A stretch of DNA of 45,601 nucleotides from Gloeobacterales cyanobacterium ES-bin-141. Its GTDB lineage: Bacteria > Cyanobacteriota > Cyanobacteriia > Gloeobacterales > Gloeobacteraceae. This document shows positions 1 to 45,601 of the stretch, piece by piece. Under the pieces are notes generated by a model. The model searched no databases. It saw only the letters and a program-made list of their open reading frames with translations, and had not been told where the DNA came from. Location of the stretch: positions 1 through 45,601 of the forward strand of contig JACMIX010000046.1 in assembly GCA_014380935.1 (NCBI GenBank). Reading direction: 5' to 3'. Numbering within the stretch: the stretch's first letter is position 1; each line of letters starts with the position of its first letter. Both the position numbers and the translations under genes were made by a program.

Positions 1-1
1 A

Positions 2-889
2 GTGGACGGGGTGAGCAACACCCTCGCGGCCGCCCTGTGGGCAACGGACATGATGTTCGAGGCCGCCAACGTCGGGGCGGGCGGAGTCAACATCATCAGT
101 GGTTCTCAACCGAACATGACGCCGATGTACTTTGACGGTCACATCGACTACAAGGGCGTTGCGACCTACACCCCGCAGGTGTACCCGCTCTACTACGGGA
201 TGCTGCTGTTTGGCCAGGCAACGGCCAACCAGGGCTCGCTTGTGCCGGTGACAGTCGAGAAGACCGGCAACATGAAGGTCTGGGCCACTAAGGACAGCAC
301 CGGGGCAGTACGGGTAGTGGTGCTCAACAAGGACCAGTCCTTGAGCGGCAATGCGCGCATCAAGATAGCGAGCACGAGTGGTAGGGGCGAGCTGACGCGC
401 CTCAGTGCATCGTCTGTGAGTGCAAAGACCGGCCTGACGCTCGCGGGACAGACCTTTGATGGGACGCTGGACGGCAAGCCGATTGGGGCGTACACGAGTA
501 CGAGTATGAGTTCAAGCAACGGCACGTATGTGTTCTCGCTGCCCAAGGGCAGTGCCGCCATGCTTAAGCTGCAGCAAACCGGTGCGGCCGCCGTGCAGGT
601 CAATCTGACCCTGGACAAGAGCACCTACACAAAAGGTGAGCTGATGTATGCCCAGGCACTACCCTCTACGCAACCCACGCAGGTCAAGTTCTATATCGAC
701 AACGTGGAGGTGTGGCTCGATAAGGCCTCAACCTACTGGCTGGGAAGTGACACCAACACGGGCACGACCTCACAGCCCTATGGCTACAACACCAGTGGGC
801 TTACGGTCGGCAGCCACACCCTCAAGGCGATCGCCTTGGTCAACGGTGCGCAGTATACATCTACCACTCTCCAGTTCCAGGTGCAGTAA
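2..889 (+). CDS. 5'-truncated glycoside hydrolase, GH79-like (beta-glucuronidase/heparanase family) C-terminal region plus an extra Ig-like C-terminal domain
   Basis: The frame is open to the left edge, so the GTG at 2 is not a real start. Stop TAA is at 887-889. The pattern LWATDMMFEAANVGAGGVNI...KVWATKDSTGAVRVVVLNKD resembles the end of the GH79 barrel and its C-terminal beta-sandwich. The last ~95 aa look like a separate beta domain. A hairpin terminator follows. Confidence 0.5.
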   Translation: MDGVSNTLAAALWATDMMFEAANVGAGGVNIISGSQPNMTPMYFDGHIDYKGVATYTPQVYPLYYGMLLFGQATANQGSLVPVTVEKTGNMKVWATKDSTGAVRVVVLNKDQSLSGNARIKIASTSGRGELTRLSASSVSAKTGLTLAGQTFDGTLDGKPIGAYTSTSMSSSNGTYVFSLPKGSAAMLKLQQTGAAAVQVNLTLDKSTYTKGELMYAQALPSTQPTQVKFYIDNVEVWLDKASTYWLGSDTNTGTTSQPYGYNTSGLTVGSHTLKAIALVNGAQYTSTTLQFQVQ

Positions 890-932
890 CGGCACCGGTT
901 ACTGATAACCCGTGAGGGTACAGGAACAGTTC

Positions 933-966
933 TCAGGCCGGGTTTCGACCCGGCCTGATTCGTTTT
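933..966. terminator. Intrinsic terminator between convergent genes
   Basis: An 11-bp perfect stem TCAGGCCGGGT / ACCCGGCCTGA (933-943, 948-958) with a TTCG loop is followed by TTCGTTTT. It lies between the stop of the + strand hydrolase (889) and the stop of the - strand sulfotransferase (965). Confidence 0.7.
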
Positions 967-1963
967 AAACGTTGTAGCCCATTGCAATCATTGTTTCCGC
1001 GAACAGGGGCTGCAAGACTAGATGAACAGGGAAAGGCGGCTTGGGTGGAGCAGGAGAGAGAGTCTGGCGAGCGTACGAGAGAAACTTATCGTCCGGGGGC
1101 AACTCACAAAATTTCAACAACTCCGGCAGGCTCGTTTCCGGTTTTGAGACCATGTCTTCGTACCGCACCATGTGCACGCAGTCCGGTAGCTCGTTCAACA
1201 GGCGTAGACCCTGCCGCATGACCGCGATCCACTCGACGATGGCCATATCCGTATGGTCTGTCATCTTGACCACCTCATCGACAATACCTGCGAAGGCAGG
1301 ATCCGTCTTGACCACCTGCTCTACCAGCAAGTTCCACTTCCGGTTGTTTGCCCCCCACCAATCGTGAGTCTCCTGCTCAACAGCCATGCCTTCCCGATTG
1401 GACCATTGCTCAATCGAACGGCAGGTGTCCCAACCGTTGCGGACCAGCAAAATGAACCGGGCATCAGGAAAGATAGCGCGTACGAAGGGGACTCGAAAAA
1501 TGAGTTCCGGATACTTGTCCAGTACTCTTCTAGAAGCAACTGCCGTCAAGTACGCTCCGAATAGCCGATGGGCCGACTGGCGAACGTCGTCTGTCACCTC
1601 TTCCGCGCCCAGGCAGTAATGACCAACACCCCGGCTATAACTGCCAATGACATCTTCATAGGGGTAAATCGCGTGCCAGAGGGCCTTCGGCTCGTTCAAG
1701 AAACCAATCTGCTTATGCATCGACATCACAAGGCCCAGGATAGTAGTACCACTACGCCCGGTACCAAGAATAAAAATGGGCTTTTCTACCTGTCTGCTCT
1801 GGGGAAGACGCTTTTCTAGATTGAATAACGCAAACACCAGCGGGTTTATCCACCTGCCTTTGGTGACCAAAGGTCTTCCTTCAAACAGAGCGTAGCTCAG
1901 CAACCGGGACACGGCCTTAGCTGGCCGCGTCTTGATGTAAAGGGAATCCATCTGAGCAACCAT
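965..1963 (-). CDS. Sulfotransferase family protein (Sulfotransfer_3-like)
   Basis: PAPS-binding 5'-PSB-like motif GTGRSGTTILG and 3'-PB-like LLVRNGWDTCRS are present. The ORF-track start at 2002 is a TTG overlapping the upstream stop. ATG at 1963 has AGGA 6 nt upstream and avoids the overlap. Confidence 0.75.
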   Translation of the reverse strand: MVAQMDSLYIKTRPAKAVSRLLSYALFEGRPLVTKGRWINPLVFALFNLEKRLPQSRQVEKPIFILGTGRSGTTILGLVMSMHKQIGFLNEPKALWHAIYPYEDVIGSYSRGVGHYCLGAEEVTDDVRQSAHRLFGAYLTAVASRRVLDKYPELIFRVPFVRAIFPDARFILLVRNGWDTCRSIEQWSNREGMAVEQETHDWWGANNRKWNLLVEQVVKTDPAFAGIVDEVVKMTDHTDMAIVEWIAVMRQGLRLLNELPDCVHMVRYEDMVSKPETSLPELLKFCELPPDDKFLSYARQTLSPAPPKPPFPVHLVLQPLFAETMIAMGYNV

Positions 1964-1994
1964 ACTGCATCCTGCTGAAAGAATAATGTTGTGA

Positions 1995-2894
1995 TCAACC
2001 AAGCCACTTGGGGAGGTTGTTGTAGCCCCTGGCCAGGAGCTGAGCGGTCAGCCGCTTGTTGTAGGGGGCAAAGTACCCGCGCGCACGTACCAGTGTGCTA
2101 TCAGAAATGACCTCGCTCTGAGACTTTCCGTTTAAAGCATAGTAAAATTTTCTCCCGACTTCCTTGAGTGCCGGATAGGTTCTGAGGAATCTCTCACCGC
2201 TGGTATTGACTAGAAGAGCAGCCTGATGCAAGACCCCGCTTTTGTAGCTAACCGTCTTGTTCTCGACCCCCAGTTCGAGAGAGTTATACACAGAAGCGTC
2301 GATGTCCAGCCAGTCGCACAGTTCTTTTAACAGTAGAGAAGAATCGCTCTTTAATTGGTCGAAGAATAGAATCTTAAGAGAACTACCAAATGTATCAAAC
2401 CAGTCCTCCATATAATCGGCGTAGAACCCGCCCTGAACCCCCCAATACTGGTTATTTTCTCTGCGCTTTACGGCATGTGGGTCCATCGTTTCGCATGTGT
2501 TTATGTATTCTTCGAAAGATAAAGAACTATCCAGTTCCATCATGCTTTTTTTGAACTTGAAAAACGAGAGCAGACGGTCTGTCGGTTCCCTGAGAATAAT
2601 AATAATTTTCACATCACCGAGCTGACTTTTGATCGCCCTGGCAACAGCTGCACCCCCATAGAAATAGCCCGGGGTTGCCTCCATGATGTACTTTTGAGCG
2701 CCGCACTGTTTAAAGTTCTGGACATATTGCTCGAGCGGTTCTGGTTGCTCTCCGTACCTCAAAGGCAGGAAATAGCACGTCTCCTTTTTGCTGGAGGCGC
2801 AGACATCCGGGTGCGCAGACAGGTACGAAAACAGGGACGTCGTCCCTCCCTTGTTGACTCCTGCAATGATCAGATTGGGCAATTTGCTTGTCAT
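1995..2894 (-). CDS. Sulfotransferase (Sulfotransfer_1-like)
   Basis: ATG start at 2892-2894. It has 5'-PSB motif NKGGTTSLFSYL and 3'-PB motif ILREPTDRLLSFF. It is a clear paralog of the 5676..6620 product. Confidence 0.8.
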   Translation of the reverse strand: MTSKLPNLIIAGVNKGGTTSLFSYLSAHPDVCASSKKETCYFLPLRYGEQPEPLEQYVQNFKQCGAQKYIMEATPGYFYGGAAVARAIKSQLGDVKIIIILREPTDRLLSFFKFKKSMMELDSSLSFEEYINTCETMDPHAVKRRENNQYWGVQGGFYADYMEDWFDTFGSSLKILFFDQLKSDSSLLLKELCDWLDIDASVYNSLELGVENKTVSYKSGVLHQAALLVNTSGERFLRTYPALKEVGRKFYYALNGKSQSEVISDSTLVRARGYFAPYNKRLTAQLLARGYNNLPKWLG

Positions 2895-2896
2895 CT

Positions 2897-4096
2897 TTAC
2901 ATAACCTTACTGTAGACGTCCATGAGCCGGTGGTAGTGGGCTTCTGCACTGAACTGCATTTCTACCTTGCGCCTGCCTGCTTGCCCCATCTTTACTGCCT
3001 GGTCTCGGTGATCCGCCATCCATTGCAGACGGTCTTGCAGAGCTTCGACGTTACCGGGTTCAATCAAGAAGCCATCTGTGCCGTCGCAGACAACCTCCGT
3101 CATACCGCCTATGCGGCTGGCAATAACAGGACGTCCGTGTGCAAAGGATTCAATCAATGTCAGTCCAAAAGTTTCGTACCATTCGGAGGGCGAAATTGTG
3201 CAGATGGCCCCCCGGATCAAGTCGGTCAGGGCTTGCTCTCTCTGGTGACCCAAAATGCGCACGTGCTTCAGGTCGTGCTGCTGAACGTACTCTTCCACCT
3301 CTGCACGGGCCTTTCCATCCCCAACAATCAGCAAAGGTGTGCGTACCGACTGCATGGCTTTGAGCAGAGTGAAGATGCCCTTGAGCCGCTCGAGTCGGCC
3401 GAAATAGAGGAAGTATTCTCCAACTTCGCCGCAGGGCGAGATCCCGGACAGGTCCGTGAAGTTATGCACTGTCGTGACTTTGTGCGCAGGAACACCAAGC
3501 TCGATGACCTTGTTGCGCAAAAAATCGCTGACCGCGATGAAATGATCGACTTTGTCCACCGCCCCCAGCAGGGTGGACACGTAGGACTCCGCTGCACTGA
3601 GTACAGACCGGGCCAGAGACCCCTGGTTGCACCGCCTCGCCGCTACCTGCCAGAAGTTGTGACCTTCGCAGGCCTGGCAGATCTGGCCGTTCGAGAGGAG
3701 GGTGTAAACGGGGCAGACAATCTTGTACTCGTGCAGGGTCTGCACGACCGGAATTTTCGCCCTGCGCAGAGGTGCCAGGATAGAAGACGTCAGCTGACCA
3801 TAGTAGATGTGTAGATGGGCGATGTCAGGCCGGTGATCCGACAAGAGTCGTTGCAGTGCCTCGGCTGCGGGTCTGGAGTACAGGAAGCGGATGATATCGG
3901 CGGGGGTTGGGGAGTCAAAATTGACGGCATCCGGAAAATACGCGGACCAGTCAGTCGGCTGGTTCTTGGGATGATTGGCCGTGAAAGGTATGACCTGATG
4001 GCCCCTGGCCTCAAGCAACTCAGCCACAGAGAAGTAGTAGCGGTCTGAGCCCCCCCTGATGTAGTAGTTTTGCGAGACGTTGAGTACACTGAGCAT
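2897..4096 (-). CDS. Glycosyltransferase family 4 (GT-B, retaining type)
   Basis: C-terminal EX7E-type region EWYETFGLTLIESFAHGRPVIAS...DGTDGFLIEPGN. The ORF-track start at 4411 would overlap the upstream gene by 256 nt. ATG at 4094-4096 gives a typical N-terminus, MLSVLNVSQNYYIRGGSDRYY. Confidence 0.8.
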   Translation of the reverse strand: MLSVLNVSQNYYIRGGSDRYYFSVAELLEARGHQVIPFTANHPKNQPTDWSAYFPDAVNFDSPTPADIIRFLYSRPAAEALQRLLSDHRPDIAHLHIYYGQLTSSILAPLRRAKIPVVQTLHEYKIVCPVYTLLSNGQICQACEGHNFWQVAARRCNQGSLARSVLSAAESYVSTLLGAVDKVDHFIAVSDFLRNKVIELGVPAHKVTTVHNFTDLSGISPCGEVGEYFLYFGRLERLKGIFTLLKAMQSVRTPLLIVGDGKARAEVEEYVQQHDLKHVRILGHQREQALTDLIRGAICTISPSEWYETFGLTLIESFAHGRPVIASRIGGMTEVVCDGTDGFLIEPGNVEALQDRLQWMADHRDQAVKMGQAGRRKVEMQFSAEAHYHRLMDVYSKVM

Positions 4097-4155
4097 GGAA
4101 GGCCTGTTCGTCCGGTAGTTTAGATCAAGCTGAAAGCTGGAACATCCCTGCACAC

Positions 4156-5643
4156 CTATTTGAGACCCTGGGTTGCCCTTACAGACAGTGTGCCCTTCGC
4201 AGCCGGTCGATTCGCCAATCCAAACAACAAGCCCGGCAACAACCAGAAATAAGTGCCATAGATTCGGAACTCGAGCGAGCGATTGAAGAACATCACAAAG
4301 CTGGTTGCCACCACGACGTACATGACGATCAACGACAGTTGTTTGATCTGCCGGTCGTCGCTGGCTTTGTACAGAGATTGGGCGGCGGAGTAAGTTCTGT
4401 AGAACAGCCACATAATTACAAATAGACCCGCAAGACCATAGAAGGTCAGAATCGCTACCCAGTAGACGTCTTTGAAGCCCTCCTCAGTCCACACCTTGGT
4501 CAGATACTCGCTTCTGCTCAAGTTGATGTCCTCGATCGCACCAAGCTGATCAGGACCGTACCCCAGTAACGGCTTGTTCTCGATTACCACAGGTCCGACA
4601 CCAAAAATGGCCCCGAGACGCTGCGTCCTCGCCTGAGACACATAGGCGGGCGTGAAGACACCAAGGATGTCATCGATTGCACTTTGCTCGGTCATCCTCG
4701 CGTTGCCCTGGTAGCGAAGCGACAGTTGAGACAGCACAATCGGGGTGGTGATCATCAGCACGGCCAGGGTGACCAGGGCGAGAGCTTTTTTCAGATTGCT
4801 CAAAGATGCTGAAAAGTGCAGCGTGGCAATGATGAGAATCGCGAAGAAACAGGCTCGGACGTATGTGAGTACGATAGCAAAGGCGATCAACAGCATCAGG
4901 GCATAGGCAATATTTCTGCGGGTTTGTTTTGCCTTAGTATCCGGTTGATCGGTGCCTTTGAAAAATCCCGTGGCACCAATATGAAATTCTGCTAGTACAA
5001 GTATGAAAACGAGTACCATGTAGACCCCAAATAGAACGGTGTCGCCAGTCGTTCCGTAAATACTACCGATCTCCCTTCCGTACAGGAGAACGAAAGCCTT
5101 GGTCATGCCCCCGACTTCGATATCGGTCGCCCTCGGCAACAAGATGGGATCGAGTAGGCCTCGACTCACATACTGCAAAATACCTACACCTAGCTCCACG
5201 ACTCCCGCAATAATGGCAGCCCGAATGATCGTTCTTGACTGCTCGGAGGTCAGATCCATATTCACCGCCAGGTAATAAAGAGCGATGTAACGGATGAGCG
5301 GCCTCATATTGATCAGGCATTTAACGAGTGGTATACCGTTAACCAGGGCTGACAGGAGAGCAACGACGAAAAACAGAAAGATAGGCAGGTCAAGCGGCGT
5401 TCCCTGGAATGGCTTTCTCGACACTATCCTGTTGATCATCACCAGGGAAAAGATTGAATAAATCAACAATTCTCTGATGAACCGAGAGTAAAAATAGATA
5501 GAGTCGGGACCCGGTATAAATTTGAGGATAAAGTCTTCATACGGCGTAAAGATGACCAGGAGCAAGACCAGCAAGTACGGAATTCCTGCTACCTTCTTTT
5601 GTGGTAGGGTCGGACTCAACTCAACAGGAAAGGTGTTTTTCAT
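4156..5643 (-). CDS. Polytopic membrane protein, O-antigen polymerase/ligase (Wzy-like) family
   Basis: 495 aa with about 10 or more hydrophobic segments and a larger loop in the C-terminal third. ATG at 5641-5643. It sits among GT and sulfotransferase genes. The family assignment rests on architecture and context only. Confidence 0.6.
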   Translation of the reverse strand: MKNTFPVELSPTLPQKKVAGIPYLLVLLLVIFTPYEDFILKFIPGPDSIYFYSRFIRELLIYSIFSLVMINRIVSRKPFQGTPLDLPIFLFFVVALLSALVNGIPLVKCLINMRPLIRYIALYYLAVNMDLTSEQSRTIIRAAIIAGVVELGVGILQYVSRGLLDPILLPRATDIEVGGMTKAFVLLYGREIGSIYGTTGDTVLFGVYMVLVFILVLAEFHIGATGFFKGTDQPDTKAKQTRRNIAYALMLLIAFAIVLTYVRACFFAILIIATLHFSASLSNLKKALALVTLAVLMITTPIVLSQLSLRYQGNARMTEQSAIDDILGVFTPAYVSQARTQRLGAIFGVGPVVIENKPLLGYGPDQLGAIEDINLSRSEYLTKVWTEEGFKDVYWVAILTFYGLAGLFVIMWLFYRTYSAAQSLYKASDDRQIKQLSLIVMYVVVATSFVMFFNRSLEFRIYGTYFWLLPGLLFGLANRPAAKGTLSVRATQGLK

Positions 5644-5675
5644 AAGAAACCGAGGGGGGGAAGCGGATGCCTGTT

Positions 5676-6620
5676 CTATTTTGGACTGGTCTCACGACTG
5701 GAGGCTGCCTGCCACGGAATAGGTCTGCCAAGCAATTCGGACAGAGCCTGATTTTCCTGCTTGTAATAATCGTTCAGCATAGCCTTTACGGCCGGCGAGA
5801 ACTCGGGCTTCTCGAGCGGTTGCGCGTTCAGACGCAGGTAAAGGGGTTCAAATGCTGCCCGCATCGTCCTCAAGGCCGTACGAATGCCTGCCTGGTTATG
5901 CACAAAATTGCGCATCTTGAAACGGACTCGCGTATACATCTGGTGTAGACCCGGATTCTTCATGGCCTGGGTCGAGTTGAACACCTTGAAATCGTAACCG
6001 GTATAAAACTTTGAATCGATCCCGACAAACTTGCAGAGCGCGTCGAGCACCGATGCCGGATCTTTGGACAAGTCTTCATACAGAATAATGTGGATGTTTT
6101 CTTTGCCGAAGACCTCCAGGTACGGACGCAAATAGGTGTAGTAGCGTCCTTGCTCGAGGGCTCGCAGATGTTGTTTTGTCTTGGGGCTGTCGTTCTGGAG
6201 TTGCTGGTTGACGTACTCGTCGAGGGTGATGTCCTGGGACAGTTGGCCAATTTGTTGGGCGAATGTGTACCAGGAGATAATCCGCGAGGTTGGCTCACGC
6301 AGGATGAAGACCAATTTAACCGCAGGCAAGGAGTCTTGTAGACTCTTGGGAGTAACCGATGAGTAGAGGTAATCGGGTGTGGCTTCAAGGCGTACGCGTG
6401 TATCCTGACACTCGCAGAAAAACTCTTCGTATTTTGCCAACCCATCCTCAAGCCGATACTTTGAGGGCAACGGATAGTCAGAATCCAGAAAGAAGCGTGT
6501 CTCTTTGATGTTTGCTCCGCAAACCTGCGGGTGTTCCTTTAAGTAGGCGAACAGCGAGGTTGTCGCGGCCTTGGTCGTGCCGCCTATGATTAAGTACAAA
6601 TGATCGTCTGACTTCGGCAT
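5676..6620 (-). CDS. Sulfotransferase (Sulfotransfer_1-like)
   Basis: 5'-PSB motif TTKAATTSLFAYL and 3'-PB motif ILREPTSRIISWY. ATG at 6618-6620 directly abuts the rfbD stop codon (TAG ATG on the minus strand). Confidence 0.8.
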   Translation of the reverse strand: MPKSDDHLYLIIGGTTKAATTSLFAYLKEHPQVCGANIKETRFFLDSDYPLPSKYRLEDGLAKYEEFFCECQDTRVRLEATPDYLYSSVTPKSLQDSLPAVKLVFILREPTSRIISWYTFAQQIGQLSQDITLDEYVNQQLQNDSPKTKQHLRALEQGRYYTYLRPYLEVFGKENIHIILYEDLSKDPASVLDALCKFVGIDSKFYTGYDFKVFNSTQAMKNPGLHQMYTRVRFKMRNFVHNQAGIRTALRTMRAAFEPLYLRLNAQPLEKPEFSPAVKAMLNDYYKQENQALSELLGRPIPWQAASSRETSPK

Positions 6621-7517
6621 CTAATTTACCTCAGTGTTGCTGCTCATGTCTTGAAACACCTGTCCTAGACCTACCTGCCATTCCGTCAAGCTTAATCCAA
6701 ACGTACCGGACAGCTTTGCACAGTTGAGTGAAGAATATGCCGGTCGTCGCGCGGCAGTTGGATACTCCTCGGTGGTAATGGGTAAGAGTCTTTGCAGACG
6801 TTGCTTATCTCGGCGGGGATCACCTTCGACAATTGCCCTGGCAAAGCCGTACCAGGTCGTCTGCCCACTTGCGGTCAGGTGATACAGACCACCCTGGTGC
6901 CGCAGCAGTTCTACAGGGTTGCCGCCCTGGAGAATCTGTGCTGTCAGATTAGCGATCAGGGGACTGGAGGTCGGGGCACCTGTCTGGTCATCGACAACTT
7001 TGAGCTCTTCGCGATCGTGGGCAAGACGCAAAATAGTCAGCAGGAAATTTTTGCCCGAACAATCGTAGACCCAGCTTGTCCTCAAGATTAAATAGGGTGC
7101 GCCAACCGCCTGTACTGCCTGCTCTCCAGCCAGTTTCGTCCGGCCGTATACACCCGTGGGGTCCGGGCTGTCCGACTCGTCGTAGGGACTTGCTTTTTTG
7201 CCGTCAAATACATAGTCCGTCGAATAATGCACGATTGCCGCACCGAGTCGTCCGGCTTCTTCTGCCATGATCCCGGGTGCAACCGCGTTGATCGCGTGTG
7301 CTAGATCAGGCTCGCTCTCGGCTTTATCAACAGCAGTATAAGCAGCCGCGTTGACGATTAGGTCCGGTTTGACTGCACGGACGGTGCGAACAATACTATC
7401 CGGTTGAGCAAGATCAACAACCTCCCGGCCCACAGCAACAACTTCACCCAGGGGAGCGAGTGTTCGTTGCAGTCGCCGGCCCACCTGGCCGTCTTTTCCG
7501 GTCAGAAGAATCTTCAA
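6621..7517 (-). CDS. rfbD: dTDP-4-dehydrorhamnose reductase
   Basis: N-terminal Rossmann motif [13 protein letters not shown] and an RmlD-like sequence throughout. TTG start at 7515-7517 overlaps the rfbC stop (TTGA). Confidence 0.9.
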   Translation of the reverse strand: MKILLTGKDGQVGRRLQRTLAPLGEVVAVGREVVDLAQPDSIVRTVRAVKPDLIVNAAAYTAVDKAESEPDLAHAINAVAPGIMAEEAGRLGAAIVHYSTDYVFDGKKASPYDESDSPDPTGVYGRTKLAGEQAVQAVGAPYLILRTSWVYDCSGKNFLLTILRLAHDREELKVVDDQTGAPTSSPLIANLTAQILQGGNPVELLRHQGGLYHLTASGQTTWYGFARAIVEGDPRRDKQRLQRLLPITTEEYPTAARRPAYSSLNCAKLSGTFGLSLTEWQVGLGQVFQDMSSNTEVN

Positions 7518-8071
7518 GGCTGATACCTGGGTAACTTTGCCGGCTCAATAGCAGCCAGGGTCAGGTTTTTCTGGTCCTTGGCAGACAGAGCAACGTCTTG
7601 AAGCGGCCAGGTTATCCCAATTTGCGGGTCATTCCAGGCTACCCCTCCCTCGTCTTCGGGATGGTAAAAGTCTCCGCATTTGTAGACAAATTCGGCTGTC
7701 TCGGACAACACGACAAAACCATGTGCGAAGCCAGCTGGAATGTAGATCTGATGTTTGTTCTCAGCCGAAAGTACAACACCTACCCATTTGCCGAAGTTTG
7801 GCGAGCCGTGGCGGATATCGACTGCCACATCGAAGACCTCGCCCTGGACAACGCAGCAGAGCTTGGATTGGGGATAGTTCAGCTGATAGTGCAAACCCCT
7901 CAGGACACCCTTTACCGAGCGAGAGCGGTTGTCCTGGACAAAGGTATCCGGGATTCCCATCTCGGCAAACCTGGTTTGGTGATAACTTTCGAAGAAAAAG
8001 CCCCGGTCATCACCGAACACCTTTGGCTCTACTAGGCAGACTTCTGGTAGCGCAGTTTCAATACGTCTCAT
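7514..8071 (-). CDS. rfbC: dTDP-4-dehydrorhamnose 3,5-epimerase
   Basis: Canonical RmlC cupin sequence ([16 protein letters not shown]...LRGLHYQ...GFAHGF). The ATG overlaps the rfbA stop (ATGA). Confidence 0.92.
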
Positions 8072-8949
8072 CTTAGTTGCTCGTCGTCTTTGATCAGATT
8101 GGTCAAGTACTGCGCGTAGTCAGTATTTCCCAATCTCTTGGCCTGGGCCAGCACTCGGTCAGCGCAAATGTAACCAAGTTGATAGGCGATTTCCTCAAGA
8201 CAGGCAACTTTGAGTCCCTGGCGCTGTTCGATAGTCTGGATAAAGTTTCCGGCCTGCAATAGAGACTCGTGCGTTCCGGTGTCGAGCCAGGCAATGCCCC
8301 TTCCCATACGTTCGACTTTGAGCTTGGCTTCTTGCAAGTAATAGTTGTTGACTTCGGTAATTTCCAGCTCGCCGCGCCAGGATGGTTTGACCTGCGTGGC
8401 GATGTCGGTGATGTATTTATCGTAAAAATACAGGCCCACCACGGCGTAATTGGACTTGGGAGCTTTCGGTTTTTCCTCTATACAGAGCACACAGCCATCT
8501 TTGTCGTACTCAATGACCCCATAGCGTTCTGGGTCCTTGACGTAGTACCCGAAGATCGTCGCACCACTCGTTCGCTCGGCAGCACGACGGAGCATCTCGG
8601 TCAGTCCGTAGCCGTGGAAAATGTTGTCGCCCAAGATTAAGCAGGCAGCTTCGCCAGCTAGAAAGTCGCGTCCGATGATAAAAGCCTGGGCAAGCCCGTC
8701 AGGACTCGGCTGCACAGCATACTGGAGGTTCAGGCCGTACAGGCTACCGTCTCCGAGCAAGCGCTCGTACTGTGGCAAATCAATCGGTGTCGAGATGAGC
8801 AAAATATCCCGGATCCCCGCGAGCATCAAGACCGAGAGGGGGTAATAAATCATTGGCTTGTCGTAAACAGGTAGAAGCTGCTTGCTCACCCCATTGGTAA
8901 TTGGGTAGAGCCGCGATCCCTTACCTCCGGCTAGAATAATACCTTTCAC
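8068..8949 (-). CDS. rfbA: Glucose-1-phosphate thymidylyltransferase
   Basis: [18 protein letters not shown] nucleotidyltransferase motif and RmlA-like sequence throughout. The GTG start overlaps the rfbB stop (GTGA). Confidence 0.95.
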
Positions 8950-10016
8950 AACTCTCTCCTCGTGTAGTTGGTGGCAATCCAGCTTTTGTAGGCACCGCTG
9001 ACGACATCTTGCACCCAGTCCAGGTTGTCCAGATACCAGCTAACCGTCTTGCGGATACCGGTCTCGAAGCTCTCCTGGGGTTTCCATCCCAGCTCCTGCT
9101 CAATCTTGCGCGCGTCGATTGCGTAACGTCGGTCGTGTCCGGGCCTATCGGTCACAAACTGGATTTGTTGTCTGTAGCTACCTTGCTCGCGCGGCTTCAG
9201 TTCATCGAGAATGTCGCAGAGGGTGTGCACGACATCTTTGTTTGTCTTTTCGTTCCAGCCGCCGATGTTGTAAGTCTCACCAACCCTTCCTCTTGACATG
9301 ACTTCTCGTATGGCGGTGCAGTGATCCCGCACGTACAGCCAGTCACGGATATTGCTGCCATCTCCGTAGATTGGCAACGGTTTACCCTCAAGGGCATTCA
9401 AGAGGACGAGCGGGATCAATTTCTCCGGGTACTGGTAGGGACCATAGTTATTTGAGCAGTTGGTAGTCAGGGTTGGGAGCCCGTAGGTGTGGTGATAGGC
9501 ACGCACCAGATGATCTGAGGACGCCTTGGAGGCGGCGTAGGGACTATTGGGTTGGTAGGGATTCTGTTCTGAGAAGGGCGGGTCCGCGGGTCCAAGCGAA
9601 CCGTACACTTCGTCGGTTGAAACATGCAAAAACCGGAAGTCTGTCTTGCTGTCCTGGTCAAGTTCCTGCCAGTAGACACGCACTTCTTCGAGTAGATTGA
9701 ACATGCCTACGATGTTGGTCTGAATAAACTCCCCGGGCGCGTGGATCGAGCGATCCACGTGGCTCTCAGCGGCAAAATTGACAATTACGCGGGGGTGGTA
9801 CTTTGAGAGCAAGTTTCTGAGCAGTCCTCGATCGCCAATGTCTCCGTGTACAAAAACGTGTCTGGCCTCGGATTGCAGACTGGCCAGATTACTCAAATTG
9901 CCAGCGTAGGTCAATTTGTCTAGATTGAGAACAAGCCCACCGGTGGCAATCTGTTCTAGAACAAAGTTTGATCCGATAAAACCTGCCCCACCGGTTACTA
10001 AAATACAGTCGTTCAA
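8946..10016 (-). CDS. rfbB: dTDP-glucose 4,6-dehydratase
   Basis: [12 protein letters not shown] Rossmann motif and YAASKASSD catalytic YxxxK. TTG start at 10014-10016 is preceded by GAGGTG 5 nt upstream. Confidence 0.95.
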
Positions 10017-10117
10017 CTTTTCACCTCGGGTATTTCGTTTTTCGGAATGCAGAGGTCATGGGTACCTGGATCAAGCTGACCTCACTATTCTTCCCAGGTA
10101 CCCACGGTCTCTAGCAG

Positions 10118-10675
10118 TTACTGCCTCCCATTTACCGACTGCACAACGGGAACAAGTCCCAGGCTCTCCATTTGGGCTACTACCTTCGCAGCACTTTCCT
10201 CAACGCTCTCGAGTGCTGTGTAGCAGGTGACATCGGCATCGAGTGGCTCCTCATAAGGGTCATCAATCCCCGTGAAGCCCTTGATGGTTCCGGCCCGTGC
10301 CTTTGCATACAACCCTTTGACGTCACGCGATTCACAAACTTCCAGAGGTGCGTTGACATAGACCTCCATGAAGTTCTCGGTCATCGACCGCACTTCGTCG
10401 CGGATCTCCCGATAGGGGCTGATCGCGGCCACCATCACAATGACACCGTTGCGGCTGAGCAGGTTGGCGACGAAACCAACGCGACGAATATTGATGTCGC
10501 GGTCTTCTTTACTGAAGGTGAGGCCCTTGGAAAGGTTGGTGCGCACGATGTCGCCATCGAGGATCTCAACCCGGCAACCGCTCGCTTTCAAGCGGCGCTC
10601 AATAGCGCGGGCAATGGTTGTCTTGCCCGAACCGCTCAATCCTGTGAACCATAGTGTTACGCCTTTATTCAACAT
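10118..10675 (-). CDS. cysC: Adenylylsulfate (APS) kinase
   Basis: P-loop TGLSGSGKTT, an AISPYREIR region and a size of 185 aa typical of CysC. ATG at 10673-10675. Confidence 0.93.
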   Translation of the reverse strand: MLNKGVTLWFTGLSGSGKTTIARAIERRLKASGCRVEILDGDIVRTNLSKGLTFSKEDRDINIRRVGFVANLLSRNGVIVMVAAISPYREIRDEVRSMTENFMEVYVNAPLEVCESRDVKGLYAKARAGTIKGFTGIDDPYEEPLDADVTCYTALESVEESAAKVVAQMESLGLVPVVQSVNGRQ

Positions 10676-10756
10676 TCAAGTAGCTCCATGAGGGATAGGG
10701 TAAATCTGTAGCCCAGCCTGGTTTGCCGGGCTATCTATTTGACTCGGTCCCGGCAT

Positions 10757-11929
10757 CTAAACCGGGATCGTGTTCTGGGTTGCAGAGATAAGGATCTTTG
10801 CAACTTCCGGGCGGCTGAACTCAGGTGGCGGAAGCTTACCCTCGCGCAACAGAGCCCGGACCTTGGTACCCGAGAGATGAACGCGTTCTTCGGGAGTCGA
10901 AGGACTTGTTTTTGCCGTTGCCATACCGTTGGTACGCAGGCAGTAAAAGGCATGCTCAAACATCATCGGCATAATTTCGAGTTCCTGTGGCTCGAACTCT
11001 TCAAAAATATGCTGAGCGTCGTAGGTGCCGTAGTAGTCGCCGACACCAGCGTGATCGCGCCCGATGATGATGTGCGTGCAGCCATAGTTTTTGCGGGCAA
11101 TAGCGTGCATGATCGCCTCGCGCGGCCCTGCGTAGCGCATGGCAGCCGGGAACACACCCAGGAACACCCGATCCTTGGGGTAGTAGTTTTCGATAATAGT
11201 CTCGTAGCACTGCACTCGGACGTTAGCCGGAATGTCATCCGACTTGGTCGTGCCCACCAGCGGATTGATAAATAGACCGTTCACCGTCTCAAGCGCGACC
11301 TTGGTGATGTATTCGTGGGCACGGTGAATCGGGTTGCGGGTCTGAAAGGCGACAATCGTCTTCCAACCGCGTCGGGCGAACTCTGCCCGCGTGACCGCCG
11401 GGGTAAAGTGGTATTTGGGAAACTCAGCTTGCGGCAGGTCATTAACCAGTTTGAGCGGACCGCCCAGGTAGACTTCACCCGCCGCGTACATTGCACTGAC
11501 ACCCGGATGAGCCTCGTGCGTAGTGCGGTATACCTTCTGGGCTTCCTGGCTCTGGTCGGGCTTGAATTTGCTGGTGATGGTCAAGACCGCGAGAATATCG
11601 CCGTTTGGATGGGTAAGGGCAATTTCTGAGTCGAGCTGGTACTTGTCTGATCCTGCCTCGGGAACTTGCAGCGTCACCGGGATGCTCCAGGGCAGACCGC
11701 TGCTCAGACGCATACCGTTGACAATGTCGTAGTAGTTCTCCTCGTCTACAAAGCCGGTCAGGGGGCTGTAAACACCCGTGGCGATGCATTCGAGATCAGC
11801 CAGATTACGTTCAGAGAGCATGAGCCGGGGCAGTGCGTGGGCATTTTCAAAAGCTGCCTGCCGCTCGAAACCTCTTAAAGCGCAATCGATCAGCTTCCCC
11901 CCATGGGGTTGGATGAGAGTCTTTTGCAT
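10757..11929 (-). CDS. sat: Sulfate adenylyltransferase (homo-oligomeric ATP sulfurylase)
   Basis: Both canonical ATP sulfurylase motifs are present: QTRNPIHRAHEY and IIGRDHAGVG. Size is 390 aa. ATG at 11927-11929. Confidence 0.93.
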   Translation of the reverse strand: MQKTLIQPHGGKLIDCALRGFERQAAFENAHALPRLMLSERNLADLECIATGVYSPLTGFVDEENYYDIVNGMRLSSGLPWSIPVTLQVPEAGSDKYQLDSEIALTHPNGDILAVLTITSKFKPDQSQEAQKVYRTTHEAHPGVSAMYAAGEVYLGGPLKLVNDLPQAEFPKYHFTPAVTRAEFARRGWKTIVAFQTRNPIHRAHEYITKVALETVNGLFINPLVGTTKSDDIPANVRVQCYETIIENYYPKDRVFLGVFPAAMRYAGPREAIMHAIARKNYGCTHIIIGRDHAGVGDYYGTYDAQHIFEEFEPQELEIMPMMFEHAFYCLRTNGMATAKTSPSTPEERVHLSGTKVRALLREGKLPPPEFSRPEVAKILISATQNTIPV

Positions 11930-11937
11930 ACTTTCTC

Positions 11938-12777
11938 CTATTGTTGCCGCGTAGCTTGTTGTATGTGGTCGAGCCAGGGAAGCGTGGAGCTTCCACAGAC
12001 CATGAAGTAGGGGTTCAAAAGTTCAGCTTTGTTGTACCTGAGTCGAGTACCCTGCATACTCACCACCTGACCTCCCGCCTGCTCTACTACACATTGAGCG
12101 GCGGCTGTGTCCCACTCCATAGTTGGACCAAAGCGCGGGTAGAGATGTGCCGCCCCCTCGGCAACCAAGCAGAGCTTGAGCGAACTGCCAATCGAGAGTA
12201 CCTCGAAGTGCCGCCCATTCTTACTCAGTTGGTCGAGAAATGCTTCTGTTTCGATACCAGCATGCGAACGGCTGGCAACGATTTTAAGCGTCTCCTCCGC
12301 ATGGTGGTCGTGGATGTGAATTGGCGCTGCCTCGACGCCTGCGACCTGCTTGAAAGCACCCACACCCTCGGCTGCCCAGTAAGTGATGCCAAGAGCCGGG
12401 GCATGAACGACACCAAGCTCGGGCTTGCCTTCGGCAATGAGGGCAATATTAACGGTAAATTCGCCATTACGCTTGACGAACTCTTTCGTTCCATCGATCG
12501 GATCGACCAGCCAGAAAGCACTCCAGGTTTCGCGCTCCTGATAAGGACGCGACTTGGACTCCTCGGAAAGAACCGGTAATCGGGGATCTAGTGACCGTAG
12601 CTTATCAACAATGATGTGGTGAGAAACCATGTCAGCCCGAGTCAGCGGGGAATTGTCCTCTTTGTAAGTCGTGCCGAGATCAGGCTGGGCATATATTTCC
12701 ATAATTGCCTGCCCGGCCTCGACAGCTATTTCGACAATTTGTGGTAGCCAGGACTTTAGAGTGTAAGAACTATTCAT
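11938..12777 (-). CDS. cysQ: 3'(2'),5'-bisphosphate nucleotidase (PAP phosphatase)
   Basis: Inositol-monophosphatase-fold motifs LSEESK...WLVDPIDGTKEF...WDTAA with CysQ-like length. ATG at 12775-12777. Only 8 nt separate it from the sat start. Confidence 0.85.
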   Translation of the reverse strand: MNSSYTLKSWLPQIVEIAVEAGQAIMEIYAQPDLGTTYKEDNSPLTRADMVSHHIIVDKLRSLDPRLPVLSEESKSRPYQERETWSAFWLVDPIDGTKEFVKRNGEFTVNIALIAEGKPELGVVHAPALGITYWAAEGVGAFKQVAGVEAAPIHIHDHHAEETLKIVASRSHAGIETEAFLDQLSKNGRHFEVLSIGSSLKLCLVAEGAAHLYPRFGPTMEWDTAAAQCVVEQAGGQVVSMQGTRLRYNKAELLNPYFMVCGSSTLPWLDHIQQATRQQ

Positions 12778-12888
12778 GAAATGAAAAACCTTCTGTCGGA
12801 CATGACCGGCGCAAAGCTGGTGGCTCTTCGCGCTTTCATGAAATATTGTTGCAGGCTATTGGAAAAAAATTGCACAAATCCCTAATGT

Positions 12889-12922
12889 CTTCAACCGTGG
12901 TTGCTTTCAACCACGGTTGAAG
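12889..12922 (-). terminator. Very stable hairpin downstream of wza (terminator or processing/stability element)
   Basis: A perfect 15-bp stem CTTCAACCGTGGTTG / CAACCACGGTTGAAG with a 4-nt loop lies 35 nt after the wza stop. On the minus strand a T7 run follows only after about 22 nt, so it is not a textbook intrinsic terminator. Confidence 0.45.
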
Positions 12923-12956
12923 TAGAGATGTATTTCCCAAAATAGGTAAAACAGAT

Positions 12957-14054
12957 TTACCTGTCAATGGCCGTGAAGAGCCTGGCCAAGCCAGTGAACG
13001 GCGAGAACAAGGCGAAAGTAAAGTCTAGGAAGAAAGATGTACCACTCTTGGGAACAACAATTACATCCCCTTGCTGAATCTGATTCTGGTCTACCAGATC
13101 GCTGACGTTGACAGTCGCTTTCTCAATCTGTCCTTCACTATTGAGGCGGGTGAGCAGCACCTGACCGAGGTCAGCTTTGTCCGTTGGTCCCCCGGCTGTG
13201 GCAATTGCACTTGAGACCACACCGCTTGAAAGGACTTCTACTTCCCCGGGCTGTTTGACCTCTCCTACTACCCGCACCCGAACGGTTCTCGAAGCCAGAC
13301 TGGATGTCGCTATCTTCTTACGGTCAAGGGTGTCACTCGGCGTGAGCTTGGGGATGTAAAGGGAATCTCCGTCCCGCAGAGCGATGTCCCGGGGCGCGTC
13401 CTGAGACCAGACAGAATCCCAGAGGTTGATCTCCATGGTGGGAGCACTTCCATCCGGACTGAAGCGCTTCAGGGTAATCCGGCGGATGTCGGCGTCCTTG
13501 GTAACCCCACCTGCCTCGGACAGGGCGGCACTCACCGTGGGCGTACGGGGCGGGGTGGCGCCGGCGATTGCGACAACTGGTGTCGCCTGGGCAGTAGGGC
13601 TACCGATGAAGTTACTCAACTGGAGCGGTCCGGGACGTAGAACTTCGCCAGCCACATTGATACGCAGGGGTCTGAGCGTGCTGAGGCCCACGGAGACGAC
13701 CGGATTCTTCAAAAACGGCTTCAAGCGCTCCGTCAGTTCCTGAGCAAGCCCATCTGGCGTCTGCTCGGCCGCAACAATCGTGCCAATAAGCGGCATCGAA
13801 ATCGTCCCATCAGGTATAACAATCTGCTCGCCTGCAAACTCGTCGTACTCGAATACCCCGATCTTGAGCCGATCCCCAGGACCCAGAAGATAGCCGCTGC
13901 TTGTCAGACCGGTCTGAAAAGTGGCTGGTTGAGTGGCTGGTTGGGCGGCCGGAACCTGTGAGGGTAGCTGCTCCTGGGCAAATCCCGGAACCTGTGTTGC
14001 CAGCAGAAACGCCAGCACCAGGGAAGTTCCTCTACACACACGTCGATTCAACAT
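12957..14054 (-). CDS. wza: Polysaccharide export outer-membrane protein (Wza-like, Poly_export plus SLBB domains)
   Basis: Poly_export signature YLLGPGDRLKIGVF...IPDGTISMPLIGTIVAAEQTPDGLAQEL...NPVVSVGL. ATG at 14052-14054 yields a signal peptide (MLNRRVCRGTSLVLAFLLATQVPGFAQ). The ORF-track start at 14195 would overlap wzc. Confidence 0.85.
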   Translation of the reverse strand: MLNRRVCRGTSLVLAFLLATQVPGFAQEQLPSQVPAAQPATQPATFQTGLTSSGYLLGPGDRLKIGVFEYDEFAGEQIVIPDGTISMPLIGTIVAAEQTPDGLAQELTERLKPFLKNPVVSVGLSTLRPLRINVAGEVLRPGPLQLSNFIGSPTAQATPVVAIAGATPPRTPTVSAALSEAGGVTKDADIRRITLKRFSPDGSAPTMEINLWDSVWSQDAPRDIALRDGDSLYIPKLTPSDTLDRKKIATSSLASRTVRVRVVGEVKQPGEVEVLSSGVVSSAIATAGGPTDKADLGQVLLTRLNSEGQIEKATVNVSDLVDQNQIQQGDVIVVPKSGTSFFLDFTFALFSPFTGLARLFTAIDR

Positions 14055-14067
14055 TGAAATCACCTCG

Positions 14068-16296
14068 TCAGGAGCGTACGTTGCGTTTTTCGGTGCTTTT
14101 GGCCGCTTTCTTGTTGGGCGCGGTACTCTCTTCGCCGTAGTACTCCTTGGCGTAGTAGTAGTAGCTGTCGGGCTCGTTCTCAGGCACGACTCCATTAATC
14201 ACTTGACCCAGGATGTTCTGATGAGACTGAGCCATCAGTTCCTTGGCTGCCACAGCGCTCGAGGAATCTACAACTCCCGGGCGCGAGACAAACAAGATTC
14301 CATCCGACATCTTGCCCAGGACCGGTGCGTCGGCTGCCACTGCCATAGAAGGCGTGTCGATAATCACGTAATCGTACTGCGATGAGAATTGCTCGACGAG
14401 GGAGGCCATCCGCTTGGAGTCAAGCAAAGCTAGTGCGTTGGGCGGTACAACTCCCGCAGTGAGAATATGCAGGTTCGGCATGGTCCGCTCGACGGACGAG
14501 GCAAAATCCGCCTCTCCAACAATGACGTTGCTCAGACCCGCGACATTGGTCAGGTCCCAGAGCCGGTGCTGAGAGGGGCGGCGCATATCCGCGTCGACAA
14601 GCAGGACCCTGCGTCCCAGTTCGGCAATCGCCAGGGCTAGATTAGCGGAGACAGTGGATTTGCCCTCACCAGGTACTGAACTGGTGACTACGATGACCTT
14701 CAAGGCATTGTCGGAACTCAAAAATCTCAAATTGGCCTGCAGCATCCGGTAAGCCTCACTGAACGAGGAGCGAGGAGCCTCCTTGACAATGAGTTTGTCG
14801 TCGCCGTAAGCGGGAATGACACCCAGAAGGGTGTATCCAAACAGCTCCCTGGTCTCTGAGACTGTCTTGACGCTCTTGTCGCGCAATTCGAGCACAAGCG
14901 CAAGCGCGAAGGCAAGCAGGGTACCCAGAATAGTCCCGATACCCAGGTTCGTGACCACACTTGGAGAGGCGGGTTTGTCCGGGTCCGGGGCTAGGGCCGG
15001 GGCAATAATGCGGGCATTGCCTACGTTCTGCTTTTCTGCCACCTGTACTTCTTGCAGCTTTTGCAGCAGGGTTCTGTAGGTGACCTGGGAGACATCAAGC
15101 CGGCGTTGTAGTTCTGCCTGCTCCTGCTCGAGTCTAGGTAGGACATTGACGCGGCGCTTGTAGGAGTCCCGTTCGTTCGCAAGTGAAGACACCCGGTTGG
15201 AGCTGCCCTGGCGATCTACTTCTGAGAGGACTAGGTTCTCGACTAGTTTTTGATCGAGATCGCTGATACGCAAGTTGGTACCGGAACCCTGGACGCCAAC
15301 GCCCGACTTGCCGACCACCTCGCGCACACGGCGCTTGAGTAGGTCCTGGAGCTGATTGCGCTTGTTCTTCAAGTTGGTAATCGTGGGGTGCCCTTCTTGG
15401 TAACGGGCTCGCTGTAACTCCAGCTCACTTTCTGCTTTCTGAAAATCGGTGAGTGCCAGCTGCACGGCGGGGGACTGGCTAAGAGCACTCAGAGCCAACG
15501 CTTCTTGAGAACTCATGCCTACTTTGCCACGCAGAGATTCGGAGCGGGCACTTGCATCTCCGAGTTGTGCCTGGGCCTGTGCGAGCTGGTTATCCAGGCT
15601 CGAAATCACTCCCACCGACGACTTGGACTCTTCTTCGATATTAATGACCCTGTTTTTCTCTTTGAAGGCCCGCAGTGCCGCTTCTGCTTTGCGGACTGTA
15701 GCCTCGGTCTTGGGCAATTGCTGCTCAATAAAATCCCGGGCAGCGACAGCCTCGGCACGGTTGGTAGAGATGTTGTTCTCGAGGTAGACAGCCATCAACG
15801 TGTTCACTACCGATGCCGCTTTCTGGGGATCAGGGTGCTGGTAGGAGATAGCCAACACATCCGTACTCGGAATGTGGCGCAAGACGATCTTCTTGAGCAG
15901 GCCAATGGGTTCAGCGGGTTCAACAGGTATCTCAGACTTGCCCGTTGCGAAAAACGCTCCGATCTGGTCAATCCAGTCCGGCTTCTTCTGGAGATCTTCG
16001 ACCGCAATGACCTTTTGCAGCAGAGGAATCGAGATCACGACCTGAGCTTCGGTATCAACAGGACTGACCTGTTTGCCCAGAGCACTTAATGTACCCCGGT
16101 CGTCCCCTGGAGCTAAGTCTGATAAAGATAGAGAGGTCGCGGAGTCATTAGACTTAAACAGTAACTGCCCCTCCGCGAGGTACTGGGGCTTAGACAGGAA
16201 TGTAATAAGAGCTGCAATCCCCAAGGCAGACCCAAAAACGGCAAGTGCAGGTAGCCAGTGCCGCTTGAGAATGAACCAATACCGTTGAAGTTCCAT
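14068..16296 (-). CDS. wzc: Polysaccharide co-polymerase / tyrosine autokinase (Wzc-like, PCP-2a)
   Basis: Two transmembrane (TM) segments flank a long coiled-coil periplasmic region. It has Walker A VTSSVPGEGKSTVSANLA, Walker B-like YDYVIIDTP and a C-terminal tyrosine cluster SYYYYAKEYYGEE. Confidence 0.88.
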   Translation of the reverse strand: MELQRYWFILKRHWLPALAVFGSALGIAALITFLSKPQYLAEGQLLFKSNDSATSLSLSDLAPGDDRGTLSALGKQVSPVDTEAQVVISIPLLQKVIAVEDLQKKPDWIDQIGAFFATGKSEIPVEPAEPIGLLKKIVLRHIPSTDVLAISYQHPDPQKAASVVNTLMAVYLENNISTNRAEAVAARDFIEQQLPKTEATVRKAEAALRAFKEKNRVINIEEESKSSVGVISSLDNQLAQAQAQLGDASARSESLRGKVGMSSQEALALSALSQSPAVQLALTDFQKAESELELQRARYQEGHPTITNLKNKRNQLQDLLKRRVREVVGKSGVGVQGSGTNLRISDLDQKLVENLVLSEVDRQGSSNRVSSLANERDSYKRRVNVLPRLEQEQAELQRRLDVSQVTYRTLLQKLQEVQVAEKQNVGNARIIAPALAPDPDKPASPSVVTNLGIGTILGTLLAFALALVLELRDKSVKTVSETRELFGYTLLGVIPAYGDDKLIVKEAPRSSFSEAYRMLQANLRFLSSDNALKVIVVTSSVPGEGKSTVSANLALAIAELGRRVLLVDADMRRPSQHRLWDLTNVAGLSNVIVGEADFASSVERTMPNLHILTAGVVPPNALALLDSKRMASLVEQFSSQYDYVIIDTPSMAVAADAPVLGKMSDGILFVSRPGVVDSSSAVAAKELMAQSHQNILGQVINGVVPENEPDSYYYYAKEYYGEESTAPNKKAAKSTEKRNVRS

Positions 16297-16461
16297 AGTT
16301 GACTCACTGAAGAAGGAAGATATGTCGGAGGGCCGGCAGTGTGAGCCGGTGAGCTTGCGTACATCATAGTTCCCTGGCCGAGCCGGGTAATGTAAGCAAA
16401 GTCGCCGACCTAGAAATGCCGTACGTGTGCTGCTCAGTTCCTACTGAAAACTGACGTTTAT

Positions 16462-16504
16462 GATCATATAAGAGTGCCACCCATTCACGCGTAAATGGGT
16501 GGCA
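16462..16504 (-). terminator. Intrinsic terminator of glpX
   Basis: An 11-bp perfect stem TGCCACCCATT / AATGGGTGGCA (16475-16485, 16494-16504) with an 8-nt loop lies 38 nt after the glpX stop. On the minus strand it is followed by CTCTTATAT. Confidence 0.6.
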
Positions 16505-16541
16505 TTGAATGAGCAATTGTTTGCTCCAGCACAAGGTGGAT

Positions 16542-17579
16542 TTAGAGTACCAGGCTGACGCGATTAGATGTGTCCAAAATATGAGTGGTATCGACGAACC
16601 GGATTGTGTTCGACTGGCTCGAGATGACCATCGTCTCAGTCCGTATGGCACCGCTAAGAAAACGTACACCTTTGATGAAGTCTCCGTCGGTGATGCCTGT
16701 CGCCGCAAACAAAACCGTCTCTCCAGACGCGAGTTCCTCTGCTTCATAGCATTTGTCGGGTTGCTCGATCCCCATCTCCTTGAGGCGAGCTTCCGTCTCT
16801 TTCATGGGAGGAAGCAGCCCGGTCTTCACCACCTCGGGATCGTAGATTAACCGACCCTGAAAATGCGCTCCCAGAGGACGCAGAGCTGCTGCCGAGATCA
16901 CACCCTCAGGAGCTGCTCCAATTCCCATCAAAGCATGAACACCTGTACCATTTATGCCAGCTGACAACGCCGCGGAAATATCTCCGTCCGAGATCAGCCG
17001 CACCCGCGCTCCTGCCGAACGGATCTCAGCAATCAGATCTTTGTGACGCGAACGGTCCATCACAATGACCAGCAAATCTTCAACGTTTAGCTCCAAACAT
17101 TCTGCAATAATCTGCAAGTTTTTTGTTGGCGGATAATCGAGATGTATTTTGCCTTTGGTTTGGGGTGGAGCAGCAAGCTTCTGCATGTAAAGGTCAGGAG
17201 CATTGAAAAGACCGCCCTTCTGAGAAATTGCCAGGACCGCCATCGAACCCTGCTGACCCTCAGCAACAAGGTTGGTGCCTTCGCACGGATCGACGGCAAT
17301 ATCAATTTCAATTAGCTCGTCCGGATTGCAAAAATTCTTCGCATCCTCTCGTGTACAGATACCAACCTGCTCACCTATGTAGAGCATGGGTGCATCGTCG
17401 CGCTCACCTTCTCCAATGACAATGCGGCCACGCATGTATATTTCATTCATGCGTTCGCGCATGGCTTTGACTGCCACGGCATCCGCTTCGTCCTTGAGCC
17501 CCTTGCCCATCAAGCGGGCTGAGGCGATCGCTGCCTGCTCGACAACTTCAATAATCTCCAAGCCAAGGGTCTTTTCCAT
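16542..17579 (-). CDS. glpX: Class II fructose-1,6-bisphosphatase / sedoheptulose-1,7-bisphosphatase
   Basis: GlpX-family sequence over the full length ([27 protein letters not shown]...DPCEGTN...), 345 aa, as in the cyanobacterial bifunctional F-I enzyme. Confidence 0.93.
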
Positions 17580-17744
17580 GGCTGCTCCTCGCTGTCACGT
17601 ACGGCCTTTCGCTCAACAGTGTACCAGAAGGCCTACTACATCCGGGCTGAGTTGTCCCGCTGAGAAGACTACCTTTGAACACCCAAGCAGCATGGTTGCT
17701 TTGTGCAGGAGATTTGCACAAAAATCGATACACGTTTTCTCAGA

Positions 17745-17793
17745 CAAGGAGCATTCGAGCGCACTCAAGGTGTCGTCTCAAACATTCCACAGC
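17745..17793 (+). repeat. Copy A of a conserved non-coding element (core AGCGCACTCAAGGTGTCGTCTC)
   Basis: 40 of 49 positions are identical to 23933-23981 in the same orientation, and the core is 21/22 identical. Weaker similarity continues to about 17832 / 24027. It lies in the 376-nt spacer upstream of glpX. Confidence 0.7.
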
Positions 17794-17955
17794 AAACTGA
17801 ATTGCACGAGCTACTCTGTTCTGTTGCTTGGTTGAGGCAGCAAACACCTAAACGCGATTGCAGCTACCTTATGAAAAATAGCGGCCCTGCACTTCCACAT
17901 GCCGTATCCGAGAATACACGGGGGTACGGACTTAAGTAACCACCCACATCGCACG

Positions 17956-19413
17956 TTAGTAGGCACCGCTTCTTTGTAGAACAACCCTGATCGTTTTTAA
18001 TAGGATTTGCCAGTCAAGCCAGAGCGACCAACTCTCGATGTACGTGACATCCAGACGGACTACTTGCTCAAAGTCCGTGATGTCCGAACGGCCAGAGACC
18101 TGCCACAAACCTGTCAGCCCGGGCAGTACTTCATTGCGTATAAAGTGATGTTCTTCAAACTTCTGCGAGTCGTGTACGGAGAAGGGGCGGGGGCCGACAA
18201 GACTCATGTCTCCCAGTAAAACGTTGAACAACTGCGGCAACTCATCTAGACTGTAACGCCGCAGAAATTTGCCCACACGCGTGACTCGCGGATCTTCCTT
18301 CATTTTGAATAGGAAGCCATCCTTCATTTCATTCTTTTCTTCTAGTTCTTTCTGCATTTTCTCTGCATTCACGACCATCGAGCGAAACTTCCAGATCTTG
18401 AAGTGATGGCCTTTAAGACCCACACGGTCTTGCTTGTAGAGTAGAGGACCGGGCGAATCGAGTTTGATGAGGAGCATGATTAACAGATAGAGAGGGCTGA
18501 CAAATACCAGAATCGATAAAGTCGCCAGGATATCAAAGCTCCGTTTTACCCAGAAGTCGCTTCCTGTGACGAGTGGAGGAGAAAACCGCGCGCAGGGCAG
18601 TCCCCCGATCATCTGTAGTTCTGCTTTCTGGCAGACTGGTTCGAACCCAACCGGTAGAATGTGAAGCGTGATCCCGGCATTGCGCAGACTCCAGTACAAA
18701 AACATCGGATCTTTGACTGAATCCCACGAACACACGAAAACCTCGGTTACGCGCAAAGAACAGATTTTCTCAAGAACCGCCTCCCAATCTCGTCCACTCC
18801 AGTCATTGACATCGGAAGATCCCAGAATGTTGTAACGGTTCTCCTGGGCCAGTAAATGGACGGCTTTCTGGGTGTCCTGGGGGTGACCAAGCATGAAGAC
18901 CGGATAGCGTCCTGTACCTTGCTTACGGAAATGCTCAACGACAATGTTGATGCCGAAACGACCTACTAAGATAAACATCGCGCTCAAGAACCAGGCAAGT
19001 ACAAAGGTTATGCGTGAGACAAAAATACCCGGTCTATAAAAGAAAGCAATCAGGAGCAGGAGGATATGGGCAAACGTGACTGCCTTGGTAAGGCCCAAGT
19101 AATCACGCCGCTTGCTCCCTGATTGGTACAAACCCTCAGTTGCCATCAACCCGATTACGATGACAAGAATCGGCAACAGCGAGAGTGGATTTTGCTCTAC
19201 ATTCCAGGGGGAGATTGATCTTGTGCTACCCAGTGCCTCTGCCAGTTGCCAGGCAGCAGACAACAATACGCTATCCAGCAGAATTAACGTGGTGATCCGC
19301 AGCCATCCGGCACCAAGCCCGCGCCGGAGACCAGTGAAGATCGGTGCACGCAGATCGGACTTAAAATTTGCCTGAGAAGATTTTCTTTGGGGTACCGTAG
19401 ATAACTTAACCAC
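17956..19413 (-). CDS. Polyprenyl-phosphate hexose-1-phosphate transferase (WbaP/WcaJ-type priming sugar transferase)
   Basis: N-terminal TM bundle plus the canonical Bac_transf domain KRSFDILATLSILVFVSPLYL...KFRSM...DELPQLFNVLLGDMSLVGPRP. GTG start at 19411-19413 with AAGGAG 8 nt upstream. Confidence 0.9.
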   Translation of the reverse strand: MVKLSTVPQRKSSQANFKSDLRAPIFTGLRRGLGAGWLRITTLILLDSVLLSAAWQLAEALGSTRSISPWNVEQNPLSLLPILVIVIGLMATEGLYQSGSKRRDYLGLTKAVTFAHILLLLIAFFYRPGIFVSRITFVLAWFLSAMFILVGRFGINIVVEHFRKQGTGRYPVFMLGHPQDTQKAVHLLAQENRYNILGSSDVNDWSGRDWEAVLEKICSLRVTEVFVCSWDSVKDPMFLYWSLRNAGITLHILPVGFEPVCQKAELQMIGGLPCARFSPPLVTGSDFWVKRSFDILATLSILVFVSPLYLLIMLLIKLDSPGPLLYKQDRVGLKGHHFKIWKFRSMVVNAEKMQKELEEKNEMKDGFLFKMKEDPRVTRVGKFLRRYSLDELPQLFNVLLGDMSLVGPRPFSVHDSQKFEEHHFIRNEVLPGLTGLWQVSGRSDITDFEQVVRLDVTYIESWSLWLDWQILLKTIRVVLQRSGAY

Positions 19414-19456
19414 GAGTTACACTCCTTGGCTTGGGGTTCTCTAGTGAAGGTTCGAT

Positions 19457-20626
19457 CTAGTCAAGATTCACACGGGTGGGTGAAGCTCTTTTACTTTCGA
19501 GTTCCCCCTCAGGTTCGTACAATGCCACTCCCCGTACGGCCAGGGATTTATAGGCATCGGCTACAGCATTCCAGTCGTAGTAGTCTCGCACTCGCCTCTG
19601 GAGTTGCTCGTGGCGGGTAGGTGATGCCAGAACCCTTCTAAAGTTCTCAGCCAAGCTATCGACTGTGAAGTACTCGCCTAGATCCCCGAGTGCTTCAAGA
19701 CTGAAGGGACTGTCTATAGCTAGAATGCGCGGACACAAAGCCATGGCCTCGAGCAAAGCCGGATTGGTCCCACCGACAGAATTTCCGTGAGCGTAGAAGG
19801 CACAATTACGCCTCAACACGCTGACAACGTCCGCATCGTAGACTGCCGAGCGGATAACGAGCCCGTTGTCCGGCTCAGAGAGGTTGAGCAGTTCGGCGCT
19901 GTAGGGTGTCTTCTGCTTGTAGCCGATGACCAGATGCTTGAAGCCACTCTGGCTCAAACCGGAAGCAATAAAACCCTGGGCGATCTCGACCGGTAGATTG
20001 TCCGGTTCTATACGGGTAATCTGCAAAGAATACATCCCTGGCTCAACACCATACTCCTCCAATATCTCGGCTGCGCGCGCCGGGGAAACCTGGGGTGGGG
20101 TAGGAGCACCATACGGAATAAACGTTGATCTCGCTCCGAAACGCTTGCGGTAGTAAATACCCAATGCCCGAGAGTCTGAGATGATGCTCTTGCAAAGTTT
20201 AGAGACAATTGCAGAAGAAGCAATGTAATAGATTTTGAAGGGCAAAGACCATTTCGGCCTGCGCCATTCAAGACCATCCGTGTTGACGCTGATCGGCATT
20301 CCCGCAAGCTGAGTCATGAGAATGCCAGGCAAGTTTGCGTTGTTGAACCAGAAAACATGCTGGTACTGACTGCGGTTACGGATGAGATGCCATCCTGTCT
20401 GAATAGATGATACAAAAGTATCCAGTTGATTAACTTTAGACCCAGATACATAGACCAACTTTCGACCTTCAAAATAGCTTGGACGCTCGTCGTATAAACC
20501 TGTCCTGCAAAAAACTTCGCAATCGAGTCCGCTAGATGTAAGACGAGAAGTAATCTCTTCCACGGCAGTCTCAAATCCGCCGTATCTTGCTGGTAAACCA
20601 CGCGTGCCGCAAAATGCAATTTTCAC
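19457..20626 (-). CDS. Glycosyltransferase with DUF1972-type N-terminus (WchF/RgpA-like, possible rhamnosyltransferase)
   Basis: N-terminus VKIAFCGTRGLPARYGGFETAVEE is typical of DUF1972 GT-B enzymes. GTG at 20624-20626 has GGGAGA 6 nt upstream. The 51-aa ORF-track extension has no supporting features. Confidence 0.75.
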   Translation of the reverse strand: MKIAFCGTRGLPARYGGFETAVEEITSRLTSSGLDCEVFCRTGLYDERPSYFEGRKLVYVSGSKVNQLDTFVSSIQTGWHLIRNRSQYQHVFWFNNANLPGILMTQLAGMPISVNTDGLEWRRPKWSLPFKIYYIASSAIVSKLCKSIISDSRALGIYYRKRFGARSTFIPYGAPTPPQVSPARAAEILEEYGVEPGMYSLQITRIEPDNLPVEIAQGFIASGLSQSGFKHLVIGYKQKTPYSAELLNLSEPDNGLVIRSAVYDADVVSVLRRNCAFYAHGNSVGGTNPALLEAMALCPRILAIDSPFSLEALGDLGEYFTVDSLAENFRRVLASPTRHEQLQRRVRDYYDWNAVADAYKSLAVRGVALYEPEGELESKRASPTRVNLD

Positions 20627-20873
20627 ACACACTCTCCCTTTTCGGACTAGTTCTAAATGCTGCTTGATTCTTTGCAGCCCCATAGGCAGCTTCAGGCGAT
20701 TTCTAACCCGAAGCAAATACATACCGACGTAAATATTCCTCGTCTCTACATCAGATTGGCGTAGTCGAGAGCTGCACAAACATCTATAGCGTGGATGTTT
20801 GCCCTTGAATTCGAAACGCAGGTAGCCAGCTAATCCGTACCCTAAGATTGCTTTGCCCCCGCTTCACGCGGGC

Positions 20874-21773
20874 CTACCGCTGGGATTCACCACCTAGCTG
20901 CAACCGCAGCCTCTCGGCAGCCCGAGAGTACTTGACGCGTACATGCACAAAAACCACGCTACTCTTCTGGACGAAACCTTTCAGCTTTTTGTCAGAACTC
21001 ACTCGGGATACAAAGCCAACGGGTGGCAACAGATCTCTGACGATGCTCACGGCGGACGCAGCAATTTTTGAGGACGTGCTCCGTTTATCTCGGTCGCGCC
21101 AGCCACCCACAAGTCGCACTTTCTGCTTGCGCAGTTCGTTAAAAGAATGTCTGGCGGGATGCGCTACACGAACATCGTCCGCATAAACCAGTCTGTATCC
21201 AGCAGTGAATACACGCTTACCCCAATCGCTGTCACCACTGGACTTGAGTGTGTCGCTGAAATGGCCAACTTTCTCAAGCACAGTTTTAGAAGTAAACAGG
21301 TTCGCGGTCACGCTGAATCTCTCCACTTCAACGTACCTTTGCTGTGGAAAGGCCACGAGCCTTTCGTATAGTTCAACAGCCGTGGGTTGGGAAGCATCTC
21401 GAAAGAAGATTTCTACTTTACCGCCAACAAGACCACAATTGGTTTCGCGAAGCAGGGTATCCACTCCCCGCTCGATCCAATTCTGAGCAGGTATACAATC
21501 AGCATCCGTAAAAGCAATAATCTCACCTTTGGCAAGGGAAAGGCCTTTATTACGAGCTGCGTAAGAGCCTGGTTTGCTTTCGGATGTAGCGATTGCTTGA
21601 CTGAAGTGATGAACCAAAGGCTCGATACTTTTGTCCGAACCGTTATCAACAGCAATCACTTCGTACCTATTGCGTGGATAGGTTTGCTTCTCCAGAGCCT
21701 CCAAACAAGTCTGGAGACGCTCGAGATCGTTATAGACCGGAATTATGACGGAGACAAGTGGTTCAAGCAGCAT
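20874..21773 (-). CDS. Glycosyltransferase family 2
   Basis: VSVIIPVYNDLERLQTCLEALEKQTY...VIAVDNGSD...AFTDADC, the classic GT2 (GT-A) N-terminal domain. ATG at 21771-21773. Confidence 0.85.
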   Translation of the reverse strand: MLLEPLVSVIIPVYNDLERLQTCLEALEKQTYPRNRYEVIAVDNGSDKSIEPLVHHFSQAIATSESKPGSYAARNKGLSLAKGEIIAFTDADCIPAQNWIERGVDTLLRETNCGLVGGKVEIFFRDASQPTAVELYERLVAFPQQRYVEVERFSVTANLFTSKTVLEKVGHFSDTLKSSGDSDWGKRVFTAGYRLVYADDVRVAHPARHSFNELRKQKVRLVGGWRDRDKRSTSSKIAASAVSIVRDLLPPVGFVSRVSSDKKLKGFVQKSSVVFVHVRVKYSRAAERLRLQLGGESQR

Positions 21774-21806
21774 AATTACACCACTCCTCTAAAGTATGTC
21801 TTGTCT

Positions 21807-23636
21807 CTACACTGGTAGAGACTGTAAGTTGTGATAGGACCAGTACAGACCACGGTTCGCAATCAACTGCTCGTGAGGTCCTTGCTCGGTGATGCGGCCC
21901 TGGTCCATGACTACAATGCGGTCCGCATTGCGGACGGTGGCCAGACGATGCGCAATGACGATCACAGTTCGGTTTGCGCGCAGACGCTCCAATGCCTCTT
22001 GCACCAGATTCTCCGATTGAGAGTCGAGAGCACTCGTTGCCTCATCAAGGATCAGAATGTCCGGATCCCTGAGGATAGCCCTTGCGATCGAGATTCTCTG
22101 TCTCTGCCCACCGGAGAGCTGAATCCCTTTATCTCCAACCAGGGTCGCGTAGCCATTGGGCAATTGACAGATAAATTCGTGCGCGTTCGCCAGACGCGCA
22201 GCCTCAATGACTTGTAGATCGGTGACGTCATCTAGACCGTAGGCGATGTTGTCACGGATCGAGGTATTGAATATGTAAGTGTCTTGATTAACAATCGCTA
22301 TACGGCTACGCAAAGAAGTCAGATCGTATTCGGTAATACTACGACCATCGAGTTCAATCGTTCCATCAGAAATGTCGTAGAGACGTGGAACTAGAGCAGC
22401 TAGCGTTGACTTTCCGGCTCCAGACGCTCCAACCAAGGCAACTGTCTGACCGTAAGGCACCTCGAGATTGAATTCCTTCAAGACCGCGGCTCTGCCGGTG
22501 TAGGCAAAAGTCACATTCCGGAAGGAAATGCCCTCGCACAAACCCGTGAACTTTACTTTGCCCGAGAACACCGGGTACTTTGACACTAGTGAAAATCCTT
22601 CGGCAACTTTCCTAAACGAAGCAGCATGCTCTTGAATATGTCCCCTGGAAAGATTTAACTTCTTTGTTACAGGAACAATTTTAATGAGAACCAGCATGAA
22701 TATGAGCAGTTGCGATGTCTCGAGAAGCCCTTGGGCAATAAAGAGTGTGTAACTGCAGACGAGAATGACCATGGCAGCTGCCATGGTTGTGAGCTCCGTG
22801 AGTGGGTCAATCAAACTGCGCTTGTTAGAGACATCCTCGCTGGTATCCATCAATTCGTCGCACATAGCGTTGAAGCGCTCTGTCTCGTAGCCTTCTGCTC
22901 CAAAAGACTTCACGACACGCACACCGCCTAGGACATCTGAGATCTTGGCACTCAGGGTGCGCTTGCGATTTACATTAATAGCACCAGCCGTCTTAATCTT
23001 CTTAACTAGAAGGGTCAGCCCGATCGCTACCGAGCCAATCAACACGACGGTCAGGATTGTCAGCTGCCAGGAGACGAGAACAAGTATTCCCAAGTATGCT
23101 GCCAAGACTAGCGCACTCGACAGAATAGTAAAGAAGGAGGACATTATCACACTGATACCGTATATCTCAACAAGCAGAGTGCTGGTCAATTTGCCAAGCT
23201 GAGTGGTATCAAAGAAAGTCATCGGGGCGTTGAGGTAAGCCTCGTACAATCGCTTCCTCAAAATAGTAATGCAGGATTCTTGATATAATGAGGTAAGTAC
23301 ATGAGAAACATAGTTGAACCCTGCTTTGACGATAAAAACTGTGACTAGAGCTAATGCAAACGTTATAACTAAACTACTTTTATCCTGTTGACTTATCCAG
23401 GTATTGAGACTTTCTATGGGCAACTGTAAACTTCTCGAATCCTCATTCTTAGAAAGGATGAGCTTCAAGAACGGAAGCATCAGAGCAATACTCAAGCCAT
23501 CGAGTAAGGATGAAATCGCCATCATCGCCAGTCCGAGGTAGAGAGGAACCCGCGGAACATCTCGAGTCAAAGACAATAGCTTCTTGACGTTTCCGTATTT
23601 ATCCTTAGAGTTCAAATTAAGTACTGCCTGAGCCAC
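21807..23636 (-). CDS. Fused TMD-NBD ABC exporter (MsbA/PglK-like)
   Basis: Six-TM domain followed by Walker A GASGAGKST, signature LSGGQRQR and Walker B ILILDEATSALD. GTG at 23636 has GGAGG 9 nt upstream. The ORF-track start at 23678 is a TTG without an RBS, so the start is uncertain. Confidence 0.85.
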   Translation of the reverse strand: MAQAVLNLNSKDKYGNVKKLLSLTRDVPRVPLYLGLAMMAISSLLDGLSIALMLPFLKLILSKNEDSRSLQLPIESLNTWISQQDKSSLVITFALALVTVFIVKAGFNYVSHVLTSLYQESCITILRKRLYEAYLNAPMTFFDTTQLGKLTSTLLVEIYGISVIMSSFFTILSSALVLAAYLGILVLVSWQLTILTVVLIGSVAIGLTLLVKKIKTAGAINVNRKRTLSAKISDVLGGVRVVKSFGAEGYETERFNAMCDELMDTSEDVSNKRSLIDPLTELTTMAAAMVILVCSYTLFIAQGLLETSQLLIFMLVLIKIVPVTKKLNLSRGHIQEHAASFRKVAEGFSLVSKYPVFSGKVKFTGLCEGISFRNVTFAYTGRAAVLKEFNLEVPYGQTVALVGASGAGKSTLAALVPRLYDISDGTIELDGRSITEYDLTSLRSRIAIVNQDTYIFNTSIRDNIAYGLDDVTDLQVIEAARLANAHEFICQLPNGYATLVGDKGIQLSGGQRQRISIARAILRDPDILILDEATSALDSQSENLVQEALERLRANRTVIVIAHRLATVRNADRIVVMDQGRITEQGPHEQLIANRGLYWSYHNLQSLPV

Positions 23637-23724
23637 AGCTATTGACCTCCATGTAAGTTCACAAGTCAGACCAAACAAGTTGCAAGATTAAACTTGTAGA
23701 TACTTGACCGAAGCATATATCCCA

Positions 23725-23730
23725 ATTATA
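23725..23730 (-). promoter_or_regulatory. Candidate -10 box for the ABC exporter/GT operon
   Basis: A perfect TATAAT on the minus strand (attata on plus) lies about 47 nt upstream of the TTG at 23678 and about 90 nt upstream of the GTG at 23636. No convincing -35 was seen. Confidence 0.3.
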
Positions 23731-23932
23731 CCGTCCTAGGGGAATCTTCCTCTAGAGCGACTGCTTTCACAATGATTATGAATGCCTTCACAAACCGTCT
23801 GTCACCTCAGTGACAGGCAACTCTTAAATCCTCTGTGCAGATATGAATGCTCGAGTAATGACCGTTGTGAGCGCTTGTGATCTCGACGCTCGCGTTACCC
23901 TCTGTCATCAAGCAGCCACAACATCCCTACTG

Positions 23933-23981
23933 CAAGGACAAGTCAAGCGCACTCGAGGTGTCGTCTCGAAAAGTCCACTGC
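23933..23981 (+). repeat. Copy B of the conserved non-coding element (core AGCGCACTCGAGGTGTCGTCTC)
   Basis: See copy A at 17745-17793. It lies in the ~800-nt non-coding gap between the divergent ABC exporter operon and the 24478 gene. Confidence 0.7.
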
Positions 23982-24477
23982 GGTCAAACCGCGGGAAGGC
24001 TACCTATACTACACTCTGTACTTGGAACTTACAAGCTGAGTTTGCTTAAGAATCTCACACAACGCTTCAGGCACTCCTCACATACAAAAGTTTATCACCA
24101 ATCTCTTTGGGCACAGGGAACAGTATAGCTTTTTGAGTTCTGAGCATACGTGTTGCACAATACATTACTGTACTGAACGAGATAAGTTCAACAAGAATAT
24201 CAGTGGGTAAAGGTTCTACCGCTTCTACGTACTAACACTGACTTGCATTGAGTATGCACTTTAGGCCTCGGTACATCACACAGAATACGGTTTCATGTTA
24301 TGTTAATTTACTATACGAAGTACTGGAGCGATTTCCTCTCTCAGGCTCTTGTTCATCGATCTGTCAAATTCAATTCGCCAATCCATCGTAAGTAAGTCTG
24401 AGTTGCATCTGGGATTGGTGCAAGTGCAAGTCAAACACGTTCCTCTCTCACCCTCTACAAGCACACGAGGTTTCCCC

Positions 24478-24885
24478 ATGACCTGTAAGCGTAGTAAACG
24501 TCACAAGGTTCATCGTTTTCATTGTCCTACTTGTTCTGGCCGCCTGTGGCGCCTAGGTAGTCCCAAGCACTATTTGTTTTACACGGACCTTTCTGAGCTC
24601 ACTCAGCATACTGGCATGTTGCATAAGAGGGCAGCCTCTCTGGCCGTCAAAGGTGACTACGTTGACCGCAGCAGTTGGCTTGAAGAATTCTTTTGTGGTG
24701 AGCACGGCAAAATGTGGATGGTCATTCGCCAAGATGAGACTGGCATGTTGATGGCAGTCCCAGCTGACGAGCGCGACTGGAAGCACACTACCGGTACTGT
24801 TAATCCAAACATTCCCAATCCCTCTGTAAGCGAGTTCACTTATCGCATGAGCCGCCGAGCTACTGGGCAGCTCACCTACGGCTGA
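24478..24885 (+). CDS. Hypothetical small basic protein with a putative zinc-ribbon (CPxC ... CGEH)
   Basis: ATG at 24478 gives MTCKRSKRHKVHRFHCPTCSGRLWRL...FFCGEHGKMWMV (135 aa). A strong terminator follows. The upstream 43 codons of the track ORF look non-coding. No family was recognised. Confidence 0.55.
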   Translation: MTCKRSKRHKVHRFHCPTCSGRLWRLGSPKHYLFYTDLSELTQHTGMLHKRAASLAVKGDYVDRSSWLEEFFCGEHGKMWMVIRQDETGMLMAVPADERDWKHTTGTVNPNIPNPSVSEFTYRMSRRATGQLTYG

Positions 24886-24915
24886 GTAAGACTCAGTTGT
24901 TATAAGAGGGACATT

Positions 24916-24952
24916 CTGCGCTAGCCCATACAAGCTGGCGCAGATGTTTTTT
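24916..24952 (+). terminator. Intrinsic terminator of the 24478 gene
   Basis: A 10-bp stem CTGCGCTAGC / GCTGGCGCAG (one G-U pair) with an 8-nt loop is followed by ATGTTTTTT. Confidence 0.75.
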
Positions 24953-25414
24953 AAAGTTTGCACTCAGATGTGAGCGAGCAGTATAGGTGTAATTGTGCGT
25001 TATAGCTTCAAGTGAGCGTCGCCGTGAGCAACGCTAGCTACACAGCTGTCATGCGGTGACATTCGGTTCGAGGCTTGCAAGTCGCCTTTTACTTCTACTG
25101 ACCGACAGCGTTGGATGTGTCCTGACGCATTTTTTGAAGTTTGCGCTGAGGCTCTTACTGTCCCTCCAGTCAAAGTTATAACTAACATATCAAGACATGC
25201 TGGCCATCTAATAATTCAGTTAGACCACTGAACTCGGTGAAACAGTTTCTGCGCGCAGTTCATATTGAAGCCGTTCCACACATTATGCGCCTCACCTGCT
25301 ACAACCCAGGACATAGACTCGTACAGTCTATAACTACCGTAAGGACGATGGAAAAGTGGGTTATGCGTCCTACATTGATGGTTGAATGCTAATCGCAATC
25401 GAAGGAATAAAACT

Positions 25415-26008
25415 ATGGCTACTCAGGAAATGCGGCGCGCAGTCGGAACTTTTGCGAATCACAGTCAAACAGAGCAAGCGCTTACCAAGCTGCGTGATGC
25501 TGGTTTTGATATGAACGATGTGTCTGTCATTACCAAGCACGATGAAGACAATAAGATTGCCGGAGCAGATGTAAAGGATGAGGCCGGCAACCGTGCTGGC
25601 GAAGGTGCCGCAACCGGTGCAACAACTGGCGGTGTTCTCGGCGGTATTACAGGCTTACTTGTAGGTATTGGTGCCCTCGCGATCCCCGGTATTGGCCCCG
25701 TAATGACAGCTGGGGCTGTTGGGACGGCGATTGCAACCACCTTGACTGGCGGAGCAATCGGGGCGGCAGCCGGCGGCCTAGTGGGTGCTCTGGTAGGTCT
25801 GGGTATTCCGAAAGAGCGGGCTGAAGCCTACCACGAAACTGTAAGACAGGGTGGTTATCTGGTGATGGTAGACGGTACGGCTGAAGAAGTTCAACGAGCA
25901 GAAACCATTCTGCACAGCGGTGGTATTCAGGACTACGGCGTTTACACAGCACCGGCTGGAACCTATCGGGACCGTGGCACGACTACCCGCCAGGACGTTC
26001 TGTCATAA
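25415..26008 (+). CDS. General-stress-protein-like (YflT/GsiB-type) protein with central glycine-zipper membrane segment
   Basis: ATG at 25415 with AAGGAA 7 nt upstream. N-terminal GTFANHSQTEQALTKLRDAGFDMNDVSVI is YflT-like. The centre is GGVLGGITGLLVGIGALAIPGIGPVMTAGAVG..GGLVGALVGLG. The C-terminus is KERAEAYHETVRQGGYLVMV. Confidence 0.6.
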   Translation: MATQEMRRAVGTFANHSQTEQALTKLRDAGFDMNDVSVITKHDEDNKIAGADVKDEAGNRAGEGAATGATTGGVLGGITGLLVGIGALAIPGIGPVMTAGAVGTAIATTLTGGAIGAAAGGLVGALVGLGIPKERAEAYHETVRQGGYLVMVDGTAEEVQRAETILHSGGIQDYGVYTAPAGTYRDRGTTTRQDVLS

Positions 26009-26123
26009 CCACACATCCGTTGTACTGGCTTGAGCCAGTCGTCATTGTGCTGTCTGACATACTGCTGTTGCGTGCAGGCAGCCCTATTCAACCAACAGTT
26101 CCAAATCAGGAGAATTGATCCCT

Positions 26124-26783
26124 ATGAAGAGTAAGAAGAGGTTCTCGGCGTTGTTGCTGAGTGTTCCTCTGGTTTTGGGTCTGGCCGCCTGCGGTGGGCC
26201 AGCCACAGAACAGAGCGCTGAGTCGGTTCGGAAGGATCAGGTCGCATCGGATCAGCGCGCTGAGGAACAACGTGAAGGTGCAGGGCAGGCCGCCGATCAA
26301 GCAGTCGGACAGGCTGATGAGAAAGCTGGGCAAGCCGTAGATCAAGCCGGTGACAAGGCCGGCGAACTTGCCAACAAGACCGGACAGGCTGCCAACCAGG
26401 CCGGTGAACGTGCCGAAGGTGCAGCCGACGGGCTCCTTGCTGACGGAGCGCAGACGGCCACCCAGGGTACCAGTGCTCAAGATGCGAAAGAAGATGCTTC
26501 AAGCGAGATGCGCAAGGAGCAGCTCAATTCCGACATCCGTGCCCGTGAGCAACGCAGCGATGCGACCACCGAGGTTAGCGATGGCGATCTCGAGAGTAAG
26601 GTCAGAAGCAAATTAGAGGCCAATTTGCAAAAAAGCAAGTTGACTGTCACCGCCGACGGCGGTGTTGTGACCATCAAAGGAAAAGTACCTAATCAGGCCG
26701 ATGCCAACAAGGCAGTCCAGCTTGCCAAGGAGATCAACGGCGTCAAAGATGTTCGTTCGGAACTCACCACTGGCGCAGGTTAG
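26124..26783 (+). CDS. Lipoprotein with LEA-like 11-mer repeats and a C-terminal BON domain
   Basis: Signal peptide with lipobox (LVLGLAAC). Five 11-residue repeats follow (AGQAADQAVGQ / ADEKAGQAVDQ / AGDKAGELANK ...). The C-terminus KVRSKLEANL...VTADGGVVTIKGKVPNQADANKAVQLAKEINGVKDV matches BON. ATG at 26124 is preferred over TTG at 26115. Confidence 0.7.
   Translation: MKSKKRFSALLLSVPLVLGLAACGGPATEQSAESVRKDQVASDQRAEEQREGAGQAADQAVGQADEKAGQAVDQAGDKAGELANKTGQAANQAGERAEGAADGLLADGAQTATQGTSAQDAKEDASSEMRKEQLNSDIRAREQRSDATTEVSDGDLESKVRSKLEANLQKSKLTVTADGGVVTIKGKVPNQADANKAVQLAKEINGVKDVRSELTTGAG
26277..26432 (+). repeat. 33-nt periodic coding repeat (11-aa amphipathic repeats) inside the BON lipoprotein gene
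   Basis: The protein repeats with an 11-residue period, rich in A/G/Q/D/K. The DNA shows recurrent GGnCAGGCnGcCGAtCAaGC-type units. Confidence 0.6.
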
Positions 26784-26804
26784 ACGGGATAGAAATAAGC
26801 AAAA

Positions 26805-26830
26805 GGGGTGCCACAAGGCACCCCTTTTTT
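26805..26830. terminator. Bidirectional intrinsic terminator between the BON lipoprotein gene and rpoC2
   Basis: GGGGTGCC-ACAA-GGCACCCC is flanked by AAAA on the left and TTTTTT on the right, between convergent stops at 26783 and 26848. Confidence 0.85.
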
Positions 26831-26847
26831 AGAGCGATATGAGGAGC

Positions 26848-29800
26848 TTAATCTTCATCCTCATCTGTGAATTCGTCATCACCGGCGAAGGTGACTCCTA
26901 CTGTTCGTAGTACGAGCGAGTCGTCGATCAACTCGTCGTCTTCAATGACCTCCTCTGCTTCCTCGTAAGCGTTGAAGCCGGTGCCAGCAGGAATCAGCCG
27001 ACCGATGATTACGTTTTCTTTGAGTCCGCGTAACCAATCGGATTTACCTTCAATGGCTGCCTCGGTCAAGACACGGGTTGTCTCTTGGAAGGAAGCCGCT
27101 GAGATGAAGGAATCGGTGTTAAGAGATGCCTTGGTGATCCCCAGCAACATCGGGGTGCATTTGGCTGGTGCCCCACCCGTGATCGACATCGCTTCGTTGA
27201 CTTGGTCGATTTGGCGCAACTCAATCAACTCACCAGGCAAGAACGTCGTGTCGCCGCCGTCATCCACACGTACCTTGGAGGTCATCTGACGGACAATGAT
27301 CTCGATGTGCTTGTCGTGGATTTCAACACCCTGGGAACGGTAGACCTGTTGAACTTCATTGACCAGGTAGCGCTGCACCTGCTCAATGCCTTTCTGGATA
27401 CCCTCCCGCTCGTGGAAGATGCGCAGGATGTCATGAGGGTTTGCAGGTCCGTCGGTCACCGGGTCACCGGCTCGCACATGCTGACCATCCGAGACGATAA
27501 TGCTTCCTGATACTGGGTAGTCAGTGACTGTTCCGTCCTCTTCCACCACGCGCACCTGGTAAGACTCATCGGGCATCTGCGTGATCTGTGCATCACCAGA
27601 CCGCTCAATCAGCACGCACATCTCCTTGGGTTTGCGAGCCTCAAGCAACTCCTCGACGCGGGGCAATCCCTGGATAATGTCTCCTGTTTTGGCCCGCTCA
27701 AAGACCAGTAGGGCGAGGTTGTCACCCCTCTGGATCAAGTCGCTGTCTTGCACCAGCAAGATGGCGCCTCCGGATACCAGATAAGGGCGCCCAATGCGGA
27801 CGACAACGCGGTCCTTCACGGCCAGCACGACCTGACCCGATTCAGGTGTACGCATAGAACCCGAGACGACGTCTCCAGCCCGTAACAGGTCACCCTGCTT
27901 GACGACTGGCTCACCCTTGGTGTCGATCGTAATCAGATCTGATGAGGTGACCAGTAAGATGCGACGGACATTGGTTCCCGAGCGGGTGATGCCGCGCACA
28001 GTACCAGCCTGCTTGGCGAGGATCTCAGTGCGGGCAATCACTGCACCAGGCTCGATCGAGTCCCCATCCTGTACCAGGATGCGAGTCGAAGTCGAGCCGT
28101 GCTGCAAGTCGGCAGTTACATCCCGACGGATGAGTAGCGTCTCCAGAATCACCATCTGTAGACGCAGCAGTTGCGGGTCACTCGGGTCAGCCATCAACTC
28201 AATATCAGCGGCCAGTTGTGCTGCCAGGTCGCTTATCTCAAGTACCAGTTGGGTCTTGATAAGCTCGACTCCGTCAACTGCCTTGACACGATCGTCGTGG
28301 CGGTAAGGGATACGCTGAACTCCGCGTAGACGGATACTCATCCCCTCTTGTGAGGCAGCCTCCTGACTGGGTGCATCCGGTTCGTCGGGAACGCTGAACT
28401 CTTCAACCGGGCGCAGGAGAACTGCCAATCCCTCGGGGGTTTCGACTTGCTCGACGTAACGCAACTCTTCAACCACCAAGTCCGGGAGTACCTCCGTACC
28501 CGGATAGGCTAGAGACTCGTGGGGGACTTTGAGGTCACCCGGGGTATCTAGCATATGCAACTCACCCGGCTTGATAACAACCTCGCGCAGGATGTCGTTG
28601 CGCTGAGTGATTCCGATCACTCCTGAGGTCAGGCAGTAGATATCCTTAACGACTTGAGTGCCCGCCTCGACATACTGACCGTCTTCTACTTCGAGTAGTG
28701 AGATGTCCTTGTTGACCTCATGGGTCTCCTCTGGAATCCAAAGCAGCGTACCACCCTTGAGAACTTCGTAGCCCTGCTTGCCCTTTGCCTTGGCAACTTC
28801 TACGCCGGCATACTTAAGGATGCCGCCTGAGCGTGTCATGTAGCGGTTGTCCACCCGTTCGGCCACCACCTGCCCGTTATGAACCTTGGTGCCTGGAGCG
28901 ATCTTGAGGGCAAACATTTGACCGTTGTCCGTTTCAAGAGCGTAATGCTCTCGCCCCTGAGACTTCTCTTCATGCACGATTGCTTTGTCGAGCAAGACCG
29001 AGGCAGTGATGATCTCTACTTCACGTCCACCCTTGACATCCTGATCCTTGAGGCGGACAACTCCACCATGCTCGGTGATGAGCTTGGTCTCGGCGATAAC
29101 ACCATCTTTTTCAACCTTGTTTCCCCGCTCAAGAGCGCTCTCAGCCCCCGGTGGCAAGTTGTATACCTCACCTGAGAGCACCCACAAAAGACCCGGACGG
29201 CCCGCATATTGGGTCTCGTTGCCCTGACGGTCTGTCTTTACCTCGGCAACCAAGTCGGCGAATCTAACTTCACCCGCTAGGTCAGTGGAGACTTCTTTCT
29301 GAGCCTTTTCCGTACTCTTACGAGCTGTCTTGCCCATCAAGGCAAGCTCGGCGTACATCATTCCCGCCTCCACGGTTTCGCCATCCTTGACCAGGATGGT
29401 TGAGCCCTGAGTGAGAGTAAGGGTGTCCTTGCGCCCTTCCTTACCCTCCAGGGTGACGGTCCCAGTTTGCTCAATCTGGAAAGCCTCATCTCCATGACGG
29501 GTACGTATCGGCCTTGTCCTCAGACCACTGGAGAATTTGACCTTGCCGTCGAAGGCTGCCTTGAGCGGTTGTGCGACTTCACCCGTGAAGACGCCACCTG
29601 TATGGAAGGTACGCATGGTCAACTGGGTGCCGGGCTCACCAATGGACTGGGCGGCAATAATGCCGACTGCCTCGCCAATATCGACCAAGTGAGAGTGAGC
29701 CAGTGACCAGCCGTAGCACATACGGCACACCGAGCGGTTCGCCTCACAGGTTAGTGGCGAGCGGACCATCACCTGCTCAACACCCGCCTCGATGATGCGC

Positions 29801-30627
29801 TTAACCTGGTCGGTGGTGAATTGAATGTTGCGCGGAGCAAGAACCTCATTTGTAGTCGGATGAAGCACATCACGGGCAGCAACACGGCCCACCAGGCGGT
29901 CTTCGAGATGCACGATCATCTTGTCTCCATCGCGCAGACTGGCCCGGTAGATACCGCGCTGAGTCAAACAGTCTTCCTCGCGAACGATCACATCCTGAGA
30001 GACATCGACGAGTCTACGGGTCAAATATCCTGAGTCAGCCGTACGCAGGGCCGTGTCAACCAACCCCTTACGTGCGCCGTACGAAGAGATGATGTACTCA
30101 GTGACATTGAGACCCTCGCGGAAATTGGTCTTAATCGGCAAGTCGATAATCTGCCCCTGGGGATCAGCCATCAACCCCCGCATGCCGACCAGTTGACGGA
30201 CCTGAGAAAGGTTACCGCGAGCGCCGGAGAAGGCCATCATTCCTACCGAGTTAAGGGGATTGATGTCCTGGAAGTTACGCTTGACTCCCTCGGTCAATTC
30301 CTGGGTCGCACCGGCCCAGGTATCGATAACTTTCTGGAAGCGTTCAACCTCGGTAATCTCGCCTCGGGTGTAGCGTTCCTCGGCCCTCTGAATCTCTTTT
30401 TCAGCCTGCTCAAGAATTTCGACTTTGCTCTCGGGTACTTGCAGATCCTCGACGGAGATCGAAACCGCTCCCCGGGTCGCGTACTGGAAACCGAGGTTCT
30501 TGAGATTGTCCGCCATAAGGGCAGTACGGGCAGTACCGTGACTGGCGAAGGCCGCGGAGATGAGTTGGCCGAGACCCTTTTTGTCGATGCGGCGATTGAT
30601 GAATTTGGGCTTGATTGGTTGGGTCAT
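26848..30627 (-). CDS. rpoC2: DNA-directed RNA polymerase subunit beta' (C-terminal part, cyanobacterial RpoC2)
   Basis: The protein begins in the middle of canonical beta' ([19 protein letters not shown]...). It contains the trigger-loop region with the large lineage-specific insertion and an acidic C-terminal tail. Size is 1259 aa. Confidence 0.97.
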
Positions 30628-30642
30628 GGTATGGCCTCGTAA

Positions 30643-32469
<1,827 letters not shown>

Positions 32470-32817
32470 CGATGTAACTCCCATTCCAAAATCAGCAAAT
32501 TAGCAGCCAGGTACCCTGTAAGGAGACTGGCAACCTGAAAATGCTTGGCCGAAAATATGCCTGCAACATTGCTGCAAGCACTCTAAAATTTCTCAATGCG
32601 TTTAGGGGGACCCTCGCGCCTTTGCTCAATCTTCGCTGTGCTGATAAATACTCTGTAACCGGTGTAGACTGCTTGCGGGTAATGACGAAGCACGCGGTCC
32701 GAGGACATAGATTCCCCCAGATAAGCAAGGCTGAAAATCCATATTAAATCGTTACATGCTAGTCTGTCAACACTTTGCCAGACCAATCTCAGAAGCCTGG
32801 AGCACCAGCAACCCCAT

Positions 32818-33414
32818 ATGGATACGACCACGCCCCTTGGCTGGAGCCCTGAACACAAGCGCCTGAAGCTATTTGAGTTAATACGTTCGGTTGCATACCG
32901 CGCCGGAGACTTTACCCTCTCCTCAGGCCAAAAAAGCGCCTATTACATTGACAGCAAAAAGGTCACCCTTCATCCCCTAGGGGCGATTTTGGCTGGGGCA
33001 TTGCTCTACGAGCTGTTGCCGGCACAGACCGAATCGGTTGGGGGTCTTACACTCGGTGCGGACCCCCTGGTCACGGCAATAGCGATGTTCTCAACCCTCA
33101 AACGCTATCCCGAGCGCGGCGTTGCGGCATTTATCGTCCGCAAGGAGCCCAAAAAGCACGGCAGCCAGCAGTGGATCGAGGGTCCTGATCTATCGGCTGG
33201 AGCCTCAGTTGTCATTGTCGATGATGTGGTGACAACCGGTGCATCTGGACTCAAGGCAGCCGAGATTGCCGGAGGGCTCGGCTGCAAGGTACTGAAAATT
33301 ATCGCTCTCGTAGACCGTGATCAAGGTGGACCCGAACTCTACCGGGAGCGCGGATACGCTTACGAGGCAGTCTACTCAATCTCTGAATTTTTGAGCGAAC
33401 CTGCTACTAGGTGA
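32818..33414 (+). CDS. pyrE: Orotate phosphoribosyltransferase
   Basis: GDFTLSSGQKSAYYIDSK and PRPP-binding VVIVDDVVTTGAS motifs. Size is 198 aa. Confidence 0.9.
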   Translation: MDTTTPLGWSPEHKRLKLFELIRSVAYRAGDFTLSSGQKSAYYIDSKKVTLHPLGAILAGALLYELLPAQTESVGGLTLGADPLVTAIAMFSTLKRYPERGVAAFIVRKEPKKHGSQQWIEGPDLSAGASVVIVDDVVTTGASGLKAAEIAGGLGCKVLKIIALVDRDQGGPELYRERGYAYEAVYSISEFLSEPATR

Positions 33415-33479
33415 CCGACCGGGCTGGCGCTCGGGCCATCTGATCCGGTATAAAAATAGCGTGTCGAGAGTGACGCTGC

Positions 33480-34619
33480 ATGCGCCTGCCCGATAATTTG
33501 TTGCGATACCTCTGGTACGGGCTGTGCCTGCTGGGGATGACCATATCGATACCCGCCCATGCGGTGGAGTTGCGCGTGGCTGTCGCGCAGGAAGCCCTTC
33601 AGTTGCTCGTCGGTAGTTCGACCACGGCCACAGTCTTTGATGAGTACAATCAGCCTCTCGGCCAGCTTGAGCCTCTTCAGCCGCTGGAGATGACAGCGGC
33701 AAACGACCAGGTGCAGGCAGCCGGAATTCGGGTACGCTACCTGCGCGTCGTACCCCAGCAATCCGATGGCCTGGTATTCATTGGTGAGCGCTGGTTTCGC
33801 GGTAGCGCACAGGTGTATGCGCGTGGAGGGCAGCTCAGCGGAATTAACCTGATTGATATCGAGGAATATCTCTACGGGGTTATTGGAGCCGAGATGCCTT
33901 CGAGTTGGCCGATTGAGGCACTTAAGTCTCAAGCAATTGCCGCCCGCACCTACGCGCTTTACCACTGGCAGCGACGGACAGATGCTCCCTTCGATCTCGG
34001 CAGCGACACTGGCTGGCAAGTCTACAGGGGCGCGCAGCAAGAAAACGACCGCGTCCGTACGGCAGTCGATGCCACCACAGCACAGGTTCTGACCTTTAAC
34101 GGCAGCGTCATCAATGCCCTATATCATGCGGCGTCAGGAGGGCGCACCGAGGATATCAAACTCGCCTTCAAAGAAAATCTGCCCTATTTGAGCACCGTCA
34201 AAGACTACGACCAGGATGGTCCGTACGCGCGCTGGCAGCAGTCATTTTTGGCCGGGGACCTGAGCAAAGCCCTGGGACTTGATCTGGGACAACTCTCGGA
34301 GGTCCGTTCGCTCGAGCGCACACCGAGCGGCAGGGTGCAGACCTTACTCATCGTCGGCACACGTGGCTCGCAGGTTGTTAAGGCCACTGACTTGCGGCTC
34401 CGACTGGGCTTGAAAAGTACCTCTTTCGAAGTGCTTGCCTCGCCAAAGCCCAGGCCCTCCTCAGTGCTAAGTACGATTTCCTTCGTCGGTCGCGGCTTTG
34501 GACATGGGCTGGGCTTGAGTCAGTGGGGAGCAAAGGCGCTTGCCGCCTCCGGATGGAACTGTCTGCAGATATTGAGTCATTACTATCAGGGAACGATTAT
34601 ACGTAGCCAGCGTCTCTGA
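33480..34619 (+). CDS. SpoIID/LytB domain protein (peptidoglycan remodelling)
   Basis: N-terminal signal/TM segment, then EEYLYGVIGAEMPSSWPIEALKSQAIAARTYAL, ALYHAASGGRTED and GHGLGLSQWGA, the signature blocks of the SpoIID family. Confidence 0.85.
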   Translation: MRLPDNLLRYLWYGLCLLGMTISIPAHAVELRVAVAQEALQLLVGSSTTATVFDEYNQPLGQLEPLQPLEMTAANDQVQAAGIRVRYLRVVPQQSDGLVFIGERWFRGSAQVYARGGQLSGINLIDIEEYLYGVIGAEMPSSWPIEALKSQAIAARTYALYHWQRRTDAPFDLGSDTGWQVYRGAQQENDRVRTAVDATTAQVLTFNGSVINALYHAASGGRTEDIKLAFKENLPYLSTVKDYDQDGPYARWQQSFLAGDLSKALGLDLGQLSEVRSLERTPSGRVQTLLIVGTRGSQVVKATDLRLRLGLKSTSFEVLASPKPRPSSVLSTISFVGRGFGHGLGLSQWGAKALAASGWNCLQILSHYYQGTIIRSQRL

Positions 34620-34672
34620 TTTGGCGAAGTCTGTTAACTTAGAGCCAGTGGCTAGCTCCGTCGGAGTCCTAT

Positions 34673-35482
34673 ATGTATCCCTGGGAAAAACCACCCCAAA
34701 AGCCCGAGGCGGAAGCCCAGGCACCCGGTACCACTGGGACCGAACTTGAAGAGGATTTTCCCTGGTCTGCGCGCTCAGCCATTCAGGTACCGCCTGCGGA
34801 GTTGGAGGAGCCCGAATTCTCAGAGCGTGAGGAGCAGCTCGTCCAGAGTATGCTGGCCTCGGCCCGTAAGCAGGCCCGTATTGGTGAACTGGAGCATGCA
34901 AGCCTTTTAGACTACACCAGTGACGAGCCCGAGACCGACTGGCGTCCCCTGATCGGGGTTGCTCTAGCAGCGGTGTGTCTGGGAGGCCTGGGGTTCTGGC
35001 TGACCCGCCCACAACCACAGACCGTCGTTACACGAGTACCTGTTCCGACTGCAAGCAAGGCTCCACAGCCCCCTCCCCCGGCAGTCGAAGAACCATCGGC
35101 CCTGCAAGATGCGACGATCCAGCCAACCGACACTAGGGCAGTGGTTGCCAGGGCTCTCCGAGAAGGGGGTCGGTCCAATCCTTTTCTGTCTGAACTTCCT
35201 CCACCGATACCTGCCGCACCTCCTACATCTCCCGCACCGGAACCCAAAGCATCACCCCCGCCCCCGCCGCCGCCGCCGCCAGAGCCGAGCTTGCGCCTGG
35301 TCAGCATCGCAACTTCCAGGTCCGACCGCATCGCCCTGATCCAGGTCAGCGGATCGGGGACGCCCTATCTACAGGAAGTGAGCGTGGGAGACCGGGTGGT
35401 CGGCTGGCAGGTCAAAGGCATTACCTCGGAGAAGATCGTCCTGAGCAAAGGCAAAAAAAGTCAGACGCTCTCCGCGCAGTAG
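34673..35482 (+). CDS. Bitopic membrane protein: acidic N-terminus, one TM, proline-rich linker, PilP/GspC-HR-like C-terminal beta domain
   Basis: TM segment LIGVALAAVCLGGLGFWL, followed by a P-rich linker including P9. The C-terminus LRLVSIATSRSDRIALIQVSGSGTPYLQEVSVGDRVVGWQVKGITSEKIVLSKG fits the PilP-like pattern. The domain call is by pattern only. Confidence 0.5.
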   Translation: MYPWEKPPQKPEAEAQAPGTTGTELEEDFPWSARSAIQVPPAELEEPEFSEREEQLVQSMLASARKQARIGELEHASLLDYTSDEPETDWRPLIGVALAAVCLGGLGFWLTRPQPQTVVTRVPVPTASKAPQPPPPAVEEPSALQDATIQPTDTRAVVARALREGGRSNPFLSELPPPIPAAPPTSPAPEPKASPPPPPPPPPEPSLRLVSIATSRSDRIALIQVSGSGTPYLQEVSVGDRVVGWQVKGITSEKIVLSKGKKSQTLSAQ

Positions 35483-35530
35483 CGGGTAGGTCTAATCCGG
35501 GTTTAACGCCACGGCAATCTAAGGAGAAGT

Positions 35531-36166
35531 GTGAGGAAATCAATCATCGCAGGATTGCTGATCTGGACTCTGGGTAGTCCGGCGCTCGCTGTACCGCTTT
35601 TGACGATCGAGCAGGCTGAAATTGAGGCAAGTAAAGATACCGAGGCAGGGCAGGTAATTCGTATCGAGGGGCAGGGTCCCTTGCCCTATCGGGTTCTGCA
35701 AAAAGGGCCAGACAAACTAGTGTTGTTTTTGCTGCGCACTGAGCGAGGACTCGTATCCGAGGTTGTATCGCTACCGCCCCTCGCGGAGATCACGCTCGAG
35801 GCCAATGCACTCGGTACACAAATGAGCCTGACACTTCAAGACCCGAGCGTGCCCTACCAGTTACGCTCTGGAAAGAAAACCGGTACTATCGAAGTTTTCT
35901 TTCCCACACCCGTGGCTCAGCCTGACCCTATCAAGGCAGCCGCCCCACTCACTCCAACGCCTGTAAAAGCCCCAACTACCGGCAGAATCTCACAACCAAC
36001 CGGCGGTGTCGGTGCCTCGCCTTTGCAAGATACTGTTTCAGCTGGAGCCCAGGCTACTAAGACTCCCCAAGCGGGCGATATCTCGATCAGCGCGGAGGAG
36101 GAACCTGATCCTCTCCCAGCAGGCATTGCACCTGTCCCGTCCCGCCCGGTGACACCACCACCCTAA
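35531..36166 (+). CDS. Secreted AMIN-domain-like protein with proline/alanine-rich tail
   Basis: GTG start with AAGGAG 4 nt upstream and a signal peptide (MRKSIIAGLLIWTLGSPALA). An alternating beta pattern of about 100 aa (VIRIEGQGPLPYRVLQKGPDKLVLFLL...GTIEVFF) is reminiscent of AMIN domains of PilQ/AmiC. Confidence 0.45.
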   Translation: MRKSIIAGLLIWTLGSPALAVPLLTIEQAEIEASKDTEAGQVIRIEGQGPLPYRVLQKGPDKLVLFLLRTERGLVSEVVSLPPLAEITLEANALGTQMSLTLQDPSVPYQLRSGKKTGTIEVFFPTPVAQPDPIKAAAPLTPTPVKAPTTGRISQPTGGVGASPLQDTVSAGAQATKTPQAGDISISAEEEPDPLPAGIAPVPSRPVTPPP

Positions 36167-36942
36167 AACTCTCGTCTTGCAAACACCGCGACCGCAAGAC
36201 CCAGCAAAATACCCGTGTAGAGAAGTCCGTATAGACCGGCACTCATCAGTTCAAGCGGTGTGGGAAGCTGTCCAAAAACAACACCGTTGCGCAAGTTCAG
36301 GCGCTCCAGATCCGGTAGAACCAGGTAGATTGCCCGCGTTATCTGCTCAACAGAGGCGTTTTTCGAGATCTGACCCAACCTGAGCAGATCTTGGGTGAAG
36401 TGTCCCATCAAATAGAGCGAGAGCGTGAAGATAGAAGCCATAACCGAGCTTGCGAAACTACCAAAAAACAGCGCTGCCGCGACGATGAGTAGTAGTTCGA
36501 GGTAGGCAAACACCAGCGATACCAGTAGGCCGCCTGCCAGTTCGCCCACGGGAACTCGCTGCAGCAGAATGACCGCAAAAAAGCACACGCTCATCAAACC
36601 CACGAGCAACGCCAGGACAGCTGACAGGCCCAAATGTTTGCCGAGAATAAACTCGCCACGGCCCAGAGGCTTGGCAATCAAGATGAAGATGGTGCGCTTT
36701 TCAATTTCTTTGTTGAGCAAACTGGTGCCCAAGAACACGGCAATGACCAGCCCGAACAAACTGATGACGGCAAGACCGAGGTCCAGGATGAGCTTGAACT
36801 CGGCCCCGGCACTCAAGTCCGGCAGCAATCGCGCCCCAAGCAACAACAACACGGCAAAAAAGACGATGAGATAGAGAATGCGATCGCGGATGGTCTCACG
36901 AAAAACATTCGATGCTACAGCCCAAACACGAATAGCGTTCAC
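36163..36942 (-). CDS. ABC-2 family transporter permease (no adjacent ATPase)
   Basis: Six hydrophobic segments and an N-terminus VNAIRVWAVASNVFRETIRDR typical of ABC-2/NosY-like permeases. GTG at 36942 has GGGGA 7 nt upstream. The alternative GTG at 37002 adds 20 aa. Confidence 0.55.
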   Translation of the reverse strand: MNAIRVWAVASNVFRETIRDRILYLIVFFAVLLLLGARLLPDLSAGAEFKLILDLGLAVISLFGLVIAVFLGTSLLNKEIEKRTIFILIAKPLGRGEFILGKHLGLSAVLALLVGLMSVCFFAVILLQRVPVGELAGGLLVSLVFAYLELLLIVAAALFFGSFASSVMASIFTLSLYLMGHFTQDLLRLGQISKNASVEQITRAIYLVLPDLERLNLRNGVVFGQLPTPLELMSAGLYGLLYTGILLGLAVAVFARREF

Positions 36943-37197
36943 GGTCAAATCCCCAGAGCCACTTTCAGGATGCCGCAAGTGTTCCCCGAAGCCAACAACC
37001 ACAGCTACGTTACATCTATATTTCTTTAAGAAGGGTCACTGTAAGCACCTTGCAAGGTTGAGCATGCCAGTACACCACTACGGTGCTGTGCTGGAGGCAT
37101 CTTTTGTGAACGACGCGCAGTTACAATCCCTGGACAGCCGAGGACGTCTGGCAAAAAGTAAAGTCTTTCAAGCCAGACTCGTGCGCCGAAGGGCTAC

Positions 37198-37500
37198 CTA
37201 GACTTCCGGGAAAAGGGTGATCGAGTCACCTTCTCGAAGTGTGACGATGGCCCGTTTAAAGCGAGAACGCATGCCGACGGAACGTCCTACCCGGCGCTGT
37301 TTGTCCGGTGGGTTGAAGGTGTTGACCTTGGTAACCTTGACCTGGAACAGCTCTTCAATAGCCTGGGCAATCTGAATCTTGTTGGCTGTGGGCACCACCT
37401 CGAACAGATATTTGTTGGCCTCGAGCAAGCGTGTGGCTTTCTCAGTAATGAGCGGGCGGCGAATGATGTCAGCCAAAGCCCGCTTGGTACCACTACTCAT
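37198..37500 (-). CDS. rplW: 50S ribosomal protein L23
   Basis: [24 protein letters not shown]...FKRAIVTL is canonical L23. ATG at 37498-37500 overlaps the rplD end by 8 nt. The track start at 37515 is a TTG. Confidence 0.9.
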
Positions 37501-38140
37501 GCTGCTCGCCTCCAAAGGTCTGCTTGATGAAATCCAGAGCCGTCCCGGTAACGACTACCCAATCGTTCGCAAGAATGTCCCGAACGTTGAGGTTCTGGGC
37601 CGTAATCACTTTGACATTGGCCAGATTGCGGGCAGACAGGTAAGTGTTGGTTTGCTTTTCGGCCAGGATGAGCAGTACTGACTGTGCCTGCATATCGATG
37701 CCCCAGCGCTGAAAGGCCTGGACGATTTCTTTGGTCTTGGGCCGGGCAAGCTCCGTCTCGAACTCATTCACGACGATCAAATCTTCGACACGGCTTTGAA
37801 GAGCAGTCCGCAAGGCCAGACGCCGCTCTTTGCGGTTCATCTTGATTTCGAACTCGCGCGGCTTGGGTCCGAAAACAACACCACCCTTACGCCAGAGCGG
37901 TGAGCGGGTCGAGCCTGCTCGGGCACGGCCTGTGCCCTTCTGCTTCCAGGGTTTGCGTCCGCCTCCGCGGACCTCGCCGCGGGTCAGCGTCGATACGGTT
38001 CCTTGACGGGAGTTGGTCATCTGGCGCTTGAAGGCCAGGTAGACGAGGTGGGCGGCAGTGGCTTCAGATGCCACGGGCAGGTCCAGTTCTACCTCGGTAG
38101 TCTGGTTGCCTTGCCAGTCCTTAACGACACAGGTTGCCAT
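37493..38140 (-). CDS. rplD: 50S ribosomal protein L4
   Basis: [40 protein letters not shown] is the canonical L4 motif. ATG at 38138-38140. Confidence 0.93.
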
Positions 38141-38182
38141 GGTTCAGTGCTAGATAAACGGCTTGGACGGAGTGAAGTGAGC

Positions 38183-38824
38183 TCAAGTACGACCAACTAT
38201 CTTGGCCGGGGTAATCATTACTAGACCCCCCTCTACACCGGGGATGGCTCCTTTGATGAGCAGGAGGTTACGCTCGGGGATAACGCGGACGAGGGTGAGT
38301 TTGCGGACAGTTACACGATGGTTGCCCATGCGGCCCGGCATACGCTTGCCCGGAAAAACACGGCCCGGTGTGGTGCCGGCCCCGATCGAACCCGGAGCGC
38401 GGTGGTTCTTGGAGCCGTGGGCCATCGGTCCCCGAGCAAAATTGTGGCGCTTCTGGCCACCGGCAAAACCCTTGCCGATACTCTTGCCGACAACATCGAC
38501 TATCTGGCCTGCCGTAAAGAGATCCACCCCGATCATCTGGCCCAGTGAATATTGAGTCGGCGTATCGATCCGAAATTCGCGCAGGTGACGCATCGGCTTT
38601 TCGAGGCCCGCTTTTTTGCAGTGACCGACCTCAGGGCGGGTCAGGACTTTCTCGCGTGCCTCTACGTAGCCGAGTTGGATAGCGCTGTAACCGTCTGTAG
38701 CTTCGGTCTTGACCTGGGTCACCGGGCAGGGACCAGCCTCCACTACAGTGACCGGGATTGCCCGACCTTCTTCGTCAAATACTTGTGTCATGCCCAGTTT
38801 GCGTCCCAGGATGCCCAGTGACAT
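38183..38824 (-). CDS. rplC: 50S ribosomal protein L3
   Basis: [27 protein letters not shown] is the canonical L3 N-terminus. ATG at 38822-38824 has GGAGA 6 nt upstream. The track start at 38857 (TTG) lies inside the predicted promoter. Confidence 0.95.
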
Positions 38825-38848
38825 CGCTTTTCTCCAAGTGACCGAGAG

Positions 38849-38877
38849 ATTATGCAACCTGCTGGCTTGAGTTTCAA
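38849..38877 (-). promoter_or_regulatory. Sigma-70-type promoter of rplC-rplD-rplW
   Basis: On the minus strand the sequence reads TTGAAA (38877-38872), a 17-nt spacer, then CATAAT (38854-38849). This sits about 25 nt upstream of the rplC ATG. Confidence 0.5.
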
Positions 38878-39034
38878 ACTAGAAACCCTGGTGCCAGAGT
38901 CACAAGGTCCCATCATATATTGGCTGTGAGGCCTCTGTCTACAAGTAGGCGTCAGGTTGCCAGGCTGGGGGAGGTTAGATTTTGCAGACTCCCTACCGGA
39001 GTAGAGTAGTAGAGATAACCCAGGGGAAAGCGGT

Positions 39035-39826
39035 TTGACCAGCAAGCATTACCGGGCGACAGGGATCAATTTGCGGCGCATGCCCCTGGGAGAAAGCGAC
39101 CTTCTGATGACTATCCTGACGCGCGAGAACGGGTTGGTGCGGGCAGTTGCCAGGGGAGCACGCAAGAGCGGTTCGCGCATCGGTGGTCGTTCCGAGTTGT
39201 TTGTTGTCAATGACTTACAGATGTATCGAGGGCGCAACCTCGACCAACTTATTCAGGCCGACTGCCTGCAAACTTTTCCAGGTTTGAGCACGGACTTGGG
39301 TCGCGTGACGGCAGCCCAGTACCTGGCTGAGGGGGTCCTACGCGAAGCCACTGAGGGACAGGTGCAAGAAGGACTGTTCGATTTGCTACTGCTCCATCTG
39401 CGTAGGCTTGAAGAGGTCCAGCCGGCTCATCTGCCTGCCCGCCTGGTACACGGACTTTTTCAGCTGCTGACTGTAGGAGGTGTGGCTCCCGAGGTTTATG
39501 CTTGCACCGTTAGTCACCGGCCTATCAGTGCGGAACCGGCTGGTTTCAGCATTGAGGGAGGAGGATTGGTGGCGTTGGAGTGTCTGGCACAAGAACACGT
39601 ACCCTTTCGTCTCGACACCCAGCAGGTGGTAGCCTTACAGTTATTGACTGATACGGACTTGACCGGCGCGAGCCTTGAGTGGAGCGCGCTTTGGGTCGAA
39701 CTAGAACGTATGTTGCGTCGCTATCTCGAATTTCACTTTGAGCAGCCGATGCGCTCGGCTCAATTACTGGAGCTATGCTTCGAGCAGACGCTTGCACCCG
39801 GATATGTGTCGAATCTACTAAGGTAA
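39035..39826 (+). CDS. recO: DNA repair protein RecO
   Basis: N-terminal OB-fold pattern YRATGINLRRMPLGESDLLMTILTRENGLVRAVARGARK...L is typical of RecO. A TTG start is needed to keep the conserved N-terminus. Confidence 0.85.
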   Translation: MTSKHYRATGINLRRMPLGESDLLMTILTRENGLVRAVARGARKSGSRIGGRSELFVVNDLQMYRGRNLDQLIQADCLQTFPGLSTDLGRVTAAQYLAEGVLREATEGQVQEGLFDLLLLHLRRLEEVQPAHLPARLVHGLFQLLTVGGVAPEVYACTVSHRPISAEPAGFSIEGGGLVALECLAQEHVPFRLDTQQVVALQLLTDTDLTGASLEWSALWVELERMLRRYLEFHFEQPMRSAQLLELCFEQTLAPGYVSNLLR

Positions 39827-39838
39827 GCTTCATCTGCC

Positions 39839-41110
39839 ATGGCATCGCCGATTCAAGACCCGCCGCAGTCCAGGCAAGCGACTACCGCCGGTTTCGGCGA
39901 GATTCTGCGTAACCGCGATTTTTTGTTTTTGTGGAGCGGGCAGATTTTCTCGCAGCTTGCCGACAAGATCTACCTGGTCTTTATGATTGCGCTGATCGCG
40001 GTGACCTTTAACACCACTAACAACGTCAGTTCACTCGCCTCGGGTATCATGATCGCCTCCACGATCCCGGCTGTGTTGTTTGGGTCGCTCGCCGGGGTCT
40101 TCGTAGACCGCTGGCCCAAGCGTGCCGTCCTGGTCATCTCAAATGTGTTGCGGGGCCTATTCATTTTGGCATTGCCTTTTTTGCCCTCCGATTACATGGT
40201 GCTTCTCGCGTTGACCTTCATCGTTTCGACCGTGACACAGTTTTTTGCCCCGGCTGAAACGGCTGCCATTCCGCTCATTGTCAGCAAGCAGGGTCTGCTT
40301 TCGGCCAATTCGCTCTTCACGACTACCATGATGGCCTCGGTCGTGGTCGGGTTTGCCATTGGTGAACCGGCTCTGAGTTTGTTTGGTGGGGTCGAGAGCG
40401 GTCACTGGGTTGTCGGAGGTGCCTACTTGATCGCGGCCCTGCTGCTGAACTTTATGCGGACTGGCGAGACCGCGGCCAGGATGGGAAAAGCGAAGGGCGA
40501 TGTCCGGGTCTTAAAGGACCTCAAAGAAGGCTTTAACTATATACGGCGCGATCCTGGTGTCCGTGCCGCCCTGATACAGCTAGTTCTGCTATATAGCATC
40601 TTTGCTGCCCTGTCGGTACTGGCCATCAGCCTGGCAGCTGAAGTAGGTCTCAAACAGCAGCAATTCGGCTTTTTGCTGGCCGGAGCCGGGGTAGGACTCG
40701 TCATTGGGGCAGCAGGGGTGGGGCAGTTCGGCAACCGCGTCGAGCGCTCGATGCTTGCCCTGGTCGGGTCACTCGTCCTCGCCGTCGTCTTGATTGCGCT
40801 TGCCTGGGTAAACAATTTATGGGCGGCACTGAGCCTGACTCTTGTGCTGGGCATTGCCGCCGCCTGCATGGGGGTACCGATGCAAACGCTCATCCAGGAA
40901 GAGACTCCCGAGCAGGTTCGCGGTAAGGTATTCGGTTTGCAGAACAACCTGGTCAATATTGCCCTCAGTCTGCCGCTAGCTCTCGCCGGGATCGCAGCCG
41001 ATAACCTCGGGTTGCGGCCTGTTATCCTGAGCTTAGGTCTGTCGGTGATTGTCGTCGGGTTGTTGACGCGTTCGTTGTTCAAGAAGAAGAAATTACCTCT
41101 CCCGGAATAG
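39839..41110 (+). CDS. MFS transporter
   Basis: About 12 TM segments and the GVFVDRWPKR loop motif between TM2 and TM3, typical of MFS_3/enterobactin-exporter-like families. It starts 12 nt after recO. Confidence 0.8.
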   Translation: MASPIQDPPQSRQATTAGFGEILRNRDFLFLWSGQIFSQLADKIYLVFMIALIAVTFNTTNNVSSLASGIMIASTIPAVLFGSLAGVFVDRWPKRAVLVISNVLRGLFILALPFLPSDYMVLLALTFIVSTVTQFFAPAETAAIPLIVSKQGLLSANSLFTTTMMASVVVGFAIGEPALSLFGGVESGHWVVGGAYLIAALLLNFMRTGETAARMGKAKGDVRVLKDLKEGFNYIRRDPGVRAALIQLVLLYSIFAALSVLAISLAAEVGLKQQQFGFLLAGAGVGLVIGAAGVGQFGNRVERSMLALVGSLVLAVVLIALAWVNNLWAALSLTLVLGIAAACMGVPMQTLIQEETPEQVRGKVFGLQNNLVNIALSLPLALAGIAADNLGLRPVILSLGLSVIVVGLLTRSLFKKKKLPLPE

Positions 41111-41117
41111 AAAAACT

Positions 41118-42260
41118 ATGCACATTGCCTGGTTAGGCAAAAAGACACCCTTCTGTGGCAATGTCACCTACAGCCGCGAAGTGACCAACGCTTTGATGGA
41201 GTTAGGTCACCGGGTCAGTTTTTTGCATTTCGTTCAGGAGGAAGAGGCTGCAATCCACCCGGAACAAGACGAAGTTCCTCTGCCCTGCCTGTATAAATCT
41301 CAGATCTATACCATTCCTTCGCTCAAAGCCCGTAAGGTTCTGGCGGACTCGCTGCGCGAACTCAACCCTGATATCGTTCATGCTTCACTGTCGCTGTCAC
41401 CGCTGGACTTTGCTCTACCGGAAATCTGTCAGGAGTTACGTCTTCCCCTGGTGGCTACCTTCCACCCGGCCTTTGACCGTCGCCGCCGCAATTTTGCCGC
41501 CAATACTGCTTACTTGATGTACCAGTGGTATGCCTCTGTTCTCGGCAGCTACGACCGGGTAATCATCTTTTCGCAACTTCAAAAAGAGCTATTAGCCCGC
41601 CTGGGAGTTCCTCGCAGCCGTATTGCAGTTATCCCAAATGGAGTGGATACAGAGAAGTACGCTCCTGTCTACTCATCGATCAAAGAAGAGCTACGGGCAC
41701 ATTGCTTGTTCGTTTACATGGGCAGAATTACGATCGAAAAGAATGTCGATGCGCTATTGAAAGCCTGGAAGCAGGCCAATCTGGGTCCGGGAGTCAAGCT
41801 TGCCATTATCGGAGACGGACCGCGCCGGAGCAATCTCCAGGCATTCTACGGTTCTGAAGATGGTGTGCGATGGCTGGGCTATATCGCCTCTGAGGAGCGC
41901 CGCATGCAGATACTGAGTGGAGCCGATGCGTTCATATTGCCCTCGCTCATCGAAGGGCTGTCGCTGTCGCTCCTCGAGGCCATGGCCTGTGGCACTGCCT
42001 GCGTGGCAACTGATGTCGGTGCGGACAGCGAAGTACTCGAAGGCGGTGCCGGCATCTTGCTTCAACCCTTATGGGTACGTTCGCAATTGCGGACACTCCT
42101 GCCCATCCTGGCCGAGCAACCTGAGTTCACGGCCATCCTGGGTCAGAAGGCCCGTCAGCGGGTGCTCGATCGCTACACGCTCACAGCCAATATCCAGAAG
42201 CTCGAAAATCTCTACGCCGAGGTACTTGGACGCGTCCCGGCACCATCCCGACTTCGATAA
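41118..42260 (+). CDS. Glycosyltransferase family 4
   Basis: GT-B fold with an E-x7-E region: LPSLIEGLSLSLLEAMACGTACVATDVGADSEVL. It starts 7 nt after the MFS gene. Confidence 0.8.
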   Translation: MHIAWLGKKTPFCGNVTYSREVTNALMELGHRVSFLHFVQEEEAAIHPEQDEVPLPCLYKSQIYTIPSLKARKVLADSLRELNPDIVHASLSLSPLDFALPEICQELRLPLVATFHPAFDRRRRNFAANTAYLMYQWYASVLGSYDRVIIFSQLQKELLARLGVPRSRIAVIPNGVDTEKYAPVYSSIKEELRAHCLFVYMGRITIEKNVDALLKAWKQANLGPGVKLAIIGDGPRRSNLQAFYGSEDGVRWLGYIASEERRMQILSGADAFILPSLIEGLSLSLLEAMACGTACVATDVGADSEVLEGGAGILLQPLWVRSQLRTLLPILAEQPEFTAILGQKARQRVLDRYTLTANIQKLENLYAEVLGRVPAPSRLR

Positions 42261-42293
42261 AAAAGTTGAAGCACATCGGCCCGCGCAAGAGTT

Positions 42294-42869
42294 ATGCTTC
42301 TAGGCGGTTCTTCGAGATCACCCGCGATGCCAACAGCTCTTAAAGAATGGGCGACAACTTGTGACCACCTACGCCGTGGTCAGCACACGTTGCTCCTACG
42401 CAAAGGTGGCATCCAAGAAAAACGCTCCGGCTTTATCCTGCAACACTTCGACTTCTTTCTCTATCCGACCGTCTTTCACCAACATAGACAACTGGTTACC
42501 CCACCCGAGACCTCACCTACCGCACCAGTAACCGAGAGTACATCCGTCACCATCGATCTGTATGCGCAGGTCGAGCAGTCATGGTGTGTGAGAGAACTAG
42601 AACGGTTGCGAACGCTATCCGGGCTGCACAGTCTTCCCTGGCCAATGGTAGAAGACCGGTTTCACTACCGGGATAAGCCCTACCTCGATGTCCTGCTAGT
42701 CCGTATCTTTCGTTCTCGGCTCACCATAATCGAGAACCGGCCCGAATATGCAGGCTGTCACTCCTGGGTTCAGCTAGAAGAAGATATTCCCCTGACAGGC
42801 CTCAAGCCGGTGATCAAAGACTCAGACTTCGAGCAACTGCACGAACGTGTGCGCGGCTTGCTTCATTAA
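42294..42869 (+). CDS. DUF1802-like hypothetical protein
   Basis: ALKEWATTCDHLRRGQHTLLLRKGGIQE resembles the conserved N-terminus of DUF1802 proteins, recalled from memory only. The alternative start ATG at 42327 (MPTALKEW) is equally plausible. Confidence 0.5.
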   Translation: MLLGGSSRSPAMPTALKEWATTCDHLRRGQHTLLLRKGGIQEKRSGFILQHFDFFLYPTVFHQHRQLVTPPETSPTAPVTESTSVTIDLYAQVEQSWCVRELERLRTLSGLHSLPWPMVEDRFHYRDKPYLDVLLVRIFRSRLTIIENRPEYAGCHSWVQLEEDIPLTGLKPVIKDSDFEQLHERVRGLLH

Positions 42870-42883
42870 ACTGGAGGATCAAC

Positions 42884-43732
42884 ATGCCAATCGAGTTTGA
42901 GAAGTATCATGCCCTGGGAAACGACTACATTGTGATTGATCCCGGCCACACGAAGGTTGCGATGAGCCTGGAAAATATTCGGCTTCTGTGCAACCGCAAT
43001 CTCGGTATAGGTTCGGACGGCATCCTCTATGGTCCTCTTCTTGAAGAAGATAAGATAAAGCTCAAAATCTTCAACCCTGATGGTAGTGAAGCGGAGAAAA
43101 GCGGTAACGGTGTTCGCATTTTCTCCAGGTATCTCATGGATGCCGGTTACACGATCGAGGAAAATTTCACCCTGCACACCCTGGGGGGAGTGGTTGCAGT
43201 CGAGATACTGGACGCACAGACCAGCCTGATCCGGATCGACATGGGTACGGTGACATTTCAAAGCGACTTAATCCCAGTGGCAGGTGAACCTCGCGAGATG
43301 GTAGACACCACCCTGGAGGTGGGAGAATTGTTAAAAGTAACCTGCCTATCGATCGGCAATCCTCACTGCGTCATTCCGCTTGATTCCATTACTCGAGAAC
43401 TGGCAATCGAGCTTGGCCCCTTGATTGAGGAGCACCCGATGTTCCCGAACCGGATTAACGTGCAGTTGATGAAGGTTCTCGATCGAGGCAACATCCAGAT
43501 CGAGATCTGGGAGCGTGGAGCCGGATATACGCTGGCCTCCGGCAGCAGCAGTTGTGCCGCGGCAAGTGCAGCGTTCAAACTCGGACTCACAGACAACGTC
43601 GTCAGGGTACACATGCCGGGTGGAAGCATCGATATCGATATTCGCCCGGACGGGCATGTATTGATGACCGGAACAGTTTGCCACGTCGCGCGGGGCGAGT
43701 TCTCGACTGAGTTTCGTACCCGGCTCGGATGA
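42884..43732 (+). CDS. dapF: Diaminopimelate epimerase
   Basis: YHALGNDYIVID plus both catalytic-Cys blocks, SIGNPHCVI and ERGAGYTLASGSSSCAA. Confidence 0.93.
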   Translation: MPIEFEKYHALGNDYIVIDPGHTKVAMSLENIRLLCNRNLGIGSDGILYGPLLEEDKIKLKIFNPDGSEAEKSGNGVRIFSRYLMDAGYTIEENFTLHTLGGVVAVEILDAQTSLIRIDMGTVTFQSDLIPVAGEPREMVDTTLEVGELLKVTCLSIGNPHCVIPLDSITRELAIELGPLIEEHPMFPNRINVQLMKVLDRGNIQIEIWERGAGYTLASGSSSCAAASAAFKLGLTDNVVRVHMPGGSIDIDIRPDGHVLMTGTVCHVARGEFSTEFRTRLG

Positions 43733-43818
43733 GCCCTCAGAACTGAGTCCCAAAAGTCATCAATCAATGCCTATAAAGTCTTCGACGCACGATAGCCAGG
43801 CTGGAAAGGTAGAACCGG

Positions 43819-44370
43819 TTAGAGGCGTGTAGCCTCCCTCAGAGGCGTGTCACCCGGAATAAGCAGTTTGCGATACACTCGGTTGCAGCAAGGGCGAGAC
43901 TTTGCCCCGTCAATCAGGTGGTAGCCCTTGCTCTCGTAAAGCTGTACCGCCCCGGTTAGAATACTGTCTGTCTCGATCCAGGCCTCACGGTAGCCCTGTA
44001 CGTGGGCGTGGGCCTCAAGCCGACCCAGCAGAAAGCTCCCCAGACCACGCCCGCGTGCTTGTCTGAGCAGGTACATCTTGCGCACTTCGACTGCCTGGTT
44101 GCCGCGGGAATCAGGGCAGTATCCGCCGGTACCGATCACCTGCCCCCGGTCCTCGATCACCCACAAGCATCCACCCCGCGCCTGATAGTAACCACGTACA
44201 TCCAGGATGTCCCGATCCGTGCTCTCGGGCTGCCAGGACAAACCATACTCAGCCAGGACTGTACGAACCACTTCAATGCAAGCCAGGTAGTCGGCAGACT
44301 GCCAGTTACGGCCAGTGAAATGCTGATACCTAAAAATTGGCGGATCGCTCGAGTTCTCGACGCTATTCAC
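43819..44370 (-). CDS. GNAT family N-acetyltransferase
   Basis: Acetyl-CoA binding motif A (LLRQARGRGLGSFLL) and overall GNAT length. GTG start. Confidence 0.8.
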   Translation of the reverse strand: MNSVENSSDPPIFRYQHFTGRNWQSADYLACIEVVRTVLAEYGLSWQPESTDRDILDVRGYYQARGGCLWVIEDRGQVIGTGGYCPDSRGNQAVEVRKMYLLRQARGRGLGSFLLGRLEAHAHVQGYREAWIETDSILTGAVQLYESKGYHLIDGAKSRPCCNRVYRKLLIPGDTPLREATRL

Positions 44371-44592
44371 ACAGATAACCTGTCCGGCCAGTCCATCCTA
44401 CGATAGAGGACTGTCTTAAACTGCCAGTCTGTCAGTACCGGCAACAGATAAGAAAAATGCTTGTTGCGGGCATGTTGCCGAAAGCTTGCTCAATCTTCTG
44501 TCCTGCGTTTTGTGCCCCCAGGTAGACGGTGCATACGATGATGGGGATTACGATATTGATTACATAATACTTGTCTATCCGGAGAGAACCGT

Positions 44593-44862
44593 ATGATTCA
44601 TGACATGCATGCTGACAGGATAGAGATAGAGCCAGAACCTGAAGAGCTTGATCGTTGCGATGAACTTGACATTTACGAACAAGCCATCGTACTCAAGCAG
44701 AAGCTGCTCCTGACCACAGCAGAATCTAACGACGGAATAGTAGTTTTGCCAGTAGATCTAGAAACCCGTGATGGTACGGAGTTTCTCCACTACGAACTAA
44801 ACGGGGAAGTCAGTTCAATTGACATCAATAATATTGAATCTGTCGAGCAAGTAGTAGAGTAA
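44593..44862 (+). CDS. Hypothetical small acidic protein
   Basis: ATG with GGAGAG 6 nt upstream. The protein is 89 aa and rich in D/E. The gene is AT-richer than its neighbours. No family was recognised. Confidence 0.5.
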   Translation: MIHDMHADRIEIEPEPEELDRCDELDIYEQAIVLKQKLLLTTAESNDGIVVLPVDLETRDGTEFLHYELNGEVSSIDINNIESVEQVVE

Positions 44863-44892
44863 CCATGTACTTGCGGTACCGAACCTGACTAT

Positions 44893-45601
44893 ATGCAGGT
44901 CTACCTTTTTGCCGTGTACCTCCTCGCCGTAGTTGCATGTACTCCGGCAGTAGCTGAACCATTCGCGCAGCTACGCGCCGCCTACGCTGGCCGCGACGCC
45001 AGTGCCGCAGCGGCAGCATACGCTCCTGATGCTCGAGTGATCTACCGCTATAGTCGCTCGCCCGAAGAGCTACACGTCGGTCGCGCGGCAATAAGAGACT
45101 CCTTTCAGCGGCTTTTCGCCCAGATCGATCCGACTCAACCTCTCGATCTCAACTTTCGCCCTACCCATCGACAGGGAACGACCGTATCCGGTATATACCG
45201 GCTGCGCATCGGCAAGGGTCCGCCGAATTACGGACGGTTCGCAGTCGAACTTGCACCGGATGGCTTGTTCAAGCGCGACCTCAGCACCGATGCCACGCCG
45301 ACCGCGTTCGAGGATGTAAACGGCTCCGTCATGCTAGCGGCCGACGATGAACAGCTCGACCCTGTTTACTACGATCGTCTCCTGGGCCGCTACCGCTTAC
45401 CCGGGGGCTGTGAGCTCGTCGTGACTCGCTCGGTTGTGCGACTTTTCGTGCGCGATACTTGTACCCAGGTCTGGCGTGGACTGACACGGGTTTCCGGACG
45501 CGAGTGGACCGCCGGTGACCGCGTGCTTTCGGACAAAGCGCTGACAACTTATCGCTTCGCGGATGTTGCGATGGGTGCCAGCGCGTCAGTTGAGGTTGTG
45601 A
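44893..45601 (+). CDS. 3'-truncated secreted/lipoprotein-like protein with SnoaL/DUF4440-like N-terminal domain (not in the ORF track)
   Basis: My own translation from ATG at 44893 gives 236 codons with no stop, running off the right edge. It reads MQVYLFAVYLLAVVACTPAVAEPFAQLRAAYAGRDASAAAAAYAPDARVIYRYS...AIRDSFQRLF. It has a signal peptide with a possible lipobox (VVAC). Coding-like GC is about 63%. Confidence 0.55.
   Translation, partial: MQVYLFAVYLLAVVACTPAVAEPFAQLRAAYAGRDASAAAAAYAPDARVIYRYSRSPEELHVGRAAIRDSFQRLFAQIDPTQPLDLNFRPTHRQGTTVSGIYRLRIGKGPPNYGRFAVELAPDGLFKRDLSTDATPTAFEDVNGSVMLAADDEQLDPVYYDRLLGRYRLPGGCELVVTRSVVRLFVRDTCTQVWRGLTRVSGREWTAGDRVLSDKALTTYRFADVAMGASASVEVV

Follow-up and report, generated by a model that had tools for sequence, protein, structure and literature searches.

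Nineteen intact genes, all on the minus strand between positions 965 and 23678 of the window (the whole 45.6-kb stretch of DNA that was analysed), probably encode a Wzy-type route to a sulfated heteropolysaccharide that contains L-rhamnose and is either extracellular or capsular; the genes that supply the sulfate donor and remove its by-product stand next to those for assembly. This reading, drawn from sequence and held with modest confidence, is the best for the locus, as originally predicted: the gene set is coherent, a sulfotransferase gene (ST_C) abuts the rhamnose gene rmlD, one glycosyltransferase resembles the rhamnosyltransferase Cps2T, and the sulfotransferases ST_B and ST_C resemble those acting on heparan sulfate. 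Donor, by-product-removal, rml, assembly and sulfotransferase genes do occur together, but their description as a single self-sufficient module was overstated, because no Wzx/MurJ flippase was found in the whole window, although a MurJ-family gene lies directly before the ST_C orthologue in all five relatives examined (L071, L072, L158, L159 and L160). The genes may not form one module either: strong stem-loops follow glpX and wza, and glpX encodes the FBP/SBPase of the Calvin cycle.

Gene identities, order, strand and outer coordinates, obtained from the ORF map and from Pfam and NCBIfam profile searches that gave domain or family assignments for all 19 products, agree with those first proposed; the co-directional run stands, but the earlier count of about 21 genes does not. 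An artefact of assembly can be dismissed, since the independently assembled close relative L164 (Logan run SRR15443081) runs collinearly with positions 8840-20038 and shares 87% nucleotide identity with them. Its proteins are 85-99% identical to those of the window, and the order DUF1972-wbaP-glpX-wzc-wza-cysQ-sat-cysC-rmlB is kept. The cluster's 3' end is marked by an 11-bp GC-rich hairpin (933..958; -23.1 kcal/mol, z -6.5) between ST_A and a convergent GH79 gene.

APS kinase, CysC, is the maker of PAPS, and CysQ converts PAP to AMP. Both are encoded in the locus together with ATP sulfurylase: CysQ, a 3'(2'),5'-bisphosphate nucleotidase whose homologues bear the same name (11938..12777; Pfam Inositol_P; TIGR01331, 308 bits, cut-off 229), Sat (10757..11929; PUA_2 and ATP-sulfurylase domains, 322 and 172 bits) and CysC (10118..10675; Pfam APS_kinase, 220 bits). 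Next to them lies the dTDP-L-rhamnose pathway set (6621..10016), in which rmlB (8946-10016), rmlA (8068-8949), rmlC (7514-8071) and rmlD (6621-7517) overlap their neighbours by 4 nt (Pfam GDP_Man_Dehyd/Epimerase, NTP_transferase, dTDP_sugar_isom and RmlD_sub_bind, 243-346 bits). A likely consumer of dTDP-rhamnose is the DUF1972/GT4-type glycosyltransferase (19457..20779; Pfam DUF1972, 67.6 bits), whose only NCBIfam match is the beta-1,4-rhamnosyltransferase Cps2T (140 bits, below cut-off) and which is probably a rhamnosyltransferase. Two further glycosyltransferases belong to families 2 (20874..21773; Pfam Glycos_transf_2, 85 bits) and 4 (2897..4096; Pfam Glycos_transf_1 and Glyco_transf_4; L071 and L158 carry GT4 counterparts of 61-63% identity). 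Priming is assigned to a polyprenyl-phosphate hexose-1-phosphate transferase of the WbaP/WcaJ type (17956..19413; Pfam Bac_transf, 231 bits; TIGR03025, 408 bits, above the cut-off of 296).

The three sulfotransferases are without hydrophobic segments and are predicted to be soluble. ST_C (5676..6620; Sulfotransfer_1) begins on the very next base after the stop codon of rmlD, with no gap, and has orthologues of 52-57% identity in L071, L072, L158 and L160. ST_B (1995..2894; Sulfotransfer_1) can be aligned with heparan-sulfate 3-O-sulfotransferases at three motifs (GVNKGGTTSL/GVRKGGTRAL, MEATPGYF/MEKTPSYF and ILREPTDRLLS/VVRDPVTRAIS), and the 5'-PSB Lys/Thr and 3'-PB Arg...Ser are invariant among ST_B, ST_C, XssA and relatives. 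ST_A (965..2002, probable start 1963; Sulfotransfer_3, 88.8 bits) shares invariant GxxRSGTT and R...S with XssE and orthologues, and is 61-68% identical to its cassette orthologues in L071, L072 and L158. Recognisable 5'-PSB and 3'-PB PAPS motifs, which had been claimed for all three enzymes, are thus borne out by the alignments with 3-OST, XssA, XssE and relatives. Across the locus, catalytic motifs are intact as well.

Export functions are represented by Wzc, a polysaccharide co-polymerase with a BY-kinase domain (14068..16296; Pfam GNVR, Wzz, AAA_31 and ParA; TIGR01007, 175 bits, above the cut-off of 108) and a C-terminal tyrosine cluster, YYYYAKEYY, and by the outer-membrane protein Wza (12957..14054; Poly_export and two SLBB domains). 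An ABC half-transporter (21807..23678, start approximate) joins a membrane domain to an ATPase (Pfam ABC_membrane and ABC_tran), scores 575 bits against HepA_fam_ABC (below the cut-off of 725), 435 against MsbA and 242 against PglK, and has MsbA as its nearest bacterial solved structure; judged by these matches, it is a candidate flippase or exporter of lipid-linked glycans. A 495-aa membrane protein of Wzy/WaaL fold (4156..5643), with nine hydrophobic stretches, some overlapping, in a crude hydropathy scan, has orthologues in the corresponding place of the L158 (48% identity) and L160 loci. It falls below the Pfam Wzy_C cut-off (20.6 against 31.7 bits), and 39 of the 68 members of its family match Wzy_C. 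It is probably the repeat-unit polymerase, although the modelled fold alone cannot separate polymerase from ligase.

From gene identities and gene order, which alone are observed, a route can be proposed. The WbaP-type enzyme would load hexose-1-phosphate onto undecaprenyl phosphate, RmlABCD would make dTDP-L-Rha from which the Cps2T-like DUF1972 enzyme would add L-rhamnose, and GT2 and GT4 would extend this to a finished repeat unit, about four sugars long. The lipid-linked unit may then be sulfated at the cytoplasmic side by the three soluble sulfotransferases, with PAPS supplied by Sat and CysC and the inhibitory product PAP hydrolysed by CysQ. Flipping would fall to the HepA/MsbA-like ABC exporter or to a flippase encoded elsewhere, polymerisation to the Wzy/WaaL-fold protein, and export to Wzc and Wza.

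The product of glpX (16542..17579) is a class II FBPase/SBPase (TIGR00330, 332 bits, above cut-off) that shares about 80% identity with the Calvin-cycle enzyme of Synechocystis (FBP/SBPase 3ROJ; 532 bits). glpX is thus a housekeeping gene, probably carried as a passenger, and its position is kept in L164. Just 3' of its stop codon lies a terminator-like 13-bp stem-loop on the minus strand (16475..16504; -20.7 kcal/mol, z -4.6), also present in L164, and a 15-bp stem-loop on the same strand between wza and cysQ (12889..12922; -32.3 kcal/mol, z -8.5) is kept there through two compensatory changes, with a spacer well conserved in the alignment after it; the latter is possibly a terminator or processing site. 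Because of these two structures a single operon is disfavoured, and there are probably several transcription units (ABC to wbaP, glpX, wzc-wza, and cysQ to ST_A). Such bracketing, like the standard cyanobacterial character of glpX, would also suit a mosaic neighbourhood. In that case cysQ-sat-cysC, perhaps together with rmlBACD and glpX, would be general-purpose genes, the only copies in the cell, caught between two polysaccharide blocks and used for the Calvin cycle, O-antigen and sulfur assimilation alike; sulfation would borrow them and no dedicated PAPS cycle would exist. This possibility deserves some weight, while being appreciably less probable than the main reading. The Sat of the window shows about 72% identity to the products of lone sat genes in cyanobacterial MAGs (L001, L002) and equally to the clustered Sat of L074, so that no separate "EPS-type" Sat clade is apparent; cysQ-cysC and sat-cysC-cysQ sets lie without EPS neighbours in L073 and L082, and cysQ stands alone in L075 and L163. 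The cell may have no other sat, cysC or cysQ than these window copies, which would then serve sulfate activation in general. However, the gene order retained in L164, the direct abutment of ST_C on the rml operon, the additional PAPS gene copies documented within the cluster of Vibrio KMM 8419, and PAPS genes adjoining glycan or EPS genes, in differing orders, in at least three further lineages all argue against such a mosaic.

A division into two adjacent pathways, with ABC-GT2-DUF1972-wbaP as a HepA/HepC-like ABC-exporter glycan system and wzc to ST_A as a separate Wzy-dependent one whose priming enzyme and flippase are encoded elsewhere, seems unlikely. The ABC protein is nearest HepA, GC3 in its block (0.49-0.57) is below that of the remaining window, glpX and its stem-loop stand between the blocks, and cyanobacterial EPS genes are typically scattered as small clusters (PMC4594306). 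However, the Cps2T-like enzyme of one block needs dTDP-rhamnose from the rml genes of the other, DUF1972 glycosyltransferases regularly accompany the same sulfotransferase cassette in L071, L072 and L158, no priming enzyme is encoded in the downstream block, and L164 keeps both blocks together. Slightly less probable again is a cell-bound glycan (O-antigen, sheath or S-layer glycan) with the 495-aa protein as a WaaL-type ligase. The ligase WaaL 7TPG is matched by the family profile and is the only significant PDB match of the AlphaFold model (pLDDT 90; Foldseek E 1.7e-7, followed by FtsW and RodA), and Pfam Wzy_C includes ligases as well as polymerases. An MsbA/PglK-like ABC protein also fits a Wzk-type, polymerase-independent route. 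Yet Wzc, with BY-kinase and tyrosine cluster, and Wza typify the export of capsule or EPS, and relatives of the cassette have the Wzz/GNVR proteins and MurJ-type flippases expected for Wzy-dependent polymerisation. It is very improbable that the sulfotransferases act on glycolipids, peptides or secondary metabolites. Proximity to small-molecule or glycolipid enzymes had been named as a point that would count against polysaccharide sulfation. ST_A has the tyrosylprotein (TPST) and CurM sulfotransferases as its nearest solved relatives, with weak E-values, whereas heparan-sulfate enzymes give the best alignments of ST_B and ST_C (for ST_C, bacterial 3RNL and then NDST and 3-OST among solved structures). 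Rhizobial and mycobacterial sulfotransferases do sulfate lipo-oligosaccharides (PMC8205485), but all three genes here are embedded among glycosyltransferase, polymerase and rml genes, and ST_A orthologues always lie within polysaccharide cassettes (L071, L072, L158).

The ST_C/Wzy-like/GT4/ST_A cassette recurs with 48-68% identity in other polysaccharide loci, where it adjoins a DUF1972 glycosyltransferase, Wza or Wzz. The suggested search of other contigs for PAPS-gene linkage found related arrangements beside glycan or EPS genes in L162 and L074, in L065 and in a cysC-wza-wzc clade, all uncharacterised loci on probably or certainly cyanobacterial contigs. The Synechocystis xss cluster on pSYSM lacks sat, cysC, cysQ, rml and wza, all present here, so the difference from xss in embedded PAPS and rml genes holds as proposed. 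In its catalytic domain the priming transferase has 53% identity to XssP, and XssA and XssE of this proven synechan cluster are distantly related to ST_C and ST_A, respectively (24% identity for ST_A and XssE). The principle of PAPS genes inside a sulfated-polysaccharide cluster is not new, given these linkages, a Sat/APS-kinase gene needed for the phenotype examined in work on the Actinoplanes wps-1 cluster, and the published capsule clusters of Vibrio KMM 8419 and Cobetia KMM 1449, which combine PAPS genes, sulfotransferases and rml genes and whose capsules contain Rha3S and Rha2S.

Among gene boundaries, the likely true starts are 4096 rather than 4411 for GT4, 14054 rather than 14195 for wza, and 1963 for ST_A, whose orthologues start at its Met14. 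A 127-aa ORF at 16364-16747 was rejected as a gene: it overlaps glpX, has no Pfam match and is uncalled in L164.

Between 965 and 23678, all substantial open reading frames (ORFs) with family support in the ORF map of the window lie on the minus strand, and the gene identities were confirmed one by one by Pfam and NCBIfam profile searches of the window. In order of transcription, the first half of the cluster encodes an ABC half-transporter (21807..23678), a GT2 glycosyltransferase, a DUF1972 glycosyltransferase, a WbaP/WcaJ-type priming transferase (17956-19413), GlpX, Wzc and Wza. The second half encodes CysQ, Sat, CysC, RmlB, RmlA, RmlC, RmlD, a sulfotransferase (ST_C, 5676..6620), a 495-aa Wzy-like membrane protein (4156..5643), a GT4 glycosyltransferase and two further sulfotransferases (ST_B, 1995..2894; ST_A, 965..2002). 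Identities, strand and order thus agree with the original prediction, and the number of genes is corrected from "about 21" to 19. An ORF at 16364-16747 was rejected as a gene, being without a Pfam match and without a call in L164, a close-relative contig from Logan run SRR15443081. Likely start codons of the GT4 gene (4096), wza (14054) and ST_A (1963) lie downstream of the longest-ORF starts. Judged from sequence, the cluster would most likely make a polysaccharide, extracellular or capsular, that is sulfated and contains rhamnose, with the genes for PAPS supply and PAP removal lying alongside; this function is considered reasonably probable. This interpretation, proposed before, draws support from the gene set, the sulfotransferase motifs and the linkage of rml genes to ST_C; the self-sufficiency and the single module that were proposed with it are not supported. 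The window, equal in extent to its source contig (45,601 nt), is part of a cyanobacterial chromosome, carrying an rpoC1/rpoC2 pair, rplC/rplD, recO and dapF. The split of rpoC1 and rpoC2 is typical of cyanobacteria. Searches of the window for Rfam families and for tRNA genes gave no match.

The functional assignments are based on profile scores and on motifs that look intact in the sequence. The priming transferase reaches 408 bits with TIGR03025 (cut-off 296) and 231 bits with Bac_transf, and has a DELPQ motif. Wzc matches GNVR, Wzz and TIGR01007 (175 bits, cut-off 108) and carries Walker motifs and a YYYYAKEYY tail, as in a PCP-2a co-polymerase with a BY-kinase, and Wza has the Poly_export and two SLBB domains of an OPX protein. 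Sulfate activation and PAP removal are represented by Sat (PF01747, 322 bits, plus PUA_2; motifs QTRNPIHRAHE and GRDHAG), CysC (PF01583, 220 bits) and CysQ (TIGR01331, 308 bits, cut-off 229; motifs DPIDGT and WDTAAA). The four Rml proteins match their Pfam families at 243-346 bits and make up a complete dTDP-L-rhamnose pathway, encoded in contiguously overlapping frames.

All three sulfotransferases score over the Pfam cut-offs and are set among glycosyltransferase, polymerase and rml genes. Their 5'-PSB and 3'-PB PAPS-binding motifs, noted at the outset, were recovered in alignments, where the binding residues are invariant across the window proteins, XssA and XssE of the Synechocystis PCC 6803 xss (synechan) cluster and the orthologues from related cassettes. 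ST_B aligns with heparan-sulfate 3-O-sulfotransferases at the 5'-phosphosulfate loop, the catalytic Glu motif and the 3'-phosphate motif. The nearest solved structures to ST_C are the bacterial sulfotransferase 3RNL, followed by NDST and 3-OST. For ST_A, the matches among solved structures are weak and confined to tyrosylprotein and CurM sulfotransferases; its orthologues (61-68% identity) are found in polysaccharide cassettes in every case. None of the three proteins contains hydrophobic segments. Because PAPS is cytoplasmic, they would be expected to sulfate the lipid-linked unit on the cytoplasmic side, ahead of flipping.

The Wzy-like protein taken alone stays under the Pfam cut-off for Wzy_C (20.6 bits, cut-off 31.7). 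Its family comprises 449 representatives at E <= 0.001, and Wzy_C is matched by 39 of the 68 aligned members. A profile of four sequences had no match in the PDB, and the profile built from all 68 matches the WaaL ligase 7TPG (E 1.4e-4). The AlphaFold model of the protein (pLDDT 90.3, pTM 0.91) has 7TPG as its sole significant PDB neighbour (E 1.7e-7), followed by the SEDS polymerases FtsW and RodA, and according to this model the protein is a member of the ligase/polymerase fold. This fold is also compatible with a ligase. It is the context, with Wzc and Wza in the window and Wzz and flippase genes in the relatives, that leads us to read the protein as a candidate polymerase.

The single module that had been proposed is put in doubt by strong stem-loops and by glpX. 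A 13-bp stem-loop (16475-16504) lies just 3' of glpX, and a 15-bp stem-loop (12889-12922, minus strand; -32 kcal/mol, z -8.5) lies 3' of wza and is kept in L164 via two compensatory substitutions; a GC-rich hairpin at 933-958 ends the cluster. In a promoter/terminator consensus scan of the window, the overall counts were no better than those of shuffles, and only these three strong hairpins were kept once candidates had been folded and compared with L164. Four transcription units are predicted, the first running from the ABC gene to wbaP, the second consisting of glpX, the third of wzc-wza, and the fourth running from cysQ to ST_A. The glpX product shares ~80% identity with the FBP/SBPase of the Synechocystis Calvin cycle, which rules out an EPS-specific enzyme and identifies glpX, by its sequence, as a housekeeping gene within the run. 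Within the fourth unit, the rml genes and ST_C are tightly joined: rmlB/A/C/D overlap by 4 nt, and the first base of ST_C directly follows the rmlD stop codon. This arrangement is the strongest internal argument for a predicted coupling of rhamnose supply to sulfation. The DUF1972 glycosyltransferase, whose one NCBIfam match is the rhamnosyltransferase Cps2T, further ties the upstream block to the downstream rml genes, and both halves of the cluster are thereby connected. The wza-cysQ spacer (12778-12956, minus strand) also contains a nearly invariant 60-nt stretch after its stem-loop, and a promoter-like TTGACA-17-TATTTT is located at 12967-12939; together they may form a regulatory element for the PAPS/rml/ST unit.

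The arrangement is real and stable, as indicated by L164, which is collinear with 8840-20038 of the window (87% nucleotide identity; proteins 85-99% identical) and has the equal order DUF1972-wbaP-glpX-wzc-wza-cysQ-sat-cysC-rmlB-rmlA'. Being independent, this identical order rules out a chimeric assembly. More distant relatives are uncharacterized sulfotransferase cassettes on public contigs (L158 and L159, ENA ERZ27258749 and ERZ27259148; L071, GCA_034691105.1, probably cyanobacterial; L072; L160). They share with the window, in equal relative order, orthologues of ST_C (52-57%), the Wzy-like protein (35-48%), GT4 (33-63%) and ST_A (61-68%), with a DUF1972 glycosyltransferase and Wza or Wzz close by. 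Unlike the window, they often contain methyltransferases or glycoside hydrolases, show neither rml nor PAPS genes in the stretches in view, and carry a gene of the MurJ flippase family directly 5' of the ST_C orthologue. This gene is present in all five contigs (L071, L072, L158, L159 and L160), and its products are 53-78% identical among L071, L072, L158 and L160. In the window, the position of the flippase is filled by rmlBACD.

This substitution bears on the claim that the cluster is self-sufficient, which cannot be maintained, as a Wzx/MurJ flippase is missing across the 45.6-kb window. No ORF of at least 100 aa in the window has a Pfam flippase domain, and tblastn searches of the window with four MurJ-family cassette flippases and the xss flippase XssH returned nothing (best E 0.69). 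The flippase may be encoded elsewhere, or the ABC exporter may stand in for one. The ABC protein scores best among NCBIfam models with HepA (NF045513, 575 bits), then with MsbA, and PglK reaches 242 bits; its score is below the HepA cut-off of 725, so by sequence it is HepA-like and not a HepA equivalog. Its nearest bacterial structure is MsbA. From these HepA- and MsbA-like scores it can be conjectured that the exporter could flip the repeat unit. The further step, that in this lineage the half-transporter took over flipping from a MurJ-family flippase, is considered unlikely. If it were true, a repeat unit that is lipid-linked, heavily sulfated and polyanionic would follow a route dependent on Wzy, Wzc and Wza and independent of Wzx. 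The absent flippase poses a testable question about the transfer of a highly charged repeat unit across the membrane.

PAPS genes beside EPS genes, for which a synteny search had been suggested, were found in several other settings besides L164. L162 and L074 (ENA ERZ25070591, uncharacterized) have cysQ-sat-cysC in the order of the window (identities 64%, 72% and 75-77%), adjoining genes for a sugar-nucleotide epimerase, a WecG glycosyltransferase, a priming transferase and a Wzc-like protein, and L162 adds GT4 and sulfotransferase genes ~9 kb upstream. They differ from the window in having no rml operon and in their glycosyltransferases and sulfotransferases. A contig of Leptolyngbya sp. SOY_34 (L065) has a GT2-GT2-GT4-sat-cysC-cysQ run, co-directional throughout. 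The closest metagenomic relatives of CysC (68-74%) come from ~four lineages of one clade (L077-L091 and L139) in which cysC is directly 5' of wza-wzc. As hetR is present on L078 (5918-6898), this clade is assigned to filamentous cyanobacteria, and no sulfotransferase or glycosyltransferase genes were detected within 10 kb in its contigs. Other contigs are counter-examples, with cysQ-cysC beside unrelated genes in L073, sat-cysC-cysQ standing alone in L082, lone sat in L001 and L002, and lone cysQ in L075 and L163. By identity, Sat proteins encoded in clusters are not set apart from those encoded alone, and the sat, cysC and cysQ copies of the window may be dedicated to sulfation or may serve the cell in general. 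The best match of the window Sat among GTDB representatives is at 72% identity. The hetR-bearing clade, the putatively cyanobacterial L162/L074 and L065 suggest that PAPS-EPS linkage may be a general cyanobacterial theme, which we regard as doubtful; if true, polysaccharide sulfation would be a main role of cyanobacterial CysC.

The xss cluster is, to our knowledge, the sole cyanobacterial cluster of this kind characterized so far. Like the window, it is a Wzy-type cluster with sulfotransferases of two subfamilies (XssA corresponding to ST_C, XssE to ST_A), a priming sugar transferase, GT4, a polymerase (in the window a candidate) and a Wzc-type co-polymerase, and its product contains rhamnose and sulfate among its constituents (Maeda et al. 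2021, PMC8205485). Identity between the proteins is low (ST_C-XssA 23%, ST_A-XssE 24%, GT4 28%), with the exception of the catalytic domain of the priming enzyme, which is 53% identical to XssP. Gene order differs, and the locus is neither orthologous nor syntenic with xssA-P. The xss cluster is located on plasmid pSYSM and comprises two sulfotransferases, glycosyltransferases, Wzx (XssH), Wzy, Wzc and the regulators XssQ/R/S, whereas the window locus is chromosomal, adjoins rpoC1/rpoC2, and has neither this flippase nor these regulators. XssQ or XssR homologues were not found within the 45.6-kb window, and the XssQ box (AAGTTNNAC) is not enriched there (7 occurrences vs 4.8 expected). Conversely, pSYSM xss has no sat, cysC, cysQ, rmlBACD, wza or ABC exporter, in line with the original prediction that PAPS and rml genes embedded between export and sulfotransferase genes are not the xss architecture. 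Most cyanobacterial sulfotransferase genes belong to putative EPS clusters described as "more or less partial", in a study that does not mention PAPS genes (Maeda et al., PMC8205485), and cyanobacterial EPS genes are generally scattered or in small clusters (Pereira et al., PMC4594306).

Outside cyanobacteria, PAPS genes within sulfated-polysaccharide clusters are already known. Vibrio sp. KMM 8419 and Cobetia marina KMM 1449 resemble the window in having PAPS-synthesis genes, sulfotransferases and an rml operon within one polysaccharide locus, and both capsules carry sulfated L-rhamnose (PMC11641403, PMC11766843). The Vibrio capsule locus contains second copies of cysC, cysN and cysD, three sulfotransferases and rml, with a Rha3S product, and its authors consider PAPS and sulfotransferase genes "a hallmark" (PMC11641403); in that of Cobetia, cysQ and a sulfate permease are present as well, and the product carries Rha2S (PMC11766843). 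These organisms are Gammaproteobacteria, with CysD/CysN-type sulfurylase and Kps ABC-transporter capsule export in loci of 70-80 genes, whereas the window has a homo-oligomeric Sat together with a Wzy-like protein, Wzc and Wza; the logic is alike, and the machinery is different. The wps-1 cluster of Actinoplanes missouriensis, a Wzx/Wzy cluster, resembles the window in its glycoside hydrolase and in its two sulfotransferases, which belong to different families, and in the same study deletion of AMIS_7390 (Sat/APS-kinase family) led to a severe sporangium-formation defect (PMC13390465). It differs from the window in belonging to an actinomycete, in rml, cysQ and Wza not being reported, and in that sulfation is putative. 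New here is a cyanobacterial locus of Wzy/Wzc/Wza and Sat type in which rml and PAPS genes stand where the relatives have a flippase. A full-text literature search found no paper on a cyanobacterial polysaccharide cluster combining a sulfotransferase with cysQ or APS kinase, and the recurrent linkage of PAPS and EPS genes across several cyanobacterial lineages appears undescribed in the papers searchable. A related pairing is known from Sinorhizobium meliloti, where nodPQ/nodH place a dedicated ATP sulfurylase/APS kinase pair beside a carbohydrate sulfotransferase; there, a lipo-chitooligosaccharide signal is sulfated instead of a polymer, and export machinery is absent.

Sulfated polysaccharides are sought for biomaterials and drugs, and PAPS-EPS linkage provides a simple genomic marker for their producers. 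The cluster is also a possible source of three new predicted carbohydrate sulfotransferases. For moving xss into another host, PAPS and NDP-sugar supply were named as limits (PMC13125312), and a natural locus with PAPS, PAP-removal and dTDP-rhamnose genes beside sulfotransferase and export genes could serve as a design template for engineered production.

Several further observations concern the origin and the neighbourhood of the cluster. The ABC-GT2-DUF1972-wbaP block (17956-23678) has a lower GC content (0.48-0.50) and GC3 (0.49-0.57) than the housekeeping genes of the window (GC3 0.60-0.70), and upstream of the cluster, at 23.0-25.0 kb, the window reaches its lowest GC content (0.458). The block may have had a history of its own. 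RmlB (8946-10016) is closest to proteins on two Logan contigs (90-94%), and its best named relatives are Beta- and Alphaproteobacteria (Ramlibacter, Sulfuricella, Methylophilus, Rhizobium; 71-75%), with no cyanobacterial names among its top matches. Judged on RmlB, the rml operon may be a proteobacterial acquisition. In L074 and L162 (8133-9902, plus strand), a CitMHS/Na_sulph_symp-family (Na+/sulfate-symporter) gene is directly 5' of cysQ-sat-cysC; it parallels the sulfate permease of the Cobetia capsule cluster and has no counterpart in the window. In L065 (13157-15136, minus strand), a squalene-hopene cyclase gene adjoins the GT-sat-cysC-cysQ run. On the plus strand of the window, the interval between the cluster and rpoC2 (24349-26783) has three ORFs, encoding a 178-aa protein without a Pfam match (24349-24885), a YflT-domain stress protein (25382-26008) and a BON-domain protein (26115-26783). 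Another GT4 gene (41118-42260, plus strand) adjoins an MFS transporter gene (39839-41110), 17 kb away from the cluster. At the other end, the 3' part of a GH79-family gene (Glyco_hydro_79C; 2-889, plus strand) is convergent with ST_A, the hairpin at 933-958 being common to both. The GH79 family includes glucuronidases and heparanase, and this product may be a polymer-trimming enzyme for the polysaccharide of the cluster. Glycoside hydrolases also occur in or beside related sulfotransferase cassettes: L071 has GH42, and L158 has both GH1 and GH10.
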